A DNA stretch of 37,809 bases from a virus. Taxonomy: Duplodnaviria; Heunggongvirae; Uroviricota; Caudoviricetes. The stretch lies in the IMG/VR virus record IMGVR_UViG_2602041644_000008, positions 1-37,809 of that record; one strand, written 5' to 3'. Shown here piece by piece: positions 1 through 37,809 of this stretch. How positions within the stretch are numbered: the first letter of the stretch is position 1; every line of letters begins with the position of its first letter. Made by a program: the position numbers and the translations under genes. The notes beneath the pieces are model-generated. The model did not search any database. It saw only the letters and a program-made list of their open reading frames with translations, and was not told the origin of the DNA.

Positions 1-516
1 ATGAAATTTAAAAAATGTCTTCTGCCTGTGGCAATGTTAGCGTCATTCACTCTGGCAGGATGCCAGTCAAATGCTGATGATCATGCCGCCGATGTTTATC
101 AAACCGATCAACTGAATACCAAACAAGAAACTAAAACCGTTAATATTATTTCCATTCTTCCCGCAAAAGTTGCCGTAGACAACTCCCAAAATAAACGGAA
201 CGCACAAGCCTTCGGCGCGCTTATTGGTGCAGTCGCTGGCGGTGTAATCGGCCACAACGTGGGGTCTGGCAGCAATTCCGGAACGACGGCAGGTGCAGTT
301 GGCGGCGGAGCTGTTGGCGCGGCAGCGGGTTCTATGGTGAATGATAAAACCTTAGTGGAAGGTGTTTCTCTAACGTATAAGGAAGGCACCAAAGTGTATA
401 CCTCTACCCAGGTGGGTAAAGAGTGCCAGTTTACGACAGGTTTAGCCGTTGTTATTACCACGACGTATAACGAAACGCGTATTCAGCCAAATACGAAATG
501 TCCTGAAAAGAGCTAA
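1..516 (+). CDS. Host outer-membrane lipoprotein with glycine-zipper (YcfJ/SlyB-like) domain
   Basis: Signal peptide with lipobox (LAGC); Gly/Ala-rich zipper segment GAVAGGVIGHNVGSG typical of 17-kDa surface antigen/YcfJ-like lipoproteins; lies outside the phage gene block. Confidence 0.6.
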   Translation: MKFKKCLLPVAMLASFTLAGCQSNADDHAADVYQTDQLNTKQETKTVNIISILPAKVAVDNSQNKRNAQAFGALIGAVAGGVIGHNVGSGSNSGTTAGAVGGGAVGAAAGSMVNDKTLVEGVSLTYKEGTKVYTSTQVGKECQFTTGLAVVITTTYNETRIQPNTKCPEKS

Positions 517-531
517 TGATCAGGAGGAGTC

Positions 532-1071
532 ATGAAGAAAGTTTTTCTTTGCGCCATCTTAACCTCCTTAAGCTATCCGGCTATCGCCTCATCATTGCAG
601 GATCAACTCTCTGCTGTCGCAGAAGCGGAACAGCAAGGTAAAAATGAAGAGCAAAGGCAGCATGACGAATGGGTCGCGGAGCGCAACAGGGAAATCCAGC
701 AAGAGAAGCAACGTCGCGCAAACGCCCAGGCCGCCGCTAACAAAAGAGCGGCAACGGCAGCGGCAAATAAGAAAGCTCGTCAGGATAAACTGGACGCCGA
801 AGCCACTGCGGACAAAAAACGCGATCAAAGTTATGAAGATGAGCTACGCAGCTTAGAGATTCAGAAACAAAAACTGGCGCTGGCGAAAGAAGAAGCCCGC
901 GTTAAGCGAGAAAACGAATTTATCGATCAGGAACTGAAGCACAAAGCTGCGCAAACCGATGTGGTGCAATCTGAAGCTGACGCAAACAGGAATATGACTG
1001 AGGGCGGTCGCGATCTGATGAAAAGCGTGGGCAAAGCAGAAGAGAACAAATCGGACAGCTGGTTTAATTAA
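532..1071 (+). CDS. Host secreted coiled-coil protein of unknown function
   Basis: RBS AGGAGG 7 nt upstream; N-terminal signal peptide; charged Ala/Lys/Glu/Gln-rich coiled-coil body; followed by a strong terminator. Confidence 0.55.
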   Translation: MKKVFLCAILTSLSYPAIASSLQDQLSAVAEAEQQGKNEEQRQHDEWVAERNREIQQEKQRRANAQAAANKRAATAAANKKARQDKLDAEATADKKRDQSYEDELRSLEIQKQKLALAKEEARVKRENEFIDQELKHKAAQTDVVQSEADANRNMTEGGRDLMKSVGKAEENKSDSWFN

Positions 1072-1110
1072 TCGATGTAAGTAACTTCAAGCCTATAATT
1101 CTTGAAGATA

Positions 1111-1142
1111 AAAAACCCTCTGTAGTAACAGAGGGTTTTGTT
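1111..1142. terminator. Bidirectional rho-independent terminator at the host/prophage boundary
   Basis: Stem CCCTCTG/CAGAGGG (1116-1122/1129-1135), loop TAGTAA, flanked by A5 upstream and T4 downstream. Confidence 0.6.
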
Positions 1143-1267
1143 CATTCATAGTGCAGGGATCAAAATCATTCCCACTCAATTATTTACGATACACATAAAC
1201 AATTGACTGATAACAACTTTCTTCCACATGATTTTCACCGTACCGTTTTATATACCGTCACCGGAAA

Positions 1268-1765
1268 TCAGTGCCACGATTTTTGCTTCTTCAGTGAATC
1301 GTATTGCTGTTCGCAGGATTCTCCTGCAATCCGATACTTTTCAGCCTCAGCTGCTGTTGCGTTGTAAACTCGGTTGCTTTCTTCAAGCATGTCGGCGAGC
1401 ACACCGATGACCTTGCTGGCTGGCGTGCCAGTGGGGAAAGATCCGGTATAGTGTTCGGCGAGTCGCTTGGTTTTGTCAAGCTCGGCGCGCAGGCTGTCAG
1501 CAGCGGCATTAGCATGCTCAGCATCAACACGCGCCACATCGATACGGGATTGTGCTTCACGTTCAATTTGTGTTTTCTCCTGATCACGTTGTGACCTGGC
1601 CTTATCATCAGCCTGTTTCTGATCTTCCTGTGCCTGCGCATACCCGGCGTCGTACTGACGACTGCCGTGTGCATTCCAGGCTACAACTCCTGATATGACC
1701 AGAACAGCAAGCATCGCCATGATAACCAACTGTTTCCAGTATGCTTTTGCGAATGCCCAGATCAT
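1268..1765 (-). CDS. Rz-like i-spanin
   Basis: Immediately downstream of the endolysin, overlapping its stop; N-terminal TM helix then charged coiled-coil periplasmic domain; typical size. Confidence 0.6.
1291..1539 (-). CDS. Rz1-like o-spanin embedded in the Rz +1 frame
   Basis: Alternative frame inside Rz encodes [17 protein letters not shown] (lipobox LLTAC) followed by a Pro-rich peptide; exact start codon uncertain (candidates 1539, 1524, 1509). Confidence 0.35.
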   Translation of the reverse strand: MWRVLMLSMLMPLLTACAPSLTKPSDSPNTIPDLSPLARQPARSSVCSPTCLKKATEFTTQQQLRLKSIGLQENPANSNTIH

Positions 1766-2391
1766 ACCGCCAGCACCTTACTGGCAGTGATGTATCGCGC
1801 GCGCCGGTCATCAATGCCGTTCCGGCCACCATTGATAAGCAGAGTTACACGTGCAATATCTCCGGTATACTTCATGCAGCCTTTGCTGGAGAAGAACCAG
1901 GCCGCGCTACGAGCCGCGTATTCGTCCTGTGCCAGCAGTTCAGGATTCTCCAGCAGGTCAACTTTCAGACCGTTTCCGCAGTCACGATAGTTATTCAAAC
2001 CGGTAATCTGGATAAGCCCGCGCCCACGGTAATTCCAGCCATCGCCGGGAGCATTGTTACCCATGCGTTTGCTGTATACCAGATTTGCGATCGCGCGCTG
2101 GCGCTCAAGTGGCAATGGTGGTTCACCAGCGCGGCGCCCCAGTGCATTAGCCTGTCCCTGGGTGAGGCGTCCAGTCCGGACAAAGCTTGCCAGTCCGGTA
2201 ACGCTGTAGTTGAAATTCTCCTGCAACCTAGTGAACCCCCCAGACTCATGCCCAACTTGAGCAATAAACATTGCCTGATCTTCTGCTTTGCTGATACCAA
2301 ACTCTTTCATCGCAGAAGTTATATGCGAGAACCAGCGAGCGGCCAGCGCCTCGCTAATACCAGCAGCTCGCTGGAATTGTTTAATCTCCAT
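1762..2391 (-). CDS. Endolysin, glycoside hydrolase family 19 (chitinase-like)
   Basis: Motifs [12 protein letters not shown] and [12 protein letters not shown] characteristic of GH19 phage endolysins; 209 aa; between holin-like genes and Rz. Confidence 0.8.
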
Positions 2392-2689
2392 GTTTAGACC
2401 TCGTTATTTTGAAAATCTGAACGACGTTACCGCGCGTTTTAATAACCGCAGCAAGCATGACAGCGTTGATAATGACCTCAGATAAATCCACAGCCATTGG
2501 CGTGCGTAACCAGATTGCATAGACGACACGAACTGGAATACTGGCTGCAGCAACAATCAGGAAATAAGCAAGCCATCCCCCCCATCTTCGGTGTTGTGAA
2601 CCGTTACGCCGGAAAGTGACAACGCGAATTGCTATGCCAGTACAAATAACTGCATTGGTGATAAGCAAAAAAAACTCATGCGTTACCAT
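2381..2689 (-). CDS. Putative holin/antiholin-like membrane protein
   Basis: 102 aa, two to three hydrophobic helices; directly upstream of and overlapping the endolysin start. Confidence 0.4.
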
Positions 2690-3080
2690 CGTCTTTTCTC
2701 CCCGGAATTAACTCGCGTGGATTATCGGAACGGTGATAGAGCCAGATGCCAATTCGTACTGCGACGATTGCTGACACAAATGCGCCAGCAGAGAAAACAA
2801 TCCCTTTCTCGAAAGAGTCCTGCGTGATGGTAGGTATCAGGCTGGCTATGCCGATAAGAATTGATGCTGCTGGTTTGTAGAAAAGAAGTCCGCAGAGAAA
2901 ACTAAGCATCGACAAGAGTACGCGACGACGAATTGGGTACTCTACCGCAGAGGTAACAAAAATTACCGCGCCAGCCAAAGCTCCCAAAGCAACCTCAGGA
3001 GGCACTCCTGCTATCACCGCCGCCAGAGAACTCATGCTAAGCCACTGATTTAATGTTTCACTGGTTAGTTGAGCTGACAT
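2676..3080 (-). CDS. Putative holin-like membrane protein
   Basis: About 134 aa from the ATG at 3080 (SD GGTGG upstream); three hydrophobic segments; first gene of the lysis cassette. Confidence 0.4.
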   Translation of the reverse strand: MSAQLTSETLNQWLSMSSLAAVIAGVPPEVALGALAGAVIFVTSAVEYPIRRRVLLSMLSFLCGLLFYKPAASILIGIASLIPTITQDSFEKGIVFSAGAFVSAIVAVRIGIWLYHRSDNPRELIPGRKDDGNA

Positions 3081-3301
3081 ATTTTCCACCATTTATATGC
3101 ATAACGACCCCCTAAATAGTAAAACATCATGCATGATAAACCATTTGTGGTTTTTTGTTACCCTGACATCGTCAATCCCCTGCCTTTGATGTCGATAATA
3201 AGGCTCGCCTTTTACATAACTCTGAACAGATTGCAGTACAGAAATGATTTAAAATATAGAGGCTTAGTTGAATTCCGCGCCATCAAATGGCGCGGTAGCA
3301 G

Positions 3302-3586
3302 TCAAATATAGAAATAAACACCAAAACAAACAGTAACAGGAACAACAAAGTCAAACAGGCTTCCAACATCCCATACGCGCGGATCAAAACCGCCCCACCA
3401 CGGCATGTTCATACGCTTGCCATGCCCGAACATTTCAATCCAGCGATATTCTGCCTGGGTGTGTTCACGCGCAATGAAGAACGTACAACCAGCTATCGCT
3501 CCATAAGCCCAGTTTCCGGTAAAAAGGCCAATCAGTACCTGCGAAGCCACAGCACAAAACGCATGAAGGAAAGGTGTTATATCCAT
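3302..3586 (-). CDS. Small integral membrane protein of unknown function
   Basis: Start at 3586 has a good SD (AGGAG, 5-nt spacer); 94 aa with hydrophobic helices; sits between tailspike and lysis cassette. Confidence 0.4.
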   Translation of the reverse strand: MDITPFLHAFCAVASQVLIGLFTGNWAYGAIAGCTFFIAREHTQAEYRWIEMFGHGKRMNMPWWGGFDPRVWDVGSLFDFVVPVTVCFGVYFYI

Positions 3587-3620
3587 TATCGCTCCTTTAA
3601 CATAAGGATAAATAAACACT

Positions 3621-5936
3621 TCATAAAATAGATTTCGTCTTTGTAACAATAATATCTACAAAATCACCTGCAGATATAGCTGATGGTACTGTATCTGCAA
3701 GAGTAATCTTTTCTGAAGAGATGTTTTGCACATCTAATAATTTATTTTCAACCCCATCCGTATATACCAATTTGACATCACTGAATGGAGGGTAATAAGT
3801 GACTGTTCCTTGGTATACATATATTTCAATGCCTGAAATTGATTTCACTACATACCTGCCCCTTACAAGATTAATTTTGAGTTCAGATAAATCGGTTTTA
3901 TAACAGGTAATTCCTGAACCAATGTTAGCCATACTAATATCAGTATCACTATAATAAGTAATTGCTTTTCCTTGTTTTAAGGTGAAGTTATCTTTGCTTT
4001 TCCTTGGCAAGGATGTGCTATTTTTGTAATATCTACCAGTTAAGCATAGCCATGAAAATGCAGTATTCGCTACATTACCACCAGAATACACAGCTAAACG
4101 AATTGCACTAACTGGAACCCCTTCATTATTAATCCTGATCTTAATGGAAGAAATGTTAGCAACAGTAGCATATCTATGGTTAGATGAATCCCATTGCATA
4201 GAAGAAGTTATTGCTTCTGTTTGTGAAGTTATGACATTCCCATCTCCATCTAATGCATACAGGTAAATGCGAAACGATGCCGTATCTGCTGAGAATGTAA
4301 ACATATCACCATTTCTTACTGGTACATCTCCAGATTCCCATAACAACCCAAAATTCCGCATAAAAGCAAACTTAGAAGAAACTAGGTGACGGATATTATA
4401 TAAACCATCTACATCTGTTTGATATGCTAATACACCAACTTCTCCATTGTTGGCACTGGATATAAATGGGGTGTTAGCATTTAAAGAAAACAATGTTACT
4501 TCATCGGATATATTTTCCTGAACATGAAATACTGCATTCCCCTTGCCATTATCAGTTACCTCTACATAAGTGTAAGGTGATGGATTGTATGGTTCATTTG
4601 TATAGTAAGGAGAACTTAACCATGAAGCCTCAATTGAGTTATTCCACGTATATTCACCAAAGTTAATTATCAACTGTTGGTTAGTTGGGGATGATGGATA
4701 TCGTTCAAAACGAAACCCGTAGAAGTAATTGTTATCACCTCTTTGAATATCAATTTTACCTGCCCCCTCCATAGTTCCACCATAAAACTTATTGTGGTTA
4801 TGATGATATGGATTATCAGCGAAAATTATATTATTCGTACGATTCAGATAAAAATAGTTTTCATTTATCCATCCGTTCTCAACTCCAAGAAAATGAATTG
4901 TATCGACCTTTTTCAGGTTAAAGGTTGAGTATGCTATTGAATAATCCGTCGATGCCACCGAAGCATTATAATTTGCATATAACTGTAAGTAGTCGCAACG
5001 CTCAATGTTTATATGCTGCCCTTTTGCCCCGATAATACGAATATCCGGTGTCGTTTCAGATGAAATACCAGAATTTCTGATAATCGTTCCGAAGTTTTGT
5101 CTTGGGTTGTTAGGGTTTGATGCATTCCCGCCAAGCAATACCCCTATTCCTGAGTGGGATATGGTAAAAACAGCATTGGTCATTTCGAGGCTGACATTAC
5201 GAAGATTTAATGTCTCCGTAATAATAAAATTACCTTCCGCTCGTAATGTTCTGGATGATTCTCGTGCATATTCTGCAGCCAGGATCAATGCAGATGTATC
5301 ATCTGTTATACCATCGCCTTTTGCCCCAAAATCGCAAACACTAACGGTGTCTCTCATCTTATCCTGGAACGTTCGGTATACTGCTCCAGAACCATACTGA
5401 ATAAACCAACCAAAACCACCAACAACCCCGGCGATTGCAGCATCGACATAATTACGCATTGAGCGATTATTTACAGCGTCCTGCTCAAGTGATGGATCTG
5501 CAAGGTTAGAAATTTTGTTTTGCTTTGCATCGTAATATTTTGCAAGCAAAGATGGTTTCATCAATGCACGTCTGAACCACCCAAAACATTGCTGGATCAG
5601 CATCGTCAGGTAGTCAAAAGCATCTTCATGCACTTCGGGGAAAAATTTTCCCTGATTGCGAAGATCTGTCTCCTGCACTACATCAAGCACACGATCTATC
5701 GTAATTCGCCAGCCAGCAGCAAGCGGAGACGGCAGAACCACTGAACCGCCACTATAAGTGCCCGCCCCAGTTACCGTATAACCGGTATCCAGAACCAATT
5801 CTGTTACGTTCCCGTTCAGGTCAGACACCTGAACAACCAGGTCTGATTTTCTGAAAATTCGAAAAGTATACGGAAACGATGTCGTAACGCCGTTACCTGT
5901 GTATTCGTTGTGGTCAACTTCGGTTGAGACCGTCAT
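3621..5936 (-). CDS. Tailspike protein with beta-helix (pectate-lyase-like) depolymerase domain
   Basis: N-terminus (YTGNGVTTSFPYTFRIF) resembles podovirus tail-fiber/tailspike particle-attachment domains; central motif CDFGAKGDGITDDTSAL is the hallmark of pectate_lyase_3 tailspikes; markedly AT-rich. Confidence 0.8.
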   Translation of the reverse strand: MTVSTEVDHNEYTGNGVTTSFPYTFRIFRKSDLVVQVSDLNGNVTELVLDTGYTVTGAGTYSGGSVVLPSPLAAGWRITIDRVLDVVQETDLRNQGKFFPEVHEDAFDYLTMLIQQCFGWFRRALMKPSLLAKYYDAKQNKISNLADPSLEQDAVNNRSMRNYVDAAIAGVVGGFGWFIQYGSGAVYRTFQDKMRDTVSVCDFGAKGDGITDDTSALILAAEYARESSRTLRAEGNFIITETLNLRNVSLEMTNAVFTISHSGIGVLLGGNASNPNNPRQNFGTIIRNSGISSETTPDIRIIGAKGQHINIERCDYLQLYANYNASVASTDYSIAYSTFNLKKVDTIHFLGVENGWINENYFYLNRTNNIIFADNPYHHNHNKFYGGTMEGAGKIDIQRGDNNYFYGFRFERYPSSPTNQQLIINFGEYTWNNSIEASWLSSPYYTNEPYNPSPYTYVEVTDNGKGNAVFHVQENISDEVTLFSLNANTPFISSANNGEVGVLAYQTDVDGLYNIRHLVSSKFAFMRNFGLLWESGDVPVRNGDMFTFSADTASFRIYLYALDGDGNVITSQTEAITSSMQWDSSNHRYATVANISSIKIRINNEGVPVSAIRLAVYSGGNVANTAFSWLCLTGRYYKNSTSLPRKSKDNFTLKQGKAITYYSDTDISMANIGSGITCYKTDLSELKINLVRGRYVVKSISGIEIYVYQGTVTYYPPFSDVKLVYTDGVENKLLDVQNISSEKITLADTVPSAISAGDFVDIIVTKTKSIL

Positions 5937-6040
5937 GTTAAATCTCCAGATAGTCGCAGCACCCGTTGCGCCGCATATCTGGTTATTCTATTACCCAAAA
6001 AACCATATATGGATAGAAAGACTGTGAATATGAATAGATA

Positions 6041-6055
6041 TTACCTTTCAGGTAA
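6041..6055. promoter_or_regulatory. Operator-like palindrome TTACC-TTTCA-GGTAA (copy 1 of 13)
   Basis: Perfect inverted repeat with A/T flanks, intergenic between the tailspike start and the small antirepressor-domain gene. Confidence 0.6.
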
Positions 6056-6092
6056 TTTGCAAAACGTGCTGGATAGCAAACAAATTATTTGC

Positions 6093-6112
6093 TACTGTAT
6101 AAATATACAGTT
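6093..6112. promoter_or_regulatory. LexA (SOS) box
   Basis: TACTGTATAAATATACAGTT versus consensus TACTGTATATATATACAGTA (CTGT-N8-ACAG intact); 21 bp upstream of the ATG at 6133. Confidence 0.65.
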
Positions 6113-6132
6113 ATTGCATGGAGAAGATTAAG

Positions 6133-6390
6133 ATGCAGCAGTATCACTATCCACTGGAAGACGGATTTACCGAAAGGATTCACACGCCGGGAGGCGTCAG
6201 GTCACTGGTGGAGGGATCGCACTTGATGAAATTACTCCGGGATCTCGATAAGGATGGATTTAATGTCGATGGCCCACTTGCCGAACTGACTGCACTGATT
6301 AACTACGTCACCAGCTCACAGATGTCTATGCAGGATCTGCAAACACATCTCGACTATTGTGCCGAACAATTACGAAAACAAACCACATAA
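6133..6390 (+). CDS. Stand-alone antirepressor C-terminal domain protein (candidate SOS-induced antirepressor)
   Basis: SD GGAG upstream of the ATG at 6133; 85 aa; clearly alignable with the C-terminal ~80 aa of the BRO-N antirepressor at 7536-8228 (IHTPGGV..LMKLL..DG..V.GPLAELT...Y......L.DLQTH). Confidence 0.55.
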   Translation: MQQYHYPLEDGFTERIHTPGGVRSLVEGSHLMKLLRDLDKDGFNVDGPLAELTALINYVTSSQMSMQDLQTHLDYCAEQLRKQTT

Positions 6391-6396
6391 AGAAAA

Positions 6397-6412
6397 GGCC
6401 GCTAGAGCGGCC
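6397..6412. terminator. Bidirectional terminator between convergent genes
   Basis: GGCCGC-TAGA-GCGGCC hairpin with T-rich flanks on both strands; overlaps the stop of the minus-strand gene. Confidence 0.5.
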
Positions 6413-7140
6413 TATCGTTTCGCTTTGTGCTCGTCCCAGCACGTTTTGCACCATGCCATTAAGCCATCCGCATTTTGATTATTAGGGTAAAAGCTGGTTC
6501 GTTTTCTGCGGACATTACAAATTGGGCACCACTTCATATGGCGTGTATTCTTTGGACCATCGAGACACCTTGCACACCACTTAGTCAATCCATCTGGATT
6601 TTTTGACGATTTCCTGAATTTTTCATATGGAAGGTTTATTCTGCATCGCAAGCACTGCTTGCTACCACTTGAAACTCTGTTAGCTGATTCTTCTTTTGGC
6701 GGCGATACAGAAGGTATTCTTGCTGGCTCTGATACTGCCTGAGGTGCTTTTTTAGATGACTGAGACGATATGTCATCACCAGGGAATCGTCCATGATATG
6801 CCGGACGCGTTGACACTCCAGGTGGAAGCTCTGCTGTAAATGGCTTTGGCTGAATCAGTTGCCTCTCTTTTGCTAACTCCTGCTGTTTATAATATGTCTG
6901 GATTACCGCACTATCATAAGCAGGAGGTGCGGAAATATTAGGCGCATTACCTCCAGTTTTTTGAAACTGAGTAGAGGTGTGTTCTATCACCTGTGTACGA
7001 TTAATCGTTATCTCCCCATCTTCGGTCTTTATCGTTTTGTTATGATTAACGACCGTACGATCAGAGATCTTAGTCTTGTTCTGGTTGATAACATAAATAA
7101 TCACCGCAACCACACCAACAACTATCCAGAAAACTTCCAT
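6412..7140 (-). CDS. Membrane-anchored protein with two C-terminal zinc-ribbon-like repeats
   Basis: N-terminal TM helix, Pro/Ser-rich linker, then two repeats of C-x2-C ... DGL-x3-WC-x2-C; AT-rich gene; no family recognised. Confidence 0.5.
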   Translation of the reverse strand: MEVFWIVVGVVAVIIYVINQNKTKISDRTVVNHNKTIKTEDGEITINRTQVIEHTSTQFQKTGGNAPNISAPPAYDSAVIQTYYKQQELAKERQLIQPKPFTAELPPGVSTRPAYHGRFPGDDISSQSSKKAPQAVSEPARIPSVSPPKEESANRVSSGSKQCLRCRINLPYEKFRKSSKNPDGLTKWCARCLDGPKNTRHMKWCPICNVRRKRTSFYPNNQNADGLMAWCKTCWDEHKAKR

Positions 7141-7160
7141 TGCTTTTCCTCACAATAACA

Positions 7161-7175
7161 TTACCTTAAAGGTAA
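7161..7175. promoter_or_regulatory. Operator-like palindrome TTACC-TTAAA-GGTAA (copy 2)
   Basis: Perfect inverted repeat 21 bp upstream of the minus-strand gene start (7140). Confidence 0.6.
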
Positions 7176-7253
7176 TATCTTGCTTTCAGGTGATCAAGCG
7201 TTAAACGCAATCAACCAAATAAGGTTGATTTTAATATTTCTTCGCGTTTATCA

Positions 7254-7268
7254 TTACCTTTTAGGTAA
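7254..7268. promoter_or_regulatory. Operator-like palindrome TTACC-TTTTA-GGTAA (copy 3)
   Basis: Perfect inverted repeat at the start of the structured leader upstream of the antirepressor. Confidence 0.6.
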
Positions 7269-7535
7269 ATTTACATCGCACTCCTCTTGTGCCATAGTAA
7301 TTGGGCACTGGCAAAATCCAGTGCCGGGATTGGTCTCCCGGATTACTACAGAGGCACATATGCCGCATAAGCGGTTTTTTTATGTGTAAAGCGCACCTAT
7401 TCTATGGTGAGCTGTGTGGGGGCACCGAAAGGTGCGCCGGGTTCCTTTGTAGCCGGTAAGACCAACTCTGCACAGTTCACCACCATCTGATTGGTCTCAG
7501 CGGTGGTGATTAACCTAACTACAAAGGTGATCGCC

Positions 7536-8228
7536 ATGAATACCAAACCTTCCATCTTTTCCTTTGAGTCATCCTGCCAGATCCGTATGTTCATGATTGA
7601 CGGAGAACCTTGGTTTGTCACCAAAGATGTGTGCAATGCTTTGAATATTGATGTTACACAAGCGAGAAAACTTGATAAAAAAGGCTGGAACAAAAAGGGG
7701 CTGTATTCAATACAGACCCCTGGTGGAATACAAGAACTATCCATCGTTTCAGAATCAGGTCTCTACATCCTTATTCTGCGTTGCAAAGAGGCAATGACAG
7801 AGGGAACGAGAGCGTTCAGATTTCTTGAATGGGTTACAGGTGAGGTTCTTCCTCAGATCCGCCGCACCGGAAGTTACATTAAAAACTCGCTCCCGCAGGA
7901 AGAACGCATAAAGATGGTTGCCGACCAGGTAGCCAACGCCACAGCATCAGCAATGATGCAGGCAATGAAGATAGAGAACAAAACCTACAGTGCCCCACTG
8001 AAGCCCGGCTACCGTAGCCTGATTCATTCTCCGTCTGGTGTTCTCGGCCTGACGGAGAACTCACTGCTGATGAATCTGCTGAACCAGTTACAGGAAGACG
8101 GGCACGATGTATCGGGCGCGGCGGCGGAGCTGACCACCATGTTCTGCTACATCGTCGGTGTGAGCAAATGCCTGCGTGATATCCAGACCCACGCGGAGTA
8201 CATCAACGACAAAGCAGGATTCTTCTGA
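7536..8228 (+). CDS. Antirepressor with N-terminal BRO-N domain and C-terminal antirepressor domain
   Basis: SD AAGGTGA before the ATG at 7536; N-terminal region (IRMFMIDGEPWFVTKDVCNAL ... GLYILILRCKEA ... FRFLEWV) matches the BRO-N fold pattern; C-terminal domain paralogous to the small gene at 6133-6390. Confidence 0.65.
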   Translation: MNTKPSIFSFESSCQIRMFMIDGEPWFVTKDVCNALNIDVTQARKLDKKGWNKKGLYSIQTPGGIQELSIVSESGLYILILRCKEAMTEGTRAFRFLEWVTGEVLPQIRRTGSYIKNSLPQEERIKMVADQVANATASAMMQAMKIENKTYSAPLKPGYRSLIHSPSGVLGLTENSLLMNLLNQLQEDGHDVSGAAAELTTMFCYIVGVSKCLRDIQTHAEYINDKAGFF

Positions 8229-8236
8229 CGGGCGGC

Positions 8237-8258
8237 GGCACAGGGATGTGCCTTTAAA
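8237..8258 (+). terminator. Putative terminator downstream of the antirepressor
   Basis: GGCACA-GGGA-TGTGCC hairpin followed by TTTAAATAATT. Confidence 0.4.
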
Positions 8259-8300
8259 TAATTCTGTACAGATTGCAGACCGGGGGTGAATAGCGTACTA

Positions 8301-8315
8301 TTACCTTAAAGGTAA
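8301..8315. promoter_or_regulatory. Operator-like palindrome TTACC-TTAAA-GGTAA (copy 4) with adjacent promoter
   Basis: Perfect inverted repeat directly after a candidate -35 TTGCAG / 17 bp / -10 TACTAT; 43 bp upstream of the 8358 cassette. Confidence 0.6.
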
Positions 8316-8357
8316 ACCTGTTTTTATTTTATACCTGTAACTTACCGGAGATTAAAG

Positions 8358-8684
8358 ATGACAAAACTTGGATTCGTGATGAGAGGTCCGGTAAGAAGCG
8401 GAACTCATGCAAAGCGTAGCAAGAGTCGTATTTTTACTGGTAAGGTTGTAGCACGTAAATCAGCTATTGGCTCGTTCAATAGTGAAAATGCGGCATTGCG
8501 CCATATTTTTATCAGCACAAAGCCAAGAGCATCCGCTGATGTGCATACAATGTCTATTCCTATCACAAAGAATATCAAGCGGATAAAAAAGCTCTCATCT
8601 GCAGAATCAAAAGAGATATCTTTCCGCCAGCTTAACTCATTAGAAACGCATATGAAGGAAGAGGAATTCGATGTTTTTGAGTGA
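8358..8684 (+). CDS. Small basic protein, putative antitoxin/partner of the YafO-like gene
   Basis: SD GGAG 8 nt upstream; 108 aa, Lys/Arg-rich N-terminus, acidic C-terminus; 14-nt overlap with the downstream gene (translational coupling). No homolog recognised. Confidence 0.4.
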   Translation: MTKLGFVMRGPVRSGTHAKRSKSRIFTGKVVARKSAIGSFNSENAALRHIFISTKPRASADVHTMSIPITKNIKRIKKLSSAESKEISFRQLNSLETHMKEEEFDVFE

Positions 8685-9183
8685 GTATAGCGGGAAGGTT
8701 ATACCTACTGGTGAGTTTAAAACTGATGACTTTCTGATTTCGCTAAAAGATGCTTTTAAACAACACTGGCGTCATGGTCATCATCCTGATCTGGGAAAAG
8801 ATACTCTTTTTGAAAGACCAGACGAAGTATTAGGCTTCCATCTCAGAAAGGTTCATGTCAATATTGGTGAATATGCATCATATTCATACTCATGTACTGA
8901 ACAGTGTTGGGATGAGTGGTCATATGGATTGATTGATGAACAAGGAAATTACAGGCCAAAACCAACCAGTAACGCATATCTCATATATGCAGTCAATGAA
9001 ATAAGAGATGCAGCCTTACTAGCTTATTGGGACCCGCCCGCACACACCAAAGCTAACGCAAAAGTTTGGATGGATTCCGTATTGAATTTCACAAAATTAT
9101 TTCATGAACGAACTAATACAGCTCCACTTAGTAGAAATGTTTATCCGTGGGATTATTCGTACAAATCCAAAAAGCCTGCATAG
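8671..9183 (+). CDS. YafO-family toxin-like protein (putative ribosome-dependent mRNA interferase)
   Basis: Strong SD (GGAAGAGGAA); segments LGKDTLFE, LRKVHVNI and YLIYAVNE...ALLAYWDPPAHTKA resemble recalled YafO motifs (GRDALYD, ERVAHIHL, HLVYCQG...WLLIAILKPEPHKLA). Recall-based; needs HMM confirmation. Confidence 0.45.
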   Translation: MFLSEYSGKVIPTGEFKTDDFLISLKDAFKQHWRHGHHPDLGKDTLFERPDEVLGFHLRKVHVNIGEYASYSYSCTEQCWDEWSYGLIDEQGNYRPKPTSNAYLIYAVNEIRDAALLAYWDPPAHTKANAKVWMDSVLNFTKLFHERTNTAPLSRNVYPWDYSYKSKKPA

Positions 9184-9264
9184 TAGTTTTTTATGGACGA
9201 AACAAAAGTCAGTGCTACACTCATTGACGCCACATTGAGGTGGCTTATAGATGGAAATTTCACA

Positions 9265-9426
9265 ATGAAAAAAGCATTTGCTGCACTGTTCGTTTTGTTG
9301 TCTCTGGTAGCTTCAACTCAGGCCTTTGCCGGTCGTTGTCAGCACGACAGCGATACTGCCGCTGACGGCTCCCGCTGCGGTGGGCGTTCTGCGGATTCCC
9401 GCCCGGGCGGCGGTGGCATTCGTTAA
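9265..9426 (+). CDS. Small secreted Cys-containing peptide
   Basis: MKKAFAALFVLLSLVASTQAFA signal peptide, then ~31-aa Gly/Arg/Asp-rich mature peptide with two Cys; weak RBS. Confidence 0.3.
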   Translation: MKKAFAALFVLLSLVASTQAFAGRCQHDSDTAADGSRCGGRSADSRPGGGGIR

Positions 9427-9432
9427 AAACAA

Positions 9433-9448
9433 GGCCGCGAAAGCGGCC
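9433..9448. terminator. Bidirectional terminator
   Basis: GGCCGC-GAAA-GCGGCC hairpin with T-rich tracts on both strands; between convergent genes. Confidence 0.55.
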
Positions 9449-9455
9449 TGTTTGA

Positions 9456-10307
9456 TCACTGTGCAGTTTTCGCTGATCGATTTTCAGCTCTAAATTCAAG
9501 AACCGTTTCAATATTTCTTTCCTTCAGCATATCAATAACATTTTTATTCACTTGACTATCACTGGTTAATAACTGGTAAACGTTGCTTCTCTCTTTATCA
9601 GAGTTTTCTTTAACAGCTGCTTTGCATGCCAAATGCTTATTGAAATTTTCTACATCGCTAGTACAGGAATTTACGGCTGCTGATGAAATATCAGACGCTG
9701 AAGAAACACCATCATCCAAACGTTTTATAGCATTTTCTATACATGAGTTAAGGGAATAAACGACAACTGAGCGATACCCTTCAGACGCACACCATTCTAA
9801 ATTTCTTGAAGGATCGAGTGGTTTTACTTCGCTGGATTGAATTAACTTGTCAAAAACTGACTTATATTCAATCTGTTTTTTATCTATAGCCCATACTTCA
9901 GTAGCTGATTTATAATTCCCCGTATGCCTATTAACATCAAATCCATGTTTTATAAGCAAATCTGCCCATGAAAGATTTATTGATTCATTGTTATGAGGCC
10001 ATTTTCCTGTCAGAACCGCCCCCATAGACCCCATATATCCGCCATATGATGGTATAGCACCATGGCTCAGTAACTTCTCAGCAACCACAGGGCAATTAAT
10101 TACATAAGAGGCGTAAAGCCCATTCCATAAAGCCCCTCTATAGTAATCGCCACGATTAGGTTCTTTTAAGTCGATAGCCTTTGATAATTGTTCACACGTT
10201 TTGCATGCATCAAAGTTATCCTTATTGCATTGCAATGAACTGGCAGCTGTAGGATTTACAGAGACTATTGAAAGCACTATGCCAAAAAACAAATTTATTT
10301 TTTTCAT
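9456..10307 (-). CDS. Secreted Cys-rich protein of unknown function
   Basis: Sec-type signal peptide; about ten Cys; AT-rich; start overlaps the stop of the upstream internal virion gene, so it is in the late operon. Confidence 0.5.
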   Translation of the reverse strand: MKKINLFFGIVLSIVSVNPTAASSLQCNKDNFDACKTCEQLSKAIDLKEPNRGDYYRGALWNGLYASYVINCPVVAEKLLSHGAIPSYGGYMGSMGAVLTGKWPHNNESINLSWADLLIKHGFDVNRHTGNYKSATEVWAIDKKQIEYKSVFDKLIQSSEVKPLDPSRNLEWCASEGYRSVVVYSLNSCIENAIKRLDDGVSSASDISSAAVNSCTSDVENFNKHLACKAAVKENSDKERSNVYQLLTSDSQVNKNVIDMLKERNIETVLEFRAENRSAKTAQ

Positions 10308-10308
10308 C

Positions 10309-13300
10309 CTATTTCATCTGCTCTTCAACTTTATTTAGTAATGGTGATATCGCCCACAGATTCTGAAAAGGTAGCATTTTACGGACAGCGTGGGTTTGCT
10401 GGCTGTCAAATTCTCCGTTAAGTACACCATTCGCAACCGTCGCGGCATCACCGCCAAGATCAAAGGTAGGACCAAGTAAAGCACCAATAGTATTACGACT
10501 CTGAAACCTTGATACCGGAGGCGCACCAAACATCGCGCCAAGACCAAACCTACCGCCGCTTATGTTCTCAACGGTATTCAGCGGCTCAGAGAGCCAGCCA
10601 AGCATTCCGCCCCGGTCGATCCCCTCTTTCACAAGGTTATTCCAGCTGTAGTCGATATCGCGACCGCTTAACTTCTGTTTCATCATATAGACCATTGAGC
10701 CAAGCGCAATCGTGCCAAGCGCACCAAGATAGAATGCAGCATCGCCCTGCTGGATACCAGATACTAGCACCCTGTTATGCTGTGCGAAGATAAACGTTTT
10801 GAACTGCGTGATCATCTTCCAGCCTTCTTTACTAAAAAACAGCGGTGTATCACCTACGCCAGGCGTTACAATCACTGAGTCTACATCTTTCAGCACTGCA
10901 GACTGGAAAATCTCTCTAGCGAAACGGTCATCCCACAGATGACTATGCCCGGTTAACAGCCCGTCCATATCCTCTCCGTGCTTCCCGAATTGCTCCCCGA
11001 TTCGGCGCAGAACATCTTCATTGATGCCGACCTGTGCCATCTTCCGCATTTCACTTTTGGAGAGCGTGCCACCAGCAGAAACTTGGCGAGCCGCGTCAAG
11101 TATCCTCGACTGCACTATCATCCCGGACCATGATTTAAGTGCGCTGTTCCACTGATTCATCAGCGTCCAGTTACCGAATTTCTGCGTCATCCAGTTCAGG
11201 CCTCGCTCAGCGGCGCTTCTCCGGCTATAGGGGTCAGTAAGATCCGCTATAGCCTTTGTACGCGTAGACAGGACATAATCAAGCCCAACGGCCATTTCTC
11301 GCAAATCCCTGGTTGCAATCTTCACTGAGTCCATATTTTTAAGCATGCTTACCATTGGTCCGAGAGATTTTCTCAGGCCATGCTGCATCATCGGTCGCAT
11401 CAGATCAGTTGCAGCGGAGACGGTCATTCCACCAAGCAAACGGAGGAAGTTAATATTCCTAGCAACTCGCCCGGCACGAACAAAGAAACTGCGTGGATCT
11501 TGAGGTGCGCCGTAAGTACCAAGCAGTCGGTCACGCATAGCCGTAATATCCCTAATATCAGCCTCCCGTTGCTTCTCAAGAGCTGCACGTCGTTTAGGTG
11601 TTTTAGCCTCTTTTATTAGCCGGGTATATTCCTCACTAACCTGACGGATTTGCTCCCCCATATCTTTACGGCCAAACTGCGCAGTCAGCTCAATTTCTGG
11701 CGCCACCTGCCGGAGATAACTTTCCATGATGTAGTTAACATCTGATTCAAGAAAATCTTCTATACGCTCATCAGGAATAAGCAGCGTTCGGCTTTTAGTG
11801 AAACCAGCCCGACCAACGAGTCTCTCTGGGATAATATCGGCTGGTACAAGCCCGGAAGGTGCGCCTATTATTTTATTCACGATCTCGTCAGCAGCGTCCT
11901 CTGCTTCCTCTCGGGATAGAGGCTCCATCTGCTTCAGTGCTCGCTCGCGGCTTGCATTCAGCCTTGTGGTTGAATTTGCCCGTTTTTGCAGTCGGCGAAG
12001 CTCAGAACGATATTTCCGTGGATTATCCAGCAACTCCATATGGCGCTGATAGACAGGAAGCTCACTCTTTGCCTGCGCTATATCATCAAGGCGAGTTTTA
12101 AGGTCAGAGCTTTCTTTCATCATTCTTGCCTGAAGTTTTTCTGATGAAGTCTCGGCCAACTCTTTTTCTATTCTTGTAAGACGCGCCTGTGTGTCAGTCT
12201 CCTGAGATATAAGCCTATTTCGTTTATCCAGTTCTTCCATGAGTAGAATTTTTTTACCAGACCATTTCTCCGCTTCAGCGATTTCACTAGCGAGAGCATC
12301 AGCGCGCAGTGCTGATTCCTCTGCAGTTTTTAGCAATGAATTTATCTTTTCAATTCGCTGACCTGCTTTGTCAGCACCTTTGGCACTAATCCCTTGTATC
12401 CAGTTGGCAATTCGCCCTCTGAATTCCGTGCGGTCGGAAAGTATCTTATCGAACTTATAAATGCGGGGAAGATAACTTTTCGCCGTCACGACATCGATAT
12501 CCTCAGGAAGGATCCCCAATTCCTGCATACGGGCTTTTGTGGTCTCAAAAATGGGGCGGATTCTGGCGGCTGCTTGTGAAACCTCAGGAATATCACTCTG
12601 ATCACCACGGCGCATAGCCATGCCAACAGCTTCATTGAAATCAATAAAGTTCATCCTCTTCACGCCGCGGGCGCTGACAGATTTGCTGTACTGCTGGTAA
12701 GCATCACGAGTAGCTTCCATCTGCTTATAAAGCATGGCGTCGTATTGCTTAATCTTAGTCTCGACTGCCGTAAACGTAGCCAACCCCTCATCATTTTTGG
12801 CGAAGAAATAGTTATTTTCGGCAAGCTGCTGGTTAATCTGACGGGAAACAAGAGATGGTGATTGCGCCAAGCGGCCAGCAGGAGTGACACTCAACGTTTT
12901 GTTAGCAAGTCCAAGTCCAGCGAGCTGTTCCTGATCGAGTGTGGTATTGAAAACCTGAGCTGCACCAATGCTTTGAGGAGAATCCATACCTCGCAAATGA
13001 TTACCTACTGAGTTAACCACTGCCTCGCGCGCGCTAGGTCCAGCAAGTAGCTGTGCACCAGCACCAAGGATCCCACCAACGAGAGCATCAACAACAACGT
13101 TCGATACGCTCTCCATCGGTGAGCGAGCTTCCTGAGTGGCCTGCAATGCGGCCTCTGAAGCAACACTGCCAGCAGCATTGGCTAAAGCAAAACGTCCGGC
13201 TGTTTCTGCAATACGACCGCCACGAACGACAGCGCCGAACGGAATAAACATAGAAATCGCATTGAATGGATCTGCTAATCTCATTGCTACAGAAGAGACT

Positions 13301-13698
13301 GTACCAGCAAATCCCAAGCCTGAATTGTATTCCATGTCAGCTCTCTGCTGATCGATTCGATGTTTAATTGCCATTGTTTCTTCAGGCGAACCGGAGTTGA
13401 TAAACGAATCTGCAAAATCTTCATAGCCTTTAATATCTGCTGCATCGTTATCAAATGGGTTATATCCTTCAACCCTGTCAAACTGACTGAAAGGAGCACT
13501 GGCAATAAAGCTACCCAGCGTGTTATCTATACGAAATGCTGCTTGTCTAGACCTTTGAACGCGTTGATCACTGGTAAATGGGTTCACAGCAGAAAGCAAA
13601 GAAGGTGTTTCCATATAGAAATTACTGTCATCAGGTGCTGCTATTTGCTGAATATCCTCGCCAAGCAACTCTTTAGGATCCTGTTCATATATCGGCAT
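10309..13698 (-). CDS. Internal virion/DNA-ejection protein (T7 gp16-like by position)
   Basis: 1129 aa, last and largest of the internal-protein series after the tail tubular genes; start overlaps the upstream stop. Confidence 0.55.
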   Translation of the reverse strand: MPIYEQDPKELLGEDIQQIAAPDDSNFYMETPSLLSAVNPFTSDQRVQRSRQAAFRIDNTLGSFIASAPFSQFDRVEGYNPFDNDAADIKGYEDFADSFINSGSPEETMAIKHRIDQQRADMEYNSGLGFAGTVSSVAMRLADPFNAISMFIPFGAVVRGGRIAETAGRFALANAAGSVASEAALQATQEARSPMESVSNVVVDALVGGILGAGAQLLAGPSAREAVVNSVGNHLRGMDSPQSIGAAQVFNTTLDQEQLAGLGLANKTLSVTPAGRLAQSPSLVSRQINQQLAENNYFFAKNDEGLATFTAVETKIKQYDAMLYKQMEATRDAYQQYSKSVSARGVKRMNFIDFNEAVGMAMRRGDQSDIPEVSQAAARIRPIFETTKARMQELGILPEDIDVVTAKSYLPRIYKFDKILSDRTEFRGRIANWIQGISAKGADKAGQRIEKINSLLKTAEESALRADALASEIAEAEKWSGKKILLMEELDKRNRLISQETDTQARLTRIEKELAETSSEKLQARMMKESSDLKTRLDDIAQAKSELPVYQRHMELLDNPRKYRSELRRLQKRANSTTRLNASRERALKQMEPLSREEAEDAADEIVNKIIGAPSGLVPADIIPERLVGRAGFTKSRTLLIPDERIEDFLESDVNYIMESYLRQVAPEIELTAQFGRKDMGEQIRQVSEEYTRLIKEAKTPKRRAALEKQREADIRDITAMRDRLLGTYGAPQDPRSFFVRAGRVARNINFLRLLGGMTVSAATDLMRPMMQHGLRKSLGPMVSMLKNMDSVKIATRDLREMAVGLDYVLSTRTKAIADLTDPYSRRSAAERGLNWMTQKFGNWTLMNQWNSALKSWSGMIVQSRILDAARQVSAGGTLSKSEMRKMAQVGINEDVLRRIGEQFGKHGEDMDGLLTGHSHLWDDRFAREIFQSAVLKDVDSVIVTPGVGDTPLFFSKEGWKMITQFKTFIFAQHNRVLVSGIQQGDAAFYLGALGTIALGSMVYMMKQKLSGRDIDYSWNNLVKEGIDRGGMLGWLSEPLNTVENISGGRFGLGAMFGAPPVSRFQSRNTIGALLGPTFDLGGDAATVANGVLNGEFDSQQTHAVRKMLPFQNLWAISPLLNKVEEQMK

Positions 13699-16445
13699 TA
13701 TTTGCCCCCTGCGTATATATTGCTCGGAAGGTAATTGGCTGAACCATAACCGAATGGTTTGGTCAGATCTGGAGGAGTATATCCATCTTTATTGCTGAAC
13801 TGCGGCAGCGGATTGCCTTCTCTCCGCACTCTAGCCTCATCAACACGCTGTTGCTGGAACTGAATGGTTTGCCTGTACATTGGAGATGTCAGCTGATCCG
13901 GCTTGAAACGAACAGGGAGACCATTTTCTCCAATATAATTTCTCGGTTCTATCGCTCCGTTTGCGTCAGGCTGTAAAACCATAACAGCATAACTCCTATC
14001 CCTTGCCGTAAGGCCATCAGAAACAAGTATTAAGTCCGTATCACTGCGAGGACCGCCAAAGGATTTTGATTTAAGCTCGCGTTTTTCCTGCTCCCACTGC
14101 CCCTGTATCCAGTTACCAGCACCATTATTTACTCCGTACAATGCCTCAGGTGCATACTTCATAACCTCTGCTTTGCCATTAACCGTAGAAACTCCCCAGG
14201 TGGTTCTGATCATGGCATTGGTCATTTTCTCAGCCTGTTCTGCATCGCCACCTGTCTGTACAAAGTTAGCATCGTAAATTGTCTGGTAATCTCGCTGATA
14301 GGCCGCATTTGATTTTCCTGGATCGGTAATATCCGGAGACCACGAACCAAAGGAAGTCAGACTGCTGGCGTTATTTTGTGCAGCAGTTGCCCTCGCCGCG
14401 ACATATTTTTTGTCTCGCATGGCAGTGGAAAGCATCTGTTTCATTCGGTCATCCTGTTGGAACACCTGGCTGTAAGCCATATCAACAGCCTTATCCTCCG
14501 GCACTCCAGCGCGGGAATAATCGTAAACCTTGCCGTAAAATGCCATCGTACTTTTATCAAGTGTTGCCGCTGCCGCCGGATTATTATCGAATAACTGACC
14601 GTAGAATTTTGCCATCGGGACAACCAGCGCAGGATCTCTTGATGTTGCTCCACTGTTAAGCATTGTTTTAACCTGAGTTGGTATCATGCCGCTTTTAGTT
14701 GTGACGGTGACCAGTGTATTGATGCTCTGCGGATCAGATATGGAAAACGAAGGCGCGATATCCTGCGCGAAATAACGGTCTACCGCTGCCTGATTGTTTT
14801 TGTCGTTCGGGTCCAGCGGGAAGTTATTTTGCATTGAAGACACGAACCTGTTTCTTCCCTGCTGAATCTCCCACTCCCTATCCATCTCTTTAAATTTGGC
14901 CTGCATTTTCTCCCAGCGTTGCTGGTTAGCTGCAAATCCAGGAGCGTTTGGATCCTGTGGACGTAAACGTTCAAGAATGTCTTGTCGTCCTTCTGGAGTG
15001 AGGTCTTTAGCGGCACCAATGACACCTCCATATTGTATCTGCGCCTGCATATCCTTCCACTTCATAGCGCCAATGCGCGGACCATTGGCCCGGATAAAAT
15101 CGTCCTCAGAAGGTAACTTCTCAGGTTTCAATCCTTCATCAAGGGCTGAATATGCATCTTTAACTACGGTGCTAAGCTGGTCCGCATACTGCTGGCGGTA
15201 CTGATTTCTCAGCTCATTAGCCTGCCTCAATGCCTGTATTTGCATTTGAGGGCTCATAGCATCAAATGCCGCATTGCCCGTATAACGCTTAGGTGAATCA
15301 AGGTTAGTTAGACCAAGGGCTGCCGAGATACCAGTTTCAAGCTGTTCGGTGCTATAAGGCATACTGCCATTTTCGTGTTTAATAATCCCAGCACATAAAG
15401 CAGCTAGTGTCTTTGGGTTAGAGATATCAAGCTGATCATTCTCCCCAACACCAAGCTCACCACACAATGCCCTAATATAAGCATCAGTATTATTACCATC
15501 ACTAGCCGGAGCATAGCGATTAACAATCTCGCTAACGGTGTCATAGCCTTGACGCTGGTAAGACAACATATTTTTACCCAACGCGCGGATTCCATGCTCA
15601 GGGGTAGCAAACGTTGCAAAACGTCCATCGCTACCGATCTGACCTTCCCACGGGTTAGATTTGCTCGCTTCAATATTACCAGGGTTATTATTACGTAAAC
15701 CACGAGCATCCAATGAATTACCATGTGATATTGCACGACTCACACCATCAAGATCCCCTGGCTCTCCATTAACCTGAAGAAACTCGTTGTATTTTTGAGC
15801 GATATTTCCTATCCATGCTTGCTGCCCCATTTGTTCCTTGAGCTGAGTTTTCTGCTGAACACGCCACTCATCAGGAAGCCCATGCGCATCAGCGTATTGA
15901 TCAATAGATTCAAATCGCTGCTTGGCTAAATCGACAAATGCTTGGTTATCGCTATATAGCCCCGCAGACTGAGTGACAGCCAATGCATTTCCTGACAAAT
16001 ACGTTTGATCTTGGAATTGCTGAAACTGCCCAACTTCATATCGACGTGCCTGATTGTAATAAGACTGCATAGACTGCTGGAGTTGAAAGGATAATTTATT
16101 CCTTTCCTCACTTTCAGGAATTGAGCCTAATAATGCCTGAGCCCTTTCCTGCATATTTTTCATAACAGCGTCACTCTGACCAAGAGCGTTTTTACCCTGT
16201 TTAGAAATCAGCCCACTTTCAGGGTTGTTAATCTGGTCATCTGCAAATTGGTTAAATTGCAGTAACGCCTCCTGGGCCATAGCAACATTCGCTTTCTGCC
16301 TGGCTTCACCATATGCCACCGCATACTGATCTGCGACATTCGCCAGCACCTGACCTGCTTGAGGAACATCGAAGATCTGAAAACCACCGGTTTGCACACC
16401 ACGACTTTGCACCTGGCGTCCGGATGTAGTAGGAACAACAGGCAT
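13698..16445 (-). CDS. Internal virion/DNA-ejection protein (T7 gp15-like by position)
   Basis: 915 aa, T7-like position; contains a conserved-looking globular segment (RGLRNNNPGNI...GRFATFATPEHGIRA) that may be cell-wall-active. Confidence 0.55.
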   Translation of the reverse strand: MPVVPTTSGRQVQSRGVQTGGFQIFDVPQAGQVLANVADQYAVAYGEARQKANVAMAQEALLQFNQFADDQINNPESGLISKQGKNALGQSDAVMKNMQERAQALLGSIPESEERNKLSFQLQQSMQSYYNQARRYEVGQFQQFQDQTYLSGNALAVTQSAGLYSDNQAFVDLAKQRFESIDQYADAHGLPDEWRVQQKTQLKEQMGQQAWIGNIAQKYNEFLQVNGEPGDLDGVSRAISHGNSLDARGLRNNNPGNIEASKSNPWEGQIGSDGRFATFATPEHGIRALGKNMLSYQRQGYDTVSEIVNRYAPASDGNNTDAYIRALCGELGVGENDQLDISNPKTLAALCAGIIKHENGSMPYSTEQLETGISAALGLTNLDSPKRYTGNAAFDAMSPQMQIQALRQANELRNQYRQQYADQLSTVVKDAYSALDEGLKPEKLPSEDDFIRANGPRIGAMKWKDMQAQIQYGGVIGAAKDLTPEGRQDILERLRPQDPNAPGFAANQQRWEKMQAKFKEMDREWEIQQGRNRFVSSMQNNFPLDPNDKNNQAAVDRYFAQDIAPSFSISDPQSINTLVTVTTKSGMIPTQVKTMLNSGATSRDPALVVPMAKFYGQLFDNNPAAAATLDKSTMAFYGKVYDYSRAGVPEDKAVDMAYSQVFQQDDRMKQMLSTAMRDKKYVAARATAAQNNASSLTSFGSWSPDITDPGKSNAAYQRDYQTIYDANFVQTGGDAEQAEKMTNAMIRTTWGVSTVNGKAEVMKYAPEALYGVNNGAGNWIQGQWEQEKRELKSKSFGGPRSDTDLILVSDGLTARDRSYAVMVLQPDANGAIEPRNYIGENGLPVRFKPDQLTSPMYRQTIQFQQQRVDEARVRREGNPLPQFSNKDGYTPPDLTKPFGYGSANYLPSNIYAGGK

Positions 16446-17020
16446 CAGTAACCTCCTATTTTGAATCGGGAGTCAGAATTCATAAAACCTGAGTTAGATA
16501 ACATTGGCGTCCCACCACTAGATGTACTTCCTTTAGAGAACGGACTCCACGTCCCACCAAACATCTGGTACGCACCGTATGCCTTCAGAGGCGCAGTGAG
16601 TAAAGTTGTTGCTGCTCCCACATTCCCCTGTTTACGGGCTGAACTGGCTTCTGCTTTATAGTTGGCAGCCTGAACCTGATAACCGTAAGCCTCGCGTTGC
16701 GCGTTATTCACCGTCGTCAGAGAATCAAGAGCGCCAAACTGGGCAGTGTCGCCAAATATATCCAGCGCGTTACCTGTAGATAAATCAGCGCCGGTAGCCC
16801 CCATTGTCGCCGCCTGTGTACCAAGCCGCTGTCGGGTCTCTCTGCGCCGTTGCTCAGCTTCAGCGTTACCTCTGTTTATTGCATCATTTGCCTGAGCTGT
16901 GGCTATATCTGCGTTCGCTTCTGCAACCTTCGAGGCATACTTTCCCTGTTGGTACTGGGTGTATGCCTGAATGCCACTCATGGCGAGCATTGCGCCACCA
17001 GCAATAACCGGATCGCACAT
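16445..17020 (-). CDS. Internal virion protein (T7 gp14-like by position)
   Basis: 191 aa, Ala/Gln-rich; translationally coupled to neighbours. Confidence 0.45.
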   Translation of the reverse strand: MCDPVIAGGAMLAMSGIQAYTQYQQGKYASKVAEANADIATAQANDAINRGNAEAEQRRRETRQRLGTQAATMGATGADLSTGNALDIFGDTAQFGALDSLTTVNNAQREAYGYQVQAANYKAEASSARKQGNVGAATTLLTAPLKAYGAYQMFGGTWSPFSKGSTSSGGTPMLSNSGFMNSDSRFKIGGY

Positions 17021-17484
17021 TATTTTCTCTCCATGTGAAATCTGTGGAAATTAAGACCAAGAGCACCATAAGGCGCGGCTTCTTCAAGCCTGAATCCAAG
17101 CCAGTGCAGCCATGCTTTGGCAACATGGTTTCGCTCGTCGACATAGTTTTCCAGGCGCGGATAAACTGCCAGCATCTGCTGCAATACAGGGCGGCAGTGG
17201 CGAAGAAATGTCTTCTGATATTTTTCGATACGGCTGGTTCCGACCAGCCAGGGCGTACCATTGCCACCGATCATTGACGCCGGAGATACGCCAAACATGG
17301 TTACCAGTTCTCCGTTCGCAAATCCTGACCAGGCCATAGTCGCAGTACGCAGACCAACACGCAGCGCATCTTCGGTAGTCATCAGTGATACCGCATACAG
17401 TTCGTCAATATCAGCCTGACGAACATCCGGCAAAATCATCTGAAGATGCTCTTCGGTTGCGGGAATAATTTGAACACCGATCAT
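17020..17484 (-). CDS. Internal virion protein (T7 gp13-like by position)
   Basis: 154 aa, immediately after tail tubular B. Confidence 0.4.
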   Translation of the reverse strand: MIGVQIIPATEEHLQMILPDVRQADIDELYAVSLMTTEDALRVGLRTATMAWSGFANGELVTMFGVSPASMIGGNGTPWLVGTSRIEKYQKTFLRHCRPVLQQMLAVYPRLENYVDERNHVAKAWLHWLGFRLEEAAPYGALGLNFHRFHMERK

Positions 17485-19955
17485 CAGAATCCCCCAACAG
17501 TAAGGCGAGGAATAACGGCAAGAACAGACAGCGGCAACGGATCAAGCTGACGGATTTTTACACGTCCGTTTTTGCCCCAGTTACTGTCCAGTTTCACTTC
17601 TACTTTTCCGGTAGCATCATCAACAGGATCATCGTAGAACTCGAATTCACGCTGTGGATATTCGTACCATTTACCGCCGGGCGTAGTCGCCCAGATGCCG
17701 CGACTGGCATTCACAACCAGAGTAACGGAGGGGATCACCTGTTTTTTGTCCAGCAGCGTTTCCTGTCCGTTAATGTTGATATCCAGTGTTTCGAATTCAG
17801 CAGTTATTGGCAGGCCGATGTGCACTACAGCCCCCGGAGATTCCAGCGTGACGGCACCTCCGGAAACCACTTTCTGTGGTTCCACGTTCGCATCAGAGAG
17901 AATGTTTACGGTCTGGCCTTCAAGATGAGACAGGCCTCCAAATGTCCGGCGCGCCATCTGCCAGTTCGTGGTGGCCACATTCCTGAGGGATGGCGGGACG
18001 TTCCTGTTAGCACGAACCACTACAGCGGTGTTGCTGGTTACAGAAATAATGTCGCAACGTAATTCTTTTGACACTTCATCGCCAGTATCAGGATCAGTTC
18101 CGGTATAAGGGAACTGTAGTTGCGCGCCGACATCACTACTGGTGAAGTACGCACCACCAGAAACACTGATTGTATATTCCGCATGGTAATCCCATTCACC
18201 AGAACCACCAGTGATGGTCATCGTTCTGTCAGACGTATTTCTTCCATCATAGCTAAGGCCAGAATCAACAAAGAAAGCATCTTCATCGCTGGTAAATAAA
18301 CGGCTGGACAGTCGCTCGATGTATCTCACTGTTTGCCCGTTAACGGTTCGGTTAACGACGAAATACACCGCATCTTCATTGCCTTCGCTGATACTGCATG
18401 TGCTTTCATATTTTCCGGTACTGGATTGTGGTGCCCATGCAAAAACCTGCTGATCACGCAAATAGGTCATCACCAGTAATTTACCGTCATCACGAATGCA
18501 GAAGGCACTGGAGTAAGGGACAATCGAGAAGCACCAGTCAACAATGCTGTGCTTCTGAAAAAGATGATTGGCAAGGATGGTCAGGTCGTTCCCCTGATAG
18601 CCGTCAACATCGAATGAGTAGGCCAGATCACGGACAACGCTGCCTTTCTCCTGGACGAACAGAGCAATATTCGCCACGGCAATTGGCGGGACGTTGCTTG
18701 AGCCATTTGATCCCTGAGAGCTGAATGCAAATGATGATGGGGTTAACACTTTGTTCTGGTCGCCGGTGATGACGTACTCACCTCCGGAAGTCAGCGCCAC
18801 CAGAGAACCAACATCAATCAGGTGACGGATCTCATTAACCTGACGCCCGGCATAGGTGTAGATAATTCTGTCGTCATCCTGCGTAGGATTGCTTTTGCCA
18901 AAATCCTTATAATCCCCGGTACGGCTGGCCCAGATAGTCTGAGGGAACGCAGTCGATGCGGCGAAGTAAAGACGTTGTTGATAATAAACAACAGTGCCAG
19001 GATAACCATTAACACTGTTCCAGGCATATTTAGCCCATTTATAGCTGGCATTATCCTCGCCAACGACCTGCGAAGGGATATAGGAAATCACCTCGGCAGT
19101 TGCAGTAGTTCCATTTGCAGCAGTGATACGGGCAATGCCAAAACCACTGTGCAGATATTCCCACTCAATGCCGGTATCATCATCACCGGATCCGCCCCAG
19201 CCATCCCATGATGTGCCTTCTGTATGCGAAGGGCGCAAAGTGCCTGTTTTACCTGCTGTAACAGCGCGATAGTAGTTACTGTCTGCACGGCGAACATCGT
19301 CAATCGACGTACTCTTACTGGTTTCCCATACCGGCACTGAATCCACTGCAGGCTGTTCCAGATAGAACAATTTGCCTACCTGCTCCGAGCCAAAAATAGA
19401 GGCGCTTGCCGTTAACGTAATTGTCCCGGTGCTGGCGCTGGCATAAACCGTCACTGACTCGTCAATATTGATATCTTCAAATGGTCCGTTCTTCGTTACC
19501 ACATCAACCAGTTGCCAGTTGTCATGCGCATAGCGACGCAACTCTTTCGGCGGGTATGCCGGATGAACCAGCGTAAGCACGTCTGCGCTTTGCGTGAATT
19601 TAATTCGGAACAGATCGGCTTCAGTATATGGCGTGGCAATTTCATAAATAACATTGCTGCTGTTCAGCACCAACGCACCATCTTTGATAACGCGCATGTA
19701 CTGGTGTCCGAACTCCAGAGCATAGGTCTGAACCGTCGAGAACTGGAACGGGATCAGGCGGCATTTCCGATTTTGGTATTTGGCGGCACCGACAAAACGC
19801 GTACCAGGTCGATTCTCAACGCCGCCATACTGCCGCACGATAAAGTTATCGCACTTGCGCAATGCTACCTGGTACTTCGCCATGTCAATACGCCCGTACA
19901 ACGACGGTCCAATCTCACCACCGGCAAAACTGGGCTGGATCCAACTGATAGCCAT
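17484..19955 (-). CDS. Tail tubular protein B (T7 gp12-like nozzle)
   Basis: 823 aa (T7 gp12 is ~794 aa) directly after a ~200-aa tubular-A-like gene; beta-rich composition. Confidence 0.6.
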   Translation of the reverse strand: MAISWIQPSFAGGEIGPSLYGRIDMAKYQVALRKCDNFIVRQYGGVENRPGTRFVGAAKYQNRKCRLIPFQFSTVQTYALEFGHQYMRVIKDGALVLNSSNVIYEIATPYTEADLFRIKFTQSADVLTLVHPAYPPKELRRYAHDNWQLVDVVTKNGPFEDINIDESVTVYASASTGTITLTASASIFGSEQVGKLFYLEQPAVDSVPVWETSKSTSIDDVRRADSNYYRAVTAGKTGTLRPSHTEGTSWDGWGGSGDDDTGIEWEYLHSGFGIARITAANGTTATAEVISYIPSQVVGEDNASYKWAKYAWNSVNGYPGTVVYYQQRLYFAASTAFPQTIWASRTGDYKDFGKSNPTQDDDRIIYTYAGRQVNEIRHLIDVGSLVALTSGGEYVITGDQNKVLTPSSFAFSSQGSNGSSNVPPIAVANIALFVQEKGSVVRDLAYSFDVDGYQGNDLTILANHLFQKHSIVDWCFSIVPYSSAFCIRDDGKLLVMTYLRDQQVFAWAPQSSTGKYESTCSISEGNEDAVYFVVNRTVNGQTVRYIERLSSRLFTSDEDAFFVDSGLSYDGRNTSDRTMTITGGSGEWDYHAEYTISVSGGAYFTSSDVGAQLQFPYTGTDPDTGDEVSKELRCDIISVTSNTAVVVRANRNVPPSLRNVATTNWQMARRTFGGLSHLEGQTVNILSDANVEPQKVVSGGAVTLESPGAVVHIGLPITAEFETLDININGQETLLDKKQVIPSVTLVVNASRGIWATTPGGKWYEYPQREFEFYDDPVDDATGKVEVKLDSNWGKNGRVKIRQLDPLPLSVLAVIPRLTVGGF

Positions 19956-20560
19956 CAGGACAACCTCGCAATGGTAAACTCGTCAACCGGTGGCTGTGGT
20001 TCCTGTGATTCATTCTGGCTATGCGAGCCAGCACTCAGAATCACGCGATTGTACATATTGAGGGCAAACGTACCGAGGTCTGCCTTCCCAGTCAGCGCCA
20101 TGTTAATAGCTGCCGCAAGACGCCAGGCCAACGCCTCCATAAAAATGGCATCAAACATGTTCACATCTGAAACGCGAGAGACATACTTGAGCCATGCCTG
20201 CGGCTGGTCTGTGTAGATCAACTTTCCTGTTCCGTTGGTGTCTGCACCAACTTCGTACTGAACGCGCATTGCTGCTGTTGGATTGCGTACACCAGGAAGC
20301 ATAATTTCAGTAATGCGCAGACAATCGGACGGGTACTGGTACGCATATTCCCAGTCAGGCGGTGGATTGCTCGTATCTGCAAGCGCCACGCGTTTGGTAG
20401 CAAAGTTCCAGTCAAAATCAGAAAGCACAGCATCACGGCAGGCCTCAAAGTGCAGCGAACATTCCCCCGCTTCCTTGCTGGCTTCCGTCAGGCTGTTAAT
20501 ACTGCGGCTGTTGCCAATATTGGACAGCGCACGATTGCAGATCTCTACTACAGAGGCCAT
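19955..20560 (-). CDS. Tail tubular protein A (T7 gp11-like adaptor)
   Basis: 201 aa; position and size match gp11; N-terminal region loosely resembles gp11. Confidence 0.55.
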   Translation of the reverse strand: MASVVEICNRALSNIGNSRSINSLTEASKEAGECSLHFEACRDAVLSDFDWNFATKRVALADTSNPPPDWEYAYQYPSDCLRITEIMLPGVRNPTAAMRVQYEVGADTNGTGKLIYTDQPQAWLKYVSRVSDVNMFDAIFMEALAWRLAAAINMALTGKADLGTFALNMYNRVILSAGSHSQNESQEPQPPVDEFTIARLS

Positions 20561-20573
20561 AAGTTTCTATACT

Positions 20574-20598
20574 CCTGCAATAAAGGGGCCGAAGCCCC
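20574..20598 (-). terminator. Intra-operon terminator/attenuator between head and tail genes
   Basis: On the minus strand GGGGC-TTCG-GCCCC followed by TTTATT. Confidence 0.4.
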
Positions 20599-20616
20599 TT
20601 GTCTGATTCGCGAGGC

Positions 20617-20961
20617 TTACACGCCCAGTTCTTTACGCTTATCTGCGATCTTCTTGCGTAGCGTTTCGGCTTTGGCGTTATGGTGTGGCTTCTCGTTAAA
20701 GAGCAATTCGTACTCTTCACGGAGCTTATCCAGTTCACCATCATCTGACACATCGTTGATGATTTTGGTGCTGGTTGCTGCCATTGACACCTTTCCTGCA
20801 ACTTTTGCTTTTGCCTGTCTGGCTGCATCGTTAACAGGTTCCAGTGCGCTACCAGGCTCACCTTCGTATTCGATTTCTGCCCCCTCCGGCCACAGAGTGT
20901 TATGGATATGAGAGAGGCGCAGAACGCGGTATCTTGGTTTCTCACCTGACATCGATATCAC
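20617..20961 (-). CDS. Hypothetical head-associated protein
   Basis: 114-aa ORF in the structural operon with charged C-terminus. Confidence 0.4.
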   Translation of the reverse strand: MISMSGEKPRYRVLRLSHIHNTLWPEGAEIEYEGEPGSALEPVNDAARQAKAKVAGKVSMAATSTKIINDVSDDGELDKLREEYELLFNEKPHHNAKAETLRKKIADKRKELGV

Positions 20962-20962
20962 C

Positions 20963-21400
20963 TTAACCAGTTACTTTTGAGCGGATCGGGTACGGCGTAT
21001 TGGCATCAACATCCAGACTGATACCCGCAGTGAATTTGCCAGCCGTTAGTGGGCCAGTTGCGACGGAGTAGTTAACACGCAGATATCGCTGAACACCGGC
21101 AGGCACCTTTGCAGAAACAACTCGTTTACCTGCTGTCAGGGCGGTCTTTGCCAGTGCGCCACTATCATAAATAGTGGTCCATGAGCTGTTATTCTCACTC
21201 GTCTGCAACTGGATGTTTACAGTTGCCTCACCACTTGCCGTGGCGGCTTCGTTAACCAGCACCCAAAACTCAAGCGGATAACCCACGCCGATATCACGAC
21301 GTTTTCCGTCAATTGGACCGAGATCGATTACGTCAGTAGAAGCCGCGGTATTCGTAACCGCCTGAGCTTCGGAGAACATCAACAGTTTGTCGGTGATCAT
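20963..21400 (-). CDS. Hypothetical structural protein (possible capsid decoration protein)
   Basis: 145 aa, beta-rich, directly downstream of the capsid gene. Confidence 0.4.
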   Translation of the reverse strand: MITDKLLMFSEAQAVTNTAASTDVIDLGPIDGKRRDIGVGYPLEFWVLVNEAATASGEATVNIQLQTSENNSSWTTIYDSGALAKTALTAGKRVVSAKVPAGVQRYLRVNYSVATGPLTAGKFTAGISLDVDANTPYPIRSKVTG

Positions 21401-21451
21401 CTTCTTTCTCCATTAGTGGGTCTGTTACGACCCACAGGTTAATAACAGGCG

Positions 21452-22438
21452 TTACACCACGCGGGCTTCTGTTTCCAGAAGCGCATCAGTTTCACGGATT
21501 GGTACACCACGGAATGAAGTCCACCACTCGCCTTCTGTCTCTTTTACGCTGATCGCCAGAGATGTTTTCTCCAGAGATTGCAGATCAAGAGCCTGGCCTA
21601 CAGTGCGGTTCATGTAGAACACCGGGCGACCCATGCCACGATTTGGAATGCGATGCAGTGCTTTAACCATCAACTTCGCAATATTTGCGGCAGAGGATGG
21701 TTCTGAAAGATTGCTGACATCGATGTTTGCAATGCGAACAACATAACGCCAGTCACGCAGAGCAAGTCCGTTATCCCATTTGTAATGGGTACGGTAGCCT
21801 TCGTACTTGCCGCCATTAGCATCTTCCAGTGTCACCTGGCCTTTATCTTCCATCTGAATGCCAGCCTTCTGCCCTTTCGGGAAGATGCCATGCACGGTGT
21901 TTTCGCCCCACACCACTAACCAGATTGAGGTGTTATCTGTACCCGTGCCACCAGCATCAATGATGTTCTGAGCATTACCTGCAGACAGGCTGGAATAGCG
22001 GGAGGACAGTCCCATAAACTGCTGAGGGTTAACGCTGGAATCACCATAAAACAGCGTCTGCGCCATCTGCTGATTCATCGCTTCAATAAATGCGCGGTCT
22101 TCAGACAGGCGGAATTCGGCGGTATTGCCGTTCAGATCAGCCAGTGACTTATCGACTTCAGCATAGGTTTCCAGCATGCCCACGGAATCGGTTACCTGCA
22201 CTGTGGTTGATTTGCTTGGCTGTACGCCATAGTTCAGCAAACGCCAGGTAGCTGAAGGTAAACCAGAACGAATGGTGGTTTTGTGTCCGGTAGGAAGGTT
22301 CCCTTCGACAAAAGGCATATCCTGAAGGATCGGGTTAGTTTGACCGAGAAGCTCGATAATCTTATCGACTTTCCCATCTGGATCGACGCGCTTACCCCAG
22401 TCAGCCAGCGTTAGCGCAGTTAAGCCTTTAACAGCCAT
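21452..22438 (-). CDS. Major capsid protein
   Basis: 328 aa immediately after the scaffold gene; composition and position typical of HK97-fold coat proteins. Confidence 0.7.
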   Translation of the reverse strand: MAVKGLTALTLADWGKRVDPDGKVDKIIELLGQTNPILQDMPFVEGNLPTGHKTTIRSGLPSATWRLLNYGVQPSKSTTVQVTDSVGMLETYAEVDKSLADLNGNTAEFRLSEDRAFIEAMNQQMAQTLFYGDSSVNPQQFMGLSSRYSSLSAGNAQNIIDAGGTGTDNTSIWLVVWGENTVHGIFPKGQKAGIQMEDKGQVTLEDANGGKYEGYRTHYKWDNGLALRDWRYVVRIANIDVSNLSEPSSAANIAKLMVKALHRIPNRGMGRPVFYMNRTVGQALDLQSLEKTSLAISVKETEGEWWTSFRGVPIRETDALLETEARVV

Positions 22439-22452
22439 TGTTATTTCCTCTC

Positions 22453-23154
22453 TTATTTGCCATAGAGCACTTCGGCCGCACTACGCTGGCCTTCATTACC
22501 ACCGGTGACCATGCCATCTTCAGACATCGCCTTTCCGATTTTCACGAACGTTTTGACCAGATCAGGGTGATTACCCAGCCCGGTGGTGTTCAGATATTCT
22601 TTGAGTTCAGGTGTCCCGAACTGGTCAAGCGCACGCTGTGCGGCGCTAAGGTTAGAAATCAACTTGTCGCCACCGATTTCTTTGTCAGCTTTTACATCAG
22701 CAGCCCACTGCTCGGTTGTTTTCTGCCAGGCTTCTGCCTGGCGCTGCTGAACACCTGCCAGAATCTTCGGATAAGCATCAACCAGCTTTTGCGCTTGCTC
22801 GTTGGTCAGGTTAAGTTCTCGCGCCACCGGCTCGAATTCCTTCAACGCTTCTGTATCCAGCTCTACGCCTTCGGCAGCCTGAAACTCGTACTTCTCCGGC
22901 GCACCATCCGGTTTATCGCCGTCCTTTTTTTCACCCTGCTTATCGCTTTCAGGCTTTTTGTCATCAGCAGGTTTATCGCCATCAGCAACAGGTTGCGGCT
23001 TATCACCTTCTTGTTGTGATGGATCACCAACTGGAGCATGGTTATCACCTGCAGGCGCTGACGGTTCTGACGCAGCCGGAGCTGCTCCACCATCGACTGG
23101 TTGCTCATTGCAAAGACGGCGATACAGCAAACGCTCAAATAAATTCATGATCAC
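22453..23154 (-). CDS. Scaffolding protein
   Basis: Acidic, Pro/Asp/Lys-rich low-complexity N-terminal half plus helical C-terminal half; between portal and capsid. Confidence 0.6.
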   Translation of the reverse strand: MIMNLFERLLYRRLCNEQPVDGGAAPAASEPSAPAGDNHAPVGDPSQQEGDKPQPVADGDKPADDKKPESDKQGEKKDGDKPDGAPEKYEFQAAEGVELDTEALKEFEPVARELNLTNEQAQKLVDAYPKILAGVQQRQAEAWQKTTEQWAADVKADKEIGGDKLISNLSAAQRALDQFGTPELKEYLNTTGLGNHPDLVKTFVKIGKAMSEDGMVTGGNEGQRSAAEVLYGK

Positions 23155-23447
23155 TCCTGTTCACTGGCCTCTTTGGCCATCTTCAAATACTGTTCAGGGC
23201 AATGCGCCATAACGCGCTGAAACAGTTCCAGCGCCAGATTGCGTTGCCCCTCATTAAATGCCATTGCCATAGCGTCCATCGGTGAGATAGCGGAAAACAC
23301 ACGGCCTTTCTCCAGCACCGACCAGACAACGCGACGCCCCTGTTCACTGCTCATGACAAAGCGAATGTCATCAATTTCACGCTGCGCCATGTCACGTTGC
23401 TTACGGGCGTTTTCTTCTTTCAGTTGATCGTCTTCGTAATCTGTCAT
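23151..23447 (-). CDS. Small head-morphogenesis protein of unknown function
   Basis: 98 aa, charged; overlaps portal stop and scaffold start. Confidence 0.45.
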   Translation of the reverse strand: MTDYEDDQLKEENARKQRDMAQREIDDIRFVMSSEQGRRVVWSVLEKGRVFSAISPMDAMAMAFNEGQRNLALELFQRVMAHCPEQYLKMAKEASEQE

Positions 23448-25123
23448 TGTGATTGCCCACCCTGACCACTAACTGCATTCGCCATAGCTGACAAAACACT
23501 CGGATCCGAAGTTTTAGCTTCGCTTAGCGTCTTGGCACCCTGTGCCGCCGCCATCCCCATCGCCATCATTTGTTGCTGCTGTTGCTGCTGTGCCCGTTGC
23601 TGGCGAGCCTGCTCAACCTGTTCCTGCGGAACAATGACGGTTGGAGACACTCCGGACATATCAGCGAATGCATCGATCGCCTGATCAACGTTGAGTTTGT
23701 CGAGAGCTTCTGGTTTCGCTTGCGCAAGTTGACCAATGAAGTTGACCGTAGACGCCAGACTGGACAGGCCGATAGACTTCTGCGCCTGAGCCATGACGGA
23801 AATGTATTCGACCTTCAGGGGCATACCTTCCATCGCGTCAGGCGGTGGCGGCAGCATGTTTTTACGCACCATCATCGAGAAAGAGCGGTCAATGAGAGGA
23901 TTAAGACATTCGTCGTTCAGACGCTCCAGAACCGGCCCCAACATCAGAAGTTTTTCTTCTTTCATTTCGATCACCGCTTCAACAGGCATCGAGCGGGTAT
24001 TGATGTTCTGCAACATCATGAACAGATCGACAAAGTAGGCGCTGTTAATGATTTGACGAGTGTCCTGAATGTCTGCTACCAAATCTGCTGTACTGGGGTT
24101 AACCAGATAAGCAGGCCTGAAGCCATCCTGACCAGTAATCTGATCGATATACGTGATGTCGCCAGGAAGAAGGGAGGCGCGCTGATTCTTGAGGGAAATC
24201 GGAGCAACCATCGGCGGATTGGTGGCTTTATCAATCAACTGCGACTTGCGCTTCTGGAGAAGCTGCAATGCCTTAACAGGTCCAAGCGCCAGCATACCCG
24301 GGCATGATGATCCATAAACATCTTCGCCGTTAACTTCCCAGCGCGGAGCCATAATTGGAAACTCATCGAATCCGGACTCACGCAACAACTTGTCGTTATC
24401 GCCACCAACCTCGTAATAAACCGATTTGAATGGCTTGTTCTTGCTATCCAGCTTCGATGTATCGCGGTCAATGTTCGGGTAAACCGAATGCATCACTTCA
24501 ATCCACTTCTCGTAGGTGCCGCTTTCCCACATGCTTTTTACGGATTCGCTGACGTTATTTAGCCCGAACTCCTGAACAAGCTGACGAACAGTCATAGAGA
24601 ACTTGCGAAAACAGGTGTCCACACTGCCACGAGGTGAGTTAGCCAGGTAGTAACTGCCTATCGGGAATGGCATTGTGCGAATGATGTCCTCGTCATCCTC
24701 CAGCACTGCCATTGCACCAGTGCTGTATGTGCCGAGGCTTCCGTATAACTGCGGCAGCGACTGATAGAGATTCGACTTATTGAACATATCGTTCATGCGG
24801 TTCTGCACCGCCTCAAGCCACAACTTAACAGGGCCATAATCCATCATTTCAGGATCTGGCGTAGCCAGGCGAAACCACGGACGCGCGGGGCTTGTGATGC
24901 CTGACATCATGCCGCTGGCGAGAGTGCGCGCCGCCATAGTCCCGGTCGAATCAATAATGCGTGTATTGCGTCGATCGTTACGGTTGACCTCAGAAGTCAG
25001 AAAGCGGGAACCACGCGGGTTGATGTAATCACTCAACTCGCGCCAGTGCGGCTCGAACGACTGACGCTCGCTTTCAAGTTGTGCGAACTGTTTGTTCAAT
25101 CGCTCTTTAGTTGTTTCCGCCAT
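23444..25123 (-). CDS. Portal (head-to-tail connector) protein, podovirus type
   Basis: 559 aa with Gln/Ala-rich C-terminal tail typical of T7-type connectors; placed between terminase and scaffold. Confidence 0.7.
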   Translation of the reverse strand: MAETTKERLNKQFAQLESERQSFEPHWRELSDYINPRGSRFLTSEVNRNDRRNTRIIDSTGTMAARTLASGMMSGITSPARPWFRLATPDPEMMDYGPVKLWLEAVQNRMNDMFNKSNLYQSLPQLYGSLGTYSTGAMAVLEDDEDIIRTMPFPIGSYYLANSPRGSVDTCFRKFSMTVRQLVQEFGLNNVSESVKSMWESGTYEKWIEVMHSVYPNIDRDTSKLDSKNKPFKSVYYEVGGDNDKLLRESGFDEFPIMAPRWEVNGEDVYGSSCPGMLALGPVKALQLLQKRKSQLIDKATNPPMVAPISLKNQRASLLPGDITYIDQITGQDGFRPAYLVNPSTADLVADIQDTRQIINSAYFVDLFMMLQNINTRSMPVEAVIEMKEEKLLMLGPVLERLNDECLNPLIDRSFSMMVRKNMLPPPPDAMEGMPLKVEYISVMAQAQKSIGLSSLASTVNFIGQLAQAKPEALDKLNVDQAIDAFADMSGVSPTVIVPQEQVEQARQQRAQQQQQQQMMAMGMAAAQGAKTLSEAKTSDPSVLSAMANAVSGQGGQSQ

Positions 25124-25137
25124 TTCAATGACTCCGG

Positions 25138-25344
25138 TTACTGACCAAGCAGCGTTTTACCGCTGGTATTAGCGGTTGATGTGTCACCCTGAGAACCGGT
25201 AAGCAGCGTAGAACTACGACCAGCAGCAGCGCGACGGCGACGTGTTTCTTCGTCGCGGGCATCAACAACGGCGGCATCCTGCTCCTGTGGTGCTGCCTGA
25301 ACTTCTGGTGTTGCAGGCACTGATGGTGAGCTACCCATGCACAT
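25138..25344 (-). CDS. Small low-complexity ORF upstream of portal (uncertain)
   Basis: 68 aa, Ala/Thr/Arg-rich; SD GGAG ~10 nt upstream; may be 5' leader instead. Confidence 0.25.
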   Translation of the reverse strand: MCMGSSPSVPATPEVQAAPQEQDAAVVDARDEETRRRRAAAGRSSTLLTGSQGDTSTANTSGKTLLGQ

Positions 25345-25433
25345 ATCAATGACTCCGTACGCAATTAAATTATTACCAATTTAACCACATATGATTTATT
25401 TATCGTAGATAATTGACATTTAACGCACGAGTT

Positions 25434-25448
25434 ATTACCTTTCAGGTA
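25434..25448. promoter_or_regulatory. Operator-like palindrome TTACC-TTTCA-GGTAA (copy 5)
   Basis: Perfect inverted repeat ~90 bp upstream of the portal-side operon; TTGACA hexamer 17 bp upstream on the plus strand. Confidence 0.55.
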
Positions 25449-25771
25449 AGCAAAGAGTTCATTCCGGTTATTAACCTGACTGGCTTGTCGTTAAATTGAA
25501 CAGGTGGAGTGAGCTTTTATTTTGAGCAGTACGGCGTATGGCACATGCGCCGATAGCGGTCTGGATACGTTTAAGGGGTACCCTCCCTTGCTCGGGCAAA
25601 CGAACCAGGTAGCCGGAATGTGCAAGTCGAGCGGTTTTATTCCGCGCACGGGGATTCACCATCCCGGCGATTCGGTGTGACGCCTCGGAAGAGACGAGGG
25701 TACAACGATGAGAGCATTTATGGAGCCGCGACAAAGTGTGGCGCCTTAACAGGCTAAGTGCTCTCAGCGTT

Positions 25772-25848
25772 GTGGCATTAGCTCAGTTGGACAGAGCAAC
25801 CGCCTTCTAAGCGGTTGGTTGCAGGTTCGAATCCTGCATGCCACGCCA
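25772..25848 (+). tRNA. tRNA-Arg (anticodon UCU)
   Basis: 77 nt; acceptor stem GTGGCAT/ATGCCAC, D-stem GCTC/GAGC, anticodon stem ACCGC/GCGGT with loop CTTCTAA (anticodon TCT), T-arm GCAGG-TTCGAAT-CCTGC, discriminator G and encoded CCA. Confidence 0.85.
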
Positions 25849-25891
25849 GAATCACGCCTAAGGACCGTGATGCCAGAAGTTCCAGGTGCTT

Positions 25892-25934
25892 GGCGGTGAC
25901 AGTTTCCCTTGAAGGACTATCACCGCCCTTTTTA
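25892..25934 (+). terminator. Terminator downstream of the tRNA
   Basis: GGCGGTGA ... TCACCGCC stem followed by CTTTTT. Confidence 0.5.
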
Positions 25935-26046
25935 CAGCAGGACGCCATTGCGATGACTTCATGCTGTAAACCCGTACAGCCACGGAAGGCATAACTCATT
26001 GCTTCCAGTTCGCCCGGTTCGCCGGGCATTTTTTTAAGGTGAGATT

Positions 26047-26403
26047 ATGAACGACCAGCAAATCGAAAAAGAAATCGTTGAGAAAGGCAAAACCGCTCCG
26101 CGAGTTACGCCTCAATATATCGAAAGCATCATTCTTGAAGAGCATTTCTTTACTGCTTATGACGGCATTCGTGCTGCCAATATGGGCGTTGGCGATACGT
26201 GGACAGCGCATAAATCTACAGACCTCCTTACTTTCTGCGTACTGGTGCTGAAGAATGGCTTCACCGTCACCGGAGAGAGCGCATGTGCAAGCCCGGAAAA
26301 CTTTGATGCAGAAATTGGTCGGAAGATTGCCAGGCAGAATGCTGTAAACAAAATCTGGATGCTTGAAGGTTACTTGCTGAAGCAGAAGTTAAGCGAGCAA
26401 TAA
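26047..26403 (+). CDS. Small phage accessory protein (possibly Gp49-like)
   Basis: 118 aa on the strand opposite to the flanking terminase/portal genes; family assignment from recall only. Confidence 0.45.
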   Translation: MNDQQIEKEIVEKGKTAPRVTPQYIESIILEEHFFTAYDGIRAANMGVGDTWTAHKSTDLLTFCVLVLKNGFTVTGESACASPENFDAEIGRKIARQNAVNKIWMLEGYLLKQKLSEQ

Positions 26404-26407
26404 CACC

Positions 26408-26419
26408 GTGACATGTCAC
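26408..26419. repeat. 12-bp perfect palindrome GTGACATGTCAC (copy 1)
   Basis: Exact palindrome between the small plus-strand gene and the terL 3' end; identical to copy at 28673-28684. Confidence 0.6.
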
Positions 26420-26423
26420 AAAC

Positions 26424-26450
26424 AGCCAGCCTATGAGCTGGCTTTGTTTT
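26424..26450. terminator. Terminator (plus strand; weaker on minus)
   Basis: AGCCAGC-CTATGA-GCTGGCT followed by TTGTTTT. Confidence 0.55.
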
Positions 26451-26493
26451 ATCCTCACCAGAGGATATCAACGACATTATCCCCACCAGCGGA

Positions 26494-27969
26494 TTAAGCA
26501 TAGGGATCGTAATCTGTAATGGCCTTGCCTTGCTGGTTCTGCTGACCTGGAATTCGCAGACGCTTCGACACAGGGAAAGCAAACGTCAGCAATAGCGCAT
26601 CGCCTTTACCCGGCGAACGCCCAAGCCGCTCCTTGATATCTTCCTTCGGTTCGATAACGATTTTACCGTCCACTCGAACTTTGTACTCTGCCGCCGACAG
26701 GTCGTCCGCTGTTTCCTGGTCATCAAGCATCCCGCCCAGCCTCAGCCATGTCTTGCATGAGTTGAACATCTCCCCACGCTTGTTGAGCATCTGCGGGTCA
26801 GTAGACGCGCCACCGAACGGAACAAGTTGCCATGTGCGCCCCCAACCGTCACCGATTGACTTCAGACCGGTACCGTAACCAAAGTCGATGAACACTGCGT
26901 CAGCCTGATACAGGTCTTCAAAGTCAGCGATACGCTTCGCCATAATCAGATCGTCGGTAGTCTTGTTGCCAGTCCACAGCACCTTACTGTGTAGCCCCTG
27001 CCGCAGGTATATCACCGCGTCATCAACGCCTGAATATGCCGGGTCAACACCGATTATCACCGGAGCATGCGCCACCTGCGCAGCGGTTACCACCCGTTTC
27101 ATTGCCTCATCAGTAAGACCGGTAGGGATAAACTGCAATTCAGATGCATCAGGGAATATGCCGCGCACACGGATTTTAACGAAGTCGCTGTCTTCCCCGT
27201 AGTCATCAACCCATTTCTGCAACTGCTGTTTGTTAGTGCCTTCCACCGTCCGGCTGTCAATCTGCGCAGTTTTCCAGCGGTGTTTATATTTGCGGAAACA
27301 TTCGCGGAAACGCCCGGTGTTACGTGTAGGGTTTCCGAACGCCACCCAGATAATCTCAGTGTCTTCGTCCGTAAGCGCACCCTCAGCAACTTCCCACACC
27401 AGATCCGCAATGTTCGACGCTTCATCGAATACCACGATGATGCGTTTGCGCTCGTTGTGTAGTCCGGCGAATGCCTCAGTGTTGTGCTCAGACCAGGGTA
27501 TTGCGTCAGCCCGCCACCGCTTGTCGTGCCCAGGGTCATTGCTGTACATCGCGGTAGCGGTACAGGTAAACCAGTCTTTCGTGATAGCAAGGTTAGACCA
27601 CTTGATAATTTCCGGCCAGGTCTTCGTTCGTAGCTGGTTGTCGGTGTTAGCGGTCACCACAACCTTACAATCCTCGCAAGTGGACATGCCCCAGTTGATC
27701 AGCATTGAGATGAATGCGGATTTACCAATACCGTGACCAGAAGCGCGTGCCAGCATAAGCGGCTGATAGCGCGTCTCTGGATTCTGCAGGTGATCACGTA
27801 TCTCTCGGAACGCATCAGCCTGCCACTGACGTGGGCCGGTGGCATGTGCCAGTTCAGTCCCCTCTTCCCCCCACGGGAACGCATAGAGAGCATAGCCAAG
27901 CGGATCGTGAGTGAACCCTGCAATATCCTCGATCAACTGCTCTTCAGGAGATAACGCTGTATCTGTCAC
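26494..27969 (-). CDS. Terminase large subunit
   Basis: 491 aa; Walker A-like GHGIGKS near the N-terminus; acidic nuclease-type C-terminal half; follows terS with a 4-nt overlap. Confidence 0.8.
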   Translation of the reverse strand: MTDTALSPEEQLIEDIAGFTHDPLGYALYAFPWGEEGTELAHATGPRQWQADAFREIRDHLQNPETRYQPLMLARASGHGIGKSAFISMLINWGMSTCEDCKVVVTANTDNQLRTKTWPEIIKWSNLAITKDWFTCTATAMYSNDPGHDKRWRADAIPWSEHNTEAFAGLHNERKRIIVVFDEASNIADLVWEVAEGALTDEDTEIIWVAFGNPTRNTGRFRECFRKYKHRWKTAQIDSRTVEGTNKQQLQKWVDDYGEDSDFVKIRVRGIFPDASELQFIPTGLTDEAMKRVVTAAQVAHAPVIIGVDPAYSGVDDAVIYLRQGLHSKVLWTGNKTTDDLIMAKRIADFEDLYQADAVFIDFGYGTGLKSIGDGWGRTWQLVPFGGASTDPQMLNKRGEMFNSCKTWLRLGGMLDDQETADDLSAAEYKVRVDGKIVIEPKEDIKERLGRSPGKGDALLLTFAFPVSKRLRIPGQQNQQGKAITDYDPYA

Positions 27970-28562
27970 TGATTACCATCCTGACGTTCTTTGAGTCGCT
28001 TCCTGGCTGCCGCTATGCGATCAGCAATTGTCACATTCACATTAACATCCAGGCGTTCTTTGAACGCGTTGACATCAACATGCTTACCAATCAGCTCAAG
28101 GTTCTTCACCTTGTCAGGCCATTTAATTTTTTTGAGGATTGTCTCTATCGAATCCTCGTTCATGTTCATGATGGTCGATGACAGATCAAAGCCACTAAGC
28201 GTAGTGCGCCAGATTTTCGGCCACTCACGGATTGGTTTAAGGCTCCCATCGTCGTTGAGGATGTCGATCACGTCCATCTGGTCGATCTCCACCAGGCGCA
28301 TGAGAACGTAATCAGCACTGACGCGCATTCGTTTGTTGCGCTCCTCCATCAACTCGGCAATCCGTTTTTGAATGCGTTCATCGCGCATCATGACACTGGC
28401 TTTAACTGCCGCTGTATTTGGGGAGAATCCTGCGTTAATCGCTGCCTGAGTTTGGTTTTCAGGCGTTTTGATGTATGACTGGCAATAAGCCTCCTGCATT
28501 GTTGTTAGTGGCTTAAATTGCGTTGATTTGCGTTTATAGGTTTTAGGTTCAGCAGGCATCAT
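27966..28562 (-). CDS. Terminase small subunit
   Basis: Helical DNA-binding N-terminal region and oligomerisation-like C-terminus; start set at ATG-ATG (28562/28559) after SD GGTGG; the upstream TTG-initiated extension in the ORF track is low-complexity. Confidence 0.6.
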   Translation of the reverse strand: MMPAEPKTYKRKSTQFKPLTTMQEAYCQSYIKTPENQTQAAINAGFSPNTAAVKASVMMRDERIQKRIAELMEERNKRMRVSADYVLMRLVEIDQMDVIDILNDDGSLKPIREWPKIWRTTLSGFDLSSTIMNMNEDSIETILKKIKWPDKVKNLELIGKHVDVNAFKERLDVNVNVTIADRIAAARKRLKERQDGNQ

Positions 28563-28602
28563 AACCACCGTGGTAATAGTTACCGTTGTGGTAATAGTAC
28601 CA

Positions 28603-28631
28603 TGCAAAATAAAGCCGCCATAGTTGGCGGC
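28603..28631 (-). terminator. Terminator immediately upstream of terS (tR-prime-like)
   Basis: On the minus strand GCCGCCA-ACTA-TGGCGGC followed by TTTATTTTG. Confidence 0.45.
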
Positions 28632-28672
28632 AGTATTCAAAATCCATCAAATTCATCATGCATAATCTACTC

Positions 28673-28684
28673 GTGACATGTCAC
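28673..28684. repeat. 12-bp perfect palindrome GTGACATGTCAC (copy 2)
   Basis: Identical to copy at 26408-26419; ~45 bp upstream (in transcription direction) of the terS-proximal terminator. Confidence 0.6.
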
Positions 28685-29028
28685 ACTATTAATTTCGTTT
28701 CATGCCAGCCTTTAGTCACCCAGCATTGCGAGTCACCATTACACGGGCATGAATTAACGGGAACTCTCTCGCCGCACTTACCGCAAAGTTTTCTGCTGAT
28801 CGATTTTATACGCCCGCGCACACGTGCATCATCCTGGCGGATCAGCAGCGCGATGTACTCGGCCATTTCATAGGGATCGCGACCAGGGCGCCGGGCGGCG
28901 CAGTTCCGCGCCAGCATTTCCTGCTCCTGCTTATCCAGCACCAGTTCAATTTTGCGCTCACCGGCGGCGGACTGCCGAGCGCGCTGCGCGGCTTTGCGTT
29001 CTGCGGGGGATTTAGCCACGAATCGCAC
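28681..29028 (-). CDS. Small protein with C-terminal zinc-ribbon (CGKCG...CPCNGDSQC)
   Basis: 115 aa, basic N-terminal half, Cys cluster at C-terminus; last nin-region gene before terS. Confidence 0.4.
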   Translation of the reverse strand: MRFVAKSPAERKAAQRARQSAAGERKIELVLDKQEQEMLARNCAARRPGRDPYEMAEYIALLIRQDDARVRGRIKSISRKLCGKCGERVPVNSCPCNGDSQCWVTKGWHETKLIV

Positions 29029-29133
29029 TCCACGCCAGATTGATTAATGACTCCCAGGCAATATAAACCCGGATACCAGCAGCCAGGCCGAAACCAATCA
29101 CCATGGCATAAAGCAGAGCGTTGCACTTGTTCA

Positions 29134-29904
29134 TTACTTCACCTCCTGCGGTGGTTCCGGTAGCGGCATCCAGTGGGTTGCTTGCTCAATACCATTACCC
29201 GGCTTAATCGTTGCATCTCCGCGCCGAAAGGTGCTTCCGGTATAGCGTGCGGAGCATATTAGCGGTTCAACCAGAGAGCTATCGAAATTCACCGAAATAA
29301 GCACGTTCTGGCCCTTTTCAGGCATTCGCTCACTACAGCTTATCCAACCATCCGGAGTTACCGGAGTTGGTCCATCGAATTCGGGCATGTCAGGACCTTT
29401 TCTGATAGCTTTAGCCAGCTCCAGCGGGTCATCGTAAAGCCAGTCGCCAGTTTGTGGGTGATTTGCTTCTGCAAGCTGCGCAGCCCATTCAAGACCATCT
29501 TTTTGACCTTGGAGATAATCAAGTGGCAACTCTTCATGATTACTTGCAGGTTCGGCACCATGAAGCATGGCGGCGCGGCAGGCGTTCCAGCCTCTCACCT
29601 CTGCAATAGCGGCAACAGCATCAACCGCGTACATGCTAAGAGGATTAGGCATTGGTTTTTCTTCCGGTACTACTGGCACTGGAGGGGTGGCGTAGAGTGG
29701 AACTCCTCCCCCTCCACCAGAAAATTCATTGCGAGCGTTATACTCACGACCATCTGCGTCATCACGCATCCACGCCACCGCTTCTGCTTCCAGCGATGCC
29801 AGTGCGATTTCATAAGCCCGACGCTCAATATTGTCTCGGACGTCCAGGCTGCCTATACGCTCTCTGATTTCTTTAATCAGTTCTTTGTCGGTTAAAGTGG
29901 TCAT
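29134..29904 (-). CDS. DUF551-like phage protein
   Basis: C-terminal WISCSERMPE...HWMPLPEPP motif recalled as typical of DUF551. Confidence 0.45.
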   Translation of the reverse strand: MTTLTDKELIKEIRERIGSLDVRDNIERRAYEIALASLEAEAVAWMRDDADGREYNARNEFSGGGGGVPLYATPPVPVVPEEKPMPNPLSMYAVDAVAAIAEVRGWNACRAAMLHGAEPASNHEELPLDYLQGQKDGLEWAAQLAEANHPQTGDWLYDDPLELAKAIRKGPDMPEFDGPTPVTPDGWISCSERMPEKGQNVLISVNFDSSLVEPLICSARYTGSTFRRGDATIKPGNGIEQATHWMPLPEPPQEVK

Positions 29905-30416
29905 GCTGCGTTTCCTTCTTTCTTATTAACAATTACACCGTCATATATTTCATTAAGGTGTCCTCTTAGCTCCATGCGCCTTAATGCAGATAACATGTAA
30001 TCGCATTCAACCTGCTTATTCCCAGTAAATGGCTTATCGTCAGGATTACCCCAACAGCAATTACCCCTGGGCCATCCATGTACTTTCCGTACTCTTCCGT
30101 TAACAACGTGAAGTAATCCCCAGCCGGGAGGTAAATCCTCAACTGAAATAATTTCCGGCTCACTAATAAAGAATCGCCAGTCGCCCATGCCAAGTGAGGG
30201 ATTTTTACGGAAACGCTTTTTTCTATCTGCCAACAAGTCAGCACGAGAACACTTCGCCTCTATCAGGCATGATGCTGAATTTCTGAATCCCATAGCATCT
30301 GGCTGTTCTCCGGTACTGGTTACAGCAACAAAGCGGTCATGAAAGCAAACCTTGAACCCGTTGCGCTTAAGGAACTTGTACGCAATCTGACAGAGTTCGT
30401 GGTGTGTTAACGCCAT
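29901..30416 (-). CDS. PD-(D/E)XK-type nuclease-like protein
   Basis: Start at 30416 with SD AAGGAAAG; motif PDAMGF...LIEAKCS fits the D...(D/E)xK signature. Confidence 0.4.
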   Translation of the reverse strand: MALTHHELCQIAYKFLKRNGFKVCFHDRFVAVTSTGEQPDAMGFRNSASCLIEAKCSRADLLADRKKRFRKNPSLGMGDWRFFISEPEIISVEDLPPGWGLLHVVNGRVRKVHGWPRGNCCWGNPDDKPFTGNKQVECDYMLSALRRMELRGHLNEIYDGVIVNKKEGNAA

Positions 30417-30452
30417 ATCACTTTCCTTTCCCATGTTGTCATGTGTTAGTCC

Positions 30453-30716
30453 TTATCCTGCTGTGCTTTCAACTGATGAGGGGAATAAAATCTTTTCATC
30501 AAATCCGGCATTCATATCATGGACAGCAACACACCAATCCATCGACGAACGATTATCAAGAGCCTCCATGATTTCATCCATGCGGCGCAGGTCATACAGG
30601 TAAATGCTTTTATCGCCAATGGTGTAAAAACCAATTTTTTTCGGTGATGGGCAGCGATCAAGAACGTCCTGTAATTCGCTCAACCATGCTTGTTCTTTTT
30701 TTGTCAAAGTTGCCAT
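30453..30716 (-). CDS. Hypothetical nin-region protein
   Basis: 87-aa ORF closely packed in the minus-strand operon. Confidence 0.4.
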   Translation of the reverse strand: MATLTKKEQAWLSELQDVLDRCPSPKKIGFYTIGDKSIYLYDLRRMDEIMEALDNRSSMDWCVAVHDMNAGFDEKILFPSSVESTAG

Positions 30717-30717
30717 A

Positions 30718-31212
30718 TCACTCTCCTTTGATGCGAATGCCAGTGGTACTCATTCTCCTGATTTCCCAGAGCACACGAGGAACACCACCGTTTCCGACCG
30801 GATCGCGCTTACTCCGCATGGCGACGCTTGATTCCGCCCAGCTTTTTCTTGGAGGAAGCTCTTTCACACGAACAAAACCAGCTGCGCGAAGAGATGCTCC
30901 TGATTCATCTGCCTGGGTGTACGTAATACAACGTTGATAACCCATAGCCTTTGCTGCCCGCCAGACAGCACCATAAAGCGCGCTGTTAGCGTTGCGTTCT
31001 CCTGTGGTACATGTGCGATTTACTTCAAGCGTTAATCCATCGTCCAAATGTCGTGCAACAGGTCGACCAGCTGTCGCCACACCTATCAATTCTCCGGCAT
31101 TATTTCTCAGACCAATGCTGAATTTATGCCCCACTGGTGGTTTATTGTGTCGGTGGTGCTGTGCGATAAATTCCTGCGCCGCTTTCAGCGTTATAGGTGA
31201 AATGACCATCAC
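30718..31212 (-). CDS. Hypothetical nin-region protein
   Basis: 164-aa ORF with overlapping start/stop junctions; no family recognised. Confidence 0.4.
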   Translation of the reverse strand: MMVISPITLKAAQEFIAQHHRHNKPPVGHKFSIGLRNNAGELIGVATAGRPVARHLDDGLTLEVNRTCTTGERNANSALYGAVWRAAKAMGYQRCITYTQADESGASLRAAGFVRVKELPPRKSWAESSVAMRSKRDPVGNGGVPRVLWEIRRMSTTGIRIKGE

Positions 31213-31901
31213 TCAGACTCCTCCTTGATGCCAGCGGCGCGGGAATCATTCCATCGCTTTACTTCTTCACGAATTACGTCAATGCATTCTTTCGAATCCA
31301 TTAGGTAATCTTCATCAAAAAGACGTTCCTGTTCGTTTTCTATCGCAACAATGATTGCTTCAACTAATTTTTGTGCCTGAGAATCACTTTCTAACTCTGC
31401 AATGCGCTTCTCTGCGGCTTCCAACTTCTCGCGCATATCGTCAACGTACTCGACCAGAGAACCGCCAGCAGGAATTTCGCACTCCTCGACCAGTTGGAAG
31501 TAGATATCAGCTGCGGCCCGTGTGTTGCTATGCCTAGCGTCGCCCATCTCACCTTCACGAAGAGCATCGCGTTCGGCGGTAAGATTGGCTATTTTGCTGT
31601 CTTTGCCTTCCAGCTCAACGCGCAGCTTCCCTACCGTTAGCGCAATATCCTCGTTCTCCTGATCGCGGGATTTGATGTATTGCTGGTTCCTTTCCCGTTC
31701 ATCCAGTAGTGCCAAAGCAACCTTTGGATTAAAGGCAGCAATAAATTCAGCGTTGTTTTTCAGAACGTGTTGCGCAATGGCCTGACCACTTAGTCGGACC
31801 TTATAACCACGTGCGCCACGGTGTGGTTTATATGAGTCCCAGTCTCCCCACGTTGCTTTTTCTGCCTTTTCACGCAGTGCCTGATAGTTAATGTTGGTCA
31901 T
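31209..31901 (-). CDS. Coiled-coil phage protein (Ea22-like?)
   Basis: N-terminus INYQALREKAEKATWGDW followed by long charged coiled-coil. Confidence 0.4.
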   Translation of the reverse strand: MTNINYQALREKAEKATWGDWDSYKPHRGARGYKVRLSGQAIAQHVLKNNAEFIAAFNPKVALALLDERERNQQYIKSRDQENEDIALTVGKLRVELEGKDSKIANLTAERDALREGEMGDARHSNTRAAADIYFQLVEECEIPAGGSLVEYVDDMREKLEAAEKRIAELESDSQAQKLVEAIIVAIENEQERLFDEDYLMDSKECIDVIREEVKRWNDSRAAGIKEESE

Positions 31902-31902
31902 A

Positions 31903-32202
31903 TCACATCACCCTGAAGCCGTTGCATTTACGTAAAAAATCGCAGATATAGCCCTTCATTTTTTCGTGCCAATCTCGATCATTCCCATTGCACCAACCAT
32001 CAGGTGGAGTCCAGTTTTCTATCAGAGCAGCCATTTTCTTTGCTTTCGCCGGAGTAGCTGTTGCGGTATCGCAGTAATGACGAGTGTCAACCAACGTATC
32101 CATACCATCGATATCAAGTACGCAAAACCATGTGTGATTCGGAATTCCTACAGGTGGTATTTGTTGCCCACGTCGACGTTTATCAATAAGATATACACTC
32201 AC
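31903..32202 (-). CDS. Hypothetical protein
   Basis: 99-aa ORF in operon context. Confidence 0.35.
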   Translation of the reverse strand: MSVYLIDKRRRGQQIPPVGIPNHTWFCVLDIDGMDTLVDTRHYCDTATATPAKAKKMAALIENWTPPDGWCNGNDRDWHEKMKGYICDFLRKCNGFRVM

Positions 32203-32768
32203 TGGTTACCTCCTTTGCGAAGCTCTGCGGCGATATCTTCGAGAACGCCATCAGAGAATGAGCGGTCAAAATCGCCTTCCGGCGCATTAGCCATAAACTC
32301 AGTAGAGGTAAGAATCATCCGGGCAATATCCGCGGCGTTCTTCGCAGTATCATCAATAAAACCAGCTTCCCAGGCAGCCAGCATTCTGTTCGCCACAAAG
32401 TAAGCGCCCTCCTTGCGTGCTTCAGTCTTCACTTCAGCTAGGAAAGCATCGGTGGCTGGAATGGGCTTTTGTGGTGATATAGCAATGCGAATTGTCTCAA
32501 GGTCTGGAGCTGTTTCCGCTGTTGGCACCTTGATATAACCCGTCTGCACCCCATTCATGATGAACCTGCGACGGTCATCACATATCGCCTTAAGCCCCGC
32601 ATTCTCCGCTGCCAGCGCATTAGCACGCACCAGTTGCACTTCCAGTTGCGTTGCCAAATCGCTGATCAGCTTTGTCACACTGCGCATATCAACGGCACCA
32701 CATTCTGCTTTCAGTTCCGAAGCCATCTCATGCCCGGCGGCAACTAACCCTTTGATATTACTTTCCAT
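32199..32768 (-). CDS. Hypothetical protein
   Basis: 189-aa ORF in operon context. Confidence 0.4.
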   Translation of the reverse strand: MESNIKGLVAAGHEMASELKAECGAVDMRSVTKLISDLATQLEVQLVRANALAAENAGLKAICDDRRRFIMNGVQTGYIKVPTAETAPDLETIRIAISPQKPIPATDAFLAEVKTEARKEGAYFVANRMLAAWEAGFIDDTAKNAADIARMILTSTEFMANAPEGDFDRSFSDGVLEDIAAELRKGGNQ

Positions 32769-32829
32769 CTTTACCCTCGCTTATCCACATAACTTATTGA
32801 TTACACTGATAACTAAAAAGATCGTCGAT

Positions 32830-33174
32830 TCAGAACTCTTCGATGTTCCAGCCACCACCTGCTTTCTTTGGCTTAACCGTTACCCCGATGATTCGGAACG
32901 GATACTGATCTGCGGCGACTTTGGTTTTCACCCTGGCGTCGTCGGTCCAGAAACCTTTCACTTCGTGCAGTTCCATCTCGCCGGTGGCGAGCATCACAGC
33001 AAAATCGGGCGTATAGAACGTGTTGTCAGCTAACCGCAACTTGATACCCTCGAATCGATACCAGGCGATTTCCCCTGCACGTTTACGCTGCTCAAGGTGC
33101 TGGCAATACGCAGATTCTGTTTTGTTCATCTGGCCTGTTTTGAGTCGACCAAGAGCCTGCATCTGTTTTCTCAT
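32830..33174 (-). CDS. DUF1064-like protein (PD-(D/E)XK fold likely)
   Basis: Motif YTPDFAV...GEMELHEVKG; first gene after the replication module. Confidence 0.4.
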   Translation of the reverse strand: MRKQMQALGRLKTGQMNKTESAYCQHLEQRKRAGEIAWYRFEGIKLRLADNTFYTPDFAVMLATGEMELHEVKGFWTDDARVKTKVAADQYPFRIIGVTVKPKKAGGGWNIEEF

Positions 33175-33177
33175 GAT

Positions 33178-33192
33178 TTACCCATGAGGTAA
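33178..33192. promoter_or_regulatory. Operator-like palindrome TTACC-CATGA-GGTAA (copy 6)
   Basis: Perfect inverted repeat 4-18 nt upstream of the 33174 start codon. Confidence 0.55.
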
Positions 33193-33239
33193 TTAAAAAC
33201 CACATAAGACACGAAATCAATAGATCTTAGAACATTTTA

Positions 33240-33254
33240 TTACCTAGCAGGTAA
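33240..33254. promoter_or_regulatory. Operator-like palindrome TTACC-TAGCA-GGTAA (copy 7)
   Basis: Perfect inverted repeat with A/T flanks, between the P gene end and the nin region. Confidence 0.55.
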
Positions 33255-33291
33255 TTATCAAGACGTAAAAAAATGCGCTATCGCGCTGGTA

Positions 33292-34092
33292 TTACTTGAT
33301 AAATCCTGCCGCCTTTCCCCGCCTGTATTCCTCCATCAGCCACTGCGCCGGTGTTATTCCCCCCAGGGTAGCGGCGTTAGGCATACACCCGAAACTTCGC
33401 CCTGGTGGATGGTAAACGCCTCTCCCTGTGTCCGGAGGCGTACTCATGGGTTCTGGCTTTGCCTGTATGCTGATCACCGGATCGGGTATCTGCTGTCCGG
33501 AAGCCACCTTTTTCGCCCAATCATCAAGCAGCCTGCGCGCGTGTTTCTCAACCTCAATCTCGCTAAGCTGGCGCTGATACATTGCACGGCGGGTATCACA
33601 TACGACCCAGTACATAACCGGATGCCGCCACGGGAATCTTTCGGGACCACCAGGATATAAACTTTTTTCCTTGCTGTACCGGTGAAACTCCGCCATCACA
33701 TCGTCAATGGTGACGCCAAGAACCATCTTGCTGTCTTTACACCACTTGATAAATTGCCCTGGCGACGGCCAGAACGGAGATTCACTGGCGCGGGCGTGGC
33801 GCATACCAGCAGAAACCTGTTCACGGGTTCGGATCCCCCCTTCGGCAAACGCAGCAATCCACTGCTGTTTTGCAGCAACTTCCTGCTCTGGCGTCTTCAG
33901 GTTGGTTACCACTGCCGCCGGAAACAGTTGTTTCAACTGTTTGAAAAGGGCATCAACAAGCCTCTCTGCTGACATGTTCACTACGTTGTCATTGTTGGTG
34001 TACTGATGCTCATAACCTGACATGCGAGAAAGGGCTTCTCCGTCACGGTTTTGTATCGCGGTAAAAACGTTGTTCACAAGAAATCCTCCCAT
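33292..34092 (-). CDS. Replication protein P-like (helicase loader)
   Basis: Extended similarity to recalled lambda P: FPAAVVTNL...QWIAAFAEGGIRTREQVSAGMRHARASESPFWPSPGQFIKWCKD versus lambda FPASLANRD...QWVLAFRENGITTMEQVNAGMRVARRQNRPFLPSPGQFVAWCRE. Confidence 0.75.
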   Translation of the reverse strand: MGGFLVNNVFTAIQNRDGEALSRMSGYEHQYTNNDNVVNMSAERLVDALFKQLKQLFPAAVVTNLKTPEQEVAAKQQWIAAFAEGGIRTREQVSAGMRHARASESPFWPSPGQFIKWCKDSKMVLGVTIDDVMAEFHRYSKEKSLYPGGPERFPWRHPVMYWVVCDTRRAMYQRQLSEIEVEKHARRLLDDWAKKVASGQQIPDPVISIQAKPEPMSTPPDTGRGVYHPPGRSFGCMPNAATLGGITPAQWLMEEYRRGKAAGFIK

Positions 34093-34889
34093 GCTTCAGG
34101 GCTGTTCCAGTGCGGAACGTTGTTATCAGGTAATGTTGATTGCTTCTGTCTGCTAATCTGCAGCCGCCTTGCCAGCTTCTGCTCCCACTGTGCCTGATGG
34201 TATGCCCTACCCTCAGCCATCCAGTAAATTCTGAACTCTGCAAGTTCCTGTGCCGTTGGCAGACTGTCCAGGTAGATCCCCTGCAATGAGCTTTTCCGAA
34301 GAAAGTCATCTGATGGCTGCCATTGTTCATGCATGACAAATTTGCCTAATTGCCCTGGCCCACCAGGAGGAACAAAGTTATTCATCACGGCGTTGTTTGC
34401 GCCGGGGTCATGATGCACAGAATCCCCGTTTTTTGTCCTGCTCTCCCTCTCTTGGTTAAATGACTGGTTATATGACTGGTTCTGGATCCCGTTTTTGGGA
34501 TCATTCAACATCCCGTTTTTGGGATCATTCAACATCCCGTTTTTGGGTATATTCCCGTTTTCGGGAACATTACCGTTTTCGGGTTCATTACCCCCTTCCC
34601 GGTTGCCTTTAATGTTCCCGTTTTTGGTTATATTAAGAGAGAAAACCCGCACTCTTTTCGTCGCTCCCTTTCTCTCTCCGGTATCTGAAATAAGCCCCAT
34701 TTTCATGAGCGATATAAGCCCGGCCTGCACGGTTTTTTTATTCAGGCAAGTGTCTTTAACGAGGCGTTCTATGCTGGGGTAGCAGAGGTTATATTCATCG
34801 GCTCTGTCAGCCATCGAGAGCAGTATGAGCTTTAATGACGAGCTACCTGGATCTGTCTCCCAGGCCCAATCTGTTGCATGTCTGCTCAT
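34074..34889 (-). CDS. Replication initiator, lambda O-like, with internal origin iterons
   Basis: SD GGAG before the ATG; N-terminal winged-helix-like region; repetitive peptide (NGNVPENGNIPKNGMLNDPKNGMLNDPKNG) encoded by the iteron array; directly upstream of P. Confidence 0.6.
   Translation of the reverse strand: MSRHATDWAWETDPGSSSLKLILLSMADRADEYNLCYPSIERLVKDTCLNKKTVQAGLISLMKMGLISDTGERKGATKRVRVFSLNITKNGNIKGNREGGNEPENGNVPENGNIPKNGMLNDPKNGMLNDPKNGIQNQSYNQSFNQERESRTKNGDSVHHDPGANNAVMNNFVPPGGPGQLGKFVMHEQWQPSDDFLRKSSLQGIYLDSLPTAQELAEFRIYWMAEGRAYHQAQWEQKLARRLQISRQKQSTLPDNNVPHWNSPEAWEDFL
34486..34631. repeat. Origin iteron array inside the O-like gene
   Basis: Four good and two degenerate copies of ATCCCGTTTTTGGGAT-like dyad units at 18-24 bp spacing. 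Confidence 0.6.
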
Positions 34890-34904
34890 GATTAATCTCC
34901 GCTA

Positions 34905-35105
34905 TCAGCTTGAATGTTGTGGGGAGGAATTAATCATGATCTGCTTAATCTCTGCCCTGATACGACGGTTTGATTCCATGGTGCACTCAACACAGTGTCC
35001 GTTGTAAACCCAGCGTTCACTGTCATGTCCGTGCTTACATGGTTTTCCGGTGTAGTAGCGTTTAAGTCCGCGCTTTGCGGCATCAATACGTGTAATGATT
35101 TCCAT
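34905..35105 (-). CDS. Small Cys/His-containing protein at the cII position (function unknown)
   Basis: ORF between cro-like gene and O; start ambiguous (35174, 35135 or 35105); motif CKHGH...C-x2-C. Confidence 0.3.
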   Translation of the reverse strand: MEIITRIDAAKRGLKRYYTGKPCKHGHDSERWVYNGHCVECTMESNRRIRAEIKQIMINSSPQHSS

Positions 35106-35185
35106 GGTAAGCCCTGTTATTAGTATTGGGATTACGGTCATTTTGTGCTGACACAAAAAAAAGATCAACCACATTTGGTTATTTA

Positions 35186-35200
35186 TTACCTTTGAGGTAC
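35186..35200. promoter_or_regulatory. Operator-like site TTACC-TTTGA-GGTAC (copy 8, one mismatch)
   Basis: Directly downstream (minus sense) of the cro terminator and upstream of the replication genes. Confidence 0.45.
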
Positions 35201-35209
35201 GAATAGATA

Positions 35210-35233
35210 TGAAAAGACCGCCGGGTGGCGGTC
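35210..35233 (-). terminator. tR1-like terminator downstream of cro
   Basis: On the minus strand GACCGCC-ACCC-GGCGGTC followed by TTTTCAT. Confidence 0.55.
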
Positions 35234-35255
35234 TACAGAGGGTTGTAGCTGGATA

Positions 35256-35486
35256 TCATGAGTAGAAGAAGTATGCCAGTTCTGCTTTTGAGTGCAGCCA
35301 TTGTCTTGATTTACAGGCTTTAAAAAGCCCATTCATCAATACCTTACCTGGCATTTTGCGCTTACCTGTTAAGTGAGTCTGGATATAGTGACTCGTCGTT
35401 CCGGCTTCCTGTGCGAAGGCTTCACGCTCATCCGGAGTAAGTGCAAGCCAGTGCTTTTTGAAATCGAAATGTCCGTTATCGCTCAT
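35256..35486 (-). CDS. Cro-like transcriptional regulator
   Basis: 76 aa, HTH-like segment; divergent from the repressor gene across an operator-rich region. Confidence 0.55.
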   Translation of the reverse strand: MSDNGHFDFKKHWLALTPDEREAFAQEAGTTSHYIQTHLTGKRKMPGKVLMNGLFKACKSRQWLHSKAELAYFFYS

Positions 35487-35522
35487 AGCTATTGCCTGAT
35501 ATTTATTTCAGATAATAAATAT

Positions 35523-35537
35523 TCACCTATAAGGTAA
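35523..35537. promoter_or_regulatory. Operator TCACC-TATAA-GGTAA (OR-like site 1, copy 9)
   Basis: In the cro/repressor intergenic region; lies in the spacer of a candidate cro promoter (minus strand TTGATT / 17 bp / GAATAT). Confidence 0.55.
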
Positions 35538-35553
35538 CAAAAATCAAGGATAG

Positions 35554-35568
35554 TTACCCATGAGGTGC
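35554..35568. promoter_or_regulatory. Operator TTACC-CATGA-GGTGC (OR-like site 2, copy 10, imperfect)
   Basis: Adjacent (2-bp gap) to site 3. Confidence 0.45.
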
Positions 35569-35570
35569 AT

Positions 35571-35585
35571 TTACCTGTTGGGTAA
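35571..35585. promoter_or_regulatory. Operator TTACC-TGTTG-GGTAA (OR-like site 3, copy 11)
   Basis: Perfect inverted repeat 56 bp upstream of the repressor start codon. Confidence 0.55.
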
Positions 35586-35640
35586 TATTGCTTTAAATTG
35601 AATCATCTTCTGATTCAGATATGAGGCGATTTTCCAGAAA

Positions 35641-36225
35641 ATGAAAAGTATCCAGGACGTCCGCAGGCAAAATCTCAACGACTTGATCGACCGTGAATTC
35701 AATGGTGTTCAGACGCGGATGGCTGAAAAACTTGGAACTCAGGCAAATCTGGTAAACCGCTGGGCTCTTGGCAAGAAGGTTATCGGCGACCAGGTTGCGC
35801 GAAAAATTGAAGCTGCCGCCAATAAACCCCGTAACTGGCTTGATATCGATCGCTCGCTTTCTCAGGAAGGTTTTCAGCCTGTCGGACCAAGCGACATTGG
35901 TCAACTGGCGGCTCACAACCTGGAACGCTGGATGAGCGAAAGCCGCGACCTTTCAACGCAGGGAAAACTTCACCGCGCATCCGGCGTCGCCCAGGTAACA
36001 ATCAGCCGCCTGTTAAACAATGAGGTCAGCGTTTCCATTTCCACCCTGGAGAATGTTGCATCCGCATTTGGGCGTCACGGATATGAATTACTGATTCACC
36101 CGCACGACCCCGCGACTATCAACTATGACCGCTCGCGCTACGCATTGTTACCTGAAACAGAGAAGGCAAAGATCGAAAGTTACATTGAATTTGTCATCAA
36201 CCAGAACGAAAAAAACAAACAATAA
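35641..36225 (+). CDS. Prophage repressor candidate, tandem HTH (XRE-type), no autocleavage domain
   Basis: 194 aa with two HTH-like segments (QTRMAEKLGTQANLVNRWALG and SGVAQVTISRLLNNEVSVSISTLENVA); no Ala-Gly/Ser-Lys protease signature seen; divergent from cro; followed by a terminator. Confidence 0.55.
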   Translation: MKSIQDVRRQNLNDLIDREFNGVQTRMAEKLGTQANLVNRWALGKKVIGDQVARKIEAAANKPRNWLDIDRSLSQEGFQPVGPSDIGQLAAHNLERWMSESRDLSTQGKLHRASGVAQVTISRLLNNEVSVSISTLENVASAFGRHGYELLIHPHDPATINYDRSRYALLPETEKAKIESYIEFVINQNEKNKQ

Positions 36226-36247
36226 AATCATATTTTTCAGTAAGTAA

Positions 36248-36272
36248 GCCGCCTTCTGGCGGCTTTTTTATT
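36248..36272 (+). terminator. Rho-independent terminator after the repressor gene
   Basis: GCCGCC-TTCT-GGCGGC followed by TTTTTTATT. Confidence 0.65.
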
Positions 36273-36282
36273 GCCTATTTGA

Positions 36283-36297
36283 TTACCTAACGGGTAA
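36283..36297. promoter_or_regulatory. Operator TTACC-TAACG-GGTAA (OL-like site, copy 12)
   Basis: Perfect inverted repeat with A/T flanks just after the repressor terminator. Confidence 0.55.
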
Positions 36298-36344
36298 TTT
36301 TTTTAACTCATATCTATTGACATCAAACCAGATACGCATAATTA

Positions 36345-36359
36345 TTACCTCAACGGTAA
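36345..36359. promoter_or_regulatory. Operator TTACC-TCAAC-GGTAA (OL-like site, copy 13) overlapping pL-like promoter
   Basis: TTGACA at 36317-36322, AT-rich -10 region, operator at the predicted start site; 20 nt upstream of the first early-left ORF. Confidence 0.55.
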
Positions 36360-36378
36360 CAGACCGAGGTAACAAGTT

Positions 36379-36531
36379 ATGCAGTGGAAAATCATCAACG
36401 GTTGGTACTGCGTTACTGCATGCGGATTCATGAGCTGGAAGTTCCGCACCTTACAGGAAGGCATTAAGTGGGCTTTCGTCAGCAAAGAAGCTCGCGATGT
36501 GGCCAACGATAACGAGATATGGGAGGGCTGA
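36379..36531 (+). CDS. Small early-left ORF (50 aa, uncertain)
   Basis: SD GAGGT 8 nt upstream; stop overlaps the next gene's RBS; below the ORF-track length cutoff. Confidence 0.3.
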   Translation: MQWKIINGWYCVTACGFMSWKFRTLQEGIKWAFVSKEARDVANDNEIWEG

Positions 36532-36533
36532 TA

Positions 36534-36833
36534 ATGAACGTTAATCAGCAGAAAAATCTTCAAAAAATCATGCTGGCATTCGACAAGGACTACCGCCTGT
36601 CAGAACAGCTATATGACCGACAAGTTGAACTGATTGAGAGTATCCGGCTTCATCAACTGGCATCAACTTTCGACGTTGTAACAGTTAAAGGCGTTCGCCA
36701 GGAAGTACTGGAGGCCGCTAAAGACAGTCCAGAGTTCGAAGAACTGATGGATTCCTACCGGCGCGAGGCAATGGCAATTATCGCCCGCTGGGATCTGGCT
36801 GATCAGCTTGATGGGCAGAGGGACGCGGCATGA
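36534..36833 (+). CDS. Hypothetical early protein
   Basis: SD GGAGGG upstream; 99 aa; coupled to the downstream gene by ATGA overlap. Confidence 0.45.
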   Translation: MNVNQQKNLQKIMLAFDKDYRLSEQLYDRQVELIESIRLHQLASTFDVVTVKGVRQEVLEAAKDSPEFEELMDSYRREAMAIIARWDLADQLDGQRDAA

Positions 36834-37036
36834 AACCAACACTCCTCTCATTGCTGCGAGGTGGAAAACACAGCATCCGAGATATGGCAAAGATTCTTGG
36901 TATCTCAAGATCGAAGGTTTCTTGGTTCATCGCTGAGCTTGAACGTCGCAAATGGGTAGAGGTAACCAGGAGCGCAATATATTTCCACGATGGAACCAGA
37001 TCCAACAAGCAGAACGAATACAAGGTTAAGTTATGA
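36830..37036 (+). CDS. Small HTH DNA-binding protein
   Basis: 68 aa; HTH-like segment MAKILGISRSKVSWFIAELERRKWV. Confidence 0.45.
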   Translation: MKPTLLSLLRGGKHSIRDMAKILGISRSKVSWFIAELERRKWVEVTRSAIYFHDGTRSNKQNEYKVKL

Positions 37037-37581
37037 ATACTGGCATCTATTTCGACATCAGCAATGAGGACTACCACGCCGGTGACGGCGTGAGTAAGTC
37101 GCAACTAGACATGGTTGCCAAGAATCCGGCGCTTCTTAAATGGGTTCAGGCAGCACCAGAAGACGAAGAGAAAAAGTCTGCACTGGATATGGGAACCGCA
37201 TTGCACTGTCTGCTTCTGGAGCCTGGAGAGTTCGACAAACGCTTCATTGTTTCACCGAAATTCGATCGTCGGACGAAACAAGGTAAAGCTGACGAAGAGG
37301 CATTTCTTCGTGATGTGGCGGATATGGGGATTACGGTACTTGATGCCGAGCAGTGGCGGAAACTGGAGCTGATGCGTGATAGCGCAATGGCTCACCCGGC
37401 GGCACGCTGGATGCTGGAAGCACCTGGTTACTGCGAAGCATCAATGTACTGGAACGATGAAGATACTGGTGAGTTGTGCCGCATTCGTCCAGACAAATGG
37501 CTGAACGAGCACAACGTGATCGTCGACGTGAAAAAGGTTGCAGATATGGACCGTTTTGCATGTCAACGCCACGATGTTTGA
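37033..37581 (+). CDS. RecE/exonuclease VIII-like PD-(D/E)XK nuclease, probably truncated by IS insertion
   Basis: N-terminus GIYFDISNEDYHAGDGVSKSQL and IVDVKK motif fit the recombination-exonuclease family; ORF stops a few codons after the catalytic motif where IS-derived sequence begins. Confidence 0.45.
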   Translation: MNTGIYFDISNEDYHAGDGVSKSQLDMVAKNPALLKWVQAAPEDEEKKSALDMGTALHCLLLEPGEFDKRFIVSPKFDRRTKQGKADEEAFLRDVADMGITVLDAEQWRKLELMRDSAMAHPAARWMLEAPGYCEASMYWNDEDTGELCRIRPDKWLNEHNVIVDVKKVADMDRFACQRHDV

Positions 37582-37620
37582 CCGTTATTTGCCATTTTCA
37601 TGCCCGCTAAGATACTTTCG

Positions 37621-37809
<189 letters not shown>

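Follow-up and report, generated by a model that had tools for sequence, protein, structure and literature searches.

Which surface polysaccharide would the tailspike encoded at positions 3621–5936 recognize, does it digest that polysaccharide, and how much of the gene was acquired by exchange? A sequence-only reading of the 37,809-nucleotide stretch of viral DNA analyzed here (the window) had described this gene as an AT-rich β-helix tailspike, likely an O-antigen or capsule depolymerase that sets host range.

Tailspike gene and prophage backbone

The minus-strand open reading frame at 3621–5936 encodes 771 amino acids from an ATG start codon. PHROG 18162 ("tail fiber protein") matches the product over its full length, and RefSeq annotations of E. 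coli genomes include the same 2316-nt coding sequence, at 97.4–99.9% identity to the tailspike gene. The gene and its surroundings are divided as follows.

3621–5936, minus strand: tailspike gene, 771 amino acids plus stop codon (open reading frame and translation, PHROG 18162, RefSeq coding sequence).
5328–5936, minus strand: N-terminal virion anchor, residues 1–203, an adaptor of the phiV10/epsilon15 genus type (nucleotide identity, PHROG, PDB match).
5286–5336, minus strand: CDFGAKGDGITDDTSAL, N-terminal cap motif of the β-helix (Pfam PF12708 at residues 198–221; same motif in solved tailspikes and in GH55 and GH28 enzymes).
4482–5327, minus strand: predicted right-handed parallel β-helix, residues ~204–485, the presumed catalytic domain (AF2, Foldseek, invariant columns).
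3624–4481, minus strand: β-rich C-terminal region, residues ~486–771 (DSSP of the model; pLDDT mostly ~90).
3585–3620, minus strand: intergenic spacer within which the exchanged segment ends on its 3′ side (homology ends).
3302–3584, minus strand: small membrane-protein gene downstream, 94 amino acids, with its ATG at 3584 after AAGGAG; part of the backbone, outside the exchange.

The anchor is 96–98% identical at the nucleotide level to those of phiv142-3, EC.W1-9, and ZX5, and 74% identical to those of epsilon15-type Salmonella phages. Many PHROG tail families match the tailspike at residues 1 to ~170/220 only, and a PDB sequence search pairs the anchor with the N-terminal domain of the Dpo31/Dpo36 tailspikes (E = 9e-35). 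The Uetakevirus anchor has been delimited as the first 205 amino acids (PMC10408124). The window is 95.7–97.7% identical to EC.W1-9, phiv142-3, phiV10, and TL-2011b over 48–84% of the 24 kb compared, and its gene order is that of the prophage at yfgI of E. coli AST20. Sequence comparison thereby identifies 3621–5936 as the tailspike of a phiV10/epsilon15-like prophage inserted beside yfgI. The phiV10/epsilon15 (Uetakevirus) spikes have the same anchor, the same genome position, and a single spike per virion, but their receptor-binding part is unrelated and their targets are O antigens. The protein would be the single tailspike of a temperate podovirus, with residues 1–203 fastening a presumably trimeric spike to the tail.

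A 115-residue, TTG-started open reading frame overlaps the 3′ end of the tailspike gene and is probably an over-extension of the 94-residue downstream gene. PHROG 1443 matches it at residues 22–115 only, and the small gene is annotated as a 285-nt coding sequence in strain AST20. It belongs to the backbone and is 87% identical in EC.W1-9.

Exchange of the receptor-binding module

Base composition breaks inside the tailspike gene. The whole gene has a GC content of 38.6%, with 45.6% in the anchor part (5328–5936) versus 36.1% in the receptor-binding part (3621–5327), where GC3 is 27%. No other 1.7-kb stretch in the window has a GC content as low as that of the receptor-binding part (z = −3.2); the rest of the prophage has 48.5% and the structural block 49.9%. 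The gene and its neighbors had been described as markedly AT-rich, which holds for the receptor-binding part, whereas the neighbors are just moderately AT-richer, with 43.1% GC at 3302–3649 and 44.2% at 5937–9455.

The limits of homology place the exchange more precisely than composition. Homology to the nearest phage, EC.W1-9, stops at nucleotide 641 of the gene and resumes in the backbone at window position 3583, 38 nt past the tailspike stop codon. The gene matches the tailspikes of P22-like prophages at 96–99% identity from nucleotide 610 as far as the stop codon, and homology to the P22-type tailspike (98.8%) runs from nucleotide 610 to 4 nt past the stop (window 3617). The 5′ crossover zone is thus window 5296–5327 (gene nucleotides 610–641) and lies within the GAKGDGITDDT cap motif. 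These breakpoints, beside the composition, bear out the proposed acquisition by exchange, but they narrow its extent: the first 203 codons and the neighboring "accessory" genes are phiV10-like backbone, and by sequence comparison the exchanged segment covers codon ~204 to the stop codon only. The receptor-binding cassette, from GAKGDGITDDT to the stop, would have entered the backbone by recombination at the short conserved cap-motif sequence and at the gene end.

The P22-like (Lederbergvirus-type) E. coli prophage spikes that carry this receptor-binding part, such as WP_282650561.1 of strain E200086, differ in their PF09008 head-binding anchor, their prophage family, and their argW integration site. 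They are annotated as "phage head-binding domain-containing protein". The module protein is also 92–94% identical in a lytic phage resembling phage Pollock; homologue P0008 (92% identity to the module) lies on a contig 97.8% identical to Pollock. Near-identical modules stand behind three unrelated anchors, namely phiV10-type, P22 head-binding, and PF18668 (the Pollock-like lytic phage), and the anchors among all module homologues include PF09008, PF18668, PF12571, PF22337, and PF27114. Prophages of two families carry the module, integrated at yfgI, at argW, and apparently at a third site. Tailspike modularity and the exchange of receptor domains are already well established, and the general finding is ordinary. 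The exchange mapped here, precisely from cap motif to stop codon, connects phiV10-like, P22-like, and phage Pollock-like phages.

Predicted β-helix and conserved groove residues

The translation confirms the CDFGAKGDGITDDTSAL motif, at residues 201–217 (window 5286–5336), and the Asn/Ser/Thr/Tyr-rich region that had been noticed with it. These four residues make up 34% of positions 204–485 and 32% of positions 486–771, whereas they account for 17–26% of six further large structural proteins encoded in the window. Two confident AF2 models contain the β-helix that had been read from this composition: residues 170–771 were modeled with a pLDDT of 87.8, and a domain model of residues 190–490 reached a pLDDT of 90.7 and a pTM of 0.89. 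The predicted helix spans ~280 residues and not the entire Asn/Ser/Thr/Tyr-rich region, so the early description is qualified on this point. The β-rich region of residues ~486–771 would form accessory domains, presumably serving to assemble the trimer, to bind glycan, or both.

Every significant Foldseek match in the PDB and BFVD is a right-handed β-helix tailspike or enzyme, including K2-2 TSP, Dettilon, CBA120 TSP4, Depo32, DpK2, GH28, AlgE4, and RbmB. The best BFVD match is to a protein of Pasteurella phage F108 (33% identity; TMt, the TM-score normalized to the target, 0.73). The architecture predicted here, a right-handed β-helix with an N-terminal cap and C-terminal β domains, is that of Dettilon gp208, K2-2 TSP, Depo32, DpK2, CBA120 TSP4, and the Phi92 gp150 colanidase, but the solved β-helix depolymerases are only 9–15% identical, with TM-scores of about 0.25–0.5 and active sites that cannot be aligned. 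TM-scores of the whole model are low because it has several domains, and the separate β-helix domain model also matches at fold level, with TM-scores up to 0.5. Such matches, at fold level only, with TM-scores of 0.3–0.5 and 10–15% identity, do not distinguish a hydrolase from a lyase.

In Pfam and PDB, the protein and a profile built from 42 sequences matched the cap motif alone, and no catalytic domain or catalytic residues were returned; these sequence and profile searches likewise gave no significant catalytic-domain match to CAZy GH28 or known polysaccharide-lyase families. PF12708 aligns with residues 198–221 only, at 18.2 bits and below the cut-off of 27, and homologues P0031 and P0036–38 have a precomputed PF12708 match. 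The motif caps the helix at its N-terminal end and is not an active site. Within the helix, residues W356, N358, E359, Y377, N380, N382, R409, and E411 are invariant in 41–42 homologues, and H379 and E390 are nearly so. The conserved polar groove of the β-helix (residues ~204–485), including E359, N380/N382, R409/E411, and E390, would bind and cleave the host surface polysaccharide and so bring the virion to the outer membrane.

Homologues differ in how much of the module they share. Environmental non-phage homologues (P0030–P0043) cover 32–66% of the query, in the helix half only; the C-terminal region, which they lack, occurs in phage homologues. The nearest relative from an isolated phage is that of Vectrevirus PDP21P3/P6 (49% identity). 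The capsule type A depolymerase of Pasteurella phage PHB02 (gp17, or Dep-ORF8), which acts on a hyaluronan capsule, is the sole experimentally tested relative. It aligns over tailspike residues 173–770 at 31% identity (E = 5e-76), retains the invariant residues, and keeps the helix motifs GW(I/V)NEN, HNHN, EG, and RFER. The whole receptor-binding part is thus homologous, but Dep-ORF8 has a T7-type anchor and comes from a phage of another host genus. Recombinant Dep-ORF8 formed translucent spots on 31 of 31 P. multocida type A strains and none on capsule-deficient mutants (PMC6090149). This end-to-end homologue, an experimentally supported capsule depolymerase, favors the proposed depolymerase function for the spike. 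A fiber that only binds a glycan or protein receptor is highly improbable: homology assigns no catalytic residues and the Pfam match is sub-threshold, as would suit a binder, but the line of invariant Glu, Asn, Arg, His, and Tyr residues is kept down to 25–30% identity, also in the helix-only non-phage homologues, and Dep-ORF8 clears capsule in spot tests.

O loci, K loci, and the candidate substrate

The O antigen is the classical receptor for the backbone genus and for P22-like phages, and many O-serogroup-specific receptor-binding domains are reported in these genera (PMC10408124). The top structural matches of the model include the O-antigen tailspikes of Dettilon, CBA120 TSP4, Sf6, and HK620. 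All this would suit an O-antigen-specific endoglycosidase like those of epsilon15, phiV10, P22, Sf6, and HK620, with a module that recognizes the host O polysaccharide. The O locus was typed in six lysogens by reading the gnd–galF region. The loci were O166, the O17/O44/O73/O77/O106 family, the ABC-transporter-type O99, and an untyped rfbBDAC-type locus carried by a P22-type lysogen. In the lysogens with the three named O loci the modules are 98.3–99.9% identical, yet those loci are unrelated; with the rfbBDAC-type lysogen included, module identity is at least 96%. The O antigen is probably not the target because three or more named O types, plus a fourth untyped locus, occur among the lysogens, and it was rejected on this mixture. 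phiV10 has the O-acetyltransferase gene oac, whereas a scan of 20 large open reading frames of the window turned up no gene for O-antigen modification, and no such gene adjoins the spike. An O-antigen endoglycosidase is accordingly a quite improbable account of the module, and of the two targets first proposed for it, O antigen or capsule, the K antigen is favored by the mixed O loci and by the K4-family kps loci that the lysogens share. A Uetakevirus receptor-binding-protein subtype that occurs across several O groups has been described, with the K antigen suggested as its target (PMC10408124).

Of 15 complete E. coli genomes that carry the module, 14 have K4-family kps loci, defined by a KfoC chondroitin polymerase. 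Overall, such loci occur in at most 110 of 5426 genomes (≤2%), for a Fisher p of 1e-23 that ignores kinship and the sampling bias of complete genomes. The authentic K4 locus used as a query contained an IS element, which made the count of 4896 matching genomes meaningless, and the analysis relied only on the 20 records in which coverage reached 80% or more. The association is a correlation across module-bearing complete genomes. The lysogens with these mixed O loci have kps region 2 genes in common, down to the protein accessions. The region encodes GalE/KfoA, a UDP-glucose dehydrogenase, and a protein homologous to the chondroitin polymerase of K4 (PDB 2Z86, 1129 bits). Further lysogens have either the K4 locus proper (KfoC, 1455 bits) or a related locus of KfoC type. 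The four loci of the K4 family are not alike, with KfoC identities of 56–86% between them and one locus without the epimerase, and a single specificity across all four is therefore an assumption.

Shared lineage and sampling could also create this association, in which case the spike would bind or depolymerize a different glycan or receptor, for instance colanic acid, the enterobacterial common antigen (ECA), or the core. Strain W46 is the exception among the 15 genomes: its module is 96.7% identical, and its kps region 2 is unrelated and encodes a CDP-glycerol glycerophosphotransferase. The pheV island of W46 is also that of E-1246, a K4-like strain, which shows that lineage effects do occur, and AST20 and PS_131_S11 are related strains that share the whole island. 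The lysogens examined have intact wca clusters, the cap motif weakly matches PHROG 6117 ("colanic acid degradation"), and Foldseek matches the Phi92 colanidase. These last two matches, however, touch the generic cap or fold only, and colanic acid and ECA are near-universal in E. coli and cannot give 14 of 15 versus ≤2%. The module also spans two prophage families, strains with four O loci and differing pheV islands, and four subtypes of the K4-family locus. Colanic acid was rejected as a substrate as too universal, and we consider another glycan or receptor unlikely.

The AT-rich half of the tailspike thus most likely digests a chondroitin-like, K4-family capsule and not O antigen, as judged from homology and locus co-occurrence. 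Among group 2 capsules, one of the K4 family is proposed as the substrate, its chondroitin-type GlcA-GalNAc backbone being polymerized by a KfoC enzyme, and the spike would restrict the phage to K4-like encapsulated E. coli. Hyaluronan (GlcA-GlcNAc), on which Dep-ORF8 acts, and chondroitin are distinguished only by which hexosamine epimer they contain. We assign a probability of about 0.6 to the complete explanation, a modular phiV10/epsilon15-like spike with a swapped β-helix module and a K4-family capsule substrate.

The module is a concrete candidate for a K4/chondroitin-type capsule depolymerase, and no report of a K4-specific phage depolymerase or of K4-family specificity was found in the literature searched. 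More tentatively, at slightly less than even odds, it would be the first identified phage enzyme for K4-family capsules and, with Dep-ORF8, would define an uncharacterized family of β-helix depolymerases for glycosaminoglycan-like capsules, outside the known hydrolase and lyase families and carried as a cassette among temperate and lytic coliphages. If the assignment is true, the enzyme could be used to type the K4-like capsules of extraintestinal E. coli or to strip them off, and could be a new tool for chondroitin-like polysaccharides. A spike on an "O-antigen-type" temperate podovirus that tracks capsule type instead would also caution against reading the O serogroup from prophage tailspikes. 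The K1 endosialidases and the K5 lyases KflA and ElmA are likewise K-antigen-specific enzyme modules on interchangeable anchors; the tailspike follows the same modular logic, with no sequence relationship to them detected.

Composition and predicted fold of the tailspike

The window opens with E. coli sequence and the remainder is prophage.

1-1071 (+), E. coli yfgH and yfgI
3621-5936 (-), tailspike gene, ATG start, 771 residues

The prophage is 95.7-97.7% identical to EC.W1-9, TL-2011b, phiv142-3, HEMP4, and phiV10 across 48-84% of the 24 kb compared, and strain AST20 carries an equivalent prophage at the same yfgI site. The lysis-gene side of the prophage adjoins yfgI, as in AST20, and the integrase end seemingly lies beyond the window end. 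The tailspike gene occupies the single-tailspike position of phiV10-like relatives, flanked on one side by the antirepressor/moron region (BRO-N and others) and on the other by the lysis cassette. PHROG 18162 ('tail fiber protein') matches the protein end to end, and about 15 further tail PHROGs match its first ~160-270 residues only. Residues 1-203 are the genus-type anchor, with nucleotide identities of 96-98% in phiv142-3, EC.W1-9, and ZX5 and ~74% to epsilon15-type Salmonella phages. The anchor also resembles the N-terminal domain known from Dpo31/Dpo36 tailspike structures (E = 9e-35). Pas et al. placed the end of the Uetakevirus anchor at residue 205 (PMC10408124).

GC content breaks inside the gene, from 45.6% in the first 609 nt to 36.1% in the remaining 1707 nt (GC3 = 27%), compared to 48.5% for the prophage outside the gene. 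The 1707-nt part is the most AT-rich 1.7-kb stretch in the window (z = -3.2), which confirms the AT-rich tailspike gene proposed in the sequence-only reading. That reading also described the neighboring genes as markedly more AT-rich than the structural genes; the flanking genes are 43-44% GC, an AT excess that is only moderate.

The CDFGAKGDGITDDTSAL motif (residues 201-217) caps the β-helix at its N-terminal end and is the sole part of the tailspike recognized by Pfam and PDB sequence searches, with a Pfam score below threshold. An AlphaFold model of residues 170-771 built from 42 homologs had a mean pLDDT of 87.8, and a model of residues 190-490 (pLDDT 90.7, pTM 0.89) consists of a cap helix followed by short-strand rungs as in a β-helix. 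Foldseek matched the models to right-handed β-helix proteins only, so the β-helix fold first proposed from the sequence is borne out by structure prediction. The PDB matches were the tailspikes and depolymerases Dettilon tailspike, K2-2 TSP, CBA120 TSP4, Depo32, DpK2, Sf6, and HK620 and, among enzymes and others, GH28 polygalacturonases, AlgE4, and RbmB. These matches (probability ~1.0, TM 0.25-0.5, identity 9-15%) are too distant to choose between a hydrolase and a lyase. The BFVD matches were 'pectate lyase superfamily' tail proteins, led by one from Pasteurella phage F108 (33% identity; TMt, the TM-score normalized to the target, 0.73). The predicted β-helix extends over approximately residues 204-485, and residues ~486-771 are modeled as additional β-rich domains. 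Asn, Ser, Thr, and Tyr make up 34% of residues 204-485 and 32% of residues 486-771, compared to 17-26% in six further large virion proteins encoded in the window. Twelve columns are invariant among 41-42 homologs, including W356, N358, E359, Y377, N380, N382, R409, and E411, and H379 and E390 are nearly invariant. The spacing of the invariant residues at about one rung suggests that they line one face of the helix.

Exchange of the receptor-binding module

The receptor-binding module runs from the GAKGDGITDDT cap motif to the stop codon (gene nt 610-2316). Homology to EC.W1-9 is continuous through the upstream region, ends at gene nt 641, and restarts 38 nt past the tailspike stop codon, where the next gene begins with its ATG. 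In strain E200086, the P22-like prophage at argW has a tailspike with the P22 head-binding domain, and this tailspike gene is 98.8% identical from nt 610 to 4 nt past the stop. The two homologies overlap over the 32 nt coding for GAKGDGITDDT. These breakpoints are direct evidence for the acquisition by exchange suggested earlier, and they confine it to the module; the anchor part was not exchanged, and the neighboring genes are phiV10-like backbone. In EC.W1-9 itself, the phage with the closest backbone, another receptor-binding part (L003 5001-6875), annotated 'eliminase', is joined at the same motif.

The whole gene is present at 97-99.9% identity in 6 of 5426 complete E. coli genomes, and nt 610-2316 alone, at 96-99% identity behind a P22-type anchor, in 9. 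Approximately 490 more have a partial match, mostly the anchor end fused to other modules. Protein-database entries place the module behind PF18668, PF12571, PF22337, and PF27114 N-termini as well. One such homolog (P0008, 92% identical, PF18668 anchor) is on a 60-kb contig (L024; Logan SRR6474912, 1-13050) that is 97.8% identical to lytic phage Pollock. The overall GC of this contig (~36%) matches that of the module, so the donor lineage may have been a low-GC lytic phage.

In lytic genera, Pas et al. reported that conserved recombination motifs surround the receptor-binding domains, which was not the case in Uetakevirus or Lederbergvirus prophages (PMC10408124). Here the β-helix cap motif serves this purpose, at least for the phiV10-like/P22-like pair. 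The variant spike of N1131 and 20AR0300 (genome matches H32 and H33) matches at ~89% identity through gene nt 1-1422 and diverges beyond it, which suggests that exchange has also occurred between the helix and C-terminal domains.

K4-family capsule as the candidate target

The sequence-only reading left the substrate as either O antigen or capsule. The O-antigen loci of the six lysogens read are mixed, which makes O antigen an unlikely common target.

O-antigen loci of the lysogens
O166: JNE070796, AST20
O17/O44/O73/O77/O106 family: PS_131_S11
O99, ABC-transporter type: E-1246, fS10a
rfbBDAC-type O locus: E200086

The group 2 capsule loci agree where the O loci differ, making a K4-family capsule the likely target on the basis of lysogen co-occurrence. 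K4-family loci are found in 14 of 15 module-bearing genomes compared to at most 110 of 5426 overall (odds ratio ~775, Fisher p = 1e-23, uncorrected for relatedness). Shared ancestry could inflate this association because AST20 shares its pheV island with PS_131_S11, and W46 with E-1246. The kps region 2 protein accessions of AST20, PS_131_S11, and E-1246 are identical, yet the E-1246 pheV island is unlike that of the other two. W46 is the sole exception, with a CDP-glycerol glycerophosphotransferase in region 2, and its capsule possibly switched after lysogeny. W46 (L021, NZ_CP163115.1 4244673-4250123) has a P22-type spike with a 96.7% identical module, and its kps region 2 is of the glycerol-phosphate type.

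Locus A, the one shared by AST20, PS_131_S11, and E-1246 (region 2 GC = 33%), codes for a two-domain glycosyltransferase of 689 residues. This enzyme has 73% identity to authentic KfoC and a score of 1129 bits in comparison with PDB 2Z86, the chondroitin polymerase of E. coli K4. Locus A also codes for a UDP-glucose dehydrogenase, an epimerase of GalE/KfoA type, and a KfoG-like transferase. At ≥99.9% identity it occurs in 18 of 5426 complete genomes, 9 of which carry the module. The related locus B of EC11 and MS14385 has a KfoC 86% identical to that of locus A, and N1131 and 20AR0300 combine locus B with the diverged spike. The authentic K4 locus is found in 23CRST013 and PEC011 (KfoC, 1455 bits against 2Z86), where region 2 holds an IS3-family element. 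The KfoC-type locus of S87 is a fourth kind (56% identical) and lacks the epimerase. Across the four related region 2 arrangements (L016 32415-40527, L017, L018, and L022), KfoG and UDP-glucose dehydrogenase are 96-98% conserved and KfoC is 56-86% identical; region 2 is 33-35% GC compared to 50% for region 1. The polymers of the four loci may differ.

The nearest isolated-phage relatives are Vectrevirus PDP21P3/P6 (49% identity) and the tail fibers of Pasteurella multocida phages PHB02, Pa7, Pmp1, and F108, which are ~31-36% identical over 76-100% of the module. PHB02 gp17 is Dep-ORF8, and the recombinant protein gave translucent spots on 31/31 capsular type A strains and none on capsule-deficient mutants (PMC6090149). 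Dep-ORF8 aligns with tailspike residues 173-770 and keeps the invariant motifs. Hyaluronan, the Dep-ORF8 substrate, differs from chondroitin only in the hexosamine epimer, and the Dep-ORF8 homology and K4-locus association therefore cohere.

Another Uetakevirus receptor-binding-protein subtype spans several O groups, and a K-antigen receptor was suggested for it by Pas et al. (PMC10408124). 'K4-like' loci are known as a family from earlier work (PMC13171598), and none of the literature searched reported a phage enzyme that acts on them. The tailspike class itself is well known; the K4-family capsule as its substrate is a new and directly testable hypothesis.

Other prophage genes

3302-3649 (-), 115-residue TTG-started ORF overlapping the tailspike 3' end
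6118-6390 (+), 90-residue ORF
6412-7140 (-), 242-residue protein, between tailspike and antirepressor
7491-8228 (+), BRO-N antirepressor
9456-10307 (-), 283-residue ORF, second AT-rich island (36.9% GC)

The TTG-started ORF is probably an over-extension; translation likely begins at ATG 3584, which follows AAGGAG, and yields a 94-residue hydrophobic protein (PHROG 1443). The 90-residue ORF and the antirepressor C-terminus both match PHROG 450 and PHROG 15539, so the ORF may be an antirepressor C-terminal domain that was duplicated or split off. The 242-residue protein belongs to PHROG 6762 (function unknown), and its C-terminal part has weak endonuclease VII and Lar-like zinc-ribbon matches. 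The 283-residue ORF, directly downstream of the gene for the 1129-residue internal virion protein, matches PHROG 6118 (function unknown) and no Pfam family. Its region is 99.5% conserved in EC.W1-9 and is occupied by other genes in the AST20 prophage.

Follow-up and report, generated by a model that had tools for sequence, protein, structure and literature searches.

The window, by which we mean the whole 37,809-nucleotide stretch of DNA analysed here, is a Uetakevirus prophage, phiV10/epsilon15-like, that lies next to guaA of E. coli; it is of phiV10 type, and has its genus in common with epsilon15 and SPC32H. Its flank is matched at 99.9% by the yfgH/yfgI flank of a prophage in E. coli strain 315, and by a curated gene list 8.9% of the window is non-coding. 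Its regulators and their control elements are:

6093-6112, LexA box TACTGTATAAATATACAGTT, just upstream of ant, with CTG-N10-CAG at 6095
6133-6390, plus strand, small antirepressor Ant
7305-8228, plus strand, isrK/C4/Bro-N::Ant module: isrK sRNA 7305-7381, C4 antisense RNA 7400-7487, ORF 7491-8228
35256-35486, minus strand, Cro-like regulator of 76 aa, divergent from rep
35641-36225, plus strand, Rep, the 194-aa repressor, likeliest binder of the palindrome described below

Rep is 100% identical to phiV10 p40 and to ZX5 ORF21, and aligns with the crystallised Rep of Salmonella phage SPC32H (PDB 5D50) over residues 1-190 (E 4e-42). It is only about 42% identical to the epsilon15 and SPC32H proteins; across the genus overall identity is just 43-44%, and despite this a recognition-helix-like segment in the N-terminus, NLVNRW, is invariant. 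The DNA-binding domain gives a weak YdaS/Cro-like match, and a domain search of Rep found no S24 peptidase (autocleavage) domain. The Cro-like protein, a phrog_35 'transcriptional repressor' (E 2.6e-12), is confined to the same phage group and is 78% identical to its epsilon15 and SPC32H homologues. Ant matches SPC32H Ant (PDB 5D50 chain E) at about 87% identity (E 1.4e-47), and the LexA box before it is perfect and kept in 5/5 aligned phages. In the neighbouring module, isrK and C4 score 74.7 and 78.2 bits against Rfam; the ORF encodes a fusion antirepressor, with a Bro-N domain and matches to PHROG anti-repressor families, whose last 78 aa align with the small Ant at 42% identity (E 6e-17), and the region has about 93% DNA identity to the anti-repressor region of ZX5.

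Between these and other genes lie copies of a 17-bp palindrome, ATTACC-N5-GGTAAT, here called operators:

6040-6056, ATTACCTTTCAGGTAAT, ant-tailspike intergenic region, in synteny with epsilon15 19895-19911, an annotated repressor site
7160-7176, ATTACCTTAAAGGTAAT, ahead of the phrog_6762 gene (minus strand, 6412-7140), 20 bp from its ATG
7253-7269, ATTACCTTTTAGGTAAA, head of the isrK/C4/Bro-N antirepressor module
8300-8316, ATTACCTTAAAGGTAAA, before an accessory cassette (phrog_5933, a weak YafO-like protein, a small membrane protein)
25434-25450, ATTACCTTTCAGGTAAG, separating minus-strand gp3/portal from plus-strand tRNA-Arg/gp66-like, syntenic with annotated epsilon15 site 2931-2947
28561-28577, ATAACCACCGTGGTAAT, second terS operator, 3 bp before the terS ATG, kept in phiV10, Tyrion and epsilon15
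28579-28595, GTTACCGTTGTGGTAAT, first terS operator, perfect core, syntenic with annotated epsilon15 site 12-27
33177-33193, TTTACCCATGAGGTAAT, nin-like promoter, proximal operator, with the ATG of a resolvase-like gene 3 bp further on
33239-33255, ATTACCTAGCAGGTAAT, distal operator of the nin-like promoter, syntenic with annotated epsilon15 site 35906-35922
35185-35201, ATTACCTTTGAGGTACG, degenerate operator between the cro terminator and the replication genes
35522-35538, TTCACCTATAAGGTAAC, OR1-like, inside the -35/-10 spacer of the predicted cro-like promoter
35553-35569, GTTACCCATGAGGTGCA, OR2-like, the weakest copy
35570-35586, TTTACCTGTTGGGTAAT, OR3-like, abutting OR2, 17 bp centre to centre
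36282-36298, ATTACCTAACGGGTAAT, OL distal operator, centred at -62 of pL, after the rep terminator (36246-36265)
36317-36345, predicted promoter pL, TTGACA-17-AATTAT
36344-36360, ATTACCTCAACGGTAAC, OL proximal operator, covering the -10 of pL and centred on its nominal +1

Perfect TTACC-N5-GGTAA cores start at 6041, 7161, 7254, 8301, 25435, 28580, 33178, 33240, 35571, 36283 and 36345, eleven in the window against a mean of 0.01 (maximum 1) in dinucleotide shuffles. Four degenerate cores, with one mismatch in the 10-bp core at 35186, 35523 and 28562 and two at 35554, bring the total to 15. In its 17-bp form with at most two mismatches the motif has 16 matches in the window, 1.26 being expected, and its matches in coding DNA (2721, 13719 and 30045) are at chance level. 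All 15 operators fall within the non-coding 8.9%, the terS pair doing so only if terS starts at ATG 28558, the start given in the epsilon15, SPC32H and Tyrion annotations; that of phiV10 instead has a long TTG start, with which the pair would not be intergenic. The repetition is real and far from chance. A sequence-only reading of this DNA had listed thirteen copies, all intergenic: every one is genuine, its three degenerate sites have the one or two mismatches claimed and nine of its ten perfect positions are exact, the other being off by one (25434 for 25435), but it undercounted, missing the tandem pair upstream of terS. Motif scans of the window against shuffled controls and of related phages bear it out, and an unrelated temperate phage examined as negative control, ZF40, has no site at two mismatches or fewer.

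That repressor operators are dispersed in this way is correct and not a new discovery, for they are already annotated in epsilon15. Its GenBank record, AY150271.2, holds seven 'protein_bind / repressor / lysogeny' features that are the exact 17-mer, and which may themselves be predictions: one each before terS, gp3/portal, the tailspike gene and the nin-like region, and three beside the repressor gene. The record also annotates IHF sites adjoining two copies, and leaves the OR triple, the second nin site and an int-proximal copy without annotation. Among the relatives compared for synteny (epsilon15, SPC32H, phiV10, Tyrion and Klebsiella phage BUCT711) the motif recurs at the same syntenic positions, and the E. 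coli strain 315 prophage has a further conserved copy, the 16th, beyond the span of the window and 42 bp upstream of int. Half-site columns are invariant in 110/120 cases (92%), the remaining intergenic columns in 368/689 (53%; Fisher p = 2e-17); the half-sites stay conserved, and variation falls in the flanks and in the 5-bp spacer. Going by the GenBank annotation, the mapped operators of epsilon15 and SPC32H are probably this same 17-mer; repressor-binding sites have reportedly been described in Salmonella phage epsilon15 (Kropinski et al. 2007, Virology 369:234), and a Rep/Ant/LexA switch in SPC32H (Kim & Ryu 2013, J Virol 87:11775; Kim et al. 2016, PNAS 113:E2480).

Every promoter position given here is a consensus prediction, and promoter-like matches as a class showed no enrichment over shuffles in the window. 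On these predictions, operators lie on the core promoter or +1 of pL, P-nin, P-cro, P-terS and four accessory promoters, and are centred on +1 at six predicted promoters. Two pairs, at pL and in the nin-like region, keep a strictly conserved 62-bp spacing: the operators at 33177 and 33239 are exactly 62 bp apart, as they are in epsilon15, SPC32H, phiV10, Tyrion and BUCT711, the former being centred on the nominal +1 of a conserved predicted promoter, CTATTGAtt-17-TTTAAT (33192-33220, minus strand), and pL and P-nin have in common a duplicated module, CTATTGA...ATTACC. Before terS, the 28579 copy follows a terminator (28614-28631) and a conserved extended -10, TGnTACTAT (28594-28602, minus strand), its centre coinciding with the nominal +1 of the predicted promoter. 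As to the accessory units, the 7160 copy is centred at about +2 of a weak predicted promoter (7177-7204, minus strand); the 7253 copy overlaps one promoter-like site (7225-7254) at its -10 and +1 and adjoins a second (7270-7298) at its -35, the latter having its nominal start, 7305, at the isrK 5' end; the first two bases of the 8300 copy are the last two of a predicted -10, TACTAT, with its centre on the nominal +1; and the 25434 copy overlaps a conserved promoter-like site, TTGACA-17-TACCTT, on the plus strand. The lambda-like arrangements proposed earlier, three sites between the cro-like and repressor genes and an OL/pL-like pair with a TTGACA promoter behind the repressor terminator, are present as described. 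Here the 35570 copy overlaps a putative rep promoter, TTTACC-17-TTAAAT, from which the 35553 copy would lie at about -44; the positional homologues of this weakest copy are strong, in epsilon15 at 33357 and in SPC32H at 34406, where the palindrome is perfect.

For the tailspike, gp3/portal and the replication genes after cro, the operator stands about 57-80 bp upstream of the predicted promoter, not on it: the 6040 copy has its centre at about -57 relative to the ant promoter and about -67 relative to that of the tailspike gene (both promoters predicted), the 25434 copy is at about -80 from a putative gp3 late promoter, and the 35185 copy at about -60 from a conserved promoter-like site, TTGATC-17-CAAAAT (35140-35168, minus strand). 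Direct repression at the tailspike, gp3 and replication promoters is not explained by an operator so placed. The predicted core promoters of the lysis, tailspike, portal and replication units are overlapped by a second conserved dyad, AACCA-N4-TGGTT, which has no assigned binder:

3139-3152, AACCATTTGTGGTT, upstream of the lysis cassette
6001-6014, AACCATATATGGAT, upstream of the tailspike gene
25383-25396, AACCACATATGATT, upstream of gp3/portal
35167-35180, AACCACATTTGGTT, behind the cro terminator; overlaps the putative replication promoter at its -35

The dyad at 3139 is followed, 7 nt on along the minus strand, by CATGAT (TATAAT in phiV10), and that at 25383 lies within a block of about 60 bp almost invariant between the window and epsilon15. 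The spacing of the pairs, the +1-centred operators at six predicted promoters and this dyad are what the present analysis adds; no description of the 62-bp rule or the +1 placement was found in the texts consulted.

As judged by homology, Rep most likely binds ATTACC-N5-GGTAAT. An independent link between a Rep-type DNA-binding domain and the TTACC half-site comes from Pseudomonas phage PseuP_224, in which the N-terminus of cI matches Rep residues 4-68 at 39% identity and five TTACC-N4-GGTAA sites flank cI, among 8 matches against 1.02 expected. SPC32H Rep is a tetramer on palindromic DNA and is disassembled by Ant (PMC9638917; PMC9986798), and overexpression of ZX5 ORF21, identical to Rep, abolished free phage, with a drop of over 99.9% in the mRNAs of holin and endolysin (PMC9782041). 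Carried over from these homologues, tetrameric binding, removal by Ant and the lytic block would apply here too. We favour, with a probability of about 0.85, the explanation that the palindromes are operators of the phage's own Rep, in a switch of SPC32H/epsilon15 type induced through LexA and Ant. Rep would comprise an N-terminal helix-turn-helix, a middle dimerisation domain and a C-terminal domain for tetramerisation and Ant binding. In the lysogen it would occupy the three-site OR, with OR1 in the cro promoter spacer, OR2 near -44 and OR3 near -27 relative to the putative promoter of rep, where it may regulate its own synthesis; clamp two promoters (pL and nin-like), one operator on +1 and the second exactly 62 bp upstream, perhaps by looping; take both tandem terS sites, at +1 and +19 of the extended -10 promoter; cover +1 or -10 from single operators at four accessory promoters (isrK/C4/Bro-N, the YafO-like cassette, phrog_6762 and tRNA-Arg with gp66-like); and bind upstream only at the ant/tailspike, gp3/portal and replication promoters. 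Upon DNA damage LexA would leave its box over the ant promoter, and Ant would bind the Rep C-terminal domain and strip Rep from DNA, releasing all units together; Bro-N::Ant, a second antirepressor itself repressed by Rep, could then reinforce the switch. The earlier proposal of one repressor silencing accessory, replication and late units directly is thus well supported in its core, one repressor and many operators, by homology and conservation; direct late silencing is borne out only in part, the P-terS operators lying on the predicted +1 and +19 while those for tailspike and portal lie 57-80 bp upstream and the lysis cassette, where relatives keep an operator, has none.

The arrangement might instead reflect repressors stopping elongation, as gp71 of mycobacteriophage L5 does, many copies then being roadblocks against read-through into the terS, nin-like, replication and accessory genes. 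The 28561 and 28579 copies do follow the terminator at 28614-28631, the 35185 copy follows that of cro, and those at 33177 and 7160 lie in 5' leaders, three and twenty bp before an ATG. We nevertheless consider this unlikely, since symmetric sites cannot be orientation-dependent like L5 stoperators, none lies inside a long operon, and in most cases a conserved -10 runs into the operator, its final two bases being the operator's first two, as would be expected of promoter occlusion; both modes might operate side by side. Somewhat less probable still is that the Cro-like protein is the main or an equal binder, and the dispersed copies a network for lytic-phase down-regulation. Its helix-turn-helix gene diverges from rep across the triple site, it is always found together with Rep and the motif, and at 78% identity to the epsilon15 and SPC32H homologues, versus 42% for Rep, it is conserved like the motif. 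Against it speak the invariant recognition segment of Rep, the assignment of the sites to the repressor by the epsilon15 annotators, and the TTACC half-site beside a Rep-type N-terminal domain in PseuP_224, a comparison made on the cI side; sharing of sites by Cro and Rep would be compatible with the Rep explanation.

A site for an activator or an architectural protein (a late activator of the phage, or a host protein of IHF or Fis type), or simply a promoter module that was duplicated and has no dedicated binder, would suit the distal copies at -57 to -80, typical of upstream activators, the IHF sites beside two epsilon15 copies and the module repeated in pL and P-nin. It is very improbable: 92% conserved half-sites around a variable 5-bp spacer, with variable flanks, are the mark of a protein that reads the sequence as a dimer, the proximal copies over +1 or the spacer are incompatible with activation, the motif is unlike the IHF consensus, and the candidate late regulator phrog_536 is present in ZF40, where the motif is absent.

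The proposed Rep operators bear comparison with several known systems. As around lambda CI and its OR1-3/OL1-3, divergent repressor and cro genes face each other across three operators, one of them in the cro promoter spacer, a second cluster lies at the early leftward promoter behind the repressor terminator, and an oligomeric repressor could bridge the sites. Unlike in lambda, the operators extend over at least nine transcription units, not two, the pairs are 62 bp apart rather than adjacent, and the DNA-binding domain is of another sequence family. Nor, to judge from its genes, is induction of the switch lambda-like: Rep is without an S24 autocleavage domain and would be relieved by a LexA-controlled antirepressor of SPC32H Rep/Ant type.

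The comparison with mycobacteriophages stands as an analogy only. L5 likewise has one immunity repressor and scattered sites in short intergenic gaps, some downstream of promoters, but its stoperators, about 30 in number, are 13-bp, asymmetric and orientation-dependent and act on elongation, whereas those of the window are symmetric 17-mers mostly on predicted core promoters, and the repressor proteins are unrelated. With the immI regions of P1 and P7 (C4, icd/ant) and the isrK-anrP region of Salmonella Gifsy-1 the window shares isrK and C4 RNAs placed immediately before a Bro-N antirepressor gene; it differs in the Rep operator (7253-7269) over the module and in the SPC32H-type Ant domain at the antirepressor C-terminus. 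Closest are epsilon15 and SPC32H, with the same 17-bp ATTACC-N5-GGTAAT at the same syntenic positions and homologous Rep, Ant and LexA box (PDB 5D50, 5D4Z); they lack the accessory-unit operators at 7160, 7253 and 8300, and the window lacks theirs before the lysis cassette.

By megablast the window falls in the phiV10/epsilon15 group (genus Uetakevirus), with 96-98% identity to phiV10, TL-2011b, ZX5 and EC.W1-9 across large stretches and 77-81% identity to epsilon15 and Tyrion. Its first 1.1 kb is E. coli yfgH-yfgI, and E. coli strain 315 has a 99.9% identical flank; there guaA, the integrase gene and the remainder of the prophage continue past the window's right end, which makes the window a prophage integrated at guaA. 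It is reversed relative to published phage maps, and the missing part is the int-to-recT end only.

The palindrome ATTACC-N5-GGTAAT is far from random in this DNA: the window holds 11 perfect copies of the core TTACC-N5-GGTAA, against 0.01 expected from dinucleotide shuffles, and 16 matches to the 17-bp form with up to 2 mismatches, against 1.26 expected. The sites listed in the sequence-only reading are correct, the three degenerate ones in or near the rep-cro region being real, but one coordinate was shifted by a single base and a tandem pair directly upstream of terS (28561-28577 and 28579-28595) was overlooked. That every site is intergenic is borne out, all 15 falling in the 8.9% of the window that is non-coding by a curated gene list; the terS pair is counted as non-coding provided that terS begins at ATG 28558, matching the annotated start in epsilon15, SPC32H and Tyrion. 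In phiV10 a longer terS is annotated (TTG start, 224 aa; DQ126339.2 positions 41-130, window 28558-28640), which would span a terminator, a conserved extended -10 and both operators. We rejected it because terS of epsilon15, SPC32H and Tyrion begins past the sites, and because the terminator and extended -10 precede the pair, upstream of the gene; the true start is likely the ATG at 28558, and the longer annotation is probably wrong. A further copy lies beyond the window, and is kept in epsilon15, SPC32H, phiV10 and Tyrion:

5473-5489 of E. coli strain 315: int-proximal operator copy ATTACCTTAAAGGTATA, 2 mismatches, 42 bp upstream of the integrase ATG

The feature is already known. The GenBank record of epsilon15 carries seven 'protein_bind, repressor, lysogeny' features whose sequences are ATTACC-N5-GGTAAT, placed before terS, before gp3/portal, in the gap between gp19 (the homologue of the small antirepressor Ant) and the tailspike gene, beside the repressor gene (three) and before the nin-like region; they reportedly derive from Kropinski et al. 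2007. The notion that repressor sites in these phages form a dispersed regulon thus goes back to that record, the conceptual point having already been made for epsilon15, and what we describe is the epsilon15/SPC32H-type operator set in a phiV10-type prophage. A full-text literature search with the half-site strings returned nothing relevant. Our additions are a corrected inventory, placement of the operators relative to +1, a 62-bp pairing rule, the presence of accessory and second-antirepressor modules in the regulon, and a second dyad. By synteny in five relatives, the window operators occupy the positions annotated as repressor-binding in epsilon15.

Operator positions syntenic in the relatives
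Before terS: two in tandem
Before gp3: one
Between ant and the tailspike gene: one
Before the lysis cassette: one
After rep: a pair
Between rep and cro: three
After the cro terminator: one
Before the nin-like genes: a pair
About 40-60 bp before int: one, with 2 mismatches

Motif copies are enriched in every relative examined, with 18 matches in SPC32H (0.93 expected), 14 in Klebsiella phage BUCT711 (0.76 expected) and multiple copies in epsilon15, phiV10 and Tyrion, and a motif scan of ZF40, an unrelated temperate enterobacterial phage, found none. Three-way alignments of the window, Tyrion and epsilon15 over six intergenic regions showed the half-site columns to be invariant at 110 of 120 positions, compared with 368 of 689 other columns (p = 2e-17).

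Where the operators lie with respect to promoters can be stated for promoters that are all predicted, taking a nominal +1 at 7 nt past the -10 and giving the operator centre relative to it.

Predicted promoters and their operators
36317-36345: pL, TTGACA-17-AATTAT; operators at 0 and -62
33192-33220, minus strand: nin-like promoter; operators at 0 and -62
28594-28602: terS promoter, conserved extended -10 TGnTACTAT; operators at 0 and +18
Cassette at 8300: promoter; operator at 0
7225-7254: predicted promoter; operator at 0
phrog_6762: promoter; operator at +2
tRNA-Arg/gp66-like: promoter TTGACA-17-TACCTT; operator at -6
cro: promoter with OR1 within the spacer
rep: putative promoter; OR2 at -44 and OR3 at -27, a lambda-like arrangement
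Replication genes after cro: promoter; operator at -60
ant: promoter; operator at -57
Tailspike: promoter; operator at -67 to -70
gp3: promoter; operator at -80

Where the operator sits at +1, the predicted -10 hexamer typically terminates in the AT that opens ATTACC; the predicted replication, ant, tailspike and gp3 promoters have an operator upstream only. For the nin-like region the top-scoring prediction, TTGATA-16-TAAAAT, was rejected because its -35 is not conserved in the relatives and a downstream module, CTATTGA-17-TTwAAT, is. One tRNA gene belongs to this part of the map; it follows a TTGACA promoter-like site overlapping the operator at 25434, and a tRNA-Arg is annotated at the corresponding position in SPC32H:

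25772-25848, plus strand: tRNA-Arg, anticodon UCU, between the portal-side operon and terL

In the window, epsilon15, SPC32H, phiV10 and Tyrion the centre-to-centre distance between the two operators is exactly 62 bp in the pL pair and likewise in the nin pair (62 and 63 bp in BUCT711), with zero indels between paired operators in the aligned phages even though the intervening sequence has diverged. This constancy suggests that a single tetramer of Rep, the 194-aa repressor, grips both sites on one face of the DNA with the promoter enclosed. Rep would then clamp pL and the nin-like promoter through operators about six helical turns apart, which would imply a very tight loop around the promoter.

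Rep is homologous over its whole length to SPC32H Rep (PDB 5D50; residues 1-190 aligned to 2-197 of 5D50_A, E 4e-42), and appears to cover the same plan of N-terminal DNA-binding, middle dimerisation and C-terminal tetramerisation and Ant-binding domains. A secondary account describes SPC32H Rep as a tetramer on palindromic DNA, each site being held by two DNA-binding domains from different dimers, with tetrameric Ant breaking the Rep-DNA complex (PMC9638917); another such account describes DNA-binding, dimerisation and tetramerisation domains with two dimerisation-domain pairs about 100 angstroms apart, and says of the repression mechanism that it 'has not been extensively characterized' (PMC9986798). 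A Pfam search of our Rep returned HTH-type matches only and no Peptidase_S24, that is, no autocleavage domain of the LexA/CI type.

Rep matches the phiV10 and ZX5 repressors at 100% identity and is 43-78% identical to those of 4-5 genus members (43-44% for the distant branch), across which the N-terminal segment NLVNRW..G.K.IG...AR is invariant; as judged from the alignments, this invariance matches that of the half-site. A more distant case gives independent support. The cI protein of Pseudomonas phage PseuP_224 is similar to Rep in the N-terminal 65 residues only, at 39% identity, and the phage genome has 8 matches (1.02 expected) to a palindrome with an identical half-site and a spacer one base shorter, those flanking cI included:

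2922-2974 and 3797-3836 of PseuP_224: TTACC-N4-GGTAA sites close to cI, three on its upstream side and two on its downstream side

The TTACC half-site and the Rep-type DNA-binding domain thus go together. Distribution does not distinguish Rep from the Cro-like 76-aa regulator, both being confined to the same 37 records. Overexpression of the ZX5 repressor abolished free phage and cut the holin and endolysin mRNAs by over 99.9% (PMC9782041), a result that does not separate direct from indirect repression. With the homology and synteny to epsilon15 and SPC32H, the initial functional guess of one repressor acting at many operators is essentially right.

Its extension to direct silencing of the late units needs qualifying: the lysis cassette has no operator, and those of tailspike and gp3 lie far upstream. 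The former follows from replacement, in the window, of the operator-bearing region found in relatives: the tailspike-lysis region (3093-3620) differs from that of phiV10, epsilon15, SPC32H and Tyrion, lacks the O-antigen acetylase gene and the Rep operator, and retains a GGGTAAC half-site and a second dyad. This dyad, AACCA-N4-TGGTT, is a dispersed palindrome (form AACCATATATGGTT) with 10 matches at up to 1 mismatch in the window against 1.19 expected.

3139-3152, 6001-6014, 7213-7226, 25383-25396 and 35167-35180: copies of the second dyad
33198-33208 and 36326-36336: half-sites of the second dyad

It recurs at the same places in epsilon15, SPC32H, phiV10 and Tyrion, is unannotated in the epsilon15 record, and overlaps the -35 or spacer of four putative promoters (lysis, tailspike, gp3/portal and replication), which have a Rep operator upstream only or, for the lysis promoter of the window, none. 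What reads it may be another factor; the well-conserved Cro-like protein and Rep's own XRE-like middle domain are examples. The phrog_536 regulator, whose gene immediately precedes terS, is an unlikely reader because Pectobacterium phage ZF40 has a 68%-identical homologue and lacks the dyad (1 match, 1.46 expected), though this is weak evidence; by eye, none of the IHF, DnaA and LexA consensus sequences fits. Spacing between operator and dyad varies (19.5, 40.5, 44 and 52.5 bp), so that a composite site is unsupported. We put at roughly one in four the chance that Uetakevirus promoters have an undescribed two-layer design, in which Rep clamps of 62 bp are combined with a genus-wide second dyad on the lysis, tailspike, portal and replication promoter cores.

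The induction arm comprises more than the small antirepressor. Ant (ORF 6133-6390) shares about 87% identity with its SPC32H counterpart (E 1.4e-47 to 5D50_E), and its gene lies opposite the tailspike gene, in the same position as in the relatives. A LexA box precedes it, kept in 5 of 5 phages aligned, and would overlap the real ant promoter. The Bro-N ORF at 7491-8228 is a fusion: over its C-terminal ~80 residues it shares 42% identity with the small Ant (E 6e-17), which gives the prophage two separately controlled antirepressors. At the DNA level the Bro-N region shares about 93% identity with the stretch containing ZX5 ORF4, which promotes lytic growth (PMC9782041). Immediately 5' of the fusion ORF are two RNA genes in tandem, a Rep operator also being upstream.

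6093-6112: LexA box TACTGTATAAATATACAGTT, near-consensus to perfect, 20 bp ahead of the ATG (6133) of ant
7305-7381, plus strand: isrK Hfq-binding sRNA (Rfam, 74.7 bits)
7400-7487, plus strand: C4 antisense RNA (RF01695, 78.2 bits; gathering score 45)

Judged by these elements, LexA would control Ant, and Rep together with C4/isrK the Bro-N fusion.

Other repeats accompany the immunity and replication genes. The arrays, which include 2.6 copies of a 24-bp unit, ATCCCGTTTTTGGGATCATTCAAC, at 100% identity, are by analogy with lambda O probably origin iterons; dyad CTGATATTTATTTCAG is present in phiV10 and Tyrion and absent from epsilon15.

34453-34592: three tandem-repeat arrays side by side, with periods of 12, 24 and 18, inside the DnaT-like replication gene
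35496-35511: dyad CTGATATTTATTTCAG, CTG-N10-CAG, weakly LexA-like, between the cro promoter and the cro ATG
35598-35616: dyad TGAATCA-N5-TGATTCA in the rep leader

For phiV10/epsilon15-like prophages, of which E. coli, Salmonella, Enterobacter and Klebsiella carry many, the half-site gives a ready rule for annotating Rep operators and hence promoters and immunity group; it is the same in all of them, though Rep has diverged to ~42% identity. Since phiV10 serves as a reporter and detection phage for O157:H7, promoters with their operators have practical value for that use. The picture is of a temperate podovirus in which one antirepressor-sensitive repressor is apparently wired to terminase, accessory, replication and antirepressor genes, and induction may therefore be nearer to all-at-once than to a cascade.

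Set beside known systems, the window most resembles the Uetakevirus (epsilon15/SPC32H-type) switch, with which it shares Rep homology, the positions of the 17-mer, Ant, the LexA box and a non-autocleavable repressor. As in lambda CI/Cro, three operators lie between divergent repressor and cro genes, over both (predicted) promoters, but in place of RecA-stimulated autocleavage of an S24 repressor the window has the Ant and LexA route. Mycobacteriophage L5 stoperators are asymmetric, orientation-dependent and located within transcription units, whereas the window sites are palindromic and all intergenic. With P1-type immI the window shares a C4 RNA directly upstream of an antirepressor gene, and here this post-transcriptional brake of the P1 immI/Gifsy-1 kind is located behind a Rep operator.

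Follow-up and report, generated by a model that had tools for sequence, protein, structure and literature searches.

The region at positions 6040–6413 of the window (the whole stretch of 37,809 nucleotides analysed here) is very probably, as its sequence indicates, the arm through which the lytic switch of a phiV10/epsilon15-like prophage senses the SOS response. By similarity to sequenced phages, the window is classed as an epsilon15/phiV10-like prophage of the genus Uetakevirus: the region shares 91–98% DNA identity with the Escherichia phages TL-2011b, EC.W1-9, ZX5 and phiV10, and the ant segment shares about 78% with the Salmonella epsilon15-like phages. The predicted LexA–Ant–Rep switch is recognised as the E. 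coli (phiV10-type) form of the published SPC32H system, and its mechanism is already known. The features of this region are as follows.

5984–6012, minus strand: likely divergent tailspike promoter (-35 TCCATA, -10 TAGAAT), from conservation and its SPC32H equivalent.
6040–6056, no strand assigned: Rep operator, a perfect 17-bp palindrome ATTACCTTTCAGGTAAT, one of 11 sites in the window and annotated in epsilon15.
6070–6098, plus strand: predicted ant promoter, with -35 TGGATA at 6070–6075, a 17-nt spacer and a TG-extended -10 TGcTACTGT at 6090–6098, from conservation.
6093–6112, no strand assigned: LexA (SOS) box TACTGTATAAATATACAGTT, 18/20 to the consensus and conserved in 10 phages.
6120–6123, plus strand: Shine-Dalgarno GGAG, 9 nt before the ATG, invariant in the alignment.
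6133–6390, plus strand: ant, an 85-aa antirepressor and ortholog of SPC32H Ant, from protein homology, the structure match and codon differences.
6396–6413, no strand assigned: GC-rich hairpin, a bidirectional terminator between ant and a convergent 242-aa gene, with equivalents annotated in epsilon15 and present in SPC32H.

The product of the gene at 6133–6390 was 88% identical over 84 aa (99% of the query, tblastn) to SPC32H_020, annotated as 'ant: anti-repressor protein', and 35 phage records were matched by the same 85-aa query. A phmmer search of solved structures gave one chain only, 5D50_E (86 aa, 'Anti-repressor protein'; E=1.3e-47), and among the PHROG families the product matched phrog_450 (E=1.4e-47). 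The codon differences between this gene and SPC32H ant are 34 synonymous and 9 nonsynonymous, and this excess of synonymous changes indicates that ant is under purifying selection. The longest open reading frame begins at 6118 (90 aa). The ATG at 6118 is not in frame with ant in phiV10 or in the Salmonella phages, whereas GGAG at 6120–6123 and the ATG at 6133 are invariant in a 10-phage alignment. The locus is arranged as in the relatives, with ant pointing away from the tailspike gene, as the sole gene on its strand, and followed by the bidirectional terminator. Pfam and NCBIfam scans of Ant found no domain, the weak DUF724 match being far below the cutoff. The initial annotation had proposed a check against antirepressor/KilA-C models; in the Pfam scan, neither the 85-aa product nor the BRO-N protein described below matched the KilA-C/ANT domain (PF03374) at E≤0.1, and that relationship was not upheld.

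The single-domain form of this protein had been regarded as an unusual minimal architecture. A profile built from Ant and the C-terminal domain of the BRO-N protein was searched against 1.84 billion cluster representatives and returned only 59 relatives at E≤1e-3, most of which were stand-alone proteins of 80–95 aa. The stand-alone form of about 85 aa is the predominant architecture of the Ant family, and it is also the form of the published SPC32H Ant, so that what had seemed exceptional is the family norm. The diversity of the family was drawn from this representative-library search and from the contigs that encode the homologs; two other homolog and locus searches gave near-identical stand-alone copies only. 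The encoding contigs of eight stand-alone homologs, which are only 30–45% identical, were compared. In seven of them the homolog lay divergent from a large tailspike-like gene, as ant does, and in five to six a LexA-like box lay 16–29 bp upstream of the ATG (for example TACTGTATAAATGAACAGTA, GTCTGTATATTTATACAGTT and TACTGGATAAATATACAGTT). The presence of such boxes in these distant lineages suggests that LexA control is a trait of the family.

In the window, 196 bp separate the tailspike gene (3621–5936, minus strand) from the 85-aa reading frame. The LexA box within it, TACTGTATAAATATACAGTT, has two mismatches to the E. coli consensus TACTGTATATATATACAGTA, both outside the CTGT/ACAG cores, which bears out the 18 of 20 matches first reported for it. 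It is the sole site in the window with three or fewer mismatches; such a site was found in 0 of 100 shuffles, and by analytic calculation about 1.9e-4 would be expected per window. The other CTGT-N8-ACAG matches in the window, at 21422 and 25964, both have GC-rich spacers. The box had been placed 21 bp before the start codon; it does lie just upstream of the ATG at 6133, but the gap is 20 nt and 21 is the offset.

The predicted -10 element of the ant promoter overlaps the left half of the LexA box. A generic sigma-70 scan did not call this promoter (7/12 matches), and its hexamers were therefore assigned from conservation. For this purpose the intergenic region was aligned among 10 phages of Escherichia, Salmonella, Enterobacter and Klebsiella whose Ant proteins are 60–100% identical. 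The elements CTGGA.A (-35) and TG.TA.TGT (-10) are invariant in these phages, as are the operator half-sites together with GGAG and the ATG. The greater part of the right half-box (A.AGT) is likewise invariant, its C is kept in 9/10 sequences with SPC32N as the exception, and the Klebsiella phages have ATGT in place of CTGT. Across the 10 phages, the cores of the LexA box are conserved and the spacer is variable. In SPC32H, the order of operator attaccttacaggtaat, box tactgtatgtttatacagtg, GGAG and ATG is equal to the layout of the window.

SPC32N and SPC32H showed two differences in the 1052 nt compared, one of which is a C>A change in the CAG of the LexA box. Kim and Ryu are said to have found the two phages to be two nucleotides apart, and one altered nucleotide in the LexA site, which overlaps the ant promoter, reportedly led to constitutive Ant and a virulent-like phage. 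We take the C>A change in the box to match this constitutive-Ant phenotype. It is extremely unlikely that the palindrome arose by chance as an AT-rich promoter element, or that it serves the divergent tailspike promoter and not ant. The box does overlap an AT-rich promoter region, and the tailspike start codon is 157 bp away from it. However, chance would yield only about 2e-4 sites, variation is found in the spacer and not in the conserved CTGT/ACAG cores, and the SPC32N mutation falls within a core. The probable tailspike promoter at 5984–6012 lies about 80–110 bp from the box; its -10 (ATTCTA at 5984–5989, read as the reverse complement) is invariant in the 10 phages, and the promoter scan detected its counterpart in SPC32H (TTCATA-17-TAGAAT). 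The constant spacing of 16–29 bp before the ant ATG in the distant homologs also argues that the box belongs to ant.

The presumed target of Ant is encoded at the other end of the window.

35641–36225, plus strand: rep, a 194-aa two-domain HTH repressor, from homology to 5D50_A and 5D4Z.

The window Rep matched the 'Repressor' chain 5D50_A with E=4e-42 over residues 1–190, and 5D4Z_A was also matched. It contains an HTH_3 domain at residues 106–147 in its C-terminal half and a weaker HTH at residues 21–61 in its N-terminal half, and it gave no match to the Peptidase_S24 autocleavage domain. This agrees with the earlier description of a repressor with two HTH segments and without an autocleavage domain. 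The window Rep is 100% identical to the repressors of phiV10 and ZX5, whereas it shares only 43% identity with SPC32H Rep (53% in the N-terminal domain and 39% in the C-terminal domain), compared with 88% for Ant. Because of this mismatch, the conservation of the Ant–Rep interface is an assumption. Across the phages examined, the divergence of Ant and that of Rep are loosely coupled; Ant may touch a few conserved residues of Rep, or recombination may exchange the ant region separately from the immunity region. The much higher conservation of Ant could mean that it recognises a small invariant surface and works across immunity types.

Matches to the operator sequence ATTACCTNNNAGGTAAT within two mismatches numbered 11 in the window against 0.13 expected (6040, 7160, 7253, 8300, 25434, 33177, 33239, 35185, 35570, 36282 and 36344), and weaker copies are present in the rep–cro intergenic region. 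The operator copy first noticed at 6041 is real and occupies 6040–6056. Its ATTACC-N5-GGTAA is invariant in the 10 phages, and its equivalent is annotated as a 'repressor' protein_bind in the GenBank record of epsilon15. This operator lies 13 bp upstream of the predicted -35 of the ant promoter, is centred about 57 bp before the likely transcription start of ant, and precedes the -35 element of the probable tailspike promoter by about 28 bp. Two operator pairs are 62 bp apart, namely 36282/36344, which flank the core of a strongly regulated early promoter, and 33177/33239. At 62 bp downstream of 6040 there is no second Rep operator; the LexA box occupies that place.

Taken together, the 88% identical SPC32H Ant ortholog, the SPC32H-type Rep and the equal layout support the original proposal that a small LexA-controlled antirepressor induces a prophage whose repressor does not cleave itself. 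In the lysogen, host LexA bound at 6093–6112 would cover the -10 element and the start site of the ant promoter and keep ant silent. After DNA damage, active RecA would cause LexA to cleave itself, and ant would be transcribed and translated into the 85-aa protein. By homology with SPC32H, Ant would form a tetramer, bind Rep and split the DNA-binding Rep tetramer into dimers. By the same analogy, Rep would be released from the dispersed ATTACC-N5-GGTAAT operators, and the early and lytic promoters would fire. Ant is expected to be the link between SOS and induction because Rep has no autocleavage domain. We infer LexA binding, the action of Ant on this Rep and the promoter hexamers for this phage from the observed sequence elements, their conservation and the orthology to proteins of solved structure.

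The counterparts of these steps are described for SPC32H. It is stated, with reference to Kim & Ryu 2013, that self-cleavage of LexA leads to Ant synthesis and inhibition of the repressor (PMC7380047), and it is reported that a Rep tetramer binds DNA and that an Ant tetramer binds two Rep dimers, breaking the Rep tetramer (PMC9638917); for SPC32H, both LexA control and the Ant–Rep complex are presented in the literature as demonstrated. Induction data exist for close relatives of the window phage. The Rep of ZX5 is identical to that of the window, and its Ant is 100% identical over the 84/85 residues that align. ZX5 was reported in 2022 to be inducible by mitomycin C, from 10^7 to 10^9 PFU/mL (PMC9782041), and a 2026 preprint reported that prophages of the phiV10 species were induced 21- to 47-fold by a DNA-damaging microcin. 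Both inductions fit the SOS–Ant route for a repressor that does not cleave itself.

A second protein in the window carries an Ant-like domain.

7536–8228, plus strand: BRO-N::Ant-like fusion antirepressor of 230 aa, with the Ant-like domain at residues ~147–228, from Pfam, PHROG and PDB matches.

This protein matched Pfam Bro-N (E=2e-13), and its residues 147–228 matched phrog_450 (E=3e-37) and 5D50_E (E=9e-14). Residues 2–75 of Ant are 42% identical to residues 149–222 of the BRO-N protein (E=7e-16), which confirms that the 85-aa product is homologous to the BRO-N C-terminus, and no third copy of the domain was found in the window. The 230-aa protein is 80% identical to ORF4 of ZX5, with the C-terminal ~120 aa identical. 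Overexpression of ORF4 lowered lysogeny and decreased the prophage count about 1000-fold (PMC9782041), and the 2022 study of ZX5 treated only this BRO-N protein as an antirepressor (PMC9782041). The Ant-like domain is covered by PHROG families annotated as anti-repressor (phrog_130 and phrog_1760). One AntA protein has a C-terminal domain identical to that of the window, and related C-terminal domains were found on Phage_pRha N-domains.

The initial annotation had described the 85-aa protein as a duplicated effector domain. That the copies are homologous stands, and their lying 1.6 kb apart in one genome would agree with a recent within-genome duplication of the part of the BRO-N antirepressor gene that encodes the C-terminal effector domain. 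We nevertheless judge such a duplication very unlikely. The copies are only 42% identical, the stand-alone gene keeps its position, divergent from the tailspike gene, across the relatives examined, including those without the fusion, and the fusion is located in a variable accessory insert that is absent from SPC32H. The occurrence of the Ant-like C-terminal domain on AntA and Phage_pRha proteins, including the identical copy on AntA, points to domain shuffling rather than local duplication.

Another explanation concerns the division of work between the two proteins. The small Ant might be controlled by LexA without being the main inducer, being redundant or acting in trans on the repressors of other prophages in a crosstalk of the Gifsy type, while the BRO-N::Ant-like protein mainly induces. 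Such a role would agree with the much higher conservation of Ant than of its supposed target (88% versus 43%), with the effect of ZX5 ORF4, whose overexpression pushes the phage toward lysis, and with the trans-acting antirepressors documented in Salmonella (PMC3121763; PMC7380047). We consider it unlikely, since Ant is what SPC32H and epsilon15 rely on, although neither carries a BRO-N fusion in the vicinity of ant. The phiV10 copy of the fusion breaks off within the Ant-like domain, whereas both the small ant of that phage and the LexA box before it are intact, and there is no LexA box ahead of the BRO-N gene.

The BRO-N gene is preceded by its own set of regulatory elements.

7160–7269, plus strand: two Rep operators (7160–7176 and 7253–7269) bracketing a promoter-like TTGATT-18-TATCAT (7225–7254), from operator and promoter scans.
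7292–7487, plus strand: isrK-like RNA with terminator (7305–7381), c4 a1/b1 target (7292–7344) and C4 antisense RNA (7400–7487), from Rfam.

In Rfam, isrK scored 74.7 bits (gathering score 50) and C4 scored 78.2 bits (gathering score 45), while c4-a1b1, with 38.3 bits, fell short of its gathering score (46.7). In C4, the loop CCUUUGUAG is an exact 9-nt complement of CTACAAAGG at 7519–7527, the ribosome-binding site of the BRO-N gene, and AAGACCAA of C4 is a 7-nt complement of TTGGTCT at 7491–7497 and 7330–7336. When the whole C4 was paired with its flanks in RNAduplex, the values were lower than the mean of the shuffled flanks by about 1.6 and 3 sd and lay within the shuffle range; C4 targeting was judged from the exact loop complementarities only. 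The module is found in ZX5 and phiV10 and is absent near SPC32H ant. An isrK/C4 module with a modular antirepressor was also seen beside ant in four divergent lineages, where the Ant-like C-terminal domain was clear in one and weaker in two.

We tentatively propose, as a possibility with less than even likelihood, that the phiV10-like phages have a lytic switch with two inputs that both use one Rep-binding fold, in which a LexA-gated Ant is combined with an isrK/C4-gated Ant-like domain that is joined to an N-domain of the BRO-N, AntA or Rha type. If this is true, the LexA input would report DNA damage, and the isrK/C4 input would report superinfection or an RNA/Hfq-dependent signal. As both antirepressor genes carry Rep operators, inactivation of Rep would feed back on both. 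The recurrence of the pairing beside ant in relatives that are only 30–45% identical suggests selection and not accident. The pairing with an RNA-controlled antirepressor of shared fold would be a modest extension of a mechanism that is already known. The remaining points of interest are the paired, differently gated antirepressors of one fold and the mismatch of conservation between Ant and Rep.

The main value of the present result is for annotation. The segment with ant and its box (6030–6400) was found at 90% identity or more in 529/5426 complete E. coli genomes, and in the RefSeq records listed the gene is labelled 'hypothetical protein'. A widespread protein that is outside all Pfam and NCBIfam models is hereby recognisable as an SPC32H-type Ant. 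This identity would account for the response of widespread prophages to DNA damage despite a non-cleavable repressor, and the prophages concerned include the O157 and O103 serotype-converting phages.

The regulatory logic of the switch is like that of coliphage 186 Tum, GfoA/GftA of Gifsy-1/3, Fels-2 Tum (PMC3121763) and N15 AntC: the repressor is non-cleavable, a LexA box is placed on the promoter of a small antirepressor, and inactivation occurs by protein–protein contact. The initial annotation made its comparison with the Gifsy phages, 186 Tum and N15 and missed the actual family, which is SPC32H Ant. Compared by family hits, Ant shares no Pfam, PHROG or NCBIfam family with 186 Tum, GfoA/GftA or N15 AntC, and its relatives make up a small family of their own. 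The SPC32H authors are said to have described Ant as structurally distinct from the antirepressors of Sipho- and Myoviridae.

The closest known system is SPC32H (Kim & Ryu 2013, J Virol 87:11775; Kim et al. 2016, PNAS; PDB 5D50, 5D4Z), which belongs to the same genus as the window phage. The two phages have in common the two-domain architecture of Rep, the LexA box overlapping the ant promoter with a Rep operator upstream at equal positions, and an ant locus between the tailspike gene and late genes of the opposite strand. They differ in the length of Ant (86 aa in SPC32H and 85 aa in the window phage) and in Rep, as the window Rep is of the phiV10 type and has only 43% identity to that of SPC32H. 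The E. coli phages also have an extra 3.9-kb insert after ant, which includes the isrK/C4-controlled BRO-N::Ant-like gene.

In the modular phage antirepressors with BRO-N, AntA or Rha N-domains, and P22 Ant, the Ant-like domain is a C-terminal module behind Bro-N, AntA or Phage_pRha. The small ant differs from these, as its product has no N-terminal module and is not a KilA-C/ANT Pfam domain. The module at 7160–8228 is, by its sequence elements, of the design of P1 immI and Gifsy-1 isrK. It resembles P1/P7 immI (c4 RNA-icd-ant) and Gifsy-1 isrK-orf45-anrP (PMC4825925) in its isrK/C4 RNAs, the complementarity to a ribosome-binding site, the upstream copy of the target and the repressor operators at the module promoter. 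Unlike in those systems, there is no icd- or orf45-like reading frame between C4 and the antirepressor gene. The regulated protein in the window is a BRO-N domain fused to an SPC32H-Ant-like domain, and the module adjoins a second antirepressor that is predicted to be controlled by LexA.

The 85-aa antirepressor Ant (6133-6390) was found to be 88% identical to Ant of Salmonella phage SPC32H, while the two-HTH repressor Rep (35641-36225), its presumed target, shares 43% identity with SPC32H Rep, and 39% in the C-terminal domain. The antirepressor is thus far better conserved between the two phages than its target. Despite the divergence of Rep, the operator half-sites are the same in the window phage and SPC32H.

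The Rep operators at 33177/33239 and 36282/36344 are paired, with a spacing of exactly 62 bp from centre to centre, and the latter pair flanks a strong promoter (TTGACA-17-AATTAT). Two palindromes at this distance would fit with contact by one Rep tetramer. The operator at ant (6040) is single and has no partner. A probable promoter lies on the other strand of this region:

5984-6012, minus strand: probable promoter of the tailspike gene, pointing away from ant

Its -10 element, TAGAAT, is invariant in all 10 phages of the ant-upstream alignment, and the promoter scan called the SPC32H counterpart (TTCATA-17-TAGAAT). In the epsilon15 record, an IHF site is annotated between this probable promoter and the Rep operator.

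Other genes of the prophage include the following:

6412-7140, minus strand: gene of a 242-aa protein (phrog_6762), convergent with ant
8358-9183: 108-aa gene (phrog_5933) and an overlapping 170-aa gene
25772-25848: tRNA-Arg(TCT) gene, inside the prophage

The 242-aa protein carries a hydrophobic segment in its N-terminal part and Cys-rich repeats in its C-terminal part; the repeats show a weak resemblance to Stc1, endonuclease VII and Lar-like zinc ribbons. In TL-2011b, the counterpart of this protein is either interrupted or annotated no further than "similar to hypothetical protein". A Rep operator (8300-8316) precedes the 108-aa gene, and the match of the 170-aa product to a YafO-like toxin is weak and does not reach the cutoff (E=9.5e-4). 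Together the two genes may form a Rep-controlled moron resembling a toxin-antitoxin system. Another Rep operator (25434-25450) is located near the tRNA gene.

The fused Ant-like domain was also followed in other proteins, including one of phiV10:

L004 (phiV10 sequence region) 3071-3750: BRO-N "anti-immunity protein" (phiV10p23/p22)

Here a frameshift truncates the Ant-like C-domain, the match stopping at residue 181 of 194, so the type phage phiV10 is probably without a functional fused copy; its small ant is intact. P0121, a 216-aa metagenomic/genomic protein, carries an AntA N-domain, and over its last ~80 aa it matches the C-domain of the window BRO-N protein with full identity. P0121 directly documents a recent exchange of the N-domain on one and the same Ant-like module.

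An RNA module spanning 7292-7487 precedes the BRO-N::Ant-like gene of the window:

7305-7381: isrK-like sRNA with terminator, upstream of the BRO-N::Ant-like gene
7400-7487: C4 antisense RNA, upstream of the same gene

The ribosome-binding site of this gene (7519-7527) is complementary to the C4 loops, as are repeated TTGGTCT sites. Judged by these features, the region is a predicted translational control module of the type known from P1 immI and Gifsy-1 isrK.

Follow-up and report, generated by a model that had tools for sequence, protein, structure and literature searches.

The genes that accompany phage repressors have yielded many weapons of phage-versus-phage conflict, and most of them remain unassigned. 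What does one such gene, coding for a membrane-anchored protein with two zinc ribbons, do among the antirepressor genes of a temperate phage? The stretch of DNA analyzed here, called the window (37,809 nucleotides), is a phiV10/epsilon15-like Escherichia coli prophage. The gene (ORF 6412-7140) is located in a variable slot of the antirepressor (immI-like) island, and a P1-type immI operon (IsrK/C4 RNA-ant) runs divergently from it. It forms a self-contained cassette of a promoter with an operator, a Shine-Dalgarno sequence, the coding sequence and a terminator, the last serving both this gene and the convergent ORF90:

7169 to 7197, minus strand: putative sigma-70-type promoter, with -35 TTGATC (7197-7192), a 17-bp spacer and -10 TACCTT (7174-7169)
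7160 to 7176, no strand: perfect 17-bp palindromic repressor operator ATTACCTTAAAGGTAAT, with zero mismatches to the consensus
7147 to 7151, minus strand: Shine-Dalgarno GAGGA, 6 nt 5' of the ATG, from reading of the sequence
6412 to 7140, minus strand: coding sequence for 242 amino acids from the ORF listing, with an ATG start and the stop codon at 6412-6414; member of phrog_6762
6396 to 6413, no strand: terminator found by a terminator scan, a GC-rich hairpin AGGCCGCTCTAGCGGCCT followed by a T-run

ORF 6412-7140 is a real gene, because it has a Shine-Dalgarno sequence, a terminator, dN/dS of 0.3-0.4 and homologues across genera. Comparison with close variants gave dN/dS values of 0.29-0.40, indicating purifying selection, and in comparisons with other genera dS is saturated while the protein is still conserved. 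The homologues come from Enterobacterales, Aeromonas and Acinetobacter, and the full-length gene with conserved start and stop is present in many genera. It is also an accessory gene, as the first-pass annotation had proposed: among 80 near-identical islands, 29 carry it in the slot, the slot is empty in 25 and the remainder hold other cassettes. The gene is missing from phiV10; a global MAFFT alignment between phiV10 and the window was poor, and the boundaries of the deletion were taken directly from the sequence. The AT-richness relative to the structural genes, which had been offered as a sign of recent acquisition, is real yet modest (GC 0.433 for the gene versus 0.495 for structural genes and 0.478 for the whole window). 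We found the gene in 129 of 5426 complete E. coli genomes (about 2%) and never on plasmids. A scan of genome contigs returned only 3 loci, its patterns being strict.

The alternative contents of the slot give nothing decisive on function, since Pfam matched only a YafO-like toxin, DUF4760 and DUF2335 among ten alternative cargo proteins; two EC.W1-9 slot genes had no Pfam match. PADLOC gave no match at E <= 0.01 for the ten alternative cargo proteins of the island, and PADLOC-DB v2 gave none at E <= 0.1 for the 242-aa protein or its neighbors. The lack of any PADLOC match for the protein or for its slot-mates counts against a role in defense.

The protein itself consists of a two-residue N-terminus, a transmembrane (TM) helix, a juxtamembrane segment, a linker and two Cys4 zinc ribbons, encoded as follows:

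7084 to 7134, minus strand: single N-terminal TM helix, residues 3-19, hydrophobic (AF2 helix 3-20)
6967 to 7083, minus strand: juxtamembrane segment, residues 20-58, with the near-invariant columns NQNKTK.SDRTVV...TIKTEDGEI.I.RTQV
6670 to 6966, minus strand: low-complexity linker, residues 59-157, P/S/A/Q-rich and predicted to be disordered
6553 to 6669, minus strand: zinc ribbon 1, residues 158-196, with C163, C166, C189 and C192
6415 to 6552, minus strand: zinc ribbon 2 and basic C-terminal helix, residues 197-242, with C205, C208, C231 and C234

Both the residue layout and the AF2 model agree with the earlier description of one N-terminal TM helix, a Pro/Ser-rich linker and two tandem repeats. 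The repeat spacing had been misread as DGL-x3-WC; it is DGL-x2-WC in both copies (C163-x2-C166...D183GL-x2-W188C189-x2-C192 and C205-x2-C208...D225GL-x2-W230C231-x2-C234). The two repeats share 35% identity over 40 ungapped residues (E 1e-7), and the motif was found nowhere else in a six-frame translation of the whole window. In the AF2 model, pLDDT is about 85-89 for the helix predicted at residues 3-19 and above 90 for ribbon 1, where the Cys residues, F175, D183, G184 and W188 are invariant in the alignment. Juxtamembrane strands 26-39 and 42-55 are modelled as a beta-hairpin at low confidence (pLDDT 45-53), and most of the linker has a pLDDT below 50. The 99 linker residues include 14 P, 12 S, 11 A and 8 Q; both sequence and length of the linker differ among homologues, some of which have PAPAPA runs. 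The C-terminal domain contains 20 K/R versus 6 D/E, a net charge of +14, and this charge ranges from +9 to +16 across 19 full-length aligned members.

In all 20 aligned homologues the N-terminus is "ME" and never a basic residue, and 3-5 K/R follow within 16 residues after the TM helix. According to the positive-inside rule, this distribution of charge suggests an N-out / C-in topology. A Sec signal peptide was ruled out, as there is no basic n-region.

The first-pass annotation recognized no known family, which is only partly correct. The protein is a member of phrog_6762 (PHROGs v4), with residues 1-242 matching profile positions 1-242 of 242 at E 1.1e-150, and its ribbons are Stc1-like; phrog_6762 is without functional annotation ("unknown function"), and every one of the 33 homologues found is annotated as "hypothetical". 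The remote homology search that had been suggested, carried out with Pfam, PHROGs and Foldseek, pointed to Stc1-type ribbons, with a Pfam score below the cutoff and 2LUY as the top PDB match. For Pfam PF12898 (Stc1) the score was 21.0 bits (E 5e-4), short of the gathering threshold of 24.8 bits, and matches were likewise weak in 18 of 20 homologues (best E 1.2e-4). Foldseek matched 2LUY (Stc1) with a probability of 0.92 and E 3e-3, and superposition on 2LUY gave a low TM-score and a high rmsd over the flexible two-module unit. The eight Cys residues are arranged in two CxxC...CxxC modules in the Stc1 pattern and are invariant or near-invariant across homologues.

Relatives of the ribbons extend the comparison to enzymes that act on DNA. 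Multi-repeat relatives exceed the Stc1 cutoff, one of them having its ribbons N-terminal to an HNH domain, while helicases and wHTH domains are the fusion partners of others. PHROG matches fell on the N-terminal parts of families for endonuclease VII, HNH and primase, the viral fold neighbors are mostly HNH/EndoVII proteins, and ribbon 1 matches the N-terminal zinc site of PacI, one of the HNH/EndoVII nucleases that carry this module ahead of the nuclease part. From sequence and modelled structure, we assign the zinc ribbons to the Stc1/HNH-accessory type. No HNH or Endonuclease_7 Pfam match was obtained for the protein or its homologues, nor was the catalytic HNH motif (His...Asn...His/Asn) found, ribbon 1 having no His between its Cys pairs. 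A degenerate HNH nuclease was ruled out on account of the missing catalytic residues.

Searches of Pfam, NCBIfam and PADLOC yielded no qualifying family for the 242-aa protein, and the members of its cluster bear no informative names. Neither Pfam nor NCBIfam matched ZipA_C; a true ZipA homologue was ruled out by the missing ZipA_C domain, and the JGI name "ZipA" for homologue P0181 is an artefact of architecture and composition. A faint "YonG_N" Pfam flag on three distant homologues was dropped because the close family did not show it. A literature search found no paper on the protein family or on the operator.

When is the gene expressed? Searches of the window with ATTACCTTNAAGGTAAT (up to 3 mismatches) found 9 sites where 0.12 are expected, and TTACC-N5-GGTAA (up to 1 mismatch) found 16 where 0.67 are expected. 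Sites of this operator family cluster around the cI/cro region and flank the cI/cro and PL-like promoters, and 7160-7176 is the best operator site in the genome. The earlier claim of an operator copy close to the start is borne out by this over-representation; the distance is 20 nt rather than 21 (7160 to the A of the ATG, 7140). The repressor of the window, 194 amino acids long, is encoded at 35641-36225. The -10 TACCTT sits within the operator, and transcription is predicted to start near 7162. A generic promoter scan did not detect the putative promoter at 7169-7197; the same geometry of -35, 17 bp and -10 in an operator recurs ahead of homologues from other genera, one of them in a Providencia phage whose operator sequence is different. 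Location of the -10 inside the operator and conservation of this geometry suggest that the repressor keeps the gene off in the stable lysogen and that it comes on once the phage infects or is induced. No operators are mapped in the ZX5 paper.

In relatives the gene keeps different company. In eight lambdoid lineages a homologue follows cI immediately, reading on the same strand and divergently from cro, with gaps after cI of 2-55 bp where measurable; for L189 the match covered the C-terminal part alone. In these lambdoid relatives the gene is probably co-transcribed with cI, in which case the protein would be made in lysogens. In epsilon15-like phages the homologue is divergent from, or beside, antirepressor genes. 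The gene of the window is not directly after cI, which is directly followed by a terminator and the PL-like promoter. The position downstream of cI is that of rexAB in lambda and of superinfection exclusion (Sie) genes in many temperate phages.

We consider a membrane-tethered, nucleic-acid-binding exclusion or defense factor the best candidate explanation, with a probability of roughly 40%. The protein would be bitopic in the inner membrane, with two residues in the periplasm, one TM helix and its C-terminal domain in the cytoplasm. Its conserved juxtamembrane segment may promote oligomerization, and a disordered tether of ~100 amino acids would lead to the strongly basic tandem Cys4 domain. 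On the cytoplasmic side of the membrane this domain would bind nucleic acid, DNA being the likeliest ligand. Such a protein would serve in phage-versus-phage competition. It could capture or block incoming foreign DNA (superinfection exclusion), or it could sense incoming DNA and disturb the membrane, resembling AbiP/PdpSau-like abortive infection. By occluding the -10, the repressor would keep the gene silent in the stable lysogen, and expression would come on with the antirepressor operon after infection or induction.

This candidate reading of exclusion or defense gains contextual support from the cI-downstream homologues in the eight lambdoid lineages. For this phage, the -10 inside a perfect operator predicts silence in the stable lysogen, which counts against lysogen protection; the overlap fits exclusion in the early phase but weakens the rex analogy. 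The tandem finger of fission yeast Stc1 binds a protein (Ago1) and not DNA, so the ligand could also be a protein. In a broader and more doubtful version of these ideas, the homologues may form an unrecognized, widespread class of immunity-region genes for repressor-linked, membrane-tethered zinc fingers, acting by DNA capture at the membrane or by coupling the switch to the membrane. The class so drawn takes in prophages of epsilon15-like podophages in Enterobacterales as well as lambdoid ones in Aeromonas, Acinetobacter and others.

A place next to cI and ant fits a function within the immunity circuit just as well. The protein may be a part of the lysis-lysogeny circuit and not of defense, a membrane-tethered factor made at decision time that would act on the repressor, on the antirepressor or on what becomes of the phage genome, for instance as a membrane anchor for the incoming genome or for a regulator. 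In the lambdoid phages PRE/PRM would drive its expression along with cI, and in this phage a repressor-controlled early promoter beside ant would do so; either layout would lead to early expression after infection. The gene is always found in the immunity region, whether after cI, near antirepressor genes or, as in the window, divergent from the IsrK/C4-ant operon, and cI-to-gene gaps of 2-21 bp suggest coupled expression. In addition, the CI of the window has no S24 domain, so its circuit depends on Ant. Yet the gene is dispensable: near-identical phages are without it, and phages that have been isolated, phiV10 and ZX5 among them, lysogenize without it. To our knowledge no phage switch uses a zinc-finger regulator tethered to the membrane, and genes downstream of cI in studied phages are usually exclusion genes, which further counts against this explanation. 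Overall, we regard it as unlikely.

Less probable still is a pro-phage DNA tether comparable to p16.7 of phi29, which would hold DNA of the phage itself at the membrane as it enters or replicates, in aid of genome entry, end protection or replication. A basic cytoplasmic domain of the type found on DNA enzymes, joined through a spacer to an N-terminal anchor, matches what such a tether would look like, and the early, repressor-controlled expression suggested for this phage is consistent with it. However, its sporadic presence among otherwise identical phages argues against a core role in replication or entry, nothing beyond its position in the island links it to replication or structural modules, and co-transcription with cI in lysogens would be odd for a lytic replication factor.

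We give similarly little credence to a tether for host takeover, in which the zinc fingers would be a protein-protein module (Stc1/LIM-like) sequestering a host division, transcription or defense protein at the membrane in the manner of ZipA. The closest solved fold, 2LUY, is a protein-binding tandem finger, the layout of N-out TM helix, charged segment, P/Q-rich linker and globular C-terminal domain is ZipA-like, as was the automatic JGI name of one homologue, and repressor-controlled early genes often target host functions. Against this, neither ZipA_C nor another known protein-binding domain was matched, the extreme positive charge and the nuclease and helicase fusions of relatives favor nucleic acid, and constitutive production alongside cI would be a heavy burden on the host in the case of an essential target.

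A reversed, TonB-like topology, with the Pro-rich linker across the periplasm and the eight Cys as disulfides, would let the protein block a receptor or ejection channel from outside the cytoplasm; the series of anchor, Pro-rich spacer and C-terminal globular domain does resemble TonB and TolA. It is very improbable given the charge distribution around the TM helix in every homologue, the match of the CxxC...CxxC ribbons to cytoplasmic zinc modules of nucleases and helicases, and the absent signal-peptide n-region. A non-functional chance ORF or decaying remnant, to which the TL-2011b GenBank record might point, its entry for the region being just a misc_feature "similar to hypothetical protein", is effectively refuted by the conservation of the full-length gene across genera, by its dN/dS and expression signals (Shine-Dalgarno, promoter and terminator) and by its being intact in TL-2011b (L046).

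The family unites a testable architecture of anchor, tether and basic zinc fingers with two different hard-wired links to a repressor, and it reaches several other genera besides E. coli. If the exclusion reading is true and the protein captures DNA at the inner membrane, it would represent a new mechanism of superinfection exclusion acting from the cytoplasmic face, and the gene could serve as a marker for prophage-mediated resistance, with relevance to host-range prediction in phage therapy. If its action is instead in the switch, the protein would be a switch component of a new kind and the first non-enzymatic context for the prokaryotic Stc1-type ribbon, which is known mainly as an appendage of homing nucleases.

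Among known systems, phrog_6762 is the same family, and its record does not include the regulatory and synteny features described here. Stc1 of S. pombe (PF12898; 2LUY) likewise has two consecutive CxxC...CxxC modules with eight Cys; it is a soluble protein of a eukaryote, with fingers that bind Ago1, whereas the phage domain is highly basic and membrane-tethered. Resemblance to PacI (3M7K/3LDY) and Hpy99I (3FC3) is limited to the zinc-ribbon part. In HNH/beta-beta-alpha-Me and EndoVII nucleases and in phage HNH homing endonucleases the ribbons are carried on an enzyme, while here they are carried on a membrane anchor and no nuclease domain was detected.

ZipA of E. coli and p16.7 of phi29, the latter of which tethers DNA to the membrane, share with the phage protein an N-terminal anchor and a C-terminus in the cytoplasm (predicted for the phage protein), joined by a charged stretch next to the membrane and a flexible linker that in ZipA is P/Q-rich, as it is here; each ends in a C-terminal domain for ligand binding, but the phage protein has no ZipA_C or p16.7-like domain. 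With lambda RexAB and Sie proteins it shares the position after cI, in the eight lambdoid lineages, and a predicted inner-membrane product. RexAB consists of two proteins and this system of one, with no homology between them, and the gene of the window differs further in lying beside the ant operon instead of cI and in its predicted repression in the lysogen. AbiP of Lactococcus and PdpSau of an S. aureus prophage are membrane-anchored, positively charged, nucleic-acid-binding proteins of abortive infection (PMC10127798) and set a precedent for such an architecture in defense. No sequence relation between them and the 242-aa protein was found, and their domain is OB-fold-like without a long disordered tether, in place of which the phage protein has a zinc-ribbon pair and a tether. 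They nevertheless have the same single N-terminal TM helix and positive cytoplasmic domain as are predicted for this protein (TM 3-19; 20 K/R versus 6 D/E), that domain is predicted or shown to bind nucleic acid, and both are accessory (PMC10127798).

Judged by its full set of expression signals and its conservation, ORF242 (6412-7140, minus strand, 242 aa from an ATG start in the ORF listing) is a real gene. Compared with close E. coli variants the gene has a dN/dS of 0.29-0.40, and in other genera, where dS is saturated or nearly so, the protein is still 40-68% identical, which together argue for a functional gene. Its GC content of 0.433, compared to 0.495 for the structural genes, agrees with the AT-richness described in the first-pass annotation. 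The window represents the genome of a temperate podophage of phiV10/epsilon15 type with EC.W1-9 and TL-2011b as closest relatives, and ORF242 lies inside a 3.5-kb accessory island. To its right, the P_ant, IsrK, C4 and Ant (antirepressor) layout is a P1-type immI (c4-ant) control region, here in an epsilon15-like podophage.

Features of the accessory island and the immunity region
3621-5936, minus strand: tailspike gene, island boundary
6118-6390, plus strand: ORF90, convergent with ORF242
Abutting the ORF242 stop codon: GC-rich hairpin and T-run, terminator (terminator scan)
6 nt upstream of the ORF242 ATG, minus strand: Shine-Dalgarno GAGGA (read from sequence)
7197-7192 and 7174-7169, minus strand: ORF242 promoter, -35 TTGATC, 17-nt spacer, -10 TACCTT (read from sequence)
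7225-7254, divergent from ORF242: P_ant promoter TTGATT-18-TATCAT, right neighbour, -10 abutting operator 7253-7269
7292-7344, plus strand: c4-a1b1 target element, sub-threshold (RNA family search)
7305-7381, plus strand: IsrK-like sRNA (RF01394, 74.7 bits vs GA 50)
7400-7487, plus strand: C4 antisense RNA (RF01695, 78.2 bits vs GA 45)
7491-8228, after the C4 RNA: Bro-N antirepressor gene (domain and PHROG matches)
8358-9183, plus strand: overlapping genes ORF108 and ORF170, operator copy 8300-8316
From 9456: virion/injection protein genes, other island boundary
35256-36360: immunity region
35641-36225: repressor gene, 194 aa (HTH_3)

The proposal that ORF242 is an accessory gene is borne out by its behavior as a mobile cassette, since its slot is empty, filled by it or otherwise filled among relatives. 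In phiV10 the end of ORF90 is joined almost directly to the P_ant operator without ORF242, and in EC.W1-9 two unrelated genes occupy the slot. Among 80 IMG/VR loci with near-identical ORF90, 25 slots were empty, 29 held ORF242 and approximately 8 held a YafO-like two-gene cassette, while the others differ further.

Several other elements of the window were observed. ORF108 and ORF170 resemble a pair of the toxin-antitoxin type. ORF170 matches YafO_toxin weakly and its island relatives exceed the YafO cutoff; the promoter of the pair, TTGCAG-17-TACTAT, abuts the operator copy 8300-8316, and in other phages this cassette sits in the slot held here by ORF242. ORF90 is a free-standing copy of the Ant C-terminal domain (phrog_450 matches both, Ant residues 162-243), its position adjoining the tailspike gene is conserved in phiV10 and also in relatives from Providencia and Serratia, and it could modulate Ant. 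A mechanical ORF at 7397-7744 (minus strand) is almost certainly spurious because it overlaps the IsrK/C4 leader region (7292-7487). Between the two divergent promoters, an 8-6-8 palindrome, AATCAACC-AAATAA-GGTTGATT (7209-7230), contains the P_ant -35 inside its right arm; it is terminator-like by scan score and could be a protein-binding site instead. At the window's right edge, a short ORF (37621-37800, minus strand) resembles the C-terminus of an IS21-family IstB helper, which would suggest an IS element at or beside the prophage end.

The operator copy described next to the ORF242 start is real (7160-7176), but its distance to the ATG is 20 nt, not 21. It is one of a strongly over-represented site family: with up to three mismatches the 17-mer operator occurs at nine sites in the window (0.12 expected), and TTACC-N5-GGTAA with at most one mismatch at 16 sites (0.67 expected). 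Additional copies at 25434, 28580, 33178, 33239 and 35185 hint that the repressor controls a dispersed regulon, as in P1. Degenerate operators lie between the repressor gene and a 76-aa cro-like gene, and the repressor gene is followed by a terminator and then a PL-like promoter, TTGACA-16-TAATTA, with operators 36282 and 36344 on either side. A Peptidase_S24 domain was not found in the 194-aa repressor, so prophage induction presumably depends on the antirepressor.

The -10 of the ORF242 promoter lies inside the perfect palindrome 7176-7160, and this arrangement recurs upstream of homologues: TTGACC-17-TACCTT in the Citrobacter/Enterobacter/Salmonella-type loci, TTGAAC-17-TACCTT in Serratia and TTGATC-17-TACCTT in an IMG/VR viral contig (L069). 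Providencia has a different operator sequence, ATTAACC..GGTTAAT, and a -10 of TAACCT. In every one of these cases a spacing of exactly 17 bp separates TTGAnn from a -10 that falls within an operator-like palindrome, 55-70 nt ahead of the ATG, and the flanking sequence is not conserved. We read this layout as a phylogenetic footprint marking a genuine but weak sigma-70 promoter, which would be occluded by the resident repressor. Because the -10 is within the operator and the geometry is conserved, expression of ORF242 is predicted to be shut off in a stable lysogen and, along with that of the ant operon, to start after infection or induction. Loci L061-L067 of the Citrobacter/Enterobacter/Salmonella type also carry a perfect 12-bp palindrome, GTGACATGTCAC (GTGACGTGTCAC in L064), approximately 75-85 nt upstream of the ATG and just upstream of the -35. 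This palindrome, absent from the window, could be the site of a second regulator; a CRP site is a misfit due to the 4-bp spacing.

The 33 homologues come from E. coli, Superficieibacter, Enterobacter, Citrobacter, Salmonella, Serratia, Providencia, Pectobacterium and Buttiauxella; others are carried by Yersinia phages YeP4-6 and by the Aeromonas phage phiARM81mr. The full-length gene is present in 129 of 5426 complete E. coli genomes, chromosomal in every case and with no plasmid match, and it is intact but lacks annotation in the TL-2011b GenBank record (L046). In the great majority of 23 loci checked the protein opens with "ME" straight into the TM helix (variants MQ-, ML- and MD-), while the homologue from Aeromonas begins with an acidic lead of six residues, MQMEDV. 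In the YeP5 homologue (L002 1900-2634) the TM helix is followed at once by a (KT)9 repeat, apparently an expanded form of the conserved NQNKTK juxtamembrane motif, and the CDS is annotated as starting some 30 codons ahead of the conserved "MEIFW" start.

Distant homologues in lambdoid prophages directly follow a CI-type repressor gene, sharing its strand and divergent from cro, in eight lineages in all. This is the position of rexAB in lambda, where the gene would have to be co-transcribed with cI.

Homologues after cI-type genes
Aeromonas phiARM81mr: gap 18 bp
Acinetobacter sp. HY1485: gap 55 bp
P0040 (L175/L176/L182): gap 18 bp
P0061: gap 21 bp
P0055: gap 35 bp
P0072: gap 2 bp
L189 type (S24 CI): directly after cI, match confined to the C-terminal part of the gene
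L193 type (HTH repressor): gap ~21 bp

Other homologues adjoin antirepressors (pRha, KilA-N/ANT, ORF6N), toxin-antitoxin genes or Fic. The common theme is location in immunity or accessory regions of temperate phages; none of the loci examined placed a homologue in a replication or morphogenesis module.

The hydrophobic N-terminal helix (residues 3-19) and the Pro/Ser-rich linker (residues 59-157; 14 P, 12 S, 11 A and 8 Q among 99 residues) are present as described. Both tandem Cys repeats are there too, with the spacing corrected from DGL-x3-WC-x2-C to DGL-x2-WC-x2-C; they share 35% identity across 40 ungapped residues (E 1e-7), and a six-frame translation of the window holds no other copy. 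AlphaFold2, run on a 20-sequence family alignment, gave a confident TM helix (residues 3-20) and C-terminal domain (residues 160-242, pLDDT >90), each repeat being modelled as a small beta/alpha zinc-ribbon unit, with low confidence elsewhere. Three blocks are conserved in the alignment: the TM helix, a juxtamembrane segment (residues 20-58, a low-confidence hairpin) and the two ribbons, while the linker varies in length and sequence. All homologues in the 20-sequence alignment lack a basic residue before the TM helix and have 3-5 K/R in the 16 residues after it, so the positive-inside rule predicts an N-out, C-in topology; a Cys4 zinc domain likewise requires C-in. The C-domain has 20 K/R and 6 D/E (net +14; +9 to +16 across 19 full-length aligned members).

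The first-pass annotation recognised no known family. The protein is catalogued as phrog_6762, but this entry has no assigned function and our literature search found no paper on it. As far as can be told, the architecture of N-out anchor, tether and Stc1-type ribbons, the two repressor links and the breadth of distribution are new descriptions. Stc1 (PF12898) was the sole Pfam match, scoring 21 bits where the gathering score is 24.8, and recurred weakly in 18 of 20 homologues. A profile search of 1.84 billion representatives returned 1825 proteins at E <= 1e-3: about 50 full-length relatives, the others being multi-repeat proteins that pass the Stc1 cutoff (54-66 bits). One of these has ribbons N-terminal to an HNH domain, and other ribbon relatives are fusions with ResIII/DEAD or SF1 helicases, HEAT repeats or winged-helix domains. 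The ribbons were also matched by PHROG profiles of endonuclease VII, HNH endonuclease, primase and a "Lar-like" family, and a sequence profile picked up the first zinc site of PacI (E 0.076). The top Foldseek match in the PDB was the Stc1 tandem finger 2LUY (probability 0.92), with a low TM-score and high rmsd across the flexible pair of modules, and viral fold neighbours were mainly HNH/EndoVII proteins from actinophages and giant viruses. Since catalytic HNH residues are absent from the ribbons, we read the C-domain as a double zinc ribbon of Stc1 type that is not catalytic. Such modules usually appear as companions of DNA enzymes in prokaryotes and viruses, and this association and the charge suggest DNA binding.

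The best-supported reading, at roughly 40%, is a membrane-tethered nucleic-acid-binding protein for phage competition. The anchor and juxtamembrane block would hold the protein at the inner membrane, perhaps oligomerising it, and the ~100-aa tether would let the basic double ribbon range over the cytoplasmic face, the site at which injected DNA appears. The protein may exclude this DNA by blocking or trapping it, or may act by abortive infection, detecting the DNA and disturbing the membrane. We hold this tentatively because defence HMMs (PADLOC) matched neither ORF242 nor the alternative island cargo proteins, the ribbons could bind a protein, as the Stc1 tandem finger does, and predicted repression in the lysogen of this phage fits early-phase exclusion only. 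Action inside the lysis-lysogeny circuit is unlikely, though repressor and antirepressor neighbours speak for it. Tethering of the phage's own DNA in the manner of p16.7, compatible with an anchored basic domain and set against the lack of homologues in replication modules, is rather improbable. So, to the same degree, is sequestration of a host protein, which the Stc1 ligand would allow and the company of DNA enzymes does not favor. An inverted, TonB-like topology, at odds with the charge bias and the Cys4 domain, is highly improbable.

For a role in phage competition, rexAB and many sie genes are precedents for adjacency to a repressor gene. AbiP and PdpSau provide a precedent for the membrane-anchored nucleic-acid-binding architecture (PMC10127798). 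Functionally, ORF242 would be best filed with membrane-anchored prophage accessory proteins acting on incoming phage.

Follow-up and report, generated by a model that had tools for sequence, protein, structure and literature searches.

The structured leader described here, in front of the antirepressor gene of a prophage, is real and functional-looking, and it belongs to an already known type of phage immunity module. In the immI region of phages P1 and P7 (RF01695, RF03163, clan CL00128), an operator and a promoter are followed by a1, b1, c4, a2, b2 and the antirepressor operon, and RNase P cuts the C4 RNA (~77 nt) out of the operon transcript. The immI region of P22, a second immunity region remote from the main repressor gene, silences its antirepressor with a small RNA (sar) that is encoded on the opposite strand, is fully complementary, and lies over the ribosome-binding site of ant.

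A related arrangement is the isrK-orf45-anrP locus of the Salmonella prophage Gifsy-1 (RF01394, STnc1160), the only one for which short terminated and long read-through IsrK isoforms, Hfq binding and trans-activation of the antirepressor are known. Read-through of the IsrK terminator is part of the known Gifsy-1 mechanism, IsrK supplied in trans raises anrP translation > 100-fold (G28 and G31 being required), compensatory mutations prove the pairs G28-C162 and G31-C159, and mutations of a1 in cis raise basal expression (PMC4825925). The same work showed experimentally two near-isoenergetic structures, A (−85.66 kcal/mol) and B (−84.21 kcal/mol), and neither RNase P nor bacteriophage P1 appears in its text (PMC4825925). 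In the APSE phages of Hamiltonella, c4 and isrK with a'/b' matches were found upstream of a BRO-N gene (PMC7313666), in a purely computational account of another host and phage type that does not report a1/b1 or the alternative folds. For the Uetakevirus vB_EcoP_ZX5, overexpression of the BRO-N anti-repressor led to lower prophage titres (PMC9782041).

Here we analyzed the leader of a BRO-N antirepressor gene within a 37,809-nt stretch of viral DNA (hereafter the window). With a probability of about 0.87, we assign it to the P1/P7-type immI RNA modules, in an epsilon15/phiV10-like (Uetakevirus) prophage of E. coli. The present analysis directly shows the RNA families to which the leader belongs, how it folds, the complementary sites with their co-variation, and the order of the genes.

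Putative operator, promoter and antirepressor gene

The coordinates of all features are given in Table 1. An initial annotation of this DNA had placed an operator at ~7254, in agreement with a palindrome that recurs at no fewer than nine sites in the window (15 strand-matches, 0.09 expected). Two of these sites flank an early promoter beside the ORF of an HTH repressor (35641–36225), and among epsilon15-like homologues the TTACC/GGTAA half-sites are kept around a variable centre. The palindrome is presumably the target of the prophage repressor. The adjoining promoter has −35 and −10 counterparts in ~50 diverse loci, equally far from IsrK position 1, and position 1 of the Rfam IsrK model maps to the predicted transcription start (7305). 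Of the ~270 nt originally regarded as leader, ~231 nt would be transcribed.

The regulated gene was confirmed as a BRO-N antirepressor starting at ATG 7536 (Pfam Bro-N, 2e−13; phrog_130 anti-repressor Ant, 6e−51); NCBIfam holds no model for this Ant or for the 'Ash'-like translation of the leader. Its region shares 81.6% DNA identity with the antirepressor region of vB_EcoP_ZX5. In the closest RefSeq genome the stretch carries no annotated feature, and some phage records name it as hypothetical or as 'Ash family protein'.

Table 1 Features of the antirepressor leader (window coordinates; U is used for RNA features)
Feature	Position	Strand	Basis or remark
Operator-like palindrome ATTACCTTTTAGGTAAA	7253–7269	+	Abuts the −35 hexamer of the leader promoter
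Sigma-70 promoter	7270–7298	+	Promoter scan; −35 TTTACA at 7270–7275, spacer 17 nt
Extended −10 TGcCATAGT	7290–7298	+	Predicted transcription start ~7305
IsrK-like short RNA (c4-a1b1 motif + terminator)	7305–7381	+	Rfam RF01394
IsrK hairpin 1, GCACUGG/CCAGUGC, 7 bp	7305–7324	+	Sequence and fold
IsrK hairpin 2, CGGGA/UCCCG	7325–7340	+	Sequence and fold
a1, UUGGUCU	7330–7336	+	Loop and 3' side of IsrK hairpin 2; complements C4 a'
b1, CUACAGAGG	7346–7354	+	Complements C4 b', including one G-U pair
Intrinsic terminator, GCCGC-AUAA-GCGGU stem + seven U	7362–7381	+	Terminator scan and 3' hairpin of the IsrK model
Linker, predicted 5' leader of the C4 precursor	7383–7405	+	Analogy with annotated P1 c4; includes GCGCACCU (7391–7398)
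C4 antisense RNA, predicted mature form of 79 nt	7406–7484	+	Rfam RF01695; ends from P1 c4 alignment
b', CCUUUGUAG	7444–7452	+	Loop of C4 hairpin 2
a', AGACCAA	7459–7465	+	Single-stranded C4 junction
a2, UUGGUCU	7491–7497	+	ant mRNA target; loop of a small hairpin (7487–7490/7497–7500)
GGUGGUGA	7502–7509	+	Alternative pairing partner of the C4 3' end (7477–7484) or of AUCGCC near the start codon
b2, CUACAAAGG	7519–7527	+	Target overlapping the ant Shine-Dalgarno AAGGUGA (7523–7529)
ant, BRO-N antirepressor, 230 aa	7536–8228	+	Regulated gene

Tandem RNA families of the leader

The leader contains two curated Rfam families in tandem, IsrK (RF01394; 74.7 bits vs. a gathering score of 50, E = 2e−15) followed by C4 (RF01695 at 7400–7487; 78.2 bits vs. 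45, E = 7e−15, full model 1–87), which bears out the proposal of a small-RNA locus controlling antirepressor expression. The c4-a1b1 family (RF03163) scored 38.3 bits, under its threshold of 46.7. Searched on both strands up to E = 1, Rfam listed besides these three a single further match (lysM-TM7, minus strand 7134–7270; 25 bits vs. a threshold of 61.5, E = 0.12), taken as chance. ARAGORN detected neither a tRNA nor a tmRNA in the leader, the sole tRNA of the window being at 25772–25848. The folding z-score was −4.6 for the whole leader, −2.7 for the IsrK part (−26.4 kcal/mol) and −5.6 for C4 (−44.6 kcal/mol). Judged by the Rfam E-values together with these z-scores, the structure of the leader is far beyond chance.

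The IsrK part consists of two 5' hairpins, both of which had been noticed initially (GCACTGG...CAGTGCC and a second one, present as CGGGA/UCCCG), and of a terminator hairpin with its U-run. The terminator (core CCGC-AUAA-GCGG at 7363–7374) is as real as was claimed, with a run of seven U (7375–7381) instead of the eight T first counted; it is short and probably leaky, and ends the IsrK-like RNA. Across 54 homologues, 87% of the cells of the consensus pairs were paired, and compensatory changes were present at 13 of 17 pairs. A U-run occupied the equivalent position in nearly all homologues; P1 itself has a weaker hairpin with UAUUUUU at the place of the terminator.

In C4, a 17-bp basal stem encloses two hairpins (7422–7435 and 7436–7457), with b' in the loop of the second, a' in the junction and a 3' ACC(A) tail, and the minimum-free-energy fold equals the Rfam consensus. 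The first hairpin is the GCACC-GAAA-GGUGC element already seen in the initial annotation. Pairing was kept in 97.5% of cells among 55 homologues, with compensatory changes at 17 of 27 pairs. The ends, set by alignment to the annotated P1 c4 RNA (77 nt), resemble those of an RNase P substrate (U-1/G+1, i.e., U7405/G7406, a 3' ACCA and a tRNA-like stem), and by analogy cleavage of the precursor is expected between U7405 and G7406.

Predicted target and decoy sites co-vary with the C4 loops

The a' site of C4 can form 7 bp with either a2 or a1, and b' can form 9 bp with either b2 or b1. The local duplex energies with b' were −13.0 kcal/mol for b1 and −12.6 kcal/mol for b2. We used these local values instead of the co-folding of C4 with its targets by RNAcofold and duplexfold, which gave no net gain (ddG 0 to −0.5) because the contacts made by the loops and by the junction form pseudoknots with the stem of C4; a full duplexfold, moreover, unfolds both RNAs, which is unrealistic. 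In the window, GATTGGTCTC occurs only twice (at a1 and a2; 0.03 expected), and the further copies of the b-site motif CTACAGAGG (1117 on the minus strand, 20548 and 35233) have no a-site within 80 nt upstream. By analogy with homologous systems, a1 would be a decoy copy of a2, and b1 a decoy copy of b2.

The sample for co-variation comprised 88 related IMG/VR viral loci in 37 specificity classes (combinations of a' and b'). These loci hold 26 b' and 18 a' variants, each matched by the b1/b2 or the a1/a2 of its own locus, so that all four target sites co-vary with the C4 loops at fixed positions. The complementary run of b1 averaged 8.35 nt within a locus vs. 5.84 nt between loci of different classes, and only 1.9–6.5% of the cross-class comparisons reached the within-locus median. 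Across the 88 loci, 8–11 nt separate the end of b2 from the start codon of the gene that follows (8 nt here). The leader combines a2/b2 complementarity, with b2 on the ribosome-binding site, and upstream a1/b1 at conserved positions.

The initial annotation had likened the logic of the locus to RNA control of ant in the P22 immI region, which would imply a sar-like, cis-encoded antisense RNA transcribed from the opposite strand over the ant ribosome-binding site. The two systems would be alike in that a small RNA acting at the ant ribosome-binding site silences an antirepressor, within a second immunity region distant from the main repressor gene, and one promoter-like site does exist on the minus strand (7621–7593). 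Yet promoter-like sites showed no excess over shuffled sequences (3 vs. 2.6 expected), no sar match was among those that Rfam listed on both strands up to E = 1 (IsrK, C4, c4-a1b1 and the one chance match), no arc/mnt adjoin ant among the neighbouring genes, and the conservation is accounted for by a C4 system on the same strand. Given that the complementarities are two short ones on the same strand, as in P1/P7 immI, whereas sar is an opposite-strand and fully complementary RNA, the likeness points to the wrong family, and we consider a P22-type mechanism extremely unlikely.

Coding potential of the leader

As stated in the initial annotation, there is no credible ORF in the leader; the longest in the ORF list (69, 52, 35 and 28 aa) are without support, and an icd-like ORF between C4 and ant is absent from that list. 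A small protein of the 'Ash'/orf45 type, whose translation would be coupled to ant and thereby regulate it while the RNA structures tune the ribosome-binding site, nevertheless deserves to be weighed, as the tagged orf45 product of Gifsy-1 was detected, mutation of its start codon cut activation, and the authors explained activation by orf45 translation and coupling to anrP (PMC4825925). In addition, Pfam Phage_ASH matches translations of the leader region, and the label 'Ash family protein' has been given to it in some phage records.

Against this reading stand the frames themselves. In Gifsy-1, orf45 runs for 45 codons from the C4 5' end to an AUGA overlap with anrP, whereas the equivalent frame in the window (7404–7490) spans only 28 aa, its end lying 46 nt upstream of the ant ATG, so the Gifsy-1 coupling model cannot apply unchanged. 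Across loci, the ORF that begins at the conserved AUGG varies from 5 to 168 aa, or is still open at the end of the 600 nt surveyed, and relative to the following start codon its stop ranges from 141 nt before it to 366 nt beyond it. Where the frame stays open, it traverses a promoter, an intrinsic terminator and the whole C4 gene, and substitutions keep RNA pairs and not codons; in Gifsy-1 as well, the nucleotide sequence is conserved and the amino-acid sequence is not (PMC4825925). Coupling of the orf45 type was rejected, with an ORF that is unconserved across loci and a stop/start overlap with ant that is absent here, and regulation by a small protein is very unlikely indeed.

Alternative folds of the read-through transcript

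For the read-through transcript, two global folds were predicted to be isoenergetic (−77.0 and −77.1 kcal/mol). In the first, a1/b1 pair in cis with a'/b' of C4 and the C4 3' arm pairs after a2; in the second, the IsrK hairpins and the C4 fold are both formed. The terminator hairpin is identical in the two. When GGUGGUGA pairs with the C4 3' end, it makes the outer helix of the a2 hairpin, and when it pairs with AUCGCC, a Shine-Dalgarno hairpin (7502–7535) arises. RNAalifold on the a2 region returned the inner stem alone, and the outer helix was therefore tested as a named structure. Outer helix and inner stem together had 82.4% of cells paired, vs. 64% in shuffles (0 of 500 shuffles matched), with a covariation score of 0.485 vs. 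0.19 (slid controls ≤ 0.17), and two-sided changes were found at all four pairs of the inner stem. The helix that marks out the first fold, in which the 3' end of C4 pairs with the post-a2 segment, co-varies.

Mutually exclusive folds had been proposed before, with a different pair of structures. The perfect 8-bp pairing between GCGCACCU and AGGUGCGC (7430–7437), which would compete with C4 hairpin 1, does exist, but it is neither conserved nor populated. As a conserved switch it was rejected: neither the minimum-free-energy fold nor the centroid fold contains it (pair probability 0.0004), and it is lineage-specific, since lineages whose hairpin 1 differs in sequence have no matching complement in the linker. 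What stands of the proposal is the principle, in the form of the isoenergetic pair described above, one helix of which co-varies.

The same observations bear on a cis-acting attenuator, in which alternative nascent hairpins would decide whether the terminator forms, with no RNA acting in trans. It agrees with such a device that the leader contains a real terminator, that expression of C4 and ant requires read-through, that the 8-bp pairing exists and that the read-through transcript has two predicted isoenergetic folds. However, the terminator hairpin is unchanged in both folds, a conserved antiterminator pairing was not found, and the 8-bp pairing, besides its lack of conservation and negligible probability, lies downstream of the terminator and hence cannot control it. 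Attenuation alone also leaves the co-varying a/b complementarities unexplained. The locus is not a classical cis-attenuator, and the attenuator reading of the initial annotation is very unlikely.

Comparison with known systems

Among the described systems, P1/P7 immI shares with the present leader the order of parts, that of the putative operator at the promoter included, and the annotated P1 record has the same layout up to the start codon and matches identical Rfam families. The C4 folds are alike, the loop of a hairpin carrying b' and the junction carrying a', and the sites are of similar length (7 nt for the a sites; 8 nt in P1 and 9 nt here for the b sites). Common to both are also the 3' ACC tail, the RNase P-type U-1/G+1 junction, a hairpin with a U-run after b1, and a helix that joins the 3' end of C4 to the post-a2 region. 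One difference is that icd is absent here and that the ribosome-binding site covered by b2 is the one of ant; since many members of the C4 family have this direct arrangement, icd marks a P1 subtype and not the RNA family. Moreover, Ant is a BRO-N protein here vs. the Ant1/Ant2 pair of P1, the prophage is of an integrated epsilon15-like podovirus vs. the plasmid prophage of P1, and the presumed operator (ATTACCT-N3-AGGTAAT vs. the C1 operator) as well as the repressor differ. The terminator after b1 is stronger, with the region scoring as a full IsrK, and the a'/b' specificity is another one.

Gifsy-1 has in common with the present locus a three-hairpin IsrK, a leaky terminator, a C4 homologue and an antirepressor. 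A C4 match of 69 bits directly follows isrK and covers 'orf45/STnc1160', i.e., orf45 itself is a C4 homologue, and the proven pairs G28-C162 and G31-C159 are a1:a' pairs. The two folds predicted here parallel structures A and B, while the effector chain AnrP -> AntQ is specific to that lambdoid prophage. The leader of APSE-2 was among the DNA matches to the present leader. These side observations (orf45 as a C4 homologue, the co-varying helix, the two folds and Phage_ASH) do not make the finding new.

Proposed mechanism

In the model that we favour, by analogy with the homologous systems, transcription would start at ~7305 from the presumably repressor-controlled sigma-70 promoter, and most transcripts would probably end at the weak terminator, giving a ~77-nt IsrK-like RNA that carries a1 and b1. 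Transcripts that read through would enter C4, which RNase P would process to a mature form of ~7406–7484. With b' in its hairpin loop and a' in its junction, C4 would pair with a2/b2 on the mRNA of the same operon, and equally with that of an incoming phage of the same specificity. As b2 overlaps the ant Shine-Dalgarno, this pairing would block translation of Ant and protect lysogeny; P1 has icd with coupling and C4 targets the ant site directly here, so the P1 mechanism is transferred by analogy. The IsrK-like RNA, as well as a1/b1 in cis, may compete for the C4 loops and relieve the block, as overexpressed IsrK does in Gifsy-1. A pure decoy role of a1/b1 does not obviously predict the outcome of the a1 mutations in cis in Gifsy-1.

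A further reading, which we regard as possible at somewhat less than even odds, is that the IsrK-C4 leader is a bistable RNA switch, shared by P1, Gifsy-1 and hundreds of prophages. One state, conformer A, would have a1/b1 bound in cis by a'/b' and the 3' end of C4 paired to the post-a2 region; it would keep C4 as an inactive, unprocessed precursor and display a2 in a loop. In conformer B, the IsrK part would form its own hairpins and C4 its mature-type fold. The short IsrK RNA would then serve as an anti-antisense sponge for C4, 'orf45/STnc1160' of Gifsy-1 would simply be C4, and Pfam Phage_ASH would largely represent translated non-coding leader. If true, the switch merges two systems that were described separately and reinterprets the orf45 coupling model of Gifsy-1.

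Implications

For annotation, the stretch deserves two non-coding RNA genes (IsrK-like and C4) together with their target sites. With the P1/P7-type module, an epsilon15-like prophage would have a second, RNA-based layer of immunity over its antirepressor, in which the a'/b' sequence defines the immunity specificity and is combinatorially shuffled among prophages.

Identity of the leader RNAs

The leader of ant, the BRO-N antirepressor gene, carries a P1-type C4 RNA and an IsrK-type RNA with a1/b1 sites, the parts of an already known kind of system that controls an antirepressor. Both strands were scanned with Rfam, and full-length matches above the curated thresholds were found head to tail for IsrK (RF01394; 74.7 bits, threshold 50) and for the C4 antisense RNA of P1/P7 (RF01695; 78.2 bits, threshold 45), while the c4-a1b1 motif, from the clan of C4, covered the 5' half of IsrK below threshold (38.3 bits). 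With ViennaRNA, the fold of the C4 stretch (-44.6 kcal/mol, z = -5.6) was exactly the Rfam consensus, three hairpins formed in the IsrK stretch (z = -2.7), and the entire leader gave z = -4.6. The initial annotation had described the hairpins, the terminator and an 8-bp competing pairing, and all of these elements are present in the sequence, with a U-run of seven instead of the claimed eight. The short leader ORFs were examined as well and none had any support, in agreement with its statement that no credible ORF exists there. The observation is confirmed and its interpretation supported in part: a small-RNA locus agrees with the results, an attenuator is unlikely, and a sar-type antisense RNA from the opposite strand, as in P22, found no support.

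Features of the antirepressor leader and associated sites in the window
Feature	Position	Sequence or structure	Remarks
Divergently transcribed gene upstream of leader	6412-7140		minus strand
Leader region	7253-7535		between divergent gene and ant; from sequence
Operator-like palindrome	7253-7269		abuts -35
Palindrome sites	6040-6056, 7160-7176, 7253-7269, 8300-8316, 25434-25450, 33239-33255, 35185-35201, 36282-36298, 36344-36360	ATTACCT-N3-AGGTAAT	
Leader promoter	7270-7298	-35 TTTACA, 17 nt, TGcCATAGT	7 nt before IsrK position 1
IsrK match	7305-7381		plus strand
Hairpin	7305-7324	GCACUGG/CCAGUGC	
Hairpin	7325-7340	CGGGA/UCCCG	
a1	7330-7336	UUGGUCU	loop of IsrK hairpin 2
b1	7346-7354	CUACAGAGG	
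Terminator stem	7363-7374	CCGC-AUAA-GCGG	U-run of seven, 7375-7381
8-bp complementarity	7391-7398 with 7430-7437		
C4 match	7400-7487		plus strand
Predicted mature C4	7406-7484		annotated P1 RNA aligned to window
Hairpin	7422-7435	GCACC-GAAA-GGUGC	
b'	7444-7452	CCUUUGUAG	loop of second C4 hairpin
a'	7459-7465	AGACCAA	C4 junction
a2	7491-7497	UUGGUCU	
b2	7519-7527	CUACAAAGG	overlaps ant Shine-Dalgarno AAGGUGA
ant	ATG at 7536		230 aa; BRO-N domain Pfam 2e-13; PHROG 'anti-repressor Ant' 6e-51
Fold A	7305-7484; 7305-7560	a1:a' and b1:b' in cis, extended duplex	-77.0; -98.4 kcal/mol
Fold B	7305-7484; 7305-7560	IsrK hairpins and C4 fold	-77.1; -98.5 kcal/mol

Pairing of C4 with its targets

The single-stranded C4 element b' forms 9 bp with b2 before ant and, including one G-U pair, as many with the upstream copy b1, and a' forms 7 bp with each of a2 and a1. 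As local duplexes, b2 and b1 give -12.6 and -13.0 kcal/mol, and each a site gives -9.2 kcal/mol. In the window, the 10-mer GATTGGTCTC is confined to the a1 and a2 places (0.03 expected). The b1 sequence, CTACAGAGG, recurs exactly at 1117-1125 (minus strand), 20548-20556 and 35233-35241, and adding these three to b1, b2 and the b' complement gives six matches of the b-site motif in the window vs. 0.33 expected; the copy at 1117 sits within a terminator hairpin, and no a-like site was found within 80 nt upstream of any of the three.

An IMG/VR pattern scan for the invariant C4 core yielded 120 loci, 88 of them with a2 and b2 canonically placed; as the loci were chosen on a2/b2, b1 and a1 serve as independent checks. 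These 88 loci represent 37 specificity classes, with 26 b' and 18 a' sequences, and in each the upstream and downstream targets fit the locus's own loops at fixed distances. The mean complementary run was 8.35 nt within loci vs. 5.84 nt between loci of different classes for b1, and 6.89 vs. 5.09 for a1, with only 1.9–6.5% of the cross-class comparisons reaching the within-locus median. A terminator-marking U-run lies between b1 and C4 in nearly all loci and the distance from the b2 end to the start codon is always 8–11 nt, while the gene that follows differs (BRO-N Ant in the window, other Ant types or short ORFs elsewhere). Folding and covariance analysis across homologues, proposed initially as a check, found the pairs conserved with compensatory changes: 97.5% of cells were paired in C4, with compensatory changes in 17 of 27 pairs (55 distinct sequences), and 87% in IsrK, with 13 of 17 (54 sequences), which supports both folds.

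Among the IMG/VR loci (L003-L122), a' and b' are reshuffled independently (37 combinations of 26 b' and 18 a'); L082 shares b' with the window and has a different a', and L092 and L097 share a' and have a different b'. This shuffling suggests that immunity specificity is exchanged in modules.

Comparison with P1, Gifsy-1 and APSE

In the annotated P1 record the order is Oc4, promoters, a1, b1, c4 (77 nt), a2, b2, icd and ant1/2; C4 acts there via a'/b' on a2/b2 before the first gene of the ant operon, with an a1/b1 copy upstream, and the same scheme can be read in the window. By Rfam, C4 and c4-a1b1 exceed the threshold in P1 while IsrK remains below it (35 bits), and a hairpin followed by UAUUUUU comes after b1 within this sub-threshold match. 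The predicted mature C4 of the window would carry the features typical of RNase P substrates, namely a U at -1, a G at +1 and a 3' ACC(A) tail. Unlike P1, the window lacks icd, so that the ribosome-binding site overlaid by b2 is that of ant.

In the Salmonella prophage Gifsy-1 (L123, 34131-34316, minus strand), a C4 match of 69 bits directly follows isrK and coincides with the published 'orf45' and the ~80-nt processed species STnc1160; this 'orf45'/STnc1160 is a bona fide C4 homologue. When the published numbering was mapped, A107 was the first base of the conserved AUGG at the C4 5' end, G28 and G31 fell in a1, and C162 and C159 in a'; the helix proven by compensatory mutations in the Gifsy-1 paper (pairs G28-C162 and G31-C159) is therefore a1:a' of the P1 scheme. 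Neither RNase P nor bacteriophage P1 is mentioned in that paper, and IsrK and c4 are separate entries in a 2025 review. A comparative paper on APSE phages has already described c4 alongside isrK, and matches to a'/b' upstream of a BRO-N gene. From these three comparisons, the locus is an ordinary member of a known system.

Alternative folds

The competing pairing of the initial annotation (the 8-bp complementarity) exists, but it has a predicted probability of 0.0004, is missing from lineages with other hairpin-1 sequences and is located downstream of the terminator. Covariation supports a different alternative, in which the last 8 nt of C4 (7477-7484) pair with GGUGGUGA at 7502-7509, excluding six basal pairs of the C4 stem and enclosing a small stem (7487-7490:7497-7500) that shows a2 in its loop. 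In 30 diverse sequences this outer helix and small stem were 82.4% paired vs. 64% in shuffles (reached by 0 of 500), with a covariation score of 0.485 vs. 0.19 (slid controls ≤ 0.17), and an equivalent helix is present in P1; control of processing or presentation of a2 are among its possible roles.

By constrained folding, folds A and B of the read-through RNA are isoenergetic, and the mean difference (A minus B) over 25 specificity classes is -0.1 to +1.1 kcal/mol. On the longer transcript fold A takes in the outer helix, and the hairpin 7502-7535, which holds the Shine-Dalgarno in fold B, is predicted to be disrupted in fold A. Both correspond to structures A (-85.66) and B (-84.21) of the Gifsy-1 report, which were separated on native gels. 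A pure cis-attenuator, as a terminator before ant might suggest, is unlikely, as the terminator is kept in both global folds and no conserved antiterminator was found.

Proposed mechanism and prophage context

The analysis shows the identity of the RNAs, their folds, the complementarities with their co-variation, and the layout; how C4 is processed, how it represses and in which direction IsrK acts are inferred in the following scheme. Repressor-limited transcription from about 7305 would mostly stop at the weak terminator and give an IsrK-like RNA with decoy sites, while read-through would produce C4 and the ant mRNA. Processed C4 would use b' to pair with b2 and a' to pair with a2, and so occlude the ant ribosome-binding site; this would keep ant silent in the lysogen and also on any incoming genome that shares its specificity, and IsrK, or a1/b1 in cis, would compete for the C4 loops so that Ant can be switched on. 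In Gifsy-1, IsrK in trans raises anrP translation > 100-fold, with G28 and G31 required, and a1 mutations in cis increase basal expression; a simple decoy model would not lead to the latter, which the bistable folds may explain.

Hexamers matching the -35 and -10 of the leader promoter are equally spaced from IsrK in about 50 diverse homologues. The adjoining palindrome, presumably bound by a repressor, occurs at nine window sites (15 strand-matches vs. 0.09 expected), and its half-sites are conserved in epsilon15-like homologues while the centre is variable. Two of the palindrome sites flank an early promoter that lies beside a candidate 194-aa double-HTH repressor (35641-36225). The palindrome at the leader promoter mirrors the C1 operator Oc4 on the c4 promoter of P1, and the dispersed nine-site network resembles the C1 operators of P1. 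Palindrome sites precede several divergent or isolated genes. The copy at 8300-8316 is upstream of a 108-aa gene (phrog_5933, no function assigned; within 8300-9183), which overlaps a 170-aa gene that weakly matches the YafO toxin and that the closest RefSeq genome annotates as a YafO family toxin; the two may form a repressor-controlled toxin-antitoxin-like pair adjoining ant. A tRNA-Arg (anticodon TCT; 25772-25848) lies inside the prophage, ~320 nt downstream of the site at 25434-25450.

The window represents an E. coli prophage of the epsilon15/phiV10-like (Uetakevirus) type. RefSeq E. coli genomes contain prophages with 98.6% identity to the region, and a match is present in 483 of 5,426 genomes. 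The antirepressor region shares 81.6% DNA identity with that of the related phage vB_EcoP_ZX5, in which prophage titres fell when the BRO-N anti-repressor was overexpressed (PMC9782041). At about 1164-1180 (minus strand) the window contains ATTGAGTGGGAATGATT, given in PMC9782041 as the attachment-site core of phiV10, epsilon15 and vB_EcoP_ZX5, and one prophage end therefore probably lies there.

Implications for annotation

In RefSeq the leader bears no annotated feature, and its annotation in phiV10 is limited to a 'putative terminator' and a note on protein similarity. Regulation by a coding 'Ash/orf45' peptide is unlikely here, as the ORF differs greatly between loci and in the window is 28 aa long, stopping 46 nt short of ant. 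The Pfam family Phage_ASH (PF10554) matches the in-frame translation of the whole IsrK-terminator-C4-a2-b2 leader in three comparison loci (L003, L006 and L019; 58–103 bits vs. a cut-off of 26) and gives 23–26 bits against the 28–39 aa frame inside the window C4 (7404-7490). Because the profile matches translated leaders, we suggest that the family largely reflects the translation of an RNA locus, and the 'Ash family protein' entries in phage records (DNA matches H8 and H20) are probably translated RNA genes. The value of the locus lies mainly in annotation and in the side observations.

Follow-up and report, generated by a model that had tools for sequence, protein, structure and literature searches.

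A replaceable YafO-type toxin–antitoxin cassette in a phiV10-like Escherichia coli prophage, predicted to be gated by the phage master repressor

When would a prophage express a two-gene toxin–antitoxin (TA) cassette whose promoter carries, over its -10 element, a copy of what appears to be the operator of the phage repressor? The usual picture of a type II TA module is that of a self-contained unit that regulates its own expression and, when located in a prophage, is expressed in the lysogen for defense or addiction. The locus considered here lies in a viral DNA stretch of 37,809 nucleotides (IMG/VR record IMGVR_UViG_2602041644_000008, positions 1 to 37,809; hereafter, the window), which corresponds to an E. 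coli prophage of the phiV10/epsilon15 type (Uetakevirus-like). The cassette is located between the Bro-N antirepressor gene ant (7491-8228) and the small gene at 9265-9426, and the chromosome of E. coli 2/0 contains an identical copy (100%) within a prophage adjoining yfgI. An earlier note had described it as an operator-controlled pair encoding a basic protein and a YafO-like toxin, and had proposed a role in abortive infection, exclusion or addiction. The explanation that we favor, with a probability of roughly 0.55, is that of a swappable type II TA cassette of the YafN/YafO lineage, which would be gated by the prophage repressor and would act in the lytic or induction window. The molecular identity of the cassette is well supported: a YafO-type toxin and a tail-type antitoxin devoid of a DNA-binding domain, behind a promoter predicted to be controlled in trans by the prophage repressor. 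The features of the locus are collected in Table 1.

Table 1. Features of the cassette, of its surroundings and of its candidate regulator in the window.
Feature	Position	Strand	Basis
Sister operator at the ant promoter, TTGATT-18-TATCAT then TTACCTTTTAGGTAA	7249..7268	+	Promoter scan and motif search
Hairpin GGCACA-GGGA-TGTGCC, then TTTAAAT	8237..8252	+	Read from sequence; stem kept in relatives
Sigma-70-type promoter, TTGCAG (8273-8278)-17 nt-TACTAT (8296-8301)	8273..8301	+	Read from sequence; geometry kept in relatives
Operator TTACCTTAAAGGTAA, perfect 15-bp palindrome	8301..8315		Motif copies; conserved in homologous loci; predicted phiV10 p40-type repressor site
Replaceable module (5'UTR, partner and toxin)	8318..9186	+	blastn against phage TL-2011b
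Partner ORF, predicted antitoxin (ATG, 108 aa)	8358-8684	+	Listed mechanically; phrog_5933
C-terminal tail module KKLSSAESKEISFRQLNSLETHMKEEEFDVFE, residues 77-108 of the partner	8586..8681	+	Gap-free alignment of partner tails
YafO-family toxin homologue, long form (ATG, 170 aa)	8671-9183	+	phrog_1651
Small signal-peptide protein gene, 53 aa, conserved backbone	9265..9426	+	phrog_14503 'membrane associated protein'; RefSeq CDS in L002 20976-21137
GC-rich terminator hairpin AGGCCGC-nnnn-GCGGCCT, between convergent units	9432..9449		Terminator scan, - strand; annotated terminator in phiV10
Trans-acting repressor, 194 aa, two HTH motifs	35641..36225	+	Pfam HTH_3 and second HTH; operator clusters on both sides

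The organization of the locus is that of a compact and translationally coupled pair, and the TA-like, operator-controlled architecture that had been proposed for it is upheld. The two reading frames overlap by 14 nt (8671-8684) and each is preceded by a Shine-Dalgarno sequence, GGAG (8347-8350) located 7 nt upstream of the partner ATG at 8358 and GAGG (8661-8664) located 6 nt upstream of the toxin ATG at 8671, as the earlier note had stated. The promoter that it had described is also present. With 7 of 12 consensus matches it is modest or weak, and it was not called by the promoter scan at a threshold of 9/12; its geometry, however, is kept in relatives. This is illustrated by the 29 related cassettes that bear an operator, 20 of which show a TAnnnT hexamer whose last position coincides with the operator's first, and 23 a -35 element with at least 3/6 matches at a distance of 16-18 nt. 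The GC content over 8350-9250 is 0.38-0.41, compared with about 0.50-0.55 in ant and the structural genes, in agreement with the AT-rich location claimed previously. The hairpin that lies between ant and the promoter was not called by the terminator scan; related loci present at this position GGCGC-ATGGAC-GCGCC, i.e., the same stem made of other bases. It is probably a weak terminator that would end the ant transcript and insulate the cassette unit. On the downstream side, no terminator was called by the scan between 9183 and 9265, and the gene at 9265-9426 is probably the last one of the cassette transcription unit. Beyond it, the terminator at 9432-9449 faces the virion and ejection-protein operon. 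The Rfam search found no known RNA within the cassette.

The second protein of the pair (pI 6.4) is named 'YafO family toxin' in RefSeq, and the evidence for this name lies at the level of the family. Alone, the 170-aa protein scored 19.7 bits against PF13957 (YafO_toxin; E 9.5e-4, model positions 7-100 of 101), which is below the gathering score of 25 bits, and its BLASTP comparison with YafO gave about 21% identity and was not significant. A profile search against 1.84 billion representative proteins returned only 58 clusters at E ≤1e-3, mostly of 160-200 aa. Proteins with a precomputed PF13957 match, named 'YafO family toxin' in their source, were also retrieved by the profile. PF13957 is matched by 27 of the 42 family representatives, with a best E value of 6.8e-23, and K-12 YafO in turn scored 37.2 bits against the HMM of the family (E 3e-10 in a database of 2754 ORFs). 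Besides, three motifs recur in YafO when the sequences are aligned: G-[KR]-D, R-x-[VA]-H-[VI] and P-x-x-H. Given this family-level evidence, the name is upheld despite the sub-threshold Pfam score of the single protein: the HMM check suggested in the earlier note failed for the lone sequence and succeeded for its family, and the 170-aa protein can be considered as a well-supported YafO homologue, through a transitive homology detected by profiles.

In the alignment of 42 sequences, F29, G42, H62 and H125 are invariant and D44 is nearly so; their counterparts in YafO are not known to be catalytic. Compared with the 132-aa YafO, the long form has an additional insert of about 35 residues and a C-terminal extension. 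The toxin gene is under strong purifying selection, with dN values of 0.12-0.28 and a dS saturated in 9 of 10 pairs. Its AF2 model was obtained with a deeper alignment, a shallow one having given a pLDDT of only 49.5. Foldseek searches of the PDB and BFVD with this model returned nothing significant, and the sequence search of the PDB with the family profile returned chance matches only. The RelE/ParE superfamily comprises 13 families with the BECR fold, among them YafO (PMC11980606). On the ribosome, YafO cuts mRNA 11-13 nt past the start codon (PMC7781912). By homology, the 170-aa protein, for which a RelE/HigB-type fold is predicted, may arrest translation through mRNA cleavage on or near the ribosome.

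The upstream gene, labeled 'hypothetical protein' in RefSeq, encodes a protein with a pI of 10.6 (21 K+R, 10 D+E), which confirms the basic character ascribed to it. Eight of its ten acidic residues are found within the last 27 aa, the N-terminal and middle part being basic. No domain or model was matched by this partner in Pfam, NCBIfam or PADLOC, and its sole family match is phrog_5933, of unknown function. The toxin homologue likewise matched no NCBIfam model, and neither the two cassette proteins nor the corresponding pair of phage TL-2011b (see below) had a match in PADLOC-DB v2 at E values up to 1. The few homologues of the partner are 41-51% identical to it, with an invariant N-terminus (MTKLGFVMRG) and an invariant C-terminus. 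The dN/dS of the partner ORF, 0.32-0.62, indicates a coding but fast-evolving sequence, its dN being roughly threefold higher than in the toxin. The Phd/YefM model PF02604 was matched neither by the 108-aa partner nor by nine other partner types, whereas YafN scored 31.5 bits in the same run.

A common element emerged when partners were compared across loci. The sample consisted of 39 viral loci and of genomic loci carrying toxin relatives, an 8-sequence alignment having served in the search for related loci. A same-strand ORF precedes every collected toxin gene and overlaps it by 11-41 nt; in the family members borne by small MobA-type plasmids, too, a short partner gene is found upstream. 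Among the 32 distinct partners, the length varies between 55 and 183 aa and the N-terminal parts are very unlike, but the last ~32 residues form a module, in register, that is common to all of them. Indeed, 27 distinct tails, representing at least five partner types, can be aligned from the C-terminus without any internal gap, and all but one of them end with Glu followed by the stop codon. The pattern of the tail is [KP]-[ML]-[ST]-x2-[EQ]-x3-[ILV]-S-x2-[LMF]-x(10-13)-[FY]-[DE]-x3-E-stop. Tail HMMs built from a single type find the other types weakly (E 0.16-8), and these weak cross-type matches are enriched for partner ORFs (hypergeometric p 3e-5 to 4e-22).

The tail of YafN, ...EITRRAEQYLNDMTDDDFNDFKE, resembles that of the window type, ...EISFRQLNSLETHMKEEEFDVFE. 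With a C-terminally anchored profile of the window-type tail, YafN ranked first among 2267 ORF C-termini, and its score was reached by 11 of 5000 composition-preserving shuffles. Because the HMM of all partner tail types did not retrieve YafN, this modest likeness is considered as suggestive. The statement of the earlier note that the partner does not resemble YafN/Phd-type antitoxins is therefore correct as regards the Phd/YefM domain, but probably not as regards the C-terminal ~30 residues. The simplest reading of these comparisons is that the partner is a modular antitoxin, in which the kept tail (residues 77-108), predicted to be the toxin-neutralizing segment, would act on the toxin while the N-terminal part would be free to vary.

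The pair can be exchanged as a unit. In blastn comparison with phage TL-2011b, the two sequences are 96.5% identical through 8317 and match again, at 98.9%, from 9187 onward, the intervening segment giving no alignment; in other words, the homology ends just past the operator and restarts four bases 3' of the toxin stop codon. TL-2011b harbors at this position a different YafO-type pair, of 59 and 181 aa, and the two swapped cassettes are unalignable as DNA while their toxins are about 33% identical. From these boundaries, the promoter and operator belong to the phage backbone and 8318-9186 is the swappable insert. Phage EC.W1-9 has at the same position a non-YafO cassette with a copy of the operator just upstream, phiV10 has no such cassette unit, and some phages carry two paralogous cassettes. 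Such paralogous pairs and rapid swapping are more typical of defense or counter-defense loci. Of the 5426 complete E. coli genomes, 69 carry the cassette of the window at an identity of at least 99%, in every case on the chromosome. In the literature, no paper was found on these phage YafO cassettes, on the tail shared by their partners or on the link with the operator.

The operator begins on the last base of the -10 hexamer (T, 8301) and covers the predicted +1. The motif TTACCTWWWAGGTAA, with at most two mismatches, occurs 12 times in the window, compared with 0.06 expected. Five of these copies surround the repressor gene (35186, 35523 and 35571 upstream, 36283 and 36345 downstream), two are in the leftward replication operon (33178 and 33240), two are 5' of ant (7161 and 7254), and single copies are present at 6041, 8301 and 25435. 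The phiV10 genome contains 14 copies for 0.6 expected. As background, and not as part of this evidence, ATTACC...GGTAAT operators are reportedly described in the epsilon15 genome paper. At the ant promoter, which was called by the scan, -10 hexamer and operator share one base, as in the cassette, this base being the last of the former and the first of the latter, and the rightward early promoter (TTGACA...TTACC, at 36345) has a like arrangement. An operator placed over -10 and +1 implies occlusion of RNA polymerase. This element is invariant in homologous loci of Serratia and Salmonella and is also kept with the cassette in P22-like backgrounds; an exact TTACC-N5-GGTAA is located 5' of 29 of the 32 distinct cassettes. 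The overlap of an operator copy with the promoter, as claimed in the earlier note, is thus real, but the operator is not specific to the cassette and belongs to the regulon of the master repressor.

The product of the repressor gene is 100% identical to phiV10 p40. Overexpression of ORF21 of phage ZX5, which has the same sequence, abolishes the transcription of lytic genes (PMC9782041). From the motif copies and their positions, we infer that 8301-8315 is bound by the p40-type repressor. An operator copy is also found near oac in phiV10, and the phiV10 record annotates oac as functioning in superinfection immunity, so that a nearby operator need not mean silence in the lysogen.

A mechanism can be proposed in which the 108-aa partner would be made first, the 14-nt overlap coupling the translation of the toxin to it, and would neutralize the toxin through its acidic-aromatic C-terminal tail. 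As the basic N-terminal part is variable and has no recognizable DNA-binding fold, the promoter would not be autoregulated by the antitoxin. Instead, the backbone promoter would be kept silent in the stable lysogen by the master repressor, and the cassette would be switched on along with ant and the early operons in the absence of the repressor, i.e., upon fresh infection, or after its inactivation, i.e., upon induction. Its role during this lytic or induction phase could be, for instance, a translation shut-off or a conflict with competing elements, timed by the decay or the titration of the partner. The sequence comparisons show the ORFs and their overlap, the homology to the YafO family, the common partner tail, where the operator copies lie and how they are placed, and the limits of the swap; from them we infer toxicity, neutralization by the tail, repressor binding, timing of expression and purpose. 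A labile antitoxin behind a silenced promoter would harm new lysogens; hence, either the partner is stable or this timing model is incomplete.

Since the operator lies on -10 and +1 and the promoter is part of the backbone, the cassette is predicted to be off in the lysogen, which argues against a defense or addiction role expressed in that state. The proposal of an abortive-infection, exclusion or addiction module, which needs such expression, is thereby weakened, and we retain it as a less likely but substantial alternative. According to it, the cassette would be expressed in the lysogen through leaky repression or from a promoter escaping the operator, it would provide abortive infection or exclusion or stabilize the prophage by addiction, and the variable N-terminus of the partner would be a sensor or a labile element. 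The TA-like architecture with a fast-evolving partner is consistent with this scenario, as are the paralogous cassettes of some phages and the hot-spot character of the slot, in which near-identical flanks (97-99%) surround unalignable cassettes. However, the only plausible promoter has the operator over -10/+1, and the 42 nt that separate the operator from the ATG leave no room for an independent one. The same geometry is found at the ant and 36345 early promoters, which are necessarily silent in the lysogen, and the PADLOC search gave no match. Prophage TA modules embedded in CI-type networks can be addictive, as paaR2-paaA2-parE2, but there the TA and the repressor share a transcript, a wiring opposite to the present one (PMC8630535). 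The wiring seen here appears to fit a function in the lytic phase, or at the collapse of immunity, better than defense or addiction in the lysogen.

Early-type regulation is also what would be expected if the pair were a domesticated phage RNase and its regulatory subunit rather than a growth-arresting TA. In T4, RegB is an early RNase that processes or inactivates particular mRNAs. Similarly, the RelE-fold enzyme could act early on particular mRNAs, with the partner as a cofactor or specificity factor; the strongly basic nature of this partner, unlike that of typical acidic antitoxins, as well as the insert and C-terminal extension of the toxin, point in this direction. We consider this improbable, as the gene order, the overlap and the conserved acidic tail on otherwise unlike partners are the signature of neutralization rather than of a cofactor, members of the family on MobA-type small plasmids also follow a short partner gene, and the residues common to YafO are conserved. 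It is more improbable still that the palindrome is bound by a partner–toxin complex for autoregulation, or by a factor other than p40, with the other copies unrelated to cassette control. In favor of this reading, palindromes recognized by the antitoxin are usual in the promoters of type II TA modules, YafN binding its own promoter in this way (PMC2814082), and the N-terminus of the partner is basic. Against it, the same TTACC-N5-GGTAA precedes partners with very different N-terminal parts (59 to 183 aa) and the operator is part of the backbone common with TL-2011b, whose cassette differs; on these grounds, partner autoregulation was rejected as the main mechanism. The operator also precedes the non-YafO cassette of EC.W1-9, its copies cluster by the repressor gene at early promoters, and a DNA-binding domain is detectable in no partner.

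Among known systems, the closest relatives of the cassette are YafN-YafO and paaR2-paaA2-parE2. [quoted passage not shown] In both systems the antitoxin gene precedes the toxin gene and the antitoxin ends with an acidic-aromatic tail, ...DMTDDDFNDFKE in YafN and ...HMKEEEFDVFE in the partner of the window. They differ in the length of the toxin, 170 aa against 132 aa, owing to the insert and the extension; in the partner, which, unlike YafN, has no Phd/YefM DNA-binding domain and gives no sign of autoregulation; in the spacing of the genes, with an overlap of 14 nt here and a gap of 2 nt between yafN and yafO; and in the location of the cassette in a prophage accessory slot.

The antitoxin of paaR2-paaA2-parE2 is also short and devoid of a DNA-binding domain. 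This system of the cryptic prophage CP-933P of E. coli O157:H7 is likewise a prophage type II TA built into the phage switch and under the control of a CI-like repressor, with which it is co-transcribed inside the immunity region, and it is addictive (PMC8630535). In the window, on the contrary, about 27 kb separate the repressor gene from the cassette and the operator would occlude the TA promoter, so that the opposite polarity is predicted. The toxin families are different as well, ParE in paaR2-paaA2-parE2 and YafO here. In omega-epsilon-zeta, the promoter is under a separate repressor and the antitoxin is not a DNA-binding protein. However, omega is dedicated and encoded in the same operon, and the toxin, a kinase, has no relation to the RelE-fold RNases. 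Within the unit 8273-9449, the ORF list and Pfam revealed no third regulatory gene, and the candidate regulator is the phage repressor encoded at 35641-36225. Regarding the regulon, the C1 protein of phage P1 is a master repressor that acts on many dispersed single operators and silences accessory and early units, among them an ant operon, and the 12 dispersed operators of the window recall this organization, although the repressor and operator sequences are unrelated. The phd-doc TA of P1 is autoregulated, expressed in the lysogen and not under C1.

The antitoxin of the window seems to be reduced to a neutralizing tail carried by variable N-termini, and its control seems to be ceded to the master repressor of the phage. 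If confirmed, this would provide a case, taken from nature, of a TA that is 'on' during the lytic or induction phase, a portable YafO-neutralizing peptide of about 30 residues, and a swap slot of phiV10/epsilon15-like phages in which new cassettes can be mined; besides, the upstream gene annotated as hypothetical would gain a testable role. A broader proposal, which we put forward tentatively and with some doubt, is that YafO-type cassettes abandoned autoregulation by the antitoxin in favor of the master-repressor operator, and would be made only when immunity is absent or collapses, as an 'immunity-collapse switch'. If this were true, the variable N-termini, the frequent swapping and the duplication of the cassettes would reflect conflicts in which related temperate phages or satellites oppose one another upon induction or co-infection, and lytic-phase TA modules would constitute a functional class distinct from those of lysogen defense and addiction.

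Finally, a route that may link the regulon to DNA damage was noticed in the window. A direct control of the cassette promoter by LexA was considered and rejected: the only related sequence, CTG-N9-CAG (8264-8278), has the wrong spacing, and no match to a LexA box was found there. A perfect LexA box (TACTGTATAAATATACAGTT, 6093-6112) is located 5 nt upstream of the ATG of a 90-aa ORF (6118-6390), the product of which aligns with the C-terminal domain of Ant, the Bro-N antirepressor, at 42% identity (E 6e-17) and has PHROG families in common with Ant. This product is probably a small antirepressor controlled by LexA. As no peptidase domain was found by Pfam in the repressor, induction probably proceeds via antirepression. 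Upon DNA damage, the inactivation of LexA would allow the synthesis of the small antirepressor, which would inactivate the repressor and release ant, the early operons and the cassette. Mitomycin C induces the yafNO genes through the dinB promoter, which LexA controls, and these genes are additionally autoregulated by YafN (PMC2814082). Both yafNO and, presumably, the cassette would thus be linked, directly or indirectly, to an SOS-sensitive repressor. In the immI region of phage P1, c4-icd-ant, the ant operon is associated with the C4 antisense RNA. The isrK and C4 antisense RNAs located upstream of ant in the window correspond to this P1-type immI arrangement.

The palindrome TTACC-N5-GGTAA, the predicted site of the phiV10 p40-type repressor, was found in 12 dispersed copies in the window vs. 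0.06 expected, and phiV10 harbors 14 copies of the same motif (Table). This organization resembles the P1-C1 regulon of “many single operators,” covering here the immunity region plus accessory units. An operator (6041-6055) is also present at a 90-aa ORF with similarity to the Bro-N antirepressor C-terminal domain. The ATG of this ORF is preceded, 5 nt upstream, by a perfect LexA box (TACTGTATAAATATACAGTT). The 90-aa ORF is probably a small antirepressor under SOS control, which would account for how the phage is induced even though its repressor lacks a self-cleavage domain. Directly upstream of ant, the Bro-N antirepressor gene, the + strand carries isrK, a C4 antisense RNA and a c4 target element within 7292-7487. 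Hence, an antisense control module of the type of P1/P7 immI, i.e., isrK and C4 before ant, occurs in an epsilon15-like podophage.

Features of the window and of related loci (L-numbers)
Feature	Location	Strand	Remarks
Operator copies	window 6041, 7161, 7254, 8301, 25435, 33178, 33240, 35186, 35523, 35571, 36283, 36345
LexA box	window 6093-6112
90-aa ORF	window 6118-6390	+	Bro-N antirepressor C-terminal domain, 42% identity, E 6e-17
242-aa protein gene	window 6412-7140	-	phrog_6762
c4 target element	window 7292-7344	+	Rfam, below threshold
isrK	window 7305-7381	+	Rfam, 74.7 bits, above gathering threshold
C4 antisense RNA	window 7400-7487	+	Rfam, 78.2 bits, above gathering threshold
283-aa protein gene	window 9456-10307	-	phrog_6118; AT-rich; signal-peptide-like N-terminus
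Second YafO-type cassette	L002 17836-18859	-	also in L014, L023, L037
Second YafO-type cassette	L004 3092-4007	+
Unrelated two-gene cassette	L004 1033-1834	-	phage EC.W1-9, position equivalent to window cassette
Operator copy	L004 1856-1870
Extra ORF	L051 1630-1845	+	TL-type tail HMM match, E 2e-5

In several related phages, a second, paralogous YafO-type cassette was located across ant, on its other side, with a toxin about 47% identical and a partner of 139-175 aa whose tail belongs to a different subtype (...AEDMAQELYDDAE). In phage EC.W1-9, the position equivalent to the window cassette is occupied by unrelated genes encoding proteins of 108 aa and 167 aa, the latter carrying a hydrophobic C-terminal segment, with an operator copy directly upstream of this cassette; therefore, the slot takes cargo beyond YafO pairs. 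In another related locus, L051, an extra ORF lies directly upstream of the partner gene, possibly as a result of tandem duplication of the antitoxin gene. Three small MobA-type plasmid contigs (L052, L055, and L057) encode long-form YafO homologues that are more distant (148-183 aa), each with a 73-74-aa ORF located 50-170 nt upstream and no gene overlap. In L055 and L057, this ORF contains the core motif (...YGFTKEKAARISLNTQNAY...) and lacks the acidic end.

Besides, the region of the window cassette contains two more accessory genes of unknown function, encoding 242-aa and 283-aa proteins. The former protein combines an N-terminal hydrophobic segment with two Cys-rich Stc1/endonuclease VII-like zinc-ribbon repeats, and its gene starts 21 nt downstream of the operator at 7161.
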